Shown: positions 1 to 30,429 of the stretch, piece by piece | How the letters are laid out: the number at the start of each line of letters is the position of its first letter | Position numbering within the stretch: position 1 is the stretch's first letter | Virus record (IMG/VR): IMGVR_UViG_3300045988_119600 | Strand: one strand, 5' to 3' | DNA length: 30,429 nt | Source: a virus | Program-made: the position numbers and the translations under genes | Notes under the pieces: model-generated | What the model saw: the letters and a program-made list of their open reading frames with translations, nothing else | Told to the model about the DNA's origin: nothing | The model's database searches: none

Positions 1-125
1 TATAAACGAGGGCATTTATGCCCGAAGTCAATAATACCCCTATAAACGAGGGCATTTATGCCCGAAGTCAATAATACCCTTATCAACGAGGATACGTAGT
101 ATCCGAGTCAAAAGTCAATTGACTC
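1..125. repeat. Two perfect 40-bp direct repeats (1-40, 41-80) plus a degenerate third copy (81-125), each with an internal short hairpin (gggcat..atgccc / gatac..gtatc, compensatory)
   Basis: Read directly: tataaacgagggcatttatgcccgaagtcaataataccc x2, then tatcaacgag-gatacgtagtatc-cgagtca. Flanks are conserved; the hairpin sequence differs but the pairing is kept. Confidence 0.8.
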
Positions 126-359
126 TTGTAAGAATGGATTTTCTTCTATTGATTCAGGTCTATCATTGTCAAATGCTACTTTTACTGGTTTTGTATTACT
201 TGGAATAACAAAATAAAGAATATCATCTCTCATATATAATTCAGGTTTTATCATATTTGTTTTATCCATCTTATCAAACTATTCTTGCGTTCCTCTTACA
301 AATCTTATTATTGAAGGATTGCCTTTCCCGCCTCTTATATCTGTATAACTATAACTCAT
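108..359 (-). CDS. Hypothetical protein, 83 aa, with one in-frame TAG at 279-281
   Basis: Minus-strand ATG at 359-357 is preceded by AGGAG 6 nt upstream. The frame is open to TGA at 110-108 apart from one TAG, and the translation looks protein-like (…ILYFVIPSNTKPVKVAFDNDRPESIEENPFLQESIDF). It is absent from the ORF track because of the TAG. Confidence 0.35.
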
Positions 360-385
360 ATTTTACTCCTTTTACTCTCAAAAAA

Positions 386-445
386 TACCCCGGTATATAT
401 TTATAAAACGAAGGGCGTAGCCCGGAGTTTTATAAATATATACCC
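386..445. repeat. Long imperfect palindrome (~18-bp AT-rich stem) enclosing a fourth copy of the acga(a/g)GGGC..GCCC hairpin element
   Basis: ggtatatatttataaaacgaa-gggcgtagccc-ggagttttataaatatatacc. The outer arms are reverse complements, and the core resembles the repeats at 1-125. Confidence 0.6.
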
Positions 446-489
446 TCTATTTTAAAAACTATTACTATTACTATTTATATGGTTTCTAA

Positions 490-570
490 AAAACGACCAA
501 AATGTAGAAAATTTTGACCATTTATCAGAAAATTTTGACCACTCCGTCAGAAAATTTTGACCATTTTTAT
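490..570. repeat. Iteron array 1: three to four copies of (c/t)AGAAAATTTTGACCA(t/c)
   Basis: gtagaaaattttgaccat / cagaaaattttgaccac / cagaaaattttgaccat, plus the related aaaacgaccaaaatg. Same family as the array at 1258-1400. Confidence 0.75.
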
Positions 571-1190
571 TCTAACGCGTTCTTTACCCACTAAAACTCT
601 AAATAACTTTTATTATCTTCAGTTTTAATTCTATAATCTAATAATCCTAATCTTTTTAAAATATCAATTGTATCATCTACAATAATATTATTAGATGTTG
701 TGGTAGTGGCAATACCAATAAATTCTTTTATCTATTTAATAGTAGCAATAAATGGCTAAAAACCATTGGCGTAATATCTATTAAACAAATAAACATAAAT
801 ACTCAAACTATTTTTCTATAAAACATTTATTAATTTAGATAAAGTATTATATTCAATTAAATTAGCTTCTGTAGCATCTAATATAGTCAAATAATAATAA
901 CCATCATCTTGTAATTGAATTAAACCTTTATCTTCTAAATATTTGAAATATTTCGCAATAGTTTTTCTTGACATAACTTTTTCAGTTGTGCCATCTGACA
1001 ATGTTCTAACAAAGTCTTTTTCTATGGCCGTCCATTTAACTAATGACTTATTAATTCGACGACCTTCACTATCCATAGTAATTCTCTCTGAATGACACTA
1101 CAACCAAGCATATAATAAATCACAATAATCTTTTTCTCGTGTAATAGTCGGAACAGAGGGAATCTATCGAGAATTTTTCTTTATCTCCAT
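567..1190 (-). CDS. Winged-helix DNA-binding protein (regulator or initiator-like). The conservative core is 816-1076 from the ORF track. It probably extends N-terminally to the ATG at 1190, which has a strong GGAGG RBS, and C-terminally through the TAG at 816-818 to TAA at 569-567, assuming TAG is sense
   Basis: The core 86 aa carry a wHTH-like segment (SRKTIAKYFKYLEDKGLI). In frame upstream, M-E-I-K-K-N-S-R-[TAG]-I-P… starts at the 1190 ATG with GAGGAGG 6 nt before it. In frame downstream of the TAG at 816 there are 83 codons without TAA or TGA in AT-rich DNA, reading …IVDDTIDILKRLGLLDYRIKTEDNKSYLEF[TAG]WVKNALE*. Across the longest reading there are six in-frame TAGs. Confidence 0.5.
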
Positions 1191-1257
1191 AACACACCTC
1201 CTCTCACTATTATTTAAAAATTATTTATAATCTATTATTTGTTCCTGACCTAAAAAA

Positions 1258-1400
1258 TACAACCAAAAATATAGAAATTTTTGACCATTTATCTACCATT
1301 TTTTAACCAAAAATATAGAAATTTTTGACCATTTTTATAGAAATTTTTGACCAACATATAGAAAATTTTGACCATTTTCATTTGAAATGACCATTTTTGG
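1258..1400. repeat. Iteron array 2: four to five copies of ATAGAAA(T/A)TTTTGACCA(T/A) in the divergent intergenic region between the wHTH gene (-) and the first + strand gene
   Basis: aaaaatatagaaatttttgaccattt x2, tatagaaatttttgaccaac, atatagaaaattttgaccatttt, gaaatgaccatttttgg. Confidence 0.75.
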
Positions 1401-1543
1401 TAAAAAGACGCGGTTTTCCCGTCTAATGTTCCTTCTATCCTAAGCATAGCGATCTCTAATACCTACACATAGATGTCTAAAATTTTAACACAATTTTTTA
1501 ACATTTAATTACATTTAACATTTTTGTCCAATCGCTTATTCTT

Positions 1544-1575
1544 TATTGATTTTTATTAAATTTTAATATATAATA
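1544..1575 (+). promoter_or_regulatory. Sigma70-like promoter (TTGATT-17-TATAAT) upstream of the first + strand gene
   Basis: ttgatt-tttattaaattttaata-tataat, followed by an ataaaataaagaaaaact leader and the ATG at 1616. Confidence 0.45.
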
Positions 1576-1615
1576 TAAATATAAAATAAAGAAAAACTAT
1601 TAAAGGTGATAAAAA

Positions 1616-1813
1616 ATGCTTGCTAAACTTATTGATAATCAAGGTCAAACTCATATCCTTAATACGACTCATATTCATTCAATTTCCGTAAAGAATTCTG
1701 GGTCGGATAAACTTGTGATGATTTTTTGGGATAATGAAGCGAAAACCGCGTATTATGTAAGACCCACTGAATATAGCACTTTTATCAATTCTATTTTTAA
1801 GGAGGATAAGTAA
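1616..1813 (+). CDS. Hypothetical protein (65 aa)
   Basis: ORF track; RBS aaaggtga 8 nt before the ATG; TAA stop. Confidence 0.55.
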   Translation: MLAKLIDNQGQTHILNTTHIHSISVKNSGSDKLVMIFWDNEAKTAYYVRPTEYSTFINSIFKEDK

Positions 1814-1814
1814 T

Positions 1815-2153
1815 ATGTCTGTTGATTTTGGTTCTAAGCTCGTATGTGGTTATAAAGTCCCCAAGAACCTTCTTGAAAACTATGATAATATGGCTGAGGC
1901 TATCGAACAACTTACCGAAGAAGGTTATTGGCATCGCGCAAGCGATTATGATAACGACGAGAATCCTATCTTCGGCTATCTTCTCGGTGAGTCTTCCGCA
2001 GGTGAAGCCGTCCGCATTGACAATATCTTCATCGCTCCGCAGGAGTATTATCGCCTTAATAACACGATGAAAGAAGCTTACGCAAAGTTTCTTAAAATCC
2101 CCATCGAAAGCCTTGATGATCCCGAGATTTTTCTAATCTCCACAATTTCTTAA
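1815..2153 (+). CDS. Hypothetical protein (112 aa)
   Basis: RBS taaggagg; tightly packed after the upstream stop. The overlapping ORF 1822-2070 was rejected. Confidence 0.65.
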   Translation: MSVDFGSKLVCGYKVPKNLLENYDNMAEAIEQLTEEGYWHRASDYDNDENPIFGYLLGESSAGEAVRIDNIFIAPQEYYRLNNTMKEAYAKFLKIPIESLDDPEIFLISTIS

Positions 2154-2169
2154 AGAAAGGAAAATAAAT

Positions 2170-2424
2170 ATGAAACAATGCCCCGTTTATTATGAAGCAC
2201 GTTATTGGGACGACTCTGATAAAATGGATAGATTTACGTGCGGTTTTATCTTCGCGGAAACTCTCACTGAGGCTGGTCGTTGGGCAGAAGAGTATTTCGA
2301 CGATCTTATTACTGTCGCATTTACCCCTCTTGACGATGGCCCTTTGCGCGTCAACCGCGATCTTGCTAACAAGATTCTAAAATTTGACAGCGAAGATGAA
2401 CCCTATTCTGCTAAAACACTATGA
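2170..2424 (+). CDS. Hypothetical protein (84 aa)
   Basis: RBS aaagaaagga. Its TGA stop overlaps the next start (ATGATGA). Confidence 0.6.
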   Translation: MKQCPVYYEARYWDDSDKMDRFTCGFIFAETLTEAGRWAEEYFDDLITVAFTPLDDGPLRVNRDLANKILKFDSEDEPYSAKTL

Positions 2425-2870
2425 TGACTTTTTATTGTAATAACTGCGGTTATTACCGGCCAACAACCGGATTATGTCAAATCACAGGCAATACAATTGA
2501 TCCAAATCATGCGATCTGCGATAATTTTCTTTGCGGTGAATATTACACTTGTAAAGTATGTCATACTCCAATTTTCCATAAGCAAATGATCATCGACGAT
2601 CAAGGCAACACTTATTGTAATAAATGTTGGGCAAAACTTAACACATGCGCTAATTGTGAACAAAATGTGAACTGCGCATTTAATGCTTCTCCCGACACGC
2701 CGAAAATGATCCAAAAGCGAGAAGTCGTTGGAAATATGCAAACCGTTATGAATGTCCGTAATCCCGACATTGTCCGAGACACATGCCAAAATGGTTGTTC
2801 TTGTTTCAGCGAAGAAAATGGTTGTATGAGAGATTTCAATTGTTGCGATAACCTCAAACCTATTCTTTAA
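2421..2870 (+). CDS. Cysteine-rich protein with multiple CxxC zinc-ribbon motifs (149 aa, about 20 Cys)
   Basis: CNNCGYY…C..C…CKVCH…CNKCW…CANCEQNVNC…CQNGCSC…CC. The antisense ORFs 2472-2789 and 2612-2857 were rejected. Confidence 0.7.
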   Translation: MMTFYCNNCGYYRPTTGLCQITGNTIDPNHAICDNFLCGEYYTCKVCHTPIFHKQMIIDDQGNTYCNKCWAKLNTCANCEQNVNCAFNASPDTPKMIQKREVVGNMQTVMNVRNPDIVRDTCQNGCSCFSEENGCMRDFNCCDNLKPIL

Positions 2871-2884
2871 AGGAGTTTTTAAAT

Positions 2885-3484
2885 ATGTTTATCTTCTTCT
2901 TGAAAACGCTGGTGGGCGGATTTGTTCTACCGACCTTAATTATTTTTCTGATTTTCGCCATTCATTCTGCTTATTGTAGCTATGGCTATTACAGCACTCT
3001 TTCCGATCCTAAGGCCAAGCGCTTCCGCAATTGGTCTCACCGCGACCGCGTTAACATTCCCCGTCAAATTATTCCCGCCTTTTGGATCGGCGTTTGTCTT
3101 TATCTTGCCGTGGGTATGTTTGGTGGAGTTATAATGTCTTCTGTTAATAAGGACTATTCTAAGTATGATTATACGATTGCGGAAGCCCAAGAGCTAACAA
3201 GTATGGATAATGATGGCAATATCTATACTTACCGCGCATTCGAAGGGGAAAGTGTTTATTACACTTATCTTACACTCAGTGCTGATGGCATTACAAGCAC
3301 TGAAAATTATCCCGTGAATAGCACAGTAGTTATTTACTCTAATCAGGTTCCGCACATTGAAAAGCGTCTCCCTCGTTATGGCGATTGGAGAGAGTGGTTC
3401 TTTGTCTGCACTAAATCAACGCGAGCTTATCTTTATATTCCAGAAGGAACAGACGTGGCAAAAGACTATATTGTGGAGAAGTAA
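2885..3484 (+). CDS. Membrane protein (N-terminal TM helix, 199 aa)
   Basis: RBS aaaggag. Hydrophobic N-terminus FVLPTLIIFLIFAI and an internal TM IPAFWIGVCLYLAVGMFGGVIM. Confidence 0.65.
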   Translation: MFIFFLKTLVGGFVLPTLIIFLIFAIHSAYCSYGYYSTLSDPKAKRFRNWSHRDRVNIPRQIIPAFWIGVCLYLAVGMFGGVIMSSVNKDYSKYDYTIAEAQELTSMDNDGNIYTYRAFEGESVYYTYLTLSADGITSTENYPVNSTVVIYSNQVPHIEKRLPRYGDWREWFFVCTKSTRAYLYIPEGTDVAKDYIVEK

Positions 3485-3485
3485 A

Positions 3486-3740
3486 ATGAACAAAGGTGAT
3501 TTGATTTATTTAAAAATGTCTAACGGCGACAGCGTTTTTCTTAATGCGAATGAAATTATCGCGGTCCTTATTTCCCATACTACTAAGGATAATTCAGACA
3601 ATGACAGTATTTCTACTGAAACTTTTGAAACAAAACTTGATTTTTGTATGAGTAATAAAACTCTTTATTCATATGAGTTCGAGGACAATGATCCTGATGG
3701 TATGGCAGTTATGAGACAACTTAGAAATTTCTTATACTAA
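3486..3740 (+). CDS. Hypothetical protein (84 aa). ORF 3357-3740 in the track is an artefactual N-terminal extension that overlaps the upstream gene
   Basis: ATG at 3486 comes directly after the upstream TAA, with ggagaag as RBS. Confidence 0.55.
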   Translation: MNKGDLIYLKMSNGDSVFLNANEIIAVLISHTTKDNSDNDSISTETFETKLDFCMSNKTLYSYEFEDNDPDGMAVMRQLRNFLY

Positions 3741-3752
3741 GGAGGCATTTAG

Positions 3753-3998
3753 ATGACTGTAATTTTACACAACTTCCGCGGTATTAAGTATCTTATCAAT
3801 ACTAATAATATCAATAGCGTTAGCTTTTCTGCGGTCGATTCTAAGCAGTATGCGGATGAGATTGCGGAAGCAGGCGGTAGTCCACTCACGCGTATCTACA
3901 TTGATTGGTATGGCGGTTCTTCTACCGGCCTTCTCGCAACTTCCGAAGTGGCTGATGAATTTCTCAATCTTTTTGAAAACGCGATTGAAATCTTTTAA
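3753..3998 (+). CDS. Hypothetical protein (81 aa)
   Basis: RBS ctaaggagg. Confidence 0.6.
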   Translation: MTVILHNFRGIKYLINTNNINSVSFSAVDSKQYADEIAEAGGSPLTRIYIDWYGGSSTGLLATSEVADEFLNLFENAIEIF

Positions 3999-4056
3999 TT
4001 TCTAAATATATTATAACAAAAATTTTGGGTAAAATCAATTAATGGAGGAATAATAT

Positions 4057-4272
4057 ATGAGTCGTATCCCTGTTTTATTCATCTATAATGAGTCTCGCGA
4101 TGAAATTTATTGCGCAACAAATCTCGGTGAATCTGATGCGCTTGAAATTACTATGTCTGCTATCGAGAAGAACGTCGAAGAGCAATTCCACTGTCATAAG
4201 TTCGATGCTCAGATCTATAATAAAGCACTTGAACATATGATTGTCTATTACGAATATGTTCCCGTTCTCTGA
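4057..4272 (+). CDS. Hypothetical protein (71 aa)
   Basis: RBS aatggagga; TGA stop followed by the terminator at 4279-4309. Confidence 0.6.
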   Translation: MSRIPVLFIYNESRDEIYCATNLGESDALEITMSAIEKNVEEQFHCHKFDAQIYNKALEHMIVYYEYVPVL

Positions 4273-4278
4273 TCTTTA

Positions 4279-4309
4279 AAGGATTTGCGTAAACCGCAAA
4301 TCCTTTTTT
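4279..4309 (+). terminator. Rho-independent terminator
   Basis: ggatttgcg-taaac-cgcaaatcc followed by a tttttt run. Confidence 0.8.
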
Positions 4310-4369
4310 GATTTTTTATAAAAAATAATATATAATATATATATAAAGTAAAGAAAGGAAATAAAAATT
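4308..4369 (+). promoter_or_regulatory. Conserved early promoter and leader (TTGATT-17-TATAAT, then atatataaagtaaagaaagga) driving gene 4370
   Basis: Copy of the motif that recurs at least 15 times across the window. Confidence 0.6.
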
Positions 4370-4690
4370 ATGACTACTTCTAATTCTAAGATTAAAACTC
4401 ATTCCATTGGTATTCTTTGTGATACGGCCGGAGACCATAATTTCTATTTCCTGAATGCGTCCGAAGCTGATATGCAGGAAATGTTTATGGAGTATTGTCG
4501 AGATATGGTCGATGATAGCCTTATGGAGCGTCAGTTCGAGACAATTCAGAAAGATTCTGATTATGATTGGTATCTTTACCACGGTGAGATGACCGGCGAG
4601 TGGACAAGAAGATTTTCTTCTTACCTCGATATGATGAACGAGGTCGCAAATGATGTTTTCATTGATTTCGTTGATGCGGTTGAAATGTAA
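4370..4690 (+). CDS. Hypothetical acidic protein (106 aa)
   Basis: ORF track; motif-supplied RBS aagaaagga. Confidence 0.65.
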   Translation: MTTSNSKIKTHSIGILCDTAGDHNFYFLNASEADMQEMFMEYCRDMVDDSLMERQFETIQKDSDYDWYLYHGEMTGEWTRRFSSYLDMMNEVANDVFIDFVDAVEM

Positions 4691-4701
4691 GGAGAATAAT
4701 T

Positions 4702-4983
4702 ATGAAAGAAATTTCTTGTTATAAAATTGAAGATGAGATGACCAGTAAGTCTTGGACCTTCGCCAATATTTCAGAAGCAGAAGCGGAAGAGTTATATCTC
4801 GCTTTCCTTGAAGGTGCGATCGAAGAAGACATTATGGAAACGCAACGAATTGAATACTTCGATCTCCCTCTTCCTAAGCCCGATTGGTGGAGAACAGAAG
4901 TGGATTATCAGAAAGAGGTTGATAAACTTCTTCTTATGGATGGCGAGTTCTATATGTATAAATTTAATGCTTACGTATTTTAA
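4702..4983 (+). CDS. Hypothetical protein (93 aa)
   Basis: RBS taaggaga. ORF 4808-5014 in another frame was rejected. Confidence 0.6.
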   Translation: MKEISCYKIEDEMTSKSWTFANISEAEAEELYLAFLEGAIEEDIMETQRIEYFDLPLPKPDWWRTEVDYQKEVDKLLLMDGEFYMYKFNAYVF

Positions 4984-4994
4984 GGAGGATATAA

Positions 4995-5729
4995 ATGATT
5001 CCTGGACTTTATGAAATCTTTAATACGCGCTGGGGCGGTCAGACGGTCTGGGTATCCTCTGATTGGCATTTTGGCGATTCAGACCTGCGGATTGGCCATC
5101 CCGACCGCATTTCTGATGATGACCTCGTAAAACTTTTGAATAGCAAAGCCGGTCGGAAAGACACGCTTATTTGCCTCGGTGATGTAGGTAAGATCTCCTA
5201 TGTGCGGAAACTGCGCGCCGGTTATAAGGTTCTTATCAAGGGCAACCATGATGCGGGATCTGAAAACTATAAGCGCAAAATCGTCAAGAAGAAGTTCTCT
5301 ATGGATTACTACCAAAAGGACGAAGCGCTTATGGAAATGAAGCGTCTTTATCCTGATTGCAAGTATTCTATTGATTCAGGATTTGATTTCCACACTCCCT
5401 TTGAATATTGGGAGATTACCGCGGACAACGGTCTTTTTGACGAAGTATATGATGGCGCGCTCATCATTGGTGAGAAACTTATGCTTTCTCACGAACCGAT
5501 TAAGCAGGACTGGGCTCTCGATCTTCACGGCCACGACCACAATCATAAAGAGACGGACATCTATCACAAGAATGTTTGTGTAGATGTGTTTGGCCCCGCT
5601 CCTTTGAATCTAAACCAGTTCATGAAAAATGGTCCAACCGCAAAGATCGGGAGCGTCCACAGAAAAACAATCGACACCGCGACCAAGAGAAAACAGAAGC
5701 GAGGAGGTAAAAAGATATGGGAGAAATGA
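4995..5729 (+). CDS. Calcineurin-like metallophosphoesterase (phosphatase or phosphodiesterase)
   Basis: Ordered MPP motifs SDWHFGD, LGDVG, GNHD and HGHDH. RBS taaggagg. Confidence 0.8.
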   Translation: MIPGLYEIFNTRWGGQTVWVSSDWHFGDSDLRIGHPDRISDDDLVKLLNSKAGRKDTLICLGDVGKISYVRKLRAGYKVLIKGNHDAGSENYKRKIVKKKFSMDYYQKDEALMEMKRLYPDCKYSIDSGFDFHTPFEYWEITADNGLFDEVYDGALIIGEKLMLSHEPIKQDWALDLHGHDHNHKETDIYHKNVCVDVFGPAPLNLNQFMKNGPTAKIGSVHRKTIDTATKRKQKRGGKKIWEK

Positions 5730-5887
5730 TTATTATGCTATTTATTATATTAGTATTTTTCGGCTTTATGTATATGGATTTGCTGGATGATAATACTATG
5801 TCTCTTAATGAGAAGTATTATTACTGCGGTATGGGCATGTTGCTTTGCCTGTTTGCCGGTTTCATTCAGTCAGTCTTTTATGCTTAA
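5726..5887 (+). CDS. Small hydrophobic peptide (53 aa). The ATG overlaps the upstream TGA (ATGA)
   Basis: MIIMLFIILVFFGFMYM… Below the ORF-track length cut-off. Confidence 0.35.
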   Translation: MIIMLFIILVFFGFMYMDLLDDNTMSLNEKYYYCGMGMLLCLFAGFIQSVFYA

Positions 5888-5966
5888 AGCAATCATTCTT
5901 TGTTTTTGCGCTCTTGGCATTTTATCCGTTTTGTTCGATGACTTAGATTAAGGAGGAGGAGGATAT

Positions 5967-6173
5967 ATGGTAGAGTTTATTGTAGAAATTATTCTTGGAT
6001 TAATTATAGCAAGGCTTGCCTTATGTATCTTCAAGCTTGCTGACGGCGCAAGTGCTCCCGAAGATACGTTTTTAATTGACACTTGTGTCATTACTGGAAG
6101 CTTATTACTTATAATTTCTACACTCCCAATCATATCAGGAGTATATGGAGTAATTCAATATTTTATTCATTAA
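5967..6173 (+). CDS. Small membrane protein (68 aa, two TM segments)
   Basis: RBS ttaaggaggaggagg. Confidence 0.55.
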   Translation: MVEFIVEIILGLIIARLALCIFKLADGASAPEDTFLIDTCVITGSLLLIISTLPIISGVYGVIQYFIH

Positions 6174-6186
6174 GGAGAAAATAGTT

Positions 6187-6591
6187 ATGCTTTATGTAGT
6201 TTTTATTCTTGCGTTTGCGGGCTTTATTGCTCTCGCAATTTGGGGTTTTGATAAATATTCTGCTCTTGGTTGTCTTACTTCGATTGTCGGCATCGCTGGC
6301 ACCGTTATCTTTGGAATCGTAATGGTATTTTCTACTATTGTGATTATCAATGAAAATGTATACAGTGATGCTCTTTATGAGAAATATACAACTCGTCGAG
6401 AAGCTCTTGAATGGCGACTCGAACAGGATTATACCGATAATGATAACAACCTTGGCGCAACTGAACTTTATAAAGAAATTCAGGAATATAATGAAGACCT
6501 TGCGGGCGCAAAATCTAATCGCGCGAACCCTTGGTTGAAGATCTATGCCGGAGAATATGTTGATCGGCTTGAATTTATTGAGCTAAAATAA
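6187..6591 (+). CDS. Membrane protein (two N-terminal TM segments, 134 aa)
   Basis: RBS taaggaga. Confidence 0.6.
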   Translation: MLYVVFILAFAGFIALAIWGFDKYSALGCLTSIVGIAGTVIFGIVMVFSTIVIINENVYSDALYEKYTTRREALEWRLEQDYTDNDNNLGATELYKEIQEYNEDLAGAKSNRANPWLKIYAGEYVDRLEFIELK

Positions 6592-6602
6592 GGAGAATAA
6601 AA

Positions 6603-7208
6603 ATGATTATTTGTAAACATTGCGGTCAGCCCATTTCTGATAAGTCAAAGATTTGTCCGTTTTGTGGAGGCAATGTAAAGGTTCCTTTCTATGATAAGAC
6701 ATGGTTCCATATTCTCCTTGTGCTTATCATCTTTGCGGGGATTGATTATGTCATTAGGAATCCCGATCCCGAACCTACTGTATATCGCACTCCAATTGTA
6801 GAGAACGCGGAAGCCTCGTCTCAGAGTTCGGATGATCCCATCGAAGAGATCGATGAACAGGAAACCGCGCCTAAGAGTGAAGAAGATAAATATTCTAATG
6901 AAAATATTAGTGATATGATCGCTCTTGTGGATAATTACCCTATGCAAGCAGAAGATTATGAGGGTCAATATATCCGCGTTTCAGGCTATGTGCGGAATGT
7001 GGATAGTGATGGTAAATATTTTACCATTGCCGAAGATGATGATAGTTTTGTTATTACCAATACAATTCAGTAGAAGATGAAGAAAACTTCTGATGTATAT
7101 GAGTTTATTAAAAATACTACTATTGGAACTTATATCACTGTTGAAGGTAAAATTACTGATGTTGGTGAAGTTATGTATTATCTCGGCGAAGCAGATAATG
7201 CGTATTAA
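6603..7208 (+). CDS. Zinc-ribbon + TM + C-terminal beta-rich domain protein. Reads through an in-frame TAG at 7071-7073 and ends at TAA 7206-7208
   Basis: The N-terminus reads CKHCGQ…CPFCGG followed by a TM helix. After the TAG there are 44 further in-frame codons with no stop (KMKKTSDVYEFIKNTTIGTYITVEGKITDVGEVMYYLGEADNAY*). The terminator comes only after 7208. Confidence 0.55.
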
Positions 7209-7213
7209 ACAAT

Positions 7214-7251
7214 AAGGACTTATGTTAATTCATAAGTCCTTATTTTATTTT
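7214..7251 (+). terminator. Rho-independent terminator, immediately followed by the conserved promoter and leader
   Basis: aaggacttatg-ttaatt-cataagtcctt followed by attttattttt. Confidence 0.8.
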
Positions 7252-7305
7252 TATAAAAAAATATAATATAATATATATATAAAGTTAAGAAAGGAATTGA
7301 AAATT

Positions 7306-7581
7306 ATGTATGTAGAGCTTTGGGATCTAATTGGTAGAAAGTATACTGATCCAGAAGATGATGAATACGCAATGCTCGTTTCTAAGGATGGCATTCATAT
7401 CGCCAACGCGGTTGAGATTCTTTTCTCTAAGGCTAAGGGTGAGGGTCGAATCCGCGAGTATAACATTGAAATCCCCTGCGTTTTTGATACAATCGGCATC
7501 GAAATGGTTTACGTGCTAATTGTCTCTTGGATTAATGCAGATGGCTCTCTTGGAACTTATTATACGGAGGTATGTCATTAA
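7306..7581 (+). CDS. Hypothetical protein. The track's 7297 start is a TTG; the ATG at 7306 sits at the conserved spacing from the leader
   Basis: Leader …aagaaaggaattgaaaattATG. Confidence 0.6.
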   Translation: MYVELWDLIGRKYTDPEDDEYAMLVSKDGIHIANAVEILFSKAKGEGRIREYNIEIPCVFDTIGIEMVYVLIVSWINADGSLGTYYTEVCH

Positions 7582-7829
7582 TGACTGTTTATGCTCTTTG
7601 TTATCATTATGATAGTTTTGGCGGTGATGATACCGCGGTGCTTAGCCTTTATTCTACTGAGGAAAAGGCTTTTGAAGCAGGACGAAAGAAAGAAAAGGAA
7701 GCGCAAGAGCGTTGGGAAAAAAATAAATCTATCTCATATTGCAAAAAGCCTTCGTTTGATGGATTTTTCGTTCACGGCTACGGCGACTACTATGTAAAGA
7801 TTATGGAAGTTGATAAGGAGACTATCTAA
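7581..7829 (+). CDS. Hypothetical protein, with TAATG stop/start overlap. The alternative start at 7572 is only 2 nt from its RBS
   Basis: ggaggt lies 11 nt upstream of 7581. Confidence 0.5.
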   Translation: MTVYALCYHYDSFGGDDTAVLSLYSTEEKAFEAGRKKEKEAQERWEKNKSISYCKKPSFDGFFVHGYGDYYVKIMEVDKETI

Positions 7830-8146
7830 TGGTTGTAATGATTTATGCTTATGAAAGCGTCTATTGCGGACTCCACGGTATTAATACTGGTGGTGTCTTT
7901 GAGGTTGATAGTGTCGCAGAAGCTGATGATATTGGCAAAGGAATGGCTTATGACGTAATCGACGGTTATAGTCATGCCTTTGAGGATTACGACTTAGAAG
8001 AGGTAGAGGAAGGCATTGAATGGGAAGTTTGGCCCGTCCGCGATAACACTGGGCTTTCCGTTAGTGAGCTTGACTGCGAATTTGCGAACCTCGGTAGAAG
8101 TCTCTTTATTGATGAGTATTGTTGTGTAGATATCCACAATACTTAA
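7829..8146 (+). CDS. Hypothetical acidic protein (105 aa), with TAATG overlap
   Basis: ORF track. Confidence 0.6.
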   Translation: MVVMIYAYESVYCGLHGINTGGVFEVDSVAEADDIGKGMAYDVIDGYSHAFEDYDLEEVEEGIEWEVWPVRDNTGLSVSELDCEFANLGRSLFIDEYCCVDIHNT

Positions 8147-8397
8147 TATAAAACTCTGGAAGGGCATTCTCTTCCCCAATAGGATAAAGTTTCAGTCCAT
8201 ACCGCTCAGGGGTGCTATTCAATAAGGTTAGATTATAAGTGGGTATGATAGTTCTGCTAACAAACTTGAATAGGCTATATTATATACGCTGAATCCTTGA
8301 TTGTATGATACCTCCAAAAAAGAGTTTTATTGATTTTTTATAAAAAAATATATTATAATATTTATAGAAAGTTAAAGAGAAGATAAAAAAAGGAGAG

Positions 8398-8676
8398 ATG
8401 CTTATGCTTGGCACTGTTAATATTCCTTATTCTAAAATTGAAGAAGATATTGAGAATATTTGCGTTGAGTATGGTCATGGTGGTTATGATGTAATGACTT
8501 GCGACGAGATCGCGGTTGATAAAATTATTGAATACTTCCAGAGTAAGCCCGCGTCTCAGCAATGGAATCTTTCTTGCTCTGAATGGCCTAATGAAAAAGG
8601 TGGCGCTTGCTTCATCTCTTGGGTTGAAGAAGGTCGTTTATGCGGTTATGGATTTGACTATTTGATGGAGGATTAA
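8398..8676 (+). CDS. Hypothetical protein (start may be the second ATG at 8404)
   Basis: Conserved promoter and leader at 8336-8397; RBS aaggagag. Confidence 0.6.
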   Translation: MLMLGTVNIPYSKIEEDIENICVEYGHGGYDVMTCDEIAVDKIIEYFQSKPASQQWNLSCSEWPNEKGGACFISWVEEGRLCGYGFDYLMED

Positions 8677-8677
8677 T

Positions 8678-8929
8678 ATGGAAGTTAAATTTTATCACAT
8701 TCAAACATATACCTGCTATTGTGGCGAAACAATAGATCATTTCTTTAAAGGCACGGAAAAAGAAATGGAACAATATGCGGAATCTTGTGTTGAAGATGAC
8801 GCTATGGAGTGGTGGGATCAGCAAAGCGAAGAAGACTTCTATGATGAGTATGACGCTTATCTTGCCGAATGTGGATACAATGTTTAGGAAGTCTCGGAAG
8901 AAGAATATGAAAAGTATAAGGAGTTTTAA
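8678..8929 (+). CDS. Hypothetical acidic protein that reads through an in-frame TAG at 8885-8887 to TAA at 8927-8929
   Basis: After the TAG, 13 in-frame codons (EVSEEEYEKYKEF*) end 2 nt before the next gene's ATG at 8932. This fits the tight packing seen elsewhere. Confidence 0.5.
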
Positions 8930-8931
8930 TT

Positions 8932-9246
8932 ATGAAAACGATTTACGCTATTAGAGACAATGAGACTGAGGAGATTGTTCTTCTTACAGAAACTATTGAT
9001 GACGCTCAGGAGACAGTTCTTTCTCTCCAAGAGGAAGCAATGTATGAGCGATTCCTTAGTGATACCGTGCGGTTCACAAGCTCTTATCTTACCATTGAAC
9101 CGGAAAAGTGGTGGGCTGAGGTCGCCAGTTTGAAAGATTGGTATAGCAAGCTTCAAGCCATGAAGTCTCCCTATATCACAACCGAAGGTTTCGCAATTCA
9201 GTTTAAGAGCCATGAATATTATATTGAGGAGCAGACAATCCTATGA
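8932..9246 (+). CDS. Hypothetical protein (104 aa)
   Basis: RBS aaggag; ATGA overlap with the next gene. Confidence 0.6.
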   Translation: MKTIYAIRDNETEEIVLLTETIDDAQETVLSLQEEAMYERFLSDTVRFTSSYLTIEPEKWWAEVASLKDWYSKLQAMKSPYITTEGFAIQFKSHEYYIEEQTIL

Positions 9247-9530
9247 AAAGAGTTCACTTAGTATGTGATGAATTTCGCCCCGTTTTAGCTTGCGGTGATC
9301 TTTCAGATGCATATGAAATGCTTCTTTCTTTTTATGAAGAAAGAACTTATGATGATTTTCTTTGGTCTTGTGTTTATCACGATTTATCCATTGAAGATTA
9401 TTTTGATAGTATGAAATGCTCTTTTGAGCTATATAATAAGTATAATAACTCTAAGAAATATGAAACGCTTGAAGCTTATATTTTAGAGGATGAAAAACAT
9501 TTTAGCATAGTTAGTATGTGGGAGGTGTAA
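9243..9530 (+). CDS. Hypothetical protein (95 aa)
   Basis: ORF track. Confidence 0.6.
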   Translation: MKRVHLVCDEFRPVLACGDLSDAYEMLLSFYEERTYDDFLWSCVYHDLSIEDYFDSMKCSFELYNKYNNSKKYETLEAYILEDEKHFSIVSMWEV

Positions 9531-9533
9531 AGC

Positions 9534-10253
9534 ATGGTAGCTCCGAGTTTTCAAAAATTTGAATTCATTGGCGACGTGTATGTATCTGCGGGAAAGAAAT
9601 ATATCCAGGTGAAGAACCCGAAAACCGGGACTATTCGTCAGGTGCGTTGGTATGAAGACGCGGAGTATGCTAAACTTTACCCCGAAAAATCCCAAGAGGT
9701 AGCAACCAAGATGGCTCCGCATCGTCAGGTTCTTGGGTTTGGCGATGCGGGCTACATCACGATTTTCAAAGGTAATTGTGATGAAGAGAACGATTGGTTT
9801 AAGATGAGCTCTGCGCGCTATACGCGGTTGTGGGGTTGGTATTTCCGCTCTTGTGATGAGATTCCTGCGCTTCCCGCAGATGTTGAACCGATTCGTCTTG
9901 ATTGGGATAAGGTCGGCGGAGCGGACGGCGAGCTTTATCGTGAAGAAGTGGTAAAGCACGCGGTTGATGCCCTTGTGTATGATGAGAGTTTGGCTCAGTG
10001 GATCGGCAACATCGGCGACCGCATTGAGATTACTGTGAAAATTGATGACAAGCACGCCCTTGAAAGTAAATATGGTCATACCATTGCTTATTCTATGAGC
10101 GATGTTGATGGTAATCAGTTTATGTGGATCACTTCTTCCAAGAGTGATTGGACTATTGGAAATACTTATCACATTCGTGGAACTGTGAAGTCGCAAGATG
10201 TTCGTAAGAATGTAAAGATTAACACATTAACAAGATGTAGTGAGGTAAAATAA
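9534..10253 (+). CDS. Hypothetical protein (239 aa), noticeably more GC-rich than its neighbours
   Basis: ORF track. The antisense ORF 9483-10196 was rejected. Confidence 0.7.
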   Translation: MVAPSFQKFEFIGDVYVSAGKKYIQVKNPKTGTIRQVRWYEDAEYAKLYPEKSQEVATKMAPHRQVLGFGDAGYITIFKGNCDEENDWFKMSSARYTRLWGWYFRSCDEIPALPADVEPIRLDWDKVGGADGELYREEVVKHAVDALVYDESLAQWIGNIGDRIEITVKIDDKHALESKYGHTIAYSMSDVDGNQFMWITSSKSDWTIGNTYHIRGTVKSQDVRKNVKINTLTRCSEVK

Positions 10254-10426
10254 TGACTGATAAGATGTATTGTGCGTATGATACGCTGAATCCTACTCTG
10301 AATCCTGATGGGACAGAAAAGCACTGGTGCGACTATTATAATAGTTATATTTGTCTTAAATGTCCTTCTCGGTTTAATGGTGAACGTATCAAAAATTATA
10401 TGGAAAATAATCCAAAGGAGCATTAA
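10253..10426 (+). CDS. Small Cys-rich zinc-ribbon protein (57 aa)
   Basis: RBS gtgaggtaaaataATG. C..C…C..C pattern; TAATG overlap upstream. Below the track cut-off. Confidence 0.45.
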   Translation: MTDKMYCAYDTLNPTLNPDGTEKHWCDYYNSYICLKCPSRFNGERIKNYMENNPKEH

Positions 10427-10429
10427 ATT

Positions 10430-11101
10430 ATGAAGAGATTTATTTGTGGTATTATTGCAATTATCCTTTGCCTTTCGTTGACCGCGTGCGATAGTCCAGA
10501 AACAACTACAATCACTGCCGAGCCAGAAGATGGCGATGTTAAGCTTTCTTTCCTTGCTACCTTCTATGATAACCACGGCGCCCAGTGGCTTCGGTGTGAA
10601 GGCGAGACCTTCGACATTAAGCCTAACAAGGTAAAGGAATGGGCTTATACTACTGATGGTAGTTGGGTTGGTTCGTATTCTCTTTCGTCAGTTGTAAGCA
10701 TTGACATTGATGGCAAAAGTATTGAGAGTTGCGGTTCTACTATTGTTTTTGCGGATAGCCGTCTCACTCAGTATGATGTAGATATTCCCGCGGAAGCCTC
10801 GACTAATAGTGGCAATGGAGCCAGCATTTCCGCGCCTACCGACCGCAGTTGGGATGAGTATTGGGATCTTTCTTGGTGGTATTGGAAGTCTAAGGATTTG
10901 AACAATGCGGATACCGGCAGTAAGATTGTAGTAATTCAGTCTCAGATGGGCGACCCCATTTGTATGTTTACTGGTGATAATATTTCTTGGAATATTCCGA
11001 AGAATCTTCCTAAGACTACTCAGTTAACGATTGATGGTAAGGCAGTATATATTCATCGTGCGAATTTCGCCATTATTGATACTGATTTATTCAATAATTA
11101 A
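10430..11101 (+). CDS. Lipoprotein (signal peptide with lipobox LSLTAC)
   Basis: MKRFICGIIAIILCLSLTAC-DSP… RBS aaaggag. Confidence 0.75.
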   Translation: MKRFICGIIAIILCLSLTACDSPETTTITAEPEDGDVKLSFLATFYDNHGAQWLRCEGETFDIKPNKVKEWAYTTDGSWVGSYSLSSVVSIDIDGKSIESCGSTIVFADSRLTQYDVDIPAEASTNSGNGASISAPTDRSWDEYWDLSWWYWKSKDLNNADTGSKIVVIQSQMGDPICMFTGDNISWNIPKNLPKTTQLTIDGKAVYIHRANFAIIDTDLFNN

Positions 11102-11125
11102 ATAAATTAAAAGTCCTTTTTTGAT

Positions 11126-11184
11126 TTTTTATAAATATTATTATATAATATTTATAGAAAGTTAAGAAAGGACTTTTTTTTTAT
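11126..11184 (+). promoter_or_regulatory. Conserved promoter and leader (TTGATT-17-TATAAT-atttatagaaagttaagaaagga), flanked by the inverted repeat aaaagtcc…ggactttt
   Basis: Motif copy. Confidence 0.55.
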
Positions 11185-11469
11185 ATGACTTATATTTCTA
11201 AGCCTGTTGTGCGTCATGATCAGTTCATTGAATGGCTTCATGACACTTTCCCCGATTGGACTGAGGATGATATAAATGATGTGGTGGAATTCCTTCTTGA
11301 TTATGGTAATTATGTAGAAATTCGTTTTATTGGCAATGACGAAGATCTATCTATCTGCGATGAAGATGAATTTGAAGTCTTTGCCAATGTAAATCGCGTC
11401 TATGCGGAACTCCGCAAATTCTTTTGCTATACCGATTACAAGATCCTGCTTGTATGTTGCGATTGGTAA
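11185..11469 (+). CDS. Hypothetical protein, tandem paralog 1
   Basis: 94 aa, clearly homologous to the 11502 product (WLHDTFP(D/E)W…NDEDLS…DEDE…FAN(V/A)NRVYAELRK(F/V)FC(Y/D)TDY…L(L)VC). Confidence 0.65.
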   Translation: MTYISKPVVRHDQFIEWLHDTFPDWTEDDINDVVEFLLDYGNYVEIRFIGNDEDLSICDEDEFEVFANVNRVYAELRKFFCYTDYKILLVCCDW

Positions 11470-11501
11470 AAAATGTAGAAAGTTAAGAGAGGACTTTTTT
11501 T

Positions 11502-11786
11502 ATGGATTATACTTTGAAACCTATTGTATATGGAAGTCAATTTAGGATTTGGCTTCATGATACTTTCCCTGAATGGTCAGAGAATGACATTGATGATGTT
11601 TTAGACATTATCCTTGGTGATTGGAGTTATACCGAAGTTTATTTCATTAACAATGATGAAGATTTATCTCTTGTTGATGAAGATGAGCGCGAAATTTTTG
11701 CTAACGCGAATCGTGTTTATGCCGAGCTTCGTAAGGTCTTTTGTGATACTGACTATGTAAGTATTCTCGTATGTCGTAGTTGGTAA
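11502..11786 (+). CDS. Hypothetical protein, tandem paralog 2
   Basis: Own truncated leader copy (aaaatgtagaaagttaagagagga). Confidence 0.65.
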   Translation: MDYTLKPIVYGSQFRIWLHDTFPEWSENDIDDVLDIILGDWSYTEVYFINNDEDLSLVDEDEREIFANANRVYAELRKVFCDTDYVSILVCRSW

Positions 11787-11855
11787 GATCTTTTTGACAT
11801 TTTTAAAAAAATAATATATAATATATATAGAAAATAAGAAAAGAGGTTATTTATT

Positions 11856-12098
11856 ATGGAGTATCACTACATAGCTCATGTTCATGCAGTAGACCCAGAA
11901 AAAGAAGATTTTCAGGGTGTAATGGTAGCCTCTGATTATTTGGAAGCAATTAAGCGTATTGTGTATTTCTATAAATACGATATTGCTTTTGTGGAAATTA
12001 TTATCGCTGATGATAAAACAGTTCCTTACCTTGGAGCGAAGATTACGTTTAGTCATCAGGCAATTTGCGATATATTAGGAGAGGATAACAATGATTGA
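11856..12098 (+). CDS. Hypothetical protein (80 aa)
   Basis: Conserved promoter and leader at 11786-11855. Confidence 0.6.
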   Translation: MEYHYIAHVHAVDPEKEDFQGVMVASDYLEAIKRIVYFYKYDIAFVEIIIADDKTVPYLGAKITFSHQAICDILGEDNND

Positions 12099-12366
12099 AA
12101 AAGTAATCGCGATTCATAGTGAGCGCTATGGCTTGGTGTTTTGCACGGCTACTGAAACTTGGACTCCCGAGGAATTCATTACCCATTTAGCTATTCCTCA
12201 CAAGTCTCGTTATAAGATTCGTGAAATTTGGGAAATGGATTATCCCGAAGATGGTATTCATGCTCATATGATGGATATTCTTATTAATAAAGATAAGGAT
12301 GGCAAAGCTCATACTGAGTTTGATTTCTTCTGGGACGATAAAGATACATTGGAGTGGATGGAGTAA
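12091..12366 (+). CDS. Hypothetical protein (91 aa)
   Basis: ATGA overlap with the upstream gene. Confidence 0.6.
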   Translation: MIEKVIAIHSERYGLVFCTATETWTPEEFITHLAIPHKSRYKIREIWEMDYPEDGIHAHMMDILINKDKDGKAHTEFDFFWDDKDTLEWME

Positions 12367-12527
12367 TGGATAATTTGTTTATGTGTTATGCGAATCACAC
12401 TGAGGAACTTGAAAGAATTATCAAGGAAATTAGTGCTGGTGCAACGACTTTCCAGACTGAGCTCACTCTAACAGACAGCGATATGGAATATATCCGACGA
12501 GAAGTGGAGAGGAGACTAAATGGCTGA
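12366..12527 (+). CDS. Small hypothetical protein (53 aa), with TAATG overlap upstream and overlapping the next start downstream
   Basis: MDNLFMCYANHTEELERIIKEISAGATTFQTELTLTDSDMEYIRREVERRLNG*. Confidence 0.4.
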   Translation: MDNLFMCYANHTEELERIIKEISAGATTFQTELTLTDSDMEYIRREVERRLNG

Positions 12528-13884
12528 ATCTAATGTAATGGGAACTTATAAATTCCCACCTAATGTCTTTGATAAAGTCTTAGATAAATTTAGTCAAGCA
12601 GTTCAAGATGGTAAGTATCATAAGCTTGATTACGTCTTTTGGCGTAAATTAAAGACTACTAAAAATAGTGTTAGGATTGTTGTCAAATCTGACCTTAATG
12701 GTAAAATTTTCTTTGATATTTTTCCTGATACTTATATTATGAATTCTTTCTTTGCTGACGGTATTGATGGTTCTTTTGGTGAATACTTAGTTGATAATGT
12801 TTGTAATATTTTTACAAATGATTATGCGATTGAATGTTCGGAAAAGTTTCTTGAATATAAGATGCGTAGGGCAAAGAAGACTGTTGAAAAGAATAACGAT
12901 ATAAGCAAAACCCGCGATGACCTTGATTATATCAAAGTGTATGACAAGGGAATATGGAGCACAGAATTTTCTTGCGCGAATACTATTTCTGATGAAGAAG
13001 CCCAGAAGATTCTTGGAGAGTTAAATGCCACACCTATTACAGTAGTCTCTGATGATGATTGCATGACTGGAAAGGTTGCTTCAATTGATTCTAACGCAAT
13101 TTTTGCTACTACTCTCGCTTCTGCCCCTGATACAATTACACTCGGTGGTAGTCAAATTGACGCAATTAAAGATAAGTGTGCCATGATTGATAACGATTAT
13201 ATTGATGATCAAATCAATAAAGTTTTGAACGAACAAAATACATTTAACAATAATGTTGATAATAAGAAAGGAAATAAGAAAATGAAGGCGTTTAATTTTG
13301 ATTTTGGCCCCTGCACCACTGATAACATTCGTATGTCTATGTATGGCCTGGCCGTGAAGAACGCGAATGGCACTTGGGTTTCTTACAACCCTGAGAGTAA
13401 GGAGATTATCGACGTCGATATCTTCAACTTTGATGGCGGTAAGTTCCTTTACAAGATGCCGGTTGCCATCAAGGACGTTAAGGTCGGCGACATTGTGATC
13501 CACAACCGCAAGGCGATGTTTGTGACTGAGGTTGCTGAAACGGGTATGACTGCGATTGATCCGCAGGCCGGTGAGGAGAAGAAGATTCTGCTTACCAAGT
13601 CTCCGTTTGGTTTCAACTTCGCAACGAAGGTCGTGTCTCTCTTTAACATGACTTCTGATGCGCCCACTCCGGATGCGCCGTTCGGCAATATGCTTCCCTT
13701 CCTCATGATGAGTGAGAATAGTGGTGAGTTCGACATGAACACCATGCTGATGCTCTCTATGATGGGTGGTCAGAGTGGTATGGATTTCTCTAAGAATCCT
13801 ATGATGATGTATTTCCTTATGAAGGATTCCAAGAACGCGGATGATCTTCTTCCGCTCATGTTCATGGGTAATCTTTGTAAGTAA
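12520..13884 (+). CDS. Large hypothetical protein (454 aa) with a Met-rich C-terminus. Composition is chimeric: the 5' half is AT-rich and the 3' half (about 13290-13884) is GC-rich
   Basis: ORF track. Antisense ORFs were rejected. Confidence 0.75.
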   Translation: MAESNVMGTYKFPPNVFDKVLDKFSQAVQDGKYHKLDYVFWRKLKTTKNSVRIVVKSDLNGKIFFDIFPDTYIMNSFFADGIDGSFGEYLVDNVCNIFTNDYAIECSEKFLEYKMRRAKKTVEKNNDISKTRDDLDYIKVYDKGIWSTEFSCANTISDEEAQKILGELNATPITVVSDDDCMTGKVASIDSNAIFATTLASAPDTITLGGSQIDAIKDKCAMIDNDYIDDQINKVLNEQNTFNNNVDNKKGNKKMKAFNFDFGPCTTDNIRMSMYGLAVKNANGTWVSYNPESKEIIDVDIFNFDGGKFLYKMPVAIKDVKVGDIVIHNRKAMFVTEVAETGMTAIDPQAGEEKKILLTKSPFGFNFATKVVSLFNMTSDAPTPDAPFGNMLPFLMMSENSGEFDMNTMLMLSMMGGQSGMDFSKNPMMMYFLMKDSKNADDLLPLMFMGNLCK

Positions 13885-13905
13885 ATATAATAAAACCCCT
13901 TTCGC

Positions 13906-13948
13906 AAGAAAGCCCTTTGATTGACCGCAAAGGGCTTTCTTTATTTTT
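13906..13948 (+). terminator. Rho-independent terminator
   Basis: aagaaagccctttg-attgaccg-caaagggctttctt followed by tatttttat. Confidence 0.8.
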
Positions 13949-14013
13949 ATAAAAAAATATATTATAATATATATATAAAGTTAAGAAAGATATTAAAAAG
14001 AGGTTGATAAGAT

Positions 14014-15618
14014 ATGGCTAATTTATTTGAGCTCCTTTCCAAAGAAGATTGCGAAAAGATTGAAGAGTATATTCGTAATTTTGCGGGCCTCGGCGGAGAT
14101 AGTTCCGATATGAAGGCATCTCTCGACTACATTCTCCGCTTTTGGGCTTATAATAAGCAGAATCTTTATAAGATGTTGGGAGATAATCTTATCATTTCTC
14201 GTAAGGTAAGTTATTCTCGTTCTTATGAAGAGATGAGTGATGATTATTATGATTATTTCGGTAGAAATGGTGATGGTTTCGAATTCCGAAATACCTTTAA
14301 TAATAAGGTAAGAGATCTTTATCTCAGGACAACCATCTCTAATACTCAGTATCTTAATTTGGCAAGTCTTTTGGATGTTGAACCTTTAATGTCTAACATC
14401 TATGATGGTGAATCTTTTAAATTCACTTATAATAATAAAACTCTTATGATTAATAAGGGCATGAAGCTTAGTAAGATGCTTGGTAAGCTGAGTGATATTT
14501 TGGAGATTGACCGCGATGTTTATGAAAAGTTCCGTATCGCTCATTCTCAGTTCCTCAATCAGAAAAATATTTCTGGTGAACTTTGTCTTTCTGTTCATCC
14601 TCTTGATTATATCACTATGAGTGATAATAATTGCGGTTGGGATTCTTGTATGAGATGGCAGAATGGTGGTGGCGAATATCGTCAGGGAACCGTTGAGATG
14701 ATGAATTCTCCCATTATCCTTGAAGCTTATCTTAAATCTGATAAGGACATGGAAATTTGTTATAAGGTTGGTAAGCCTGTGATGTGGAATAGCAAGCGCT
14801 GGCGTGAACTTTTCATCGTAGATGAAAGTCTTATCCTTGGTATCAAGGGTTATCCTTATTGTAATGATAACCTTGAAAGTATTTGTCTCGCTTGGATCAA
14901 GAAGCTCGCTGAACAGAATCTTGGCTTTGGTCCTTATACCAAGTATTTAAATAAGATTCAGAATTACAGTAATAATATTATTGGTGAGTTTGATAGAAAT
15001 ATTTATTTCAATCTTGATACCAATTTCATGTATAACGATATCTATTCAGAGCATAATGCTTACGTTTCCACTAAGATTCCTACGGACGAAAACATTGATC
15101 TTAACTACTCGGGTGAATCTGAGTGTATGTGTTGTGGAGAGCTTCTTGATGATTCTCTCTTCGATGATAGAGAGAATAACGCGGAAATGACTATCTGTCC
15201 AAGTTGCTCGGGTGCAGTAAAGTGCGATAAGTGTGGCGATATTGTTTATGTCGATGACACTTATAATGTCGATGGAAAAACTTACTGCGCTTATTGTTAT
15301 GATGAAAGCACAGAAGTTTGTCCTTGTTGTGAAGTTCGTAAAGATTATGATGATATGAAGCAAATCCGTCTTCGATTCCAAAAGAAGCCAGTTGGATTCT
15401 ATGCGGATATTTGTTGGGATTGTTGTGGAGATAAAAAAGTAAAAACCTTCTTCACTGGTGAAATTGAAGAAGAAAGAGACGGTTGGCGCTCTAATTATTA
15501 TGTCGATGGAGAAACTCTCACGGAAAAGGGCAGAGACCTCTTTGACATTAATGAAGAGGAATTTATTTCTTGGGTGAATGGCACTAACCCAAATCAAAGA
15601 CCTTCTTTGATTTTTTAA
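14014..15618 (+). CDS. Large protein, paralog A. Unknown N-terminal domain with an LC(L/F)SVHPLD core, plus a C-terminal multi-CxxC zinc-ribbon array
   Basis: Shares ELCLSVHPLDYITMSDNNCGWDSC…GEYRQG…WNSKRWRELF with the 18105 product. C-terminus reads CMCCGELL…CPSCSG…CDKCGD…CAYCYDE…CPCCEV…CWDCCGDKK. Confidence 0.8.
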   Translation: MANLFELLSKEDCEKIEEYIRNFAGLGGDSSDMKASLDYILRFWAYNKQNLYKMLGDNLIISRKVSYSRSYEEMSDDYYDYFGRNGDGFEFRNTFNNKVRDLYLRTTISNTQYLNLASLLDVEPLMSNIYDGESFKFTYNNKTLMINKGMKLSKMLGKLSDILEIDRDVYEKFRIAHSQFLNQKNISGELCLSVHPLDYITMSDNNCGWDSCMRWQNGGGEYRQGTVEMMNSPIILEAYLKSDKDMEICYKVGKPVMWNSKRWRELFIVDESLILGIKGYPYCNDNLESICLAWIKKLAEQNLGFGPYTKYLNKIQNYSNNIIGEFDRNIYFNLDTNFMYNDIYSEHNAYVSTKIPTDENIDLNYSGESECMCCGELLDDSLFDDRENNAEMTICPSCSGAVKCDKCGDIVYVDDTYNVDGKTYCAYCYDESTEVCPCCEVRKDYDDMKQIRLRFQKKPVGFYADICWDCCGDKKVKTFFTGEIEEERDGWRSNYYVDGETLTEKGRDLFDINEEEFISWVNGTNPNQRPSLIF

Positions 15619-15624
15619 AAAAAA

Positions 15625-15708
15625 TAATATATAATATTTATGTAAGGTAAAGGAAGAGATACTTCCTAAAAATAAAATTGTTATTTATGAAAGGTTAAGG
15701 TAAAAATT
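15625..15708 (+). promoter_or_regulatory. Conserved promoter (TTGATT-17-TATAAT) with a longer leader containing the ggaagagatacttcc hairpin
   Basis: Motif copy. Confidence 0.5.
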
Positions 15709-16125
15709 ATGACTAATGAAGTTAAGGTTTCTAAGCGCGATTATCTGACCGCGATTATCGGAGCTATGCACACTGGTGAGATCAAGTATGATCCCAATGA
15801 CGTGATCGCATTTTGCGAGCATGAGATTGAGCTGCTTGATAAGAAGACTGCCAAGGCTAAGGAGCGTGCGGCCGCCAAGCGTGCTGAGGGCGATGAGCTG
15901 ACTGAGCAGATTTATAATGTTCTTTATGACGATGAGTTTATGACCATTCCTGAGATCGTCAAGGCTCTCGGCGATGAGAGTGTCTCCGCACAGAAAGCAA
16001 GCTATCGACTCCGCACTCTTGTGAGCGAGAACCGCGCGGAGAAGACTGAGGTTTCTGTTCCGGGCGCTGATGGCGGTAAGGCTTCCAAGAAAGTGGCTTA
16101 TCGCAAGATTGTCGCTGAGGACTAA
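15709..16125 (+). CDS. GC-rich moron-like gene (138 aa), possibly a small DNA-binding protein
   Basis: About 50% GC in an AT-rich background, with its own promoter upstream and a strong terminator downstream. The MTIPEIVKALGDESVSAQKASYRLRTLV segment looks HTH-like. Confidence 0.7.
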   Translation: MTNEVKVSKRDYLTAIIGAMHTGEIKYDPNDVIAFCEHEIELLDKKTAKAKERAAAKRAEGDELTEQIYNVLYDDEFMTIPEIVKALGDESVSAQKASYRLRTLVSENRAEKTEVSVPGADGGKASKKVAYRKIVAED

Positions 16126-16139
16126 GAATTAAATGATTA

Positions 16140-16171
16140 AATGGACTGAAAATTTTTCAGTCCATTTTTTC
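16140..16171 (+). terminator. Rho-independent terminator
   Basis: atggactgaaa-att-tttcagtccat followed by ttttt. Confidence 0.85.
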
Positions 16172-16243
16172 TTGTTATCTGCTCCGACCGGTGCTGGTCG
16201 CATATACCGAAAGTCCAAAAGTAAAAAGCCGTTTAGAATTTTC

Positions 16244-16272
16244 TTGACAAAATTAGAGTTTTTTGTTATAAT
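16244..16272 (+). promoter_or_regulatory. Near-consensus sigma70 promoter (TTGACA-17-TATAAT)
   Basis: ttgaca-aaattagagttttttgt-tataat, then AAGGAG 9 nt before the TTG at 16297. Confidence 0.6.
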
Positions 16273-16296
16273 TATATTATAAAGGAGTGATATAAT

Positions 16297-17097
16297 TTGA
16301 AATATTGTGTTTCTGTGCGTCAACCTGATGTTGTTCGTGAGAAGGCTGATGAGCTTATGGTTAATTATAATGATATAAACATTATGTATGATATGATTTA
16401 GAAATTTCCTAATAAGCGATATATTATCAGAATCCGCAAAAACGAAGAAGTGAATTGGGAAGAGATTGATTCCTTTAAGGATAAAGTCGATCTTATTGTA
16501 GCATTTGAAGATATGCTTACTCGTAATGGATGTAATATTGATGTAAAGTATTATTTCGCTTATCCCGCTACTACATGGGCAGAAGTCCGCGTTCTCCTTG
16601 ATCTTAAAGTTAGCGAACTTTTCATCGGGGCACCACTTACATTTGATTTGAGACAATTAAATCAGCAAGCAAAAGTCCCAATTCGTATGATTGCGAATAA
16701 ATGCTATGACGATAATCTTCCAAGAGAAAATGGAATATGCGGTTCCTACGTCCGACCGGAAGACGTAGATTATTATGGAACATATGTCTCAACTTTAGAA
16801 TTTGACGAGCCCGCACTCTCCAAAGAAGCTGTGCTTTTGGATATCTATCAAAGTGGTCATTGGCAAGGTAATCTAAATCTTTTATTAACCAATCTAAATT
16901 ATAATGCGGATAATCGTGGAATCCCCGAAGATTTTGGCCCCAACCGCATCAATTGCGGTCAGCGCTGTCAACGACAAGGGACGTGCCATTATTGTGAAAC
17001 CGCATTTATATTCTCTCGTGTTATAGATAAAGCCGTTCAAGCAAGTAAGCAGAATAATCCTATCCCCGAGGCGGAAGAGGACTCAATTGACAAATAA
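16297..17097 (+). CDS. Hypothetical protein. The track shows 16450-17097, but the same frame is open back to TTG 16297 (or ATG 16357) through an in-frame TAG at 16399-16401
   Basis: A strong promoter and RBS sit directly upstream. There is no TAA or TGA between 16297 and 16450 in this frame, and the upstream translation is protein-like. Confidence 0.5.
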
Positions 17098-17148
17098 AAA
17101 AAATAATGTTATAATATAAATATAAGATAAAAGATAGGAGAATAAACT

Positions 17149-18255
17149 GTGAGAGGTTTTAAAACTAATGAACTTTGGTTATTTGAATATCTGGTTCGCT
17201 CGACGCAAGATGAGTTAAGGGAATATGTTGCCGATGTATTGAAATCTAAATATTCTGAAGTAGTTATTACTAAAGAGTATGTTTGTGCGGTTGGCGATAT
17301 TCCGATTGCCTTAGTGGCTCATCTTGATACCGTGTTTGAGAAACCGGTCAAAGATTTATATTATGACACAAGAAAAAATGTGCTTTGGTCACCTGAAGGT
17401 CTTGGTGCAGATGATAGAGCAGGAGTATATGCGATTCTTCATATTTTGAGGAATACATCTTTGCGCCCTTCTATTATTTTTACCACTGATGAAGAAATTG
17501 GTGGATTAGGCGCCGAAGCATTAGTATTACAATATTTTGAGTGTCCATTTCCTGATTTGAAATATATTATTCAGTTGGATAGACAAGGCACAAATGATTG
17601 TGTATTTTACGACCTTTACAATCCTAAATTCATTGATTACATTGAATCTTTTGGATTTGTAGAGGATTTTGGCACGTTTAGTGATATTAGTGTTTTATGT
17701 CCTGAATGGAAAATTTGTGGTGTAAATCTTTCAGTTGGATACAAGAATGAACATAGTCATGTTGAAACATTAAATGCGGGCGCTCTTTTTGATACGATTA
17801 ATAAGGTAATCCGCATGCTCCAAGAGAAAGATATCCCTAATTTTGAGTATTATCGTAATTATCATAATATTTGGTTCGATAATATTTGTAAGAATTTTCC
17901 AACTGATGGCGATGGATTCTACGTTCATTGTAGAGGATGCGGTCAGCTATTTAGTGAGTATGAAACATTTCCAGTAAAGGGATTAGATGGACATACATGT
18001 TTTTATTGTCCTGATTGTATTCCCAGTAATGTTGAATGGTGTGCGGAGTGTGAAGAGGCATTTGAAATTGACCCTGCGAACCCACACAGCGAGTATTGTA
18101 AAGATTGTATTGGAGGATTAGTCAAATGTCATATGACTTCGACATCGAAAGCATTAGAGAACAGTTCAACAAAGTCATCAGTTACTCCCAAGGAATCAGT
18201 AATCCAAAAACAGAAGAACTATTCGAAAGATTCCTCGAAGCCAAAAAAGACTTAA
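17149..18255 (+). CDS. Zinc exopeptidase-like (M42/M20 family) domain fused to C-terminal zinc ribbons. GTG start
   Basis: Motifs AHLDTVFE, GADDRAGV and TTDEEIGGLGA, in the order expected for the M42/M20 zinc-aminopeptidase fold. C-terminus reads CRGCGQ…CFYCPDC…CAECEE…CKDC. RBS aggaga 7 nt before the GTG. Confidence 0.65.
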   Translation: MRGFKTNELWLFEYLVRSTQDELREYVADVLKSKYSEVVITKEYVCAVGDIPIALVAHLDTVFEKPVKDLYYDTRKNVLWSPEGLGADDRAGVYAILHILRNTSLRPSIIFTTDEEIGGLGAEALVLQYFECPFPDLKYIIQLDRQGTNDCVFYDLYNPKFIDYIESFGFVEDFGTFSDISVLCPEWKICGVNLSVGYKNEHSHVETLNAGALFDTINKVIRMLQEKDIPNFEYYRNYHNIWFDNICKNFPTDGDGFYVHCRGCGQLFSEYETFPVKGLDGHTCFYCPDCIPSNVEWCAECEEAFEIDPANPHSEYCKDCIGGLVKCHMTSTSKALENSSTKSSVTPKESVIQKQKNYSKDSSKPKKT

Positions 18256-26351: not shown

Positions 26352-27131
26352 ATGATAGGAATTTATAAAATTACTAATAAAATAAATAATCATTGTTATA
26401 TTGGATAGTCAAGAAATATAGCAGAACGTTGGGAAAATCATATATATAGCTCCCAAGATGAAAAGAGTAAAAGCTATAATTATCCCTTATATCAAAGTTT
26501 CAGAAAATATGGTGTTTCTAATTTTATATTTGAAGTGTTAGAAGAATGTGAAATTGATAATCTAAATAGTAGAGAAACTTATTGGATTGATTATTATAAA
26601 CCAGAGTATAATTAGACAATAGGTGGAGATTATCGCGTAATTTATCAAAAATTAAATTATTAGGAAGTCCAAGATATTCAAAATATTTTAATTAATGATA
26701 AGTTAGGTGTAGTTAATCATTCGGAATTAGCTAAAAAATATAAAGTTAGTAAAGATACTATTAGAGATATAAATGTTGGAAGAACTTGGTTTAATGAAAA
26801 ATTAAATTATCCTTTACATTATTCTCGTTTTGATAAAAATAAACCAGAAGAAGAGAAAAAACTTTTAAAAAAAGTTTGTCCTATATGTGGTGGAGAGTGG
26901 AGCGGAAAAGGTCAAAAATGTTAGAAATGTTCTGCTAAAGAACATCGAAAAATTAAAAGACCTTCTCGTGATAAATTAAAAAAATTGATTCGTAATAAAA
27001 GTTTTACTTCTATCGCGAATATATATCATGTAAGTGATAATTCCATTAGAAAATGGTGTATTTCTTATAATTTACCTAATACAAAAAAAATTATAAATTT
27101 ATACACTGATGATGAATGGAAAAACATATAA
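26352..27131 (+). mobile_element. GIY-YIG homing endonuclease gene (259 codons) with four in-frame TAG codons, inserted in the tRNA cluster
   Basis: MIGIYKITNKINNHCYIG[TAG]SRNIAERWENH matches the GIY-(10)-YIG…R…E signature, with the TAG falling where YIGQS/YIGSS is expected. HTH-like NUMOD segments follow, and a CPICGG…KC[TAG]KC zinc finger has its TAG inside the CxxC. RBS gtaaggaga. Confidence 0.8.
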
Positions 27132-27212
27132 ATATTAGGCGTAATGCCGTAAGCCCTCTTTTAAGAGGTATCACAGTAATAAAGACACACACAGCAATCA
27201 TTTTCTATTGAA

Positions 27213-27284
27213 AGTATTTTAACTCATTGGTAGAGTATTTGTCTGTCAAACAAATTGTAGTTGGTTCAATTCCAACAAATATTT
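27213..27284 (+). tRNA. tRNA-Asp (GUC)
   Basis: Acceptor agtattt/aaatatt, anticodon stem tttgt/acaaa with loop cuGUCaa, T-arm gttgg-ttcaatt-ccaac. Confidence 0.7.
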
Positions 27285-27329
27285 CATTTGTGTCTTGTAA
27301 ATTAAAATAATCCAAAAGGAGATATCTAA

Positions 27330-27533
27330 ATGAAGTTTAAGTTTAAGCCCGGCGACAAGGTTTATTCTAAGAAGTATGGTAAGGGCTTTTGCCATCAGGT
27401 TGATGAACAGGATAAAGATTTTACTTATGATTTCCATTTTAAGGATGGCACAATCATTTGGATGTCCCGATATGATGGTGAGCGTTATGTAAAGTTCCGC
27501 AGACCGAAGAACGCGGAACCCGCAAACGCATAA
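27330..27533 (+). CDS. Small basic hypothetical protein (67 aa)
   Basis: RBS aaaaggagatatctaaATG. Confidence 0.55.
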   Translation: MKFKFKPGDKVYSKKYGKGFCHQVDEQDKDFTYDFHFKDGTIIWMSRYDGERYVKFRRPKNAEPANA

Positions 27534-27747
27534 TTTATCTTTCCTTTCTTTTTGAATAATTAAGGCGCTAACAGCAAACTTTAAAACATCAATGTACAAA
27601 ATACATATGCTTAAGATTGTTTATAGCGTCTTGTTCTATTTATATTGTTGATGTAGTACGATAAATAAAATATCACATTCTTTTAGTCAATTTTAAAGGA
27701 AGAATGACTACGTGGAGAATCGGGAATCGTAGCAATATAAATATTAT

Positions 27748-27823
27748 GGGCGGATAGCTCAGTTGGTAGAGCGTAGGATTGAAGATCCTAGCGTCGGCAG
27801 TTCGATTCTGTCTCCGCCCACCA
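27748..27823 (+). tRNA. tRNA-Phe (GAA), CCA encoded
   Basis: gggcgga…gctc-agttggtag-agc…anticodon stem tagga/tccta with loop uuGAAga…T-loop ttcgatt…tccgccc-a-cca. Confidence 0.85.
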
Positions 27824-28232
27824 AAAGACCAACAAATGAGGAACCTCTTTGCTGCTCGAGGCTGTTGGGATGCCTGTTAGAAAGGCTACTCTTCTATATA
27901 TTTAAATATATAGAAACAAAAGACTATACAATAGAGAGAGTCTTTTACATCTAGTTCATTTTCTTACTTATCTTTCTGTTTGATTTCCCCTTTCGTTTGA
28001 TATATAGATTGTTGTTTTCTCTCACTTCCATAGAAATGAATTGTTTTTCTACTCTCTATTTTGTTTCATAAAAATAAATAAAGAAGGAGGATTGTCTGAT
28101 ATGTTTAAAGATGTTGATGATTTGATCTTTGGCGATGAGCGCGAGTTTTGTCCTAGCGAACGATAAGTGCGGTCGCCTATCTAATGCTACCATAGGCTGG
28201 TTCCAAGTCCAGAAAAGCAGAGGAGGTAGGAT

Positions 28233-28469
28233 ATGAAAAATATTTTAAGCTATAAAAATCCTTGTTTTAGCGGTCAAGAAATTCTTGATTGGGCCAATTA
28301 TCAAGTGAATAATAAAACTTCTCATTATAAGCAAGGACTGAGAGTTTTAAATTTATTTGGTAATATTAAACCTGATAGAAAATATTATATTTTTAGTAAT
28401 TATCGCACTTGGCGTAGTTATTGTGGATATAGTATTAAGCCTAAGCTAATTATATATAGGTGTAAATAA
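28233..28469 (+). CDS. Hypothetical protein (78 aa)
   Basis: RBS agaggaggtaggatATG. Confidence 0.5.
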   Translation: MKNILSYKNPCFSGQEILDWANYQVNNKTSHYKQGLRVLNLFGNIKPDRKYYIFSNYRTWRSYCGYSIKPKLIIYRCK

Positions 28470-28562
28470 ATAGAATAATTGAGGCGTTGGGTGAGGGTGT
28501 GGTATGGTTTAAACGAGGATATCATCTGTTTAAGCAGTAAATTATTCTATTTATATATTATG

Positions 28563-28652
28563 AAGGAGTGGCAGAGCTGGTTGAATGCGGCACCCTGCTA
28601 AGGTGTTGGCCTCATTTGGGGCCCGGAGGTTCGAATCCTCTCTCCTTCGCCA
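28563..28652 (+). tRNA. tRNA-Ser (GCU), long variable arm, CCA encoded
   Basis: Acceptor gaaggag/ctccttc, anticodon stem gcacc/ggtgt with loop cuGCUaa, T-arm ggagg-ttcgaat-cctct. Confidence 0.85.
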
Positions 28653-28679
28653 TTAAATTTTAAATTAAGAGGATTAAGT

Positions 28680-29819
28680 ATGAATATTGTAAACGCTGGT
28701 TCTCGCTATCAGATTTATGGCGAGGACGTTAAGACTTATAAGCGACTTCCGCTTATGTCTTTTGAAGTCTGCTTTAGTAAGATGGCAGGTTTTTATCTTT
28801 CTTCTCGTCCAGATCTTGCGGTCAATGAGGAAAAAATTTATGGTAATCACGAAGTTAAAGTCAATAAGGTGCTTAATTCTTTTAAGTATTCAGACCGTAA
28901 TCTTGGTGTTATTTTAAGTGGTCAGAAGGGTATTGGTAAGTCATTGTTTGCTCGTATTCTTTCTCATCACGCTATTGAAAACGGATATCCTGTCCTTTTG
29001 GCTAATACTTATATGCCTGGTATCGCAGATTTTATTTCCAGTATCGAGCAAGAAGTCGTAATTATTTTTGATGAGTTTGAAAAGAATTTCTCTAATAACT
29101 CTGACGACCATGCGGGCCCCTCTCCGCAGGAAGAAATGCTTTCTCTTTTTGATGGTCTTGATAATGGTAAGAAGCTTTTTGTCATTACTTGTAATGAAGT
29201 TGATCGACTTAGCACTTATCTTTTGAATAGACCTGGTCGTTTCCATTATCATTTTAAGATTACTTTCCCAACTGAGGAAGAGATCGTTGAGTATTTGACT
29301 GATAAGGTTAAGCCTAAATACGCAGATGGTATTAAGGATATTGTGAATTTTTCTCGCACTGTTAATATGACTTATGATTATCTTCGAGCGATTGCTTTTG
29401 AACTTAATCAGGGTTATGGTGTGGCAGAAACTCTTGAAGACCTTAATATCTCTCAGACTTCCAATGTTCGTTTCAATATCACTATTACTACGGTAAATGG
29501 TGATGTATATAATACCTATGGTGCTTCAGTTAATTTGTTTAACAATCCTAATACCAATCATCAAAGATGGTATGATGGTTATGCCTCAGATAGTAAGACT
29601 ATTCGTTATGCCTTGACTCCTGATTCGATTAAGATTGAAAAGGGTATGATTACAGCTGATCCGAAAAAGGTTGAAGTTTACATTGATCCTGATGACTTTT
29701 GGACGATTACTGATGCTGAAAAGCGTAAGGAAGCTATTGAAAAGGCTAAAAATGAGCGCGTAATTAAGTCTGTTGTTTTAACTAAGGTCGCAAACACTAT
29801 TGAACAGTATCTTTATTAA
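28680..29819 (+). CDS. AAA-family ATPase (379 aa)
   Basis: Walker A GQKGIGKS, Walker B VIIFDEFE, then ITCN and LNRPGRFHYHF (the classic AAA second region of homology). RBS aagaggattaagtATG. Confidence 0.85.
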   Translation: MNIVNAGSRYQIYGEDVKTYKRLPLMSFEVCFSKMAGFYLSSRPDLAVNEEKIYGNHEVKVNKVLNSFKYSDRNLGVILSGQKGIGKSLFARILSHHAIENGYPVLLANTYMPGIADFISSIEQEVVIIFDEFEKNFSNNSDDHAGPSPQEEMLSLFDGLDNGKKLFVITCNEVDRLSTYLLNRPGRFHYHFKITFPTEEEIVEYLTDKVKPKYADGIKDIVNFSRTVNMTYDYLRAIAFELNQGYGVAETLEDLNISQTSNVRFNITITTVNGDVYNTYGASVNLFNNPNTNHQRWYDGYASDSKTIRYALTPDSIKIEKGMITADPKKVEVYIDPDDFWTITDAEKRKEAIEKAKNERVIKSVVLTKVANTIEQYLY

Positions 29820-29825
29820 CGCGAC

Positions 29826-29866
29826 GGCCGATGTAAAGTGAATATACTTTACATCGGCCCCTTTTG
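29826..29866 (+). terminator. Rho-independent terminator
   Basis: ggccgatgtaaagt-gaatat-actttacatcggcc followed by ccttttg. Confidence 0.8.
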
Positions 29867-29914
29867 ACTTTATAAAAAAAATATTATATAATAAATATAT
29901 GAAAATAAGAAAAT
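29866..29914 (+). promoter_or_regulatory. Conserved promoter and leader (TTGACT-17-TATAAT-aaatatatgaaaataagaaaatg) driving the tRNA pair
   Basis: Motif copy directly upstream of a tRNA. Confidence 0.55.
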
Positions 29915-30002
29915 GCTTTTGTGATGGAATTGGTATACATGCTAGACTAAGAATCTAGTGGGCGTAAAGTTCATGTGAGTTCGAGTCTCACCAAAAGCAC
30001 CA
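29915..30002 (+). tRNA. Class II (long variable arm) tRNA, Leu-type, anticodon read as AAG. CCA encoded
   Basis: Perfect acceptor gcttttg/caaaagc, anticodon stem ctaga/tctag with loop cuAAGaa, T-arm gtgag-ttcgagt-ctcac. Confidence 0.6.
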
Positions 30003-30003
30003 T

Positions 30004-30079
30004 GTGGCTGTAGCTCAGTTGGTAGAGCGTCTGATTGTGGCTCAGAAGGTCGCGGATTCGAATTCCGCCAGTCACCCCA
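30004..30079 (+). tRNA. tRNA-His (GUG), CCA encoded
   Basis: gctc-agttggtag-agc, anticodon stem tctga/tcaga with loop uuGUGgc, T-arm gcgga-ttcgaat-tccgc. Confidence 0.8.
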
Positions 30080-30098
30080 ATAGTAAGTAGGTGAAATT

Positions 30099-30266
30099 AT
30101 GAATTATACCGTAGATTAGTTAATCGCTGAATGGAAAGATTAGATTGCTTCTATGAAGTATTATAATTATAGTTCAGAGATTATTGATAAAAATGAGTAG
30201 ATTCTTACTTATTTCCAAGAGTTAAAGGAGTATAAAGATGGAAATCGAACGTAAGTTTGATATTAA
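30099..30266 (+). CDS. Possible small protein (55 codons) with three in-frame TAG codons
   Basis: ATG preceded by aggtga. Apart from the TAGs the frame is open, and the translation is protein-like (…LIAEWKD[TAG]IASMKYYNYSSEIIDKNE[TAG]ILTYFQELKEYKDGNRT*). Confidence 0.25.
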
Positions 30267-30429
30267 AAATATCCCTTCTTGGATGAAGGAAAAAAGTGTT
30301 CGTCATAAGAAAATTGAACAAATTTATCTTATGATTGATTTTGATAATGATGGTAAAGTGCTTGAAGAAATTCGAGTGCGGAAGGCTATTAACCTTAAAA
30401 CCAATCAAGTTGATTATAAGATGACTTAT
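30238..30429 (+). CDS. Partial CDS (runs off the window) with a CYTH/triphosphate-tunnel-like N-terminus
   Basis: RBS aaaggagtataaagATG. MEIERKFDIKN… matches the N-terminal ExExK motif of CYTH domains. The minus-strand track ORF 30205-30408 was rejected. Confidence 0.45.
   Translation, partial: MEIERKFDIKNIPSWMKEKSVRHKKIEQIYLMIDFDNDGKVLEEIRVRKAINLKTNQVDYKMTY

What the first reader, a model, noticed from the sequence alone, without database searches (positions are those of the whole stretch)
490..1400. Iteron arrays (AGAAAWTTTTGACCA, about 8 copies) on both sides of a minus-strand winged-helix protein gene, at a divergent transcription junction
Directly repeated 15-17-bp sites in two clusters, one downstream of the wHTH gene and one in the intergenic region between it and the first + strand gene. 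This arrangement is typical of initiator/iteron replication origins or autoregulated repressor operators. It lies next to the hairpin repeats at the window start, so the whole 1-1600 region looks like a replication, regulatory or packaging control region.
Basis: partly seen in the sequence, partly recalled or inferred. Interest (0 to 1): 0.6.

Follow-up and report, generated by a model that had tools for sequence, protein, structure and literature searches.

The report
Phage initiator gene flanked by iterons
In a roughly 195-kb gut phage that reads TAG as glutamine, a gene for a two-winged-helix DNA-binding protein is bracketed by evenly spaced copies of its probable binding site, which matches the replication-control module of phage P1 and iteron plasmids and is exchanged as a cassette between related phages.

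The parts
567..1190 (-). Gene for a 207-aa tandem winged-helix protein (Rep-like). It has six in-frame TAG codons read as Gln (codons 9, 31, 125, 146, 153, 200) and a TAA stop at 567-569.
1197..1201 (-). Shine-Dalgarno sequence GGAGG, 6 nt before the ATG at 1188-1190.
   Evidence: Read directly from the sequence.
1273..1374 (+). Upstream iteron array. Four exact copies at 1273-1287, 1317-1331, 1339-1353 and 1360-1374, with a degenerate lattice copy at 1295-1309.
   Evidence: Spacing is 44/22/21 bp. The same array is present in relatives L007 and L009.
1251..1265 (+). Degenerate lattice copy on the gene-proximal edge of the upstream array; it keeps the ACCA end.
   Evidence: Read. It lies 22 bp before the 1273 copy.
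1379..1393 (+). Half-site (TGACCA) on the distal edge of the upstream array.
   Evidence: Read. Its neighbourhood (the TGGTCATTTCA stretch) is conserved in L007 and L009.
506..563 (+). Downstream iteron array. Three exact copies at 506-520, 527-541 and 549-563, in the same orientation as the upstream array. It ends 3 nt from the stop codon.
   Evidence: The position right after the stop codon is conserved in relatives.
485..499 (+). Half-site (CGACCA) 21 bp beyond the last downstream iteron, at the edge of the exchangeable cassette.
   Evidence: Read. Similarity to L023 resumes at about 491.
1268..1295 (-). Candidate sigma-70-type promoter for the Rep-like gene (TAGATA-16-TATATT). It encloses the iteron at 1273-1287.
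   Evidence: Consensus scan, 9 of 12 matches. This is a weak pattern match only. It is analogous to PrepA lying inside the P1 incC iterons.
392..444 (-). Long hairpin (25-nt arms) followed by a U-run on the minus strand. Probably the terminator of the Rep-like transcript. It is part of the backbone, not the cassette.
   Evidence: I1. RNA fold -31.9 kcal/mol, z = -5.2. It lies in the backbone segment (window 30-452) that is 84% identical in L023.
1196..1254 (.). AT-rich stretch (GC about 20-23%) between the upstream array and the gene start. One candidate unwinding region; it also holds the 5' leader.
   Evidence: Composition profile. The function is inferred.
1531..1620 (.). The most AT-rich stretch of the region (GC 8-12%). 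It holds the best + strand promoter match (TTGATT-17-TATAAT, 1546-1574). It is conserved backbone and a second candidate unwinding region.
   Evidence: Conserved in L007 and L023.
1469..1490 (-). Single 'orphan' copy of a different iteron type (TGTTAAAATTTTAGACATCTAT), identical to the iteron of the L023/L014/L015 homologues.
   Evidence: (none expected by chance). It has decayed in L007.

Best explanation
This is a self-contained Rep-iteron module of a roughly 195-kb TAG-recoded phage. The 207-aa protein has two winged-helix domains. It most likely binds each roughly 20-bp iteron as a monomer, one domain per half-site. Copies 21-22 bp apart (two helical turns) place the bound proteins on one face of the DNA. 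The upstream array of 4 exact and 3 degenerate sites would have two roles. It would be the initiator-loading part of an origin, opening a neighbouring AT-rich stretch. Because the gene's own candidate promoter lies inside it, it would also be an autorepression operator. The downstream array, 3 exact copies starting 3 nt after the stop codon, would act like P1 incA or F incC, titrating the initiator and pairing with the origin array to limit initiation. What is shown: the repeats and their phasing, the fold, the family-wide conservation of two flanking arrays, the co-variation of protein and site, and cassette exchange. What is inferred: binding itself, origin firing, autorepression and handcuffing.
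Confidence: 0.55

Rival explanations
1. The protein is an autoregulated transcription factor with no role in replication. It binds the arrays to control its own promoter, and perhaps loops the two arrays together. It would act as a phase-specific regulator at the head of the early-gene block, made only after the switch to TAG=Gln.
For: The first domain gives generic MarR/Crp/TrmB-type wHTH hits in many family members. The candidate promoter overlaps an iteron. The gene sits divergently at the start of a long block of small, TAG-free genes, both here and in a 48%-identical relative. Exchange of a protein-plus-site cassette is also typical of phage immunity regions (from general knowledge of lambdoid phages). 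The heavy TAG use points to late timing (Borges et al., bioRxiv 10.1101/2021.08.26.457843).
Against: Dimeric wHTH repressors normally bind inverted repeats. Here all sites are direct repeats phased at 21-22 bp. The + strand promoter region (about 1541-1615) is conserved between phages carrying different cassettes, and it lies about 150 bp from the nearest iteron. Type-specific control of the early operon by occlusion is therefore unlikely. A conserved array abutting the stop codon has no obvious role in simple repression. The only two-domain structural matches are initiators.
Confidence: 0.25
2. The protein is a centromere-binding or DNA-pairing protein of a partition or genome-organising system, comparable to ParR, TubR, AspA or ScpB, and the arrays act as a centromere.
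For: The best PHROG hit is a family labelled ScpB (E 6e-7). Tandem winged-helix proteins such as ScpB appear among the fold hits. AspA gives weak profile hits. Known centromeres such as R1 parC and pBtoxis tubC are arrays of direct repeats near the operon promoter (from general knowledge).
Against: There is no NTPase partner (ParA, ParM or TubZ). The two downstream genes encode 83-aa and 123-aa proteins with no family match, and they belong to the backbone, not the cassette. The ScpB-type matches have low TM scores or cover a single domain. The PADLOC JetB hit is insignificant.
Confidence: 0.08
3. The region is a packaging-recognition (pac-like) site, bound by a small-terminase-like DNA-binding protein.
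For: Many related contigs end within a few kb of the gene.
Against: The protein has no similarity to terminase small subunits. No terminase gene lies nearby. The contig ends fall at variable distances, and several break right at the repeat array (L006, L022, L029, L037). That pattern fits assembly breaks at repeats or at a polymorphic cassette better than physical genome ends.
Confidence: 0.03

Closest known systems
Phage P1 plasmid replicon (oriR/incC - repA - incA)
   Same: The initiator gene is bracketed by two arrays of direct repeats on the gene strand. The upstream array has about 5 copies at 21-22 bp with the gene's promoter inside it. The downstream array abuts the stop codon. The element is a phage. 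There is weak profile similarity over the second winged-helix domain.
   Different: P1 RepA is 286 aa and a Pfam Rep_3 member; this protein is 207 aa with no Rep_3 hit. P1 oriR has a DnaA box and Dam sites; none are found here. P1 incA has 9 copies; this locus has 3-4. No par operon is seen nearby. This gene needs TAG suppression.
F plasmid RepE / ori2 (incB-repE-incC) and R6K pi / gamma ori
   Same: A tandem winged-helix initiator that binds a 19-22 bp iteron as a monomer. These are the best two-domain structural matches. From general knowledge, F also has iterons on both sides of repE.
Vibrio cholerae RctB (chromosome 2 initiator)
   Different: RctB is a much larger four-domain protein. A second site type is present here only as one orphan copy.
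Rep_3 theta replicons of lactic acid bacteria (pCI305/pWV02 type; from general knowledge)
   Same: An AT-rich region and about 3.5 copies of a 22-bp iteron lie immediately upstream of the rep gene, in low-GC Gram-positive hosts.
   Different: Those replicons have no downstream array, and their proteins are clear Rep_3 members. This comparison rests on memory and was not tested here.
Lambda O and the phage 'replisome organizer' initiators
   Same: Phage-encoded origin-binding proteins with an N-terminal winged helix. They give weak single-domain fold and profile hits.
   Different: Their iterons lie inside the gene, and they carry a C-terminal helicase-loader-recruiting domain. Here the sites flank the gene, and the protein consists of two winged-helix domains only.

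Membership tests
Iteron-binding plasmid initiators (RepE / pi / RepA; Pfam Rep_3, PF01051) | Two tandem winged-helix domains (WH1-WH2) in one chain | tested here: met
Iteron-binding plasmid initiators (RepE / pi / RepA; Pfam Rep_3, PF01051) | Sequence match to the family model | tested here: not met
   Rep_3 is not among the Pfam matches for the protein at E up to 1. It is not among the 25 families that most of the 83 relatives match (53 matched in all; only the first 25 were shown). No Rep chain appears in the PDB profile search at E up to 10. hhalign against the P1 RepA family gives only 52% probability, E 1.5e-4, over WH2 alone.
Iteron-binding plasmid initiators (RepE / pi / RepA; Pfam Rep_3, PF01051) | Several directly repeated 17-22 bp sites, phased at about 22 bp, next to the gene | tested here: met
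   7 exact and 4 degenerate copies with 21-22 bp spacing. Conserved in 14 of 18 family loci against 0 of 66 controls.
Iteron-binding plasmid initiators (RepE / pi / RepA; Pfam Rep_3, PF01051) | The protein binds the iterons specifically | not testable with these tools
   Only indirect evidence is available: the repeat sequence co-varies with the protein, and both are exchanged together.
Iteron-binding plasmid initiators (RepE / pi / RepA; Pfam Rep_3, PF01051) | AT-rich unwinding element and host DnaA boxes beside the iterons | tested here: inconclusive
   AT-rich stretches lie at 1196-1254 (GC about 20%) and 1531-1620 (GC 8-12%). The whole cassette is AT-rich, however, and the second stretch is 135 bp from the array. 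There is no DnaA box within 1.6 kb at up to 1 mismatch.
Iteron-binding plasmid initiators (RepE / pi / RepA; Pfam Rep_3, PF01051) | The gene plus its iterons suffice for autonomous replication | not testable with these tools
   This needs a replication assay. No relative lies on any plasmid in PLSDB.
P1/F-type layout (origin iterons - rep - control iterons) | A second array of the same iterons downstream of rep, in the same orientation | tested here: met
   506-563 versus 1273-1374, all on the + strand, ending 3 nt after the stop codon. In P1, incA copy 9 abuts the repA stop codon.
P1/F-type layout (origin iterons - rep - control iterons) | The rep promoter is embedded in the upstream iterons (autorepression) | tested here: inconclusive
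   There is only a 9-of-12 consensus match at 1295-1268, enclosing the iteron at 1273-1287. The region as a whole shows no excess of promoter-like sites over shuffles.
Dimeric wHTH repressors (MarR / Crp / ArsR type) | One wHTH per chain, a dimerisation element, and palindromic operators | tested here: not met
   The protein has two wH domains per chain. All sites are direct repeats. The sequence hits are generic recognition-helix matches below the family cut-offs.
ScpB (label of PHROG 3396) | Tandem wH protein that partners with ScpA kleisin and SMC, without sequence-specific sites | tested here: not met
Partition centromere-binding proteins (ParR / TubR / AspA) | Encoded in an operon with a ParA, ParM or TubZ NTPase | tested here: not met
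   The downstream genes encode 83-aa and 123-aa proteins with no family hit.

The most novel reading that the evidence does not exclude
The module may be a replicon gated by the genetic-code switch, with exchangeable specificities. The initiator mRNA carries TAG at codon 9 and at five more positions, so a standard-code host can make only an 8-residue peptide until the phage's TAG suppression is active. That would tie origin firing or copy control to the code switch. Near-identical phage backbones carry different initiator-plus-iteron cassettes. Each also keeps remnants of the other type: one exact copy in the window, and one exact plus two degenerate copies in L023. This would amount to plasmid-style incompatibility groups among co-circulating large gut phages.
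Probability: 0.2. Interest if true: 0.7.

Novelty: new member of a known kind. Interest (0 to 1): 0.45.

Why it matters
Replication origins and initiators of large, uncultivated, stop-codon-recoded gut phages are mostly unknown. For clades of this genome size, GC-skew patterns were reported as unclear (bioRxiv 10.1101/2021.08.26.457843). This locus gives a concrete, testable origin candidate. It also defines an unannotated protein family: 231 cluster representatives at 50% identity, with no Pfam family. If the roughly 1-kb cassette replicates on its own, it could seed vectors for the unknown hosts. It would also show that iteron-type copy control, known from plasmids and P1, is widespread in large gut phages. 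The TAG-rich coding of the gene offers a direct test of whether recoding times replication. If the protein is only a regulator, the finding is still a clean example of a co-evolving protein and site cassette, but it would be of ordinary interest.

Tried and rejected
- **Nucleotide search:** blastn of window 1-8000 against GenBank phages found nothing.
- **tblastn:** there was no hit in PLSDB plasmids. There was one unannotated hit, MT835855.1, among phages.
- **AlphaFold-database fold search:** the library was not available.
- **Species-genome scan:** With a narrow alignment it found only 6 MAG contigs assigned to inconsistent taxa, so it gives no host call.
- **15-mer scan of IMG/VR:** it saturated with single chance hits and was uninformative.
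- **Naive ORF calling around relatives:** this produced many spurious antisense ORFs, so I dropped pooled neighbour annotation.
- **Precomputed neighbour annotations:** they show only small ORFans and no replisome genes.
- **Rfam:** only tRNAs were found, and nothing in 1-1600.
- **PADLOC:** no defence-system link.
- **DnaA boxes:** none at the locus.
- **RepE entry look-up:** It is not evidence about the window.
- **Full-genome GC skew:** this could not be computed, because only about 40 kb of the roughly 195-kb genome can be reached.
- **Rejected readings:** an immunity repressor of the early operon, because the early promoter is not part of the exchanged cassette. ScpB, partition and packaging roles are rejected for the reasons given under the rival explanations.

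Full report
**1. The observation.**
The motif AGAAAWTTTTGACCA occurs seven times without mismatch, always on the + strand. Three copies lie at 506, 527 and 549, and four at 1273, 1317, 1339 and 1360. About 0.5 matches are expected even at two mismatches, and none of 100 shuffles reaches seven. With three mismatches allowed, the other 29 kb add only three chance-level matches. Spacing is 21-22 bp, or 44 bp where the intervening copy is degenerate.

Reading the sequence, weaker copies that keep the (G)ACCA end sit at 485, 1251 and 1295, on the same lattice. A TGACCA half-site sits at 1379. That gives about 11 positions: 4 downstream of the gene and 7 upstream.

**2. The gene.**
Between the arrays, on the minus strand, lies an ORF (567-1190) with GGAGG 6 nt before the ATG. 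It has six in-frame TAG codons and ends in TAA. The public protein collection holds the identical 207-aa protein with Gln at those positions. It was seen on 48 contigs of up to 197 kb.

Two of the TAG codons fall on Gln residues (Q9 and Q31) that are conserved in at least 90% of the family. TAG-free relatives encode these positions with CAA or CAG. No gene in the window ends in TAG. This gene uses TAG for 6 of its 8 Gln codons, the highest share in the window. TAG=Gln is therefore well supported.

**3. Setting.**
Contigs of 193-197 kb from several samples carry the locus at different positions, so the genome is about 195 kb. The gene heads a three-gene minus-strand island: this gene, an 83-aa gene at 108-359, and a 123-aa gene just left of the window. 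+ strand genes lie on both sides.

A strong hairpin with a U-run (392-444, -31.9 kcal/mol, z -5.2) follows the downstream array. The 40-bp hairpin repeats at 1-80 also look like minus-strand terminators. The + strand genes from 1616 to about 19.9 kb are almost free of TAG. Genes after 20 kb use TAG.

**4. The protein.**
Sequence libraries give only weak, generic winged-helix hits and DUF6945 for the C-terminal half. There is also a PHROG labelled ScpB (E 6e-7).

An exhaustive search finds 231 cluster representatives (50% identity) at E up to 0.001, most of them about 200 aa. With an 83-sequence alignment, AlphaFold2 gives pLDDT 97 and pTM 0.92, with two winged-helix domains.

Among viral models the best matches are uncharacterised gut-phage proteins (TM 0.65-0.73). 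One is annotated as a replication initiator. hhalign against P1 RepA gives 68% probability (E 4.9e-5, 126 columns). Against an alignment of the P1 RepA family, which is Pfam Rep_3, it gives 52% (E 1.5e-4) over the second winged-helix domain.

The fold is therefore that of iteron initiators. Sequence-level membership in Rep_3 is not established.

**5. Conservation and co-variation.**
I examined 18 non-redundant loci encoding relatives (27-100% identity), drawn from IMG/VR, ENA, GenBank and MAG contigs. In 14 of them a 12-mer has at least four same-strand copies split between the 300 bp upstream and the 200 bp downstream of the gene. None of 66 windows shifted within the same loci reaches three.

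The repeat changes with the protein:
- TGGTCAAAA for relatives at or above 63% identity.
- TGTCCAAAA at 50% identity.
- TGTTAAAAATTT at about 35-37% identity.
- Other sequences below that.

The downstream array starts within a few bases of the stop codon in most of these loci.

**6. Cassette exchange.**
Contig L023 (192.8 kb) is 87% identical in DNA to window 1805-4320 and 84% identical to window 30-452. MAFFT extends the similarity to about 1541 and about 491. Between those points it carries a protein only 37% identical, with a different iteron (TGTTAAAATTTTAGACAYCTAT) on both sides. Protein and both arrays therefore move as one unit of about 1 kb.

The window keeps one perfect copy of that foreign 22-mer at 1469-1490. 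In IMG/VR the same 22-mer occurs only at the three loci of that type. L023 in turn keeps one exact and two degenerate window-type copies. The orphan site has decayed in L007, which suggests a remnant of a swap rather than a selected site.

**7. Comparison with P1.**
The annotated P1 record has five incC iterons at 21-22 bp spacing with the repA promoter inside them. Next comes repA, followed by nine incA iterons, the last of which abuts the stop codon. All are on the gene strand. The window locus reproduces this layout, including a candidate promoter that encloses an iteron (a weak match).

**8. What does not fit.**
- There is no DnaA box within 1.6 kb.
- The most AT-rich stretch (1531-1620, GC 8-12%) is 135 bp from the array. 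It belongs to the backbone and to the + strand promoter region.
- GC skew is +0.1 to +0.27 to the right of the locus and about zero to the left. The only negative stretch is the minus-strand island itself. This is compatible with unidirectional replication or with transcription bias, so it is not diagnostic.
- No relative lies on a known plasmid.
- No replisome or partition gene is adjacent, here or in relatives.
- The heavy TAG use means the protein cannot be made under the standard code. That argues against a role in a quiescent plasmid prophage and against very early action.

**9. Verdict.**
The most likely reading (0.55) is a phage Rep-iteron replication-control module of the P1/F type, built on a previously unannotated branch of the tandem winged-helix initiator fold.

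The main rival (0.25) is an autoregulated DNA-binding regulator without a replication function. Three points weaken it: the sites are direct phased repeats, the downstream array is conserved, and the early promoter is not part of the exchanged cassette.

Partition and packaging roles are unlikely. Binding, origin firing and copy control are all inferred and need the experiments listed under next steps.

Noticed in passing
window 1469-1490 (-); L023 2633-2715: Each of two near-identical phage backbones keeps remnants of the other's iteron type. The window has one exact 22-mer of the L023 type. L023 has one exact and two degenerate window-type copies, distal to its own array. The site has decayed in L007, so it is probably a scar of cassette replacement. 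Cross-talk between the types is not excluded.
   Followed up: partly
window 1-120; L002 11090-11170: A 40-bp tandem unit (TATAAACGAGGGCATTTATGCCCGAAGTCAATAATACCCY) occurs twice, followed by a degenerate third copy. Each copy holds a GC-rich hairpin that scores as a minus-strand terminator. The otherwise 99.7%-identical contig L002 has one copy fewer, so copy number varies.
   Followed up: partly
window 567-1190, 19997-23278, 26352-27131 versus the rest: There are two codon-usage classes. Genes with many in-frame TAG codons encode Gln with TAG and CAA and almost never with CAG; the winged-helix gene is also AT-rich. TAG-free genes use CAG freely. No gene ends in TAG.
   Followed up: partly
window 23358-30079: An array of 16 tRNA genes contains none with a CTA (TAG-decoding) anticodon. 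The first gene (23358-23428) passes the Rfam tRNA threshold, but ARAGORN cannot assign its anticodon (odd loop, reported as 'tc'). The suppressor tRNA must lie elsewhere, or it is this unusual gene.
   Followed up: no
window 26352-27131: A GIY-YIG endonuclease gene (Pfam E 3.7e-10) with four TAG codons sits inside the tRNA array. It is probably a homing endonuclease.
   Followed up: no
window 14014-15618 and 18126-19559: Two large Cys-rich proteins are paralogues (30% identity over 151 aa, E 7e-18). They share an SVHPLD motif and C-terminal CxxC clusters. Neither has a Pfam family; the second matches only a PHROG of unknown function.
   Followed up: no
window 20568-21980 and 21962-23278: Two adjacent, overlapping genes encode similar Gly/Ser-rich proteins. 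Both contain '...IRVGQDSLYARVIVAGGGG...' and '...GSGYVYTSSTASNYPSGCLLN...'. They carry 5 and 4 TAG codons and are possibly fibre or surface proteins.
   Followed up: no
L005 12813-13427: One of the otherwise syntenic 194-kb contigs has an extra HNH endonuclease gene (NUMOD4/HNH_3) left of the island. It is absent from L001-L003.
   Followed up: no
L006, L022, L027, L029, L037 (contig ends): Several metagenomic contigs stop at or very near the start of the Rep-like gene, in the region of the upstream array. Many longer contigs end within 2-8 kb of it. This probably reflects assembly breaks at repeats or at a polymorphic cassette rather than physical genome ends.
   Followed up: no
L002 12000-20600 versus window 3000-30000: Composition changes across the island. 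To the left, GC is 40-49% and skew is about zero. To the right, GC is 31-42% and skew is +0.1 to +0.27, although genes on both sides run the same way.
   Followed up: partly

Follow-up and report, generated by a model that had tools for sequence, protein, structure and literature searches.

A repeated sigma-A-type promoter with a conserved leader precedes small genes, tRNAs and small RNAs in an uncultured gut phage

Analyzing a 30,429-nucleotide piece of an uncultured gut phage genome (IMG/VR virus record IMGVR_UViG_3300045988_119600; hereafter the window), we found a 51-nt block that occurs in 15 copies, all on the plus strand, ahead of small genes, tRNAs and small RNAs, together with one leader that lacks the promoter. 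Each block runs, in order, through TTGAYW, a 17-nt A/T spacer, TATAAT, ATWTAT and the leader AKAAAGTWAAGAAAGG, and related phages carry it hundreds of times overall. With modest confidence, we read the block as a strong host sigma-A early promoter whose C-free, purine-rich initial transcribed sequence is constrained mainly within the promoter.

Anatomy and conservation of the block

Allowing up to one mismatch, TTGAYW-N17-TATAAT matches the window 19 times against 3.3 ± 1.8 in dinucleotide shuffles, and none of 100 shuffles reaches 19. The 22-nt leader, at up to three mismatches, has seven matches in the window where none is expected and the shuffles yield zero. A weight matrix built from the copies returns 15 strong plus-strand matches (45-77 bits) in the window and only weak ones on the minus strand, five in all: four of them (three at 16-18 bits, one at 39 bits) echo plus-strand copies in reverse, and the match at 4015 (16.8 bits) belongs to a separate, plain minus-strand promoter at 4010-4038. 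The repeated promoter-leader element of the original prediction is real at all 15 of its sites, although several of its positions were 3-18 nt off; the first coordinate given below for each copy is the true start of its -35 hexamer. One further full copy lies outside the range covered before (1546-1596, 55 bits), followed by ORF 1616-1813 with its own downstream Shine-Dalgarno sequence (SD; AAAGGTGA).

All 15 copies carry TTGAYW or TTTATT as the -35 hexamer and TATAAT at a spacing of 17 nt (18 nt in one), and the spacer itself is conserved, with a T-tract leading into an A-tract. A+T makes up about 90% of the block, and C is tolerated at no position from the -35 hexamer to +16, where its frequency is about 0%. 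The leader had been taken for the first ~25 nt of the transcript, and this needs correction: the transcribed part is likely only about 16 nt long, and ATWTAT is the discriminator, which separates the -10 hexamer from the start site. In the window, the gene strand carries all copies, most of them with a start codon or tRNA 27-80 nt past the start of the -10 hexamer, and in the left flank (locus L140) one minus-strand copy lies ahead of minus-strand genes, so that orientation follows the genes. The earlier view of these sites as sigma-70/sigma-A-type promoters oriented with their genes is upheld. The same window also holds perfect -35/-10 promoters without the leader, namely the one at 4010-4038 and, as an internal control, a plus-strand TTGACA-17-TATAAT at 16244-16272 that has no A/T spacer pattern.

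Related contigs, from gut phages of about 100-200 kb in Firmicutes bins, supplied about 150 more copies in unrelated contexts; because an exact 28-mer from the element had served to retrieve these loci, some of the statistics carry an ascertainment bias, and to lessen it we left out exact matches and identified copies by -35/-10 alone. In 151 copies whose downstream flanks are unrelated, the conserved stretch begins sharply at the -35 hexamer and ends as sharply near +16, with background composition beyond, and a -35/-10 pair stands at the fixed distance in 191 of the 228 leader matches. Segment by segment, identity between orthologous copies is 96.6-100%, against 89-93% in their flanks, whereas paralogues in the window reach only 77%; each copy is therefore under purifying selection and not simply homogenized.

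The leader before protein genes, tRNAs and small RNAs

As had been predicted, most protein genes use the terminal AAGAAAGG of the leader as their ribosome-binding site (RBS), with the start codon 11 nt after GG and start-codon distances peaking 39 nt past the start of the -10 hexamer. In this way copy 4308-4358 (77 bits), whose -35 hexamer is abutted by a terminator at 4278-4306, provides the SD of ORF 4370-4690. Copy 7244-7294, with TTTATT as its -35 hexamer and a terminator abutting it at 7211-7244, is followed by the next ORF's ATG at 7306. Leaders identical to the consensus are found in copy 11121-11171, upstream of ORF 11185-11469, and in copy 25325-25375, which a small ORF follows; a promoter-plus-gene cassette whose first base is exactly 25324 recurs in other contexts at about 67% identity. 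ORF 11856-12098 lies downstream of copy 11794-11844 (TTGACA), ORF 23678-23860 downstream of copy 23615-23665, and ORF 17149-18255 downstream of copy 17087-17137 (45 bits), which has TTGACA, TGT before the -10 hexamer and the weakest leader. The plus-strand leader at 11471-11492, without -35 or -10, stands ahead of ORF 11502-11786, a tandem paralogue of ORF 11185-11469; it is kept in the related loci L021, L079 and L098, and its persistence without a promoter in four genomes indicates that its RBS part can work alone.

Other genes start further downstream. Copy 8330-8381, which has the 18-nt spacer and is a synteny breakpoint in eight related loci (8335/8375), precedes ORF 8398-8676 with its own GGAG. 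ORF 14014-15618 likewise uses its own AGAGG after copy 13940-13990, itself abutted by a terminator at 13906-13941, and the leader of copy 15607-15657 runs into a small hairpin (GGAAG/CTTCC), with the ORF start 79 nt past the -10 start. Of the 36 genes whose start codon lies further downstream, 26 have a recognizable SD of their own; the 36 keep the core at 11.4/14 positions versus 11.2/14, and GG is found in only 9/36.

Copies 23287-23337, 23857-23907 plus 23945-23995, and 29864-29914 precede tRNA or tRNA-like genes. The first stands ahead of a stem-wrapped tRNA-like RNA (23334-23443) and tRNA-Trp. The next two are tandem promoters before tRNA-Asn (24014): no ORF follows copy 23857-23907, and the -10 hexamer of copy 23945-23995, in which other bases stand for GG and the leader folds into a short hairpin, starts 46 nt upstream of the tRNA. 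The last has a terminator just upstream (29826-29859) and abuts tRNA-Leu (29915), which starts at about +16 to +17. Positions +1 to +14 are equally conserved in 60 tRNA-proximal copies and 271 ORF copies, whereas the two GG positions carry G in 50% and 17% of copies before tRNAs against 60-73% and 48-65% before ORFs. The preserved core before tRNAs and small RNAs implies that the leader does something beyond ribosome binding, in agreement with what the original prediction had drawn from its retention there. The functions that it had proposed, namely that the leader serves RNA processing or stability or binds a phage factor, gained no direct support: SD-like complementarity is lost where translation does not need it, and a 15-nt leader taken off by RNase P cannot be of use to a mature tRNA.

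That complementarity is not maintained independently of translation, since in tRNA-proximal and downstream-start copies GG and the other Gs decay while the A positions stay fixed; the most variable positions are those with G, namely 13 (G/T), 17 (G/A) and 22 (G/A). The earliest tRNAs start 27-31 nt past the -10 start and never earlier. In predicted folds of the post-leader RNAs, 3' tails pair with the leader from about position 10-14 past the -10 start, an onset that would fit a transcription start near position 12. We favor the view that the downstream RNAs adapt to the leader, not the leader to them.

Promoter function and alternative readings

As we picture it, host RNA polymerase with its primary sigma factor (sigma-A/sigma-70-type) would read each copy as a strong early promoter and begin transcription about 7 nt past the -10 hexamer, at an A. 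The A/T discriminator ATWTAT would lead into the initial transcribed sequence A-K-AAAG-TW-AAGAAA, purine-rich and C-free, whose first ~14-16 bases would owe their constraint mainly to the promoter. Likely gains would be easy melting, a start with ATP, no need for CTP, a scarcity of YG pause steps and rapid escape, as at T5 N25. Purines make up 86% of +1 to +16, the first C before ORFs lies at a median of +33, and YG occurs in 20% of copies; by rules derived from Escherichia coli RNA polymerase, purine content and GA/GG favor escape and YG slows it (PMC5961368). At T5 N25 the initial transcribed sequence, rich in purines, has no C up to +30, and its replacement lowers output ~10-fold (PMC12464699).

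Every product would open with the same short leader, to which downstream elements would adapt. Protein genes would add GG to give the SD AGAAAGG, which can pair with the 3' end of Firmicutes 16S rRNA, and would have their start codon 11 nt on; tRNA genes would begin directly after the leader, at +15 to +20, and RNase P would remove it; and small Y-RNA-like RNAs would pair their 3' tails with it. Removal of the leader from tRNAs, lost SD complementarity and adapting downstream RNAs favor a constraint that lies within the promoter (discriminator plus initial transcribed sequence), which would act on initiation or escape rather than on the RNA. A DNA-level constraint and a fixed RNA 5' end both predict a fixed promoter distance and are therefore inseparable by sequence.

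It is possible, though on the unlikely side, that the leader acts as RNA, a 5'-terminal tag on all early transcripts, either as a polypurine, SD-like stabilizer that binds 30S and blocks RNase J1 or RNase Y, or as the place where a phage RNA-binding protein or a nuclease acts or the 5' end is modified. The leader is purine-rich, sits at the extreme 5' end and is tied to the start site; by its sequence and established knowledge, its two AGAAAG-like units are complementary to the Firmicutes 16S 3' tail, and the Y-like RNAs make their closing helix from it. SD-dependent 5' stabilizers, of which the SP82 early RNA leader and STAB-SD are known examples, are documented, one from an SPO1-like phage (Hue 1995, cited through PMC7509114 and PMC11805744). 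However, the very Gs that would pair with the anti-SD (13, 17 and 22) vary most and GG disappears where translation does not need it, a leader cut off by RNase P cannot stabilize the tRNA that it preceded, and the consensus contains no 5' hairpin.

We regard it as improbable that the leader is a passenger, without a function of its own, in a mobile terminator-promoter cassette (PeSL-like) distributed by spread and recombination. Such cassettes are documented (PMC2839356, PMC4122927), the one beginning exactly at 25324 recurs in other contexts, and synteny breakpoints fall on or beside copies (8335/8375 in the eight loci, 7204-7206, 11184, 11747 and 23559-23596). Strong terminators abut four copies (4308, 7244, 13940 and 29864), but these are the only 4/15 with an adjacent stem-loop, and breakpoint enrichment is weak (3/34 distinct breakpoints in the strict window, p = 0.22). 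Moreover, the contrast between paralogues and orthologues argues for individual conservation against homogenization, and the edges of conservation are sharp and position-specific. We give even less credence to a phage regulator with the spacer and the -10-to-+16 segment as its operator or loading site, be it a repressor for early shut-off or a Q-like antiterminator that uses a sigma-dependent pause at a second -10-like element, TATAKA. The spacer TTTTTATAAAAA is palindromic, conservation goes beyond the need of -35/-10 recognition, and short terminator-bounded units would suit antitermination control; yet palindromes come easily in A/T-only sequence, the spacer varies as T/A tracts and not as a fixed dyad, and no candidate regulator was identified. 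TATAKA lies 3 nt past the true -10 hexamer, but at positions 9-14 past the -10 start (about -3 to +3) it overlaps the inferred start site, unlike lambda PR', and was rejected as a lambda Q-type pause site, in which the -10-like element falls within +1 to ~+10. Finally, the high A+T content invites dismissal of the block as a low-complexity alignment artefact, a concern of the original prediction to which we assign next to no probability: shuffles never produce the leader and the real matches are strand-specific, G positions are fixed and C is absent, orthologous copies exceed their flanks in conservation, and the promoters at 16244 and 4010-4038 do without the leader.

Known phage systems, host and timing

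The block, read as a strong early promoter, is a lineage-specific version of those known from phages such as T5 and T4. Like T5 PN25, a promoter of very high strength, it is a host-polymerase promoter with a consensus -10 hexamer and an A/T-tract spacer, a start at A (probable here) and a C-lacking, purine-rich initial transcribed sequence leading into an SD. It differs from PN25 in sequence and host phylum, with a Firmicutes-type SD and an A/T discriminator, and its initial transcribed sequence is near-invariant over hundreds of copies in many genomes and also precedes tRNAs and small RNAs. With the PeSLs of T4-type phages it shares repeated sigma-70-type early promoters, often beside a terminator stem-loop, small orphan genes and some genome rearrangement junctions at the motif (PMC2839356, PMC4122927). 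It departs from them in the scarcity of stem-loops, the lack of a G/C-tract stem motif and the weak breakpoint enrichment, and its conserved part reaches into the transcript, outside the PeSL definition.

The SP82 stabilizer/STAB-SD resembles the block in that early RNA of a phage with a Firmicutes host opens with a polypurine, SD-like sequence; unlike in that system, SD complementarity is lost here where it is unused for translation. The SPO1 host-takeover module, attributed to Stewart et al. 1998, reportedly clusters short early operons, each with a strong sigma-A promoter, an RBS and a terminator. The likeness lies in clustered short early units of a large Firmicutes phage and in AAA ATPase relatives in Herelleviridae. 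In the SPO1 terminal redundancy we found no copy of the block's spacer or leader, and to our knowledge the SPO1 promoter consensus stops short of +16.

The relatives of the window's AAA ATPase in Herelleviridae are ~43% identical, matches in the genome collection fall in Firmicutes MAG bins only, and the promoters use SD. These observations support the non-Bacteroidetes host argued for originally, placed at phylum level only.

Internal in-frame TAG, which marks the recoded genes of this phage, occurs 0.12 times per 1000 codons in promoter-proximal genes versus 2.84 in long ORFs of the same contigs, a ~24-fold depletion. Under the code-switch model that we used for pre-switch expression (bioRxiv 10.1101/2021.08.26.457843), this depletion fits expression before the TAG code switch. 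We think it rather unlikely that the invariant 14-16-nt leader is more than a promoter part and acts as an RNA identity tag of all pre-switch transcripts (mRNAs, tRNA precursors and Y-RNA-like RNAs) in these TAG-recoding gut phages, read by a phage or host factor. If true, such a tag could serve to protect or cap the 5' end, to load ribosomes selectively, or to mark these transcripts for coordinated destruction at the early-to-late or code switch.

A repeated block of promoter and leader

Matches to TTGAYW-N17-TATAAT with at most one mismatch number 19 in the window against 3.3 ± 1.8 in dinucleotide-preserving shuffles, and the 22-nt leader with at most three mismatches occurs 7 times against 0 expected. 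Extracting all TTKAYH-N16-18-TATAAT sites of the window with their flanks, we found one extended block of 51 nt: (c)TTtt-TTGAYW, a 17-nt T-tract/A-tract spacer, TATAAT, ATWTAT, and then A-K-AAAG-T-W-AAGAAAGG. Copies are named here by the start of the -35 hexamer, and leader positions are counted from the start of the -10 hexamer, with the inferred +1 near position 12. A weight matrix from -30 to +30 recovers 15 plus-strand copies at 45-77 bits. Its five minus-strand matches are all weak: four (three of 16-18 bits, one of 39 bits) echo plus-strand copies, and the other, at 4015 with 16.8 bits, is a separate plain promoter at 4010-4038. This promoter and another at 16244 on the plus strand are perfect sigma-70-type promoters with neither the spacer pattern nor the leader, indicating that the block is not just what any promoter in this DNA looks like. 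A low-complexity artefact as the source of the pattern is excluded. All 15 sites of the original prediction are present in the window, although several had been placed 3-18 nt away from their actual positions, and at 11470 the leader exists but the promoter does not. An additional full copy lies at 1546-1596. The plain promoter at 4010-4038 lies inside a run of plus-strand genes; minus-strand ORFs occur in the first ~1.5 kb of the window, and the GC skew changes sign near 3000-4000.

In IMG/VR, the exact 28-mer TATAATATWTATAKAAAGTTAAGAAAGG turns up in more than 113 contig stretches, mostly from contigs of 100-200 kb, and 1.07 Mb of related loci hold 268 unique matrix matches, 151 of them with unrelated downstream sequence. 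In information content, the block has a sharp left edge at the first T of the -35 hexamer and is back to background ~28 nt after the -10 start, at about +16, and C is essentially missing throughout. Part of the element itself served as the query for the related loci, a source of ascertainment bias that was limited by re-ascertaining copies from their -35 and -10 alone (473 unique sites) and setting exact matches aside; most of the remaining copies still carry the leader. Aligned with their orthologues in relatives at 70-95% identity (90% overall), the copies are identical at 99.4% in the -35 hexamer, 96.6% in the spacer, 100% in the -10 hexamer, 98.2% in the discriminator, and 98.5% from +1 to +14, against 89-93% in the flanks. 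The 14 paralogues in the window whose spacer is 17 nt, in contrast, are only 77% identical among themselves. Thus, each copy is individually conserved and under purifying selection; the same comparison of paralogues with orthologues rejects concerted evolution, or within-genome homogenisation, as the main cause.

The leader in protein, tRNA, and small-RNA units

In the 250 copies next to an ORF, the commonest start-codon position is 39 nt past the -10 start (mostly 37-41) and 11 nt after GG, which is kept in 106 of the 152 copies of the main start-codon class. AGAAAGG can pair with the ...CCUUUCU that ends Firmicutes 16S rRNA at 3'; the claim that the leader supplies the RBS is therefore right for protein genes, as start-codon spacing and GG also indicate. 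Another 36 genes start at least 46 nt downstream (for example, after window copies 1546, 8330, 13940, and 15607) and have a recognisable SD of their own in 26 cases; only 9 of these 36 have GG, while the core matches at 11.4 of 14 positions versus 11.2 in the main class. Positions 6-25 are equally conserved in 60 tRNA-proximal copies and in ORF copies, with G down to 50% at position 26 and 17% at position 27 in the former. The tRNA can follow the leader directly, as in TATAAT-ATTTATAGAAAGTTAAGAAAT of the related locus L064 and in window copy 29864-29914, which abuts tRNA-Leu, and no tRNA begins closer than 27 nt to the -10 start. As had been proposed, then, the leader is kept before tRNAs, where no RBS is needed: its core stays conserved while GG drops. 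The tRNA and downstream-start classes together rule out a translational-enhancer or RBS-only reading. Moreover, the variable leader positions are Gs (13 G/T, 17 G/A, 22 G/A) and the A positions are nearly fixed, the opposite of the selection expected from anti-SD pairing. The upstream AAAGnCCTTTT, tried as an anti-SD, shows only weak conservation (about 50%) and makes better sense as the tail of a terminator or a proximal UP-like A-tract.

The distance from the promoter is fixed for 191 of 228 leader matches. The promoterless leader at 11471, conserved in relatives, lies between tandem paralogous 94-aa genes (11185-11469 and 11502-11786, the latter preceded by it), whose DNA is ~70% identical to each other's orthologues; the relative L075 apparently has a single copy. 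Copy 11121 is the only one inside an inverted repeat (11109-11176), with AAAAGTCCTTT 5' of the -35 hexamer and AAAGGACTTTT as the leader end followed by a T-run, and its read-through RNA could form a long-loop hairpin hiding the SD. In several non-coding or long-leader copies (15642-15670, 23985-24005, and copies in loci L013, L023, and L046), the purine-rich leader end pairs with a CTTCC/TCCTT stretch close by into a small 5' hairpin that would sequester the SD-like bases.

An RNA-level 5' tag or stabiliser of the SP82 polypurine or STAB-SD type is a plausible role for the leader in mRNAs, but we consider it unlikely, as the G positions decay and a cleaved 15-nt leader would be irrelevant to tRNAs. 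The repeats might instead be mobile cassettes like the promoter-early stem-loops (PeSLs) of T4-type phages, which four terminator-abutted copies resemble (PMC2839356, PMC4122927). A few clear breakpoints do fall at blocks, chiefly 8335/8375; however, their enrichment is not significant (3/34, by alignment endpoints), the contrast of paralogues and orthologues speaks against homogenisation, and recombination at blocks is probably a side effect. A role as an operator or Q-like pause site is not supported, given that the -10-like TATAKA overlaps the inferred start.

On the simplest account, +1 to +14/16 belongs to the promoter itself. The initial transcribed part is 86% purine, without C and with few YG steps, and before ORFs the first C comes at a median of +33. 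The A/T discriminator, the A start, and this purine-rich, C-free initial transcribed sequence would act as promoter parts, in likeness to the T5 early promoter N25, whose native initial transcribed sequence is purine-rich, C-free to +30, and sets productive output ~10-fold (PMC12464699). The sequence also agrees with high-throughput work in which purine content and GA/GG favour escape and YG slows it, rules that come from E. coli polymerase (PMC5961368). The products would then adapt to an obligatory leader, ORFs by taking it as their SD and tRNAs by following it immediately. Small RNAs after some copies have 3' tails complementary to the leader; in predicted folds, this pairing runs from 10-14 nt after the -10 start, in independent agreement with a start near position 12.

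Recoding, hosts, and neighbouring RNAs

Two Gly-rich (PF12810) genes (20568-21980 and 21962-23278) contain 5 and 4 in-frame TAG codons, respectively, and the GIY-YIG endonuclease gene (26352-27131) contains 4; all three end with TAA. One TAG of the endonuclease gene falls inside its 'YIG*S' motif, a position consistent with TAG being read as Gln. With a tRNA of anticodon CUA in the same phage, about 4.2 kb past the window end (15957-16046 of locus L114), these genes mark a TAG-recoding large gut phage. Such phages have been surveyed without discussion of promoters (bioRxiv 10.1101/2021.08.26.457843). In promoter-proximal genes, internal TAG is depleted roughly 24-fold (4 in 33,438 codons versus 490 in 172,369 codons of long ORFs).

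Megablast of 8 kb against GenBank phages gave no match, so the phage is no sequenced isolate. For its AAA ATPase (28680-29819), identity is 40-43% with Herelleviridae proteins, from Enterococcus EF24C and Bacillus phages, and 49% with an unannotated human faecal contig; gut-metagenome contigs of ~193-195 kb carry the exact protein. When 185,579 species genomes were scanned for the exact pattern, every hit fell on a contig assigned to a Firmicutes MAG (Oscillospiraceae, Lachnospiraceae, Eubacterium, Acutalibacteraceae, Erysipelotrichia, and 'Mollicutes'), in many cases one of 148-180 kb that is presumably phage; a host promoter type is thereby ruled out. Together with SD usage, these bins support the non-Bacteroidetes host of the original prediction and point, at the phylum level, to Firmicutes as hosts of the ~100-200 kb uncultured gut phages with the block.

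A stem-wrapped RNA module, AAG-R-C-N4..-CWGCAA ... N4-G-Y-CTTG, lies at 23334-23443, 27182-27297, and 27562-27633, with about 50 more in related loci. Its stem varies in sequence among copies while complementarity is kept, and a complementary partner is present at 87 of 262 sites versus 11 with permuted arms. The module encloses tRNA-like domains, short hairpins, or true tRNA-Asp, and some copies give full-length but sub-threshold Rfam matches to YrlA (Y RNA-like; 34-45 bits, where the gathering score is 69). Within one module, directly after copy 23287 and before tRNA-Trp, ARAGORN calls a 'tRNA-???' at 23358-23428 with a 6-nt anticodon loop (CUUCAA) and an Rfam tRNA score of 44 bits. Between tRNA-Phe and a small ORF, the model of the type-P1 twister ribozyme matches 28178-28228 over its full length but below threshold (39 bits, gathering score 67.2, E = 2.6e-5), and it does so in L114 too.

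A lineage-specific, probably early promoter

We infer early timing of these units from the sigma-A consensus, the TAG depletion, and the map: about 18 plus-strand copies fall within a region of ~40 kb that holds small genes and tRNAs, whereas the part to its left has few and the tail-fibre/DGR genes to its right have none. Strong stereotyped early promoters have long been known in T5, T4, and SPO1; T5 also has functional initial transcribed sequences, and T4-type phages have repeated promoter cassettes. The block is a lineage-specific version of such promoters and not a new principle. Its unusual feature is a transcribed stretch of 14-16 nt that is as invariant as the hexamers in hundreds of copies and many genomes, and is common to mRNA, tRNA, and small-RNA units. 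Rfam holds no family for the leader, and a full-text literature search for the motif gave nothing relevant. Spacer and leader were not found in the closest GenBank record, MT835544, or in the terminal redundancy of SPO1, which differs in this from the present phage, so the block is no general Herelleviridae signature.

With the block, putative early transcription units, and probably their start sites, can be mapped from sequence alone in a large group of ~100-200 kb uncultured gut phages, and in a genome that recodes a stop codon these units are linked to the part that keeps the standard code (TAG-free). The block may also serve as a strong, compact part combining promoter and RBS for Clostridia and Bacilli. 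It offers a natural case of an initial transcribed sequence conserved like the -35 and -10 hexamers, which bears on how far a promoter extends past +1.

Follow-up and report, generated by a model that had tools for sequence, protein, structure and literature searches.

A gut phage predicted to read TAG as glutamine carries a putative free-standing GIY-YIG homing endonuclease among its tRNA genes

An interrupted reading frame and its predicted product

Within a 30,429-nt stretch of DNA from an uncultured virus (IMG/VR record IMGVR_UViG_3300045988_119600; hereafter the window), a cluster of tRNA genes is interrupted by an interval in which a standard ORF scan reports only fragments of 30–48 amino acids, raising the question of whether a gene lies there and, if so, how it is read and how it came to sit between tRNAs. 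An earlier note, made from the sequence alone, had proposed a GIY-YIG homing endonuclease that such a scan would miss and that needs amber decoding. Both points hold, as the interval carries a plus-strand frame of 259 codons (26352..27131), from an ATG at 26352 to a TAA at 27129–27131, which is intact apart from four in-frame TAGs. We consider it likely that this frame, part of an 867-bp cassette, encodes a functional, or very recently functional, free-standing homing endonuclease and that the tRNA array around it belongs to a large (~160–195 kb) uncultured gut phage in which TAG is translated as glutamine.

The four internal stops (26406–08, 26613–15, 26661–63 and 26922–24; codons 19, 88, 104 and 191) are the only interruptions of the frame, which contains no frameshifts, while each of the other five frames across 26352–27131 has between 14 and 46 stops. 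At 24% GC, a 259-codon frame free of TAA and TGA has a chance probability of ~2e-10 and was reached in 0 of 20,000 shuffles. The same GC content sets the ORF against the other window genes, which range from 26 to 50% (mostly 33–45%).

On the translation with TAG read as glutamine, the Pfam search proposed in the earlier note recovered the GIY-YIG family PF01541 above its cutoff (E 3.7e-10, 40.4 bits versus 22.6; aa 2–87, profile positions 2–78 of 78), and a match to phrog_7168 ('homing endonuclease') extends over aa 1–234 and all four TAGs (E 3.3e-34). Together with sequence and fold matches to I-TevI, these bear out the proposed identity. The catalytic domain (aa 1–88; 26352..26615, plus strand) contains TAG codons 19 and 88. 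A phmmer comparison with the I-TevI catalytic domain (1MK0/1LN0; E 3e-7) aligns the catalytic residues: G3-I4-Y5, Y16-I17-G18, R26, H30, E75 and N87 are all present, and I-TevI Y6, Y17, R27, H31 and E75 are the aligned counterparts of the motif and catalytic residues. Across an alignment of 57 sequences Y5, Y16, Q19, R26 and N87 are invariant, and H30, E75 and Q88 are kept in at least 90% of members. An AF2 model (pLDDT 90–96 across aa 1–80) has the GIY-YIG alpha/beta fold, its best Foldseek matches being I-TevI 1LN0/1MK0 (TM 0.72–0.77; 1LN0 TM 0.77, E 5e-5) followed by the UvrC N-terminal domain.

The remainder of the protein is predicted to comprise a flexible linker and three further modules, which may serve DNA recognition, in the order catalytic domain, linker, helix-turn-helix (HTH), zinc ribbon, HTH. 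The linker (aa 89–99) is predicted to be disordered (AF2 pLDDT 37) and precedes a first helical HTH-like module (aa 103–142; 26658..26777, plus strand), modelled at pLDDT ~90 and with sub-threshold Pfam HTH matches. The putative CxxC...CxxC zinc ribbon (C176, C179, C190, C193; 26877..26930, plus strand), within which TAG codon 191 falls, has weak, sub-threshold Pfam matches and is modelled by AF2 as a pair of short strands; the 57-sequence alignment shows C176 in every member and each of the remaining three cysteines in at least 90%. The C-terminal HTH (aa 206–238; 26967..27065, plus strand; pLDDT >90), the presumed DNA-recognition module, scores 22.3 bits against Pfam HTH_Tnp_ISL3, under the cutoff of 27.4, and matches phrog_15471; in a related contig (L018, 76-882) the same module is joined to an HNH nuclease. 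The NUMOD domains that the earlier note had listed for the search did not turn up, there being no NUMOD family (NUMOD1, NUMOD3, NUMOD4) among the Pfam matches with E <= 1.

Decoding of TAG and selection on the gene

Three glycine-rich tail-fibre-like genes (19997..23278, plus strand) carry 4, 5 and 4 in-frame TAGs (13 in total), and TAG is therefore a sense codon elsewhere in the genome. The earlier suggestion of amber read-through is thus right that TAG must be translated, and is refined here to a probable genome-level reassignment of TAG to glutamine rather than an event specific to this gene. The 5,562 codons of the remaining 32 window genes include 121 CAA/CAG and no in-frame TAG, and the difference in TAG use between these genes and the endonuclease gene is significant (Fisher p 1.8e-5). 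Termination is by TAA or TGA in 35 of the 36 window genes, the single exception being 6603–7073.

An orthologue at the same site in contigs from two other SRA samples (L014/L015) keeps all four TAGs while differing from the window gene at 30 codons, 17 synonymously and 13 non-synonymously (dN/dS ~0.14), a pattern of purifying selection which argues that the gene has not decayed. Homing endonuclease genes frequently decay once they are fixed, and the standard code breaks this frame into pieces of at most 86 codons, which might suggest a pseudogene inactivated by four nonsense mutations, a reading that is largely refuted and extremely unlikely given that all four stops are TAG in a frame otherwise intact (probability ~0.002 for random nonsense mutations, from stop type alone), that the orthologue retains them as synonymous changes accumulate, that two occupy conserved glutamine positions and that other window genes likewise need TAG as sense.

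The identity of the inserted amino acid can be read from homologues. Position 19 is an invariant glutamine and position 88 is glutamine in at least 90% of cases across 57–120 homologues, and at the DNA level both positions are CAA or CAG in five related genes (L009, L010, L038, L039, L040). Two of the five genes, L010 and L038, are entirely free of in-frame stops, L009 and L040 have one TAG each elsewhere, and L039 has four in-frame TGAs. The column of the third TAG is glutamine in L039, and the TAG of L040 aligns with a canonical glutamine in the window endonuclease and with glutamine in four genes. From these alignments we conclude that TAG is read as glutamine; TAG-spanning peptides expected on this reading include INNHCYIGQSR and YKPEYNQTIGGDYR.

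No suppressor tRNA(CUA) was detected by ARAGORN or Rfam within the 30-kb window, which ends before the position used in relatives. Five related contigs (L007, L016–L019) carry one 3' of the homologous tRNA-His, ~3.5 kb further down the tRNA array, and their arrangement suggests that the window genome has it too. The relatives' tRNA(CUA) is 90 nt long with a 21-nt variable arm and G73, and ARAGORN labels it Pyl; a variable arm of this length is atypical for tRNA-Gln. Seryl-tRNA synthetase recognises long variable arms whatever the anticodon, and the class-II-like arm and G73 could accordingly be taken to mean that TAG is decoded as serine, leucine or tyrosine. We regard this as very unlikely, since the TAGs at positions 19 and 88 coincide with glutamines encoded by CAA/CAG in the DNA-checked genes, two of them stop-free, and since the third column and the L040 TAG point the same way. 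The tRNA(CUA) of relatives moreover shows a U1-U72 mismatch, G73, G10 and U35, features which we take to fit glutamine identity rules.

The cassette, its insertion site and its leader

The gene forms part of an 867-bp cassette (26271..27137, plus strand) made up of an 81-nt leader, the 780-nt ORF and 6 nt. As had been proposed, it lies inside the tRNA cluster, downstream of two tRNA(CAT) genes called by ARAGORN (no. 1, 26118–26193; no. 2, 26195..26268, plus strand, with an Rfam tRNA score of 57.4 bits) and upstream of a third plus-strand tRNA (27213..27285, ARAGORN). The description of the latter as tRNA-Asp matches its anticodon, GTC, but not its Asn-type body, and the anticodon is GTT (Asn) in 7 of 7 relatives whose gene is otherwise identical. 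The cassette starts 2 nt past the encoded CCA of tRNA(CAT) no. 2, with a 2-nt ambiguity at the junction owing to TA being present on both sides. A transposon was rejected as an explanation in that the cassette has neither terminal inverted or direct repeats nor a target-site duplication, showing only short AT-rich chance repeats. A group I intron context was likewise rejected, with no Rfam group I intron match at E <= 1 in 22800–30429. The ORF is flanked by intact tRNA genes.

Comparison with related phages, as the earlier note had advised, places the insertion at nucleotide level and reveals empty and alternative alleles in genomes whose flanks are 92–98% identical. The uninterrupted site in 12 more distant gut-phage contigs reads ...CCGCAACCATA followed across the junction by GGC(G/A)TAATGCC..., and the occupied site in the window reads ...CCATA, then 26271..27137, then GGCGTAATGCC. 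The cassette is present in L014/L015 and absent from six other relatives. Three of the latter (L001/L005/L007) lack window positions 26201–27181 altogether and have an empty site, the L001-type allele consisting of a divergent 'B-type' sequence in the place of the tRNA and then CCATAAGGCACACAC; the other three (L025/L028/L031) have the window's 'A-type' tRNA(CAT) no. 2 plus a short filler in place of an endonuclease gene. In the L022-type allele the A-type tRNA is followed by CCATA and, beyond the junction, GGCATAATGCC, and in L008/L026/L034 the same site is occupied by a different TAG-containing GIY-YIG gene. Contig L002 stops 47 nt into the insertion site.

The A-type allele also occurs in L002, L014/15 and L021–L037, and the B-type sequence stands in its place in L001/L005/L007/L008; Rfam made no tRNA call on the B-type sequence in L001, the sole B-type locus scanned. 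Outside the cassette, an older spacer (27138..27181, plus strand) with two small hairpins (GGCGTAATGCC; CCTCTTTTAAGAGG) is common to L008, L026 and L034, which have the different endonuclease, and to L025, L028 and L031, which have none, and is deleted in L001/L005/L007. These sequences define an exact insertion site. In principle the 'empty' alleles might have arisen by deletion and not be sites that were never invaded: a further 45 nt are gone from L001-type genomes, and those of the L025 type may retain a remnant of an ORF 3' end. An element (CACCTTCACG...) considered as possibly common to the Trp-Asn spacer of the window and the filler that follows tRNA(CAT) in L025/L008 was discarded as unsupported, since a search of the window allowing 2 mismatches gave no match.

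The 5' leader (26269..26351, plus strand) folds so that 26269–26279 pairs with 26339–26349, a stem covering the ribosome-binding site (RBS) AAGGAG (26338–26343), 8 nt upstream of the ATG. Its minimum free energy of -16.3 kcal/mol (z = -3.17) was equalled by 0 of 200 shuffles. When the three leaders are folded separately, those of the paralogues in L001 (z -3.75) and L009 (z -3.44) likewise close an equivalent outer stem over the RBS/AUG, built from different sequence. For the paralogues in L008 (Val-Sup site), L010, L038, L039 and L040 the leader fold is not significantly better than shuffles, and such RBS occlusion is therefore not universal in the family. The leader also contains a near-palindrome, TTTCGA-GG-TCGAAA (26286..26299, plus strand), which no other stretch of the window matches with fewer than 2 mismatches. 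It recurs ahead of paralogues at other sites and in other phages and is a possible operator or promoter element. It resembles the tRNA T-loop motif GGTTCGAA. A sigma-70 scan of 25900–27400 gave 12 promoter-like sites, a number not distinguishable from shuffles (8.6 +/- 2.8 expected), a terminator scan of the same interval gave 0 sites, and the 3' flank (27132–27212) and Trp-Asn spacer (23523–23600) fold no better than shuffles.

Spread of the family and comparison with known systems

Megablast of window positions 12500–19600 against a GenBank phage collection found no match, so that this collection holds no close cultured or deposited relative, and the best protein matches of a neighbouring ATPase are to Herelleviridae (~42%). 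A Zeta crAss-like identity, suggested by the tRNA block and dual suppressors (PMC12386605), is unsupported by these ATPase matches. Matches in a genome collection are mostly single contigs of 130–200 kb within unrelated MAGs (Methanobrevibacter, Mollicutes, Fibrobacter and others), most likely phage contigs that were mis-binned, and no host can be inferred from them for that reason.

The endonuclease family appears to live almost only in the tRNA arrays of large gut phages: tRNA scans of 15 homologue loci placed all 15 in an array, on the tRNA strand. L001 has a paralogue (43% identical, with TAGs at the same two glutamine codons) between tRNA-Trp and tRNA-Asn, a position unoccupied in the window. 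For both sites, genomes that carry the respective paralogue have a different upstream tRNA allele from the compared genomes that do not, a link which is not strict, as L025/L028/L031 have the A-type tRNA(CAT) and no endonuclease gene. In L045, L049 and contig 131075, paralogues lie directly beside the suppressor tRNA, 4–110 nt from tRNA(CUA). One protein family is found under three codes: without recoding (L010, L038), with TAG (the window and many others) and with TGA (L039), the last using TGA for all four tryptophan codons and having an opal-suppressor tRNA nearby.

From these comparisons we infer nuclease activity, a target site, homing with co-conversion, and regulatory roles for the hairpin and the TAGs. 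During co-infection with a cassette-less relative the enzyme would cut near the spacer between tRNA(CAT) and the next tRNA, and repair templated by the cassette-bearing genome would copy the cassette and the markers next to it, among them the allele of the adjoining tRNA. Expression might be braked twice, firstly by the leader hairpin, which would hide the RBS on read-through transcripts of the tRNA array, and secondly by the four UAG codons, which would need the phage amber-suppressor tRNA(CUA).

A nuclease of this kind could instead have been domesticated, helping the phage by excluding competitors or by amplifying or exchanging tRNA genes against tRNA-targeting host defences. The strong purifying selection, the confinement of the family to tRNA arrays at all scanned loci and the paralogues adjoining suppressor tRNAs would fit such a role, for which T6 SegB, amplifying tRNA loci to escape Septu, offers a precedent (PMC13096335). 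Presence or absence with allele replacement among near-identical genomes is, however, the classical signature of a mobile endonuclease, and the low GC marks the gene as foreign; we therefore think domestication unlikely, noting that it is compatible with homing, as SegB does both.

Homing by a mobile endonuclease, the reading we prefer, admits a speculative extension. The nuclease would be made only where the amber-suppressor tRNA is expressed, and at least three genomes pair a paralogue with tRNA(CUA) at such short distance, so that the endonuclease family and suppressor tRNA might form a linked selfish unit in which homing co-conversion spreads tRNA alleles, the suppressor included. We give this only a small chance of being correct. 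If true, tRNA-array homing endonucleases would be a vehicle spreading genetic-code change, and the reassigned codons would act as a safety catch, leaving the nuclease silent in a genome or cell without the suppressor.

Irrespective of that extension, the window offers a clean, nucleotide-resolved mobile endonuclease cassette in an alternative-code phage, with natural empty, occupied and alternatively occupied alleles usable directly as cleavage substrates. The adaptation of the family to three genetic codes, with reassigned stops even on invariant residues adjacent to the active site, is relevant to the passage of mobile elements across genetic-code boundaries, or their confinement by them. 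Standard annotation misses or fragments such genes, and metagenome assemblies probably break at the variable sites surrounding them, as in L002.

Three described systems frame these findings. In Agate phages a group I intron endonuclease is recoded from TGA to tryptophan, and it has already been proposed that stops delay endonuclease production (bioRxiv 10.1101/2021.08.26.457843; PMC9523058; PMC10607447). As in such recoded phages, in-frame reassigned stops in the window are concentrated in structural genes and the homing endonuclease while most other genes avoid them, and the suppressor tRNA is phage-encoded, as far as relatives of the window phage show. Unlike the Agate case, recoding here is TAG to glutamine (code 15) in a free-standing tRNA-array gene rather than TGA to tryptophan in an intron ORF.

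Among solved structures, I-TevI, encoded in the T4 td intron, matches the catalytic domain best, with the same catalytic residues, and its modular plan of catalytic domain, flexible linker, zinc finger and HTH is predicted in the window protein, which has an extra HTH-like module ahead of the zinc ribbon. Outside the catalytic domain phmmer found no sequence match and Foldseek no structural match to the I-TevI DNA-binding domain, and I-TevI is intron-encoded whereas the window gene is free-standing. An RBS-sequestering leader hairpin, which restrains translation of I-TevI, is documented for I-TevI, I-TevII, I-TevIII, segB and mobE (PMC2988022).

The closest parallel in setting is SegB, likewise a free-standing GIY-YIG homing endonuclease, encoded among the tRNA genes of T4 (PMC2330249) with tRNA-associated homologues (PMC13096335). 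The parallel drawn in the earlier note stands for a free-standing GIY-YIG gene within a tRNA cluster but not for orthology: BLASTP aligns only residues 5–64, ~60 N-terminal residues (38% identity, pairwise E 2e-6), the rest is dissimilar and the C-terminal DNA-binding regions are unrelated. On this comparison the window endonuclease is best described as an analogue of SegB. Like segB it has tRNA genes on either side and the same orientation as they have, is missing from close relatives in which those flanking tRNA genes are present, has neighbouring tRNA alleles that differ between carriers and the compared non-carriers, and possesses a leader hairpin that may hide the RBS. The family-wide association with tRNA arrays would also be consistent with the recognition by SegB, whose cuts leave 3' 2-nt overhangs, of a motif derived from the tRNA T-psi-C region (PMC2330249, PMC13096335). 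It differs in residing in a gut phage rather than a T-even phage and in its four reassigned stop codons. We thus regard the cassette as a new example of systems already described, not a new kind, and its novelty as modest.

The reading frame and the encoded protein

The reading frame at 26352-27131 (+) runs from an ATG to a TAA through 259 sense codons in one frame, and its only in-frame interruptions are four TAGs at 26406, 26613, 26661 and 26922 (codons 19, 88, 104 and 191). As the earlier note had claimed, the gene is missed by a standard ORF scan, which yields only scraps of 30-48 aa, and it lies inside a tRNA cluster. The cluster comprises 16 tRNAs. The gene's neighbours, all on its strand, are two tRNA(CAT) genes to the left (26118-26193 and, nearest the endonuclease gene, 26195-26268; both +) and the tRNA at 27213-27285 (+; anticodon GTC) to the right. 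The frame lies far beyond chance, since about 21 TAA and TGA codons are expected in 259 codons of such composition (24% G+C) and none is observed, and 0 of 20,000 shuffles gave a frame free of them. The remaining five frames carry 14-46 stops each, and the probability that all four stops would be TAG, were they random nonsense mutations, is about 0.002. The anticodon of the right-flanking tRNA is GTC (Asp) at base 27248 only in the window vs GTT (Asn) in seven relatives, including L014, which has the same endonuclease; the rest of that gene is identical, and GTC would be either an anticodon switch by one base or a sequence variant.

Translated with TAG as Gln, as in all protein analyses here, the product scores above threshold against Pfam GIY-YIG (E 3.7e-10) and, over residues 1-234 and all four TAGs, matches PHROG 7168 'homing endonuclease' (E 3.3e-34), confirming both the proposed GIY-YIG identity and the need for amber decoding. 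Among solved structures, the I-TevI catalytic domain is the closest in sequence (E 3e-7) and again in predicted fold (Foldseek TM 0.77 to 1LN0; mean pLDDT of the AF2 model 87.9), and the catalytic residues Y5, Y16, R26, H30, E75 and N87 are all present and conserved across homologues. A disordered linker (aa 89-99), a helical HTH-like module (aa 103-142), a four-cysteine zinc ribbon (aa 176-193) and a C-terminal HTH (aa 206-238) are predicted to follow. Pfam matches to these DNA-binding parts are all sub-threshold, and the NUMOD domain also suggested earlier is absent from the Pfam results. The gene is free-standing, as Rfam found no group I intron in 22800-30429. A related locus (L018) carries an HNH endonuclease (76-882, +) immediately upstream of tRNA-Val that has the C-terminal zinc ribbon and HTH in common with the window's protein, which indicates that nuclease domains may have been swapped on a shared DNA-binding module.

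TAG as glutamine and the suppressor tRNAs

An orthologue at the same site in two unrelated sequencing runs (L014, L015) encodes a 95% identical protein and keeps all four TAGs, while 30 other codons differ (17 synonymous, 13 non-synonymous; dN/dS ~0.14), which shows that the gene is under selection. Gln occupies the sites of TAG 19 and TAG 88 in 119 and 118 of 120 database homologues, respectively; some of these translations may themselves derive from TAG, and the two codons were hence checked in DNA, where they are CAA or CAG in five related loci. Two of these (L010, L038) have no in-frame stop across the gene, L009 and L040 have one TAG each elsewhere, and L039 has four in-frame TGAs. L039 has Gln in alignment column 108, that of the window's TAG 104, and the sole TAG of L040 aligns with a canonical Gln of the window. 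Together, these DNA-level correspondences make glutamine a well-supported reading of TAG.

Recoding is genome-wide. Thirteen TAGs must be sense in three consecutive glycine-rich tail-fibre-like genes (19997-23278, +; 184, 470 and 438 codons), 32 other window genes have no in-frame TAG vs 121 Gln codons, and 35 of 36 terminate in TAA or TGA. TAG accounts for more than half of the Gln codons in the tail-fibre-like genes, the second and third of which resemble each other in their long Gly-rich repeats and their C-terminal regions. With TAG as Gln, the only plausible window gene terminating in TAG (6603-7073) would run on for another 45 codons before meeting a TAA at 7208.

No tRNA(CUA) was found within the 30-kb window. 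In close relatives this amber suppressor lies further along the same array, past His, Arg, Ile, Pro and Val, at a position beyond the window's end (2988-3077, -, in L007; also in L016-L019). L045 and L049 carry a tRNA(CUA) as well. Its length of 90 nt, a variable arm of 21 nt, the U1-U72 mismatch and G73 are unusual features in a tRNA that evidently inserts Gln. In addition to it, L016 has a tRNA(UCA).

Insertion site and its alleles

The earlier note had looked to related phages to define the homing site, and empty, filled and otherwise-filled alleles were indeed found, mapping the insertion to the nucleotide. The tRNA array is common to the window and a set of IMG/VR contigs (160-196 kb, all from metagenome 3300045988) at 92-98% nucleotide identity. 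In three of these (L001, L005, L007) window segment 26201-27181 is missing and tRNA(CAT) runs directly into ...CCATAAG(G/A)CACACACAGC. Scanning metagenomes for the 3' end of the window's tRNA(CAT) allele gave 17 loci from the human gut, of which 12, from more distant phages (longer source contigs ~140-147 kb), read CCGCAACCATA|GGC(G/A)TAATGCC, an empty site. Comparing these with the window, where CCATA is followed by 26271-27137 and then GGCGTAATGCC, defines a cassette of 867 bp (81-nt leader, ORF and 6 nt). Its insertion point lies two bases beyond the CCA that the tRNA gene encodes, give or take a 2-nt ambiguity at the junction. At 24% GC, vs 26-50% (mostly 33-45%) in other window genes, the cassette is compositionally foreign. 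It has neither terminal repeats nor target duplications, which rules out a transposon.

Other relatives hold a 72-nt filler at this site (L025, L028, L031; flanks 94-97% identical) or a different GIY-YIG gene, likewise with four TAGs (L008, L026, L034). The same alternative gene is likely in L002, judged from its truncated end: this contig (IMGVR_UViG_3300045988_152116) terminates 47 nt into the variable site (9473-9520), which suggests that presence/absence polymorphism of endonucleases breaks assemblies of such phages. Conversely, tRNA-Trp and tRNA-Asn, which have only a short spacer between them in the window, flank a paralogue of 43% identity in L001 and L002; the paralogue's TAGs occupy the same two invariant Gln codons. 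At each of the two sites, carriers of the respective endonuclease gene and the non-carriers compared with them have different versions of the tRNA immediately 5' of it, whereas sequence further out is near-identical, as would result from co-conversion during homing. Some genomes nevertheless show recombinant combinations (L002, L008, L025/L028/L031), the last three having the window's tRNA allele without the endonuclease gene. The divergent 'B-type' sequence (L001 9401-9485, homologous to window 26195-26268) replaces the second tRNA(CAT) in L001, L005 and L007, which lack the cassette, and in L008, which has the different endonuclease; it is longer, retains the acceptor ends and CAT loop, and was not called by ARAGORN or, in L001, the only locus scanned, by Rfam.

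The array has further oddities. Just before tRNA-Trp lies a tRNA with a 6-nt anticodon loop (window 23358-23428, +; L001 5742-5812); in the alignment to the Rfam tRNA model (44 bits), the loop CUUCAA of the window places the opal-reading UCA as anticodon, and L001's AUUUAA would be the ochre-reading UUA. Nothing in the window's genes points to recoding of TGA or TAA. Directly 3' of tRNA-Glu(TTC), a GC-rich tRNA-like sequence (25882-25958, +; loop CTGTCAC, GTC) is called by neither ARAGORN nor Rfam; a canonical tRNA-Asp stands at the homologous position in L008 (8775-8852), and the version in the window and L001 is thus probably degenerate or non-canonical. A type-P1 twister ribozyme match at 28178-28228 (+) is sub-threshold (39 bits vs a gathering score of 67.2; E 6.6e-6). 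Between tRNA-Ala and tRNA-Thr, only 5 nt apart in the window (24573/24579), L001 has a 62-nt insert (7733-7791) weakly matching the HDV-like ribozyme family HDV-F-prausnitzii (28.5 bits, E 0.018), reminiscent of ribozymes reported to adjoin tRNAs in recoded gut phages.

Family, leader and known endonucleases

The family comprises 2,501 database proteins at E <= 1e-5. In all 15 homologous loci scanned for tRNAs the gene lies within a tRNA array and has the orientation of the tRNAs, often 2-25 nt from a tRNA gene, and its neighbours are many different isoacceptors. This pattern favours a target that derives from some trait shared by tRNA genes. The family spans three codes: no recoding (L010, L038), TAG recoding (window, L001, L009, L040, L042, L044-L047, L049) and TGA recoding (L039, where each of the four Trp codons is TGA). 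In L045 and contig 131075, 4-10 nt separate the end of the gene from the amber-suppressor tRNA that follows, and in L049 the gene begins ~110 nt past such a tRNA; in L039 an opal-suppressor tRNA(UCA) lies 2 kb downstream. Many genome-collection matches (L042-L121) come from 'MAGs' of unrelated taxa, including Methanobrevibacter, Mollicutes, Fibrobacter and Erysipelotrichaceae; these hold 130-200-kb contigs with the family within tRNA arrays, sometimes in several copies per contig, which are probably mis-binned phage genomes.

In the predicted fold of the 83-nt leader, the first 11 nt (26269-26279) pair with 26339-26349, burying the Shine-Dalgarno AAGGAG (26338-26343; z = -3.17, equally good fold in 0 of 200 shuffles). 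In L001 (z -3.75) and L009 (z -3.44) the paralogue leaders likewise cover the RBS or AUG with an outer stem, built from unrelated sequence, and a local hairpin hides the GGAGG of L008's different endonuclease; four other leaders did not fold significantly vs shuffles. AT-rich -10-like boxes sit within the window's hairpin, and a promoter scan around the gene was not better than chance. A near-palindrome in the leader, TTTCGAGGTCGAAA (26286-26299), is conserved upstream of paralogues, has no other window site with fewer than 2 mismatches and resembles the tRNA T-loop motif GGTTCGAA; it could serve as an operator in the style of I-TevI autorepression, although this is only a lead.

The earlier observation and interpretation stand: a free-standing GIY-YIG homing endonuclease cassette in the tRNA array of a TAG-to-Gln phage is well supported and probably active; we infer its nuclease activity, target site, homing and regulatory roles. 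GIY-YIG endonucleases in tRNA clusters, and reassigned stops concentrated in late and endonuclease genes, were known already; what goes beyond the literature consulted is that the site and its alleles are mapped to the nucleotide, that one tRNA-array family spans three genetic codes and that it repeatedly adjoins suppressor tRNA genes. The modelled architecture is similar in logic to that of I-TevI. T4 SegB aligns over only ~60 N-terminal residues and is thus an analogue, orthology being rejected; SegB-like genes are generally associated with tRNAs (PMC13096335), and SegB recognises a T-psi-C-derived motif by experiment (PMC2330249), a tRNA-feature target like that predicted for this family. 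The predicted leader fold likewise resembles the RBS-sequestering hairpins, bypassed by an internal late promoter, of I-TevI, I-TevII, I-TevIII, segB and mobE (PMC2988022). We posit that such a hairpin would be a first check on translation, to which the four UAGs would add a second, the suppressor tRNA. Stops as an endonuclease brake were proposed earlier for Agate phages (bioRxiv 10.1101/2021.08.26.457843), where the endonuclease is TGA-recoded and lies in an intron, whereas the one described here is TAG-recoded and free-standing.
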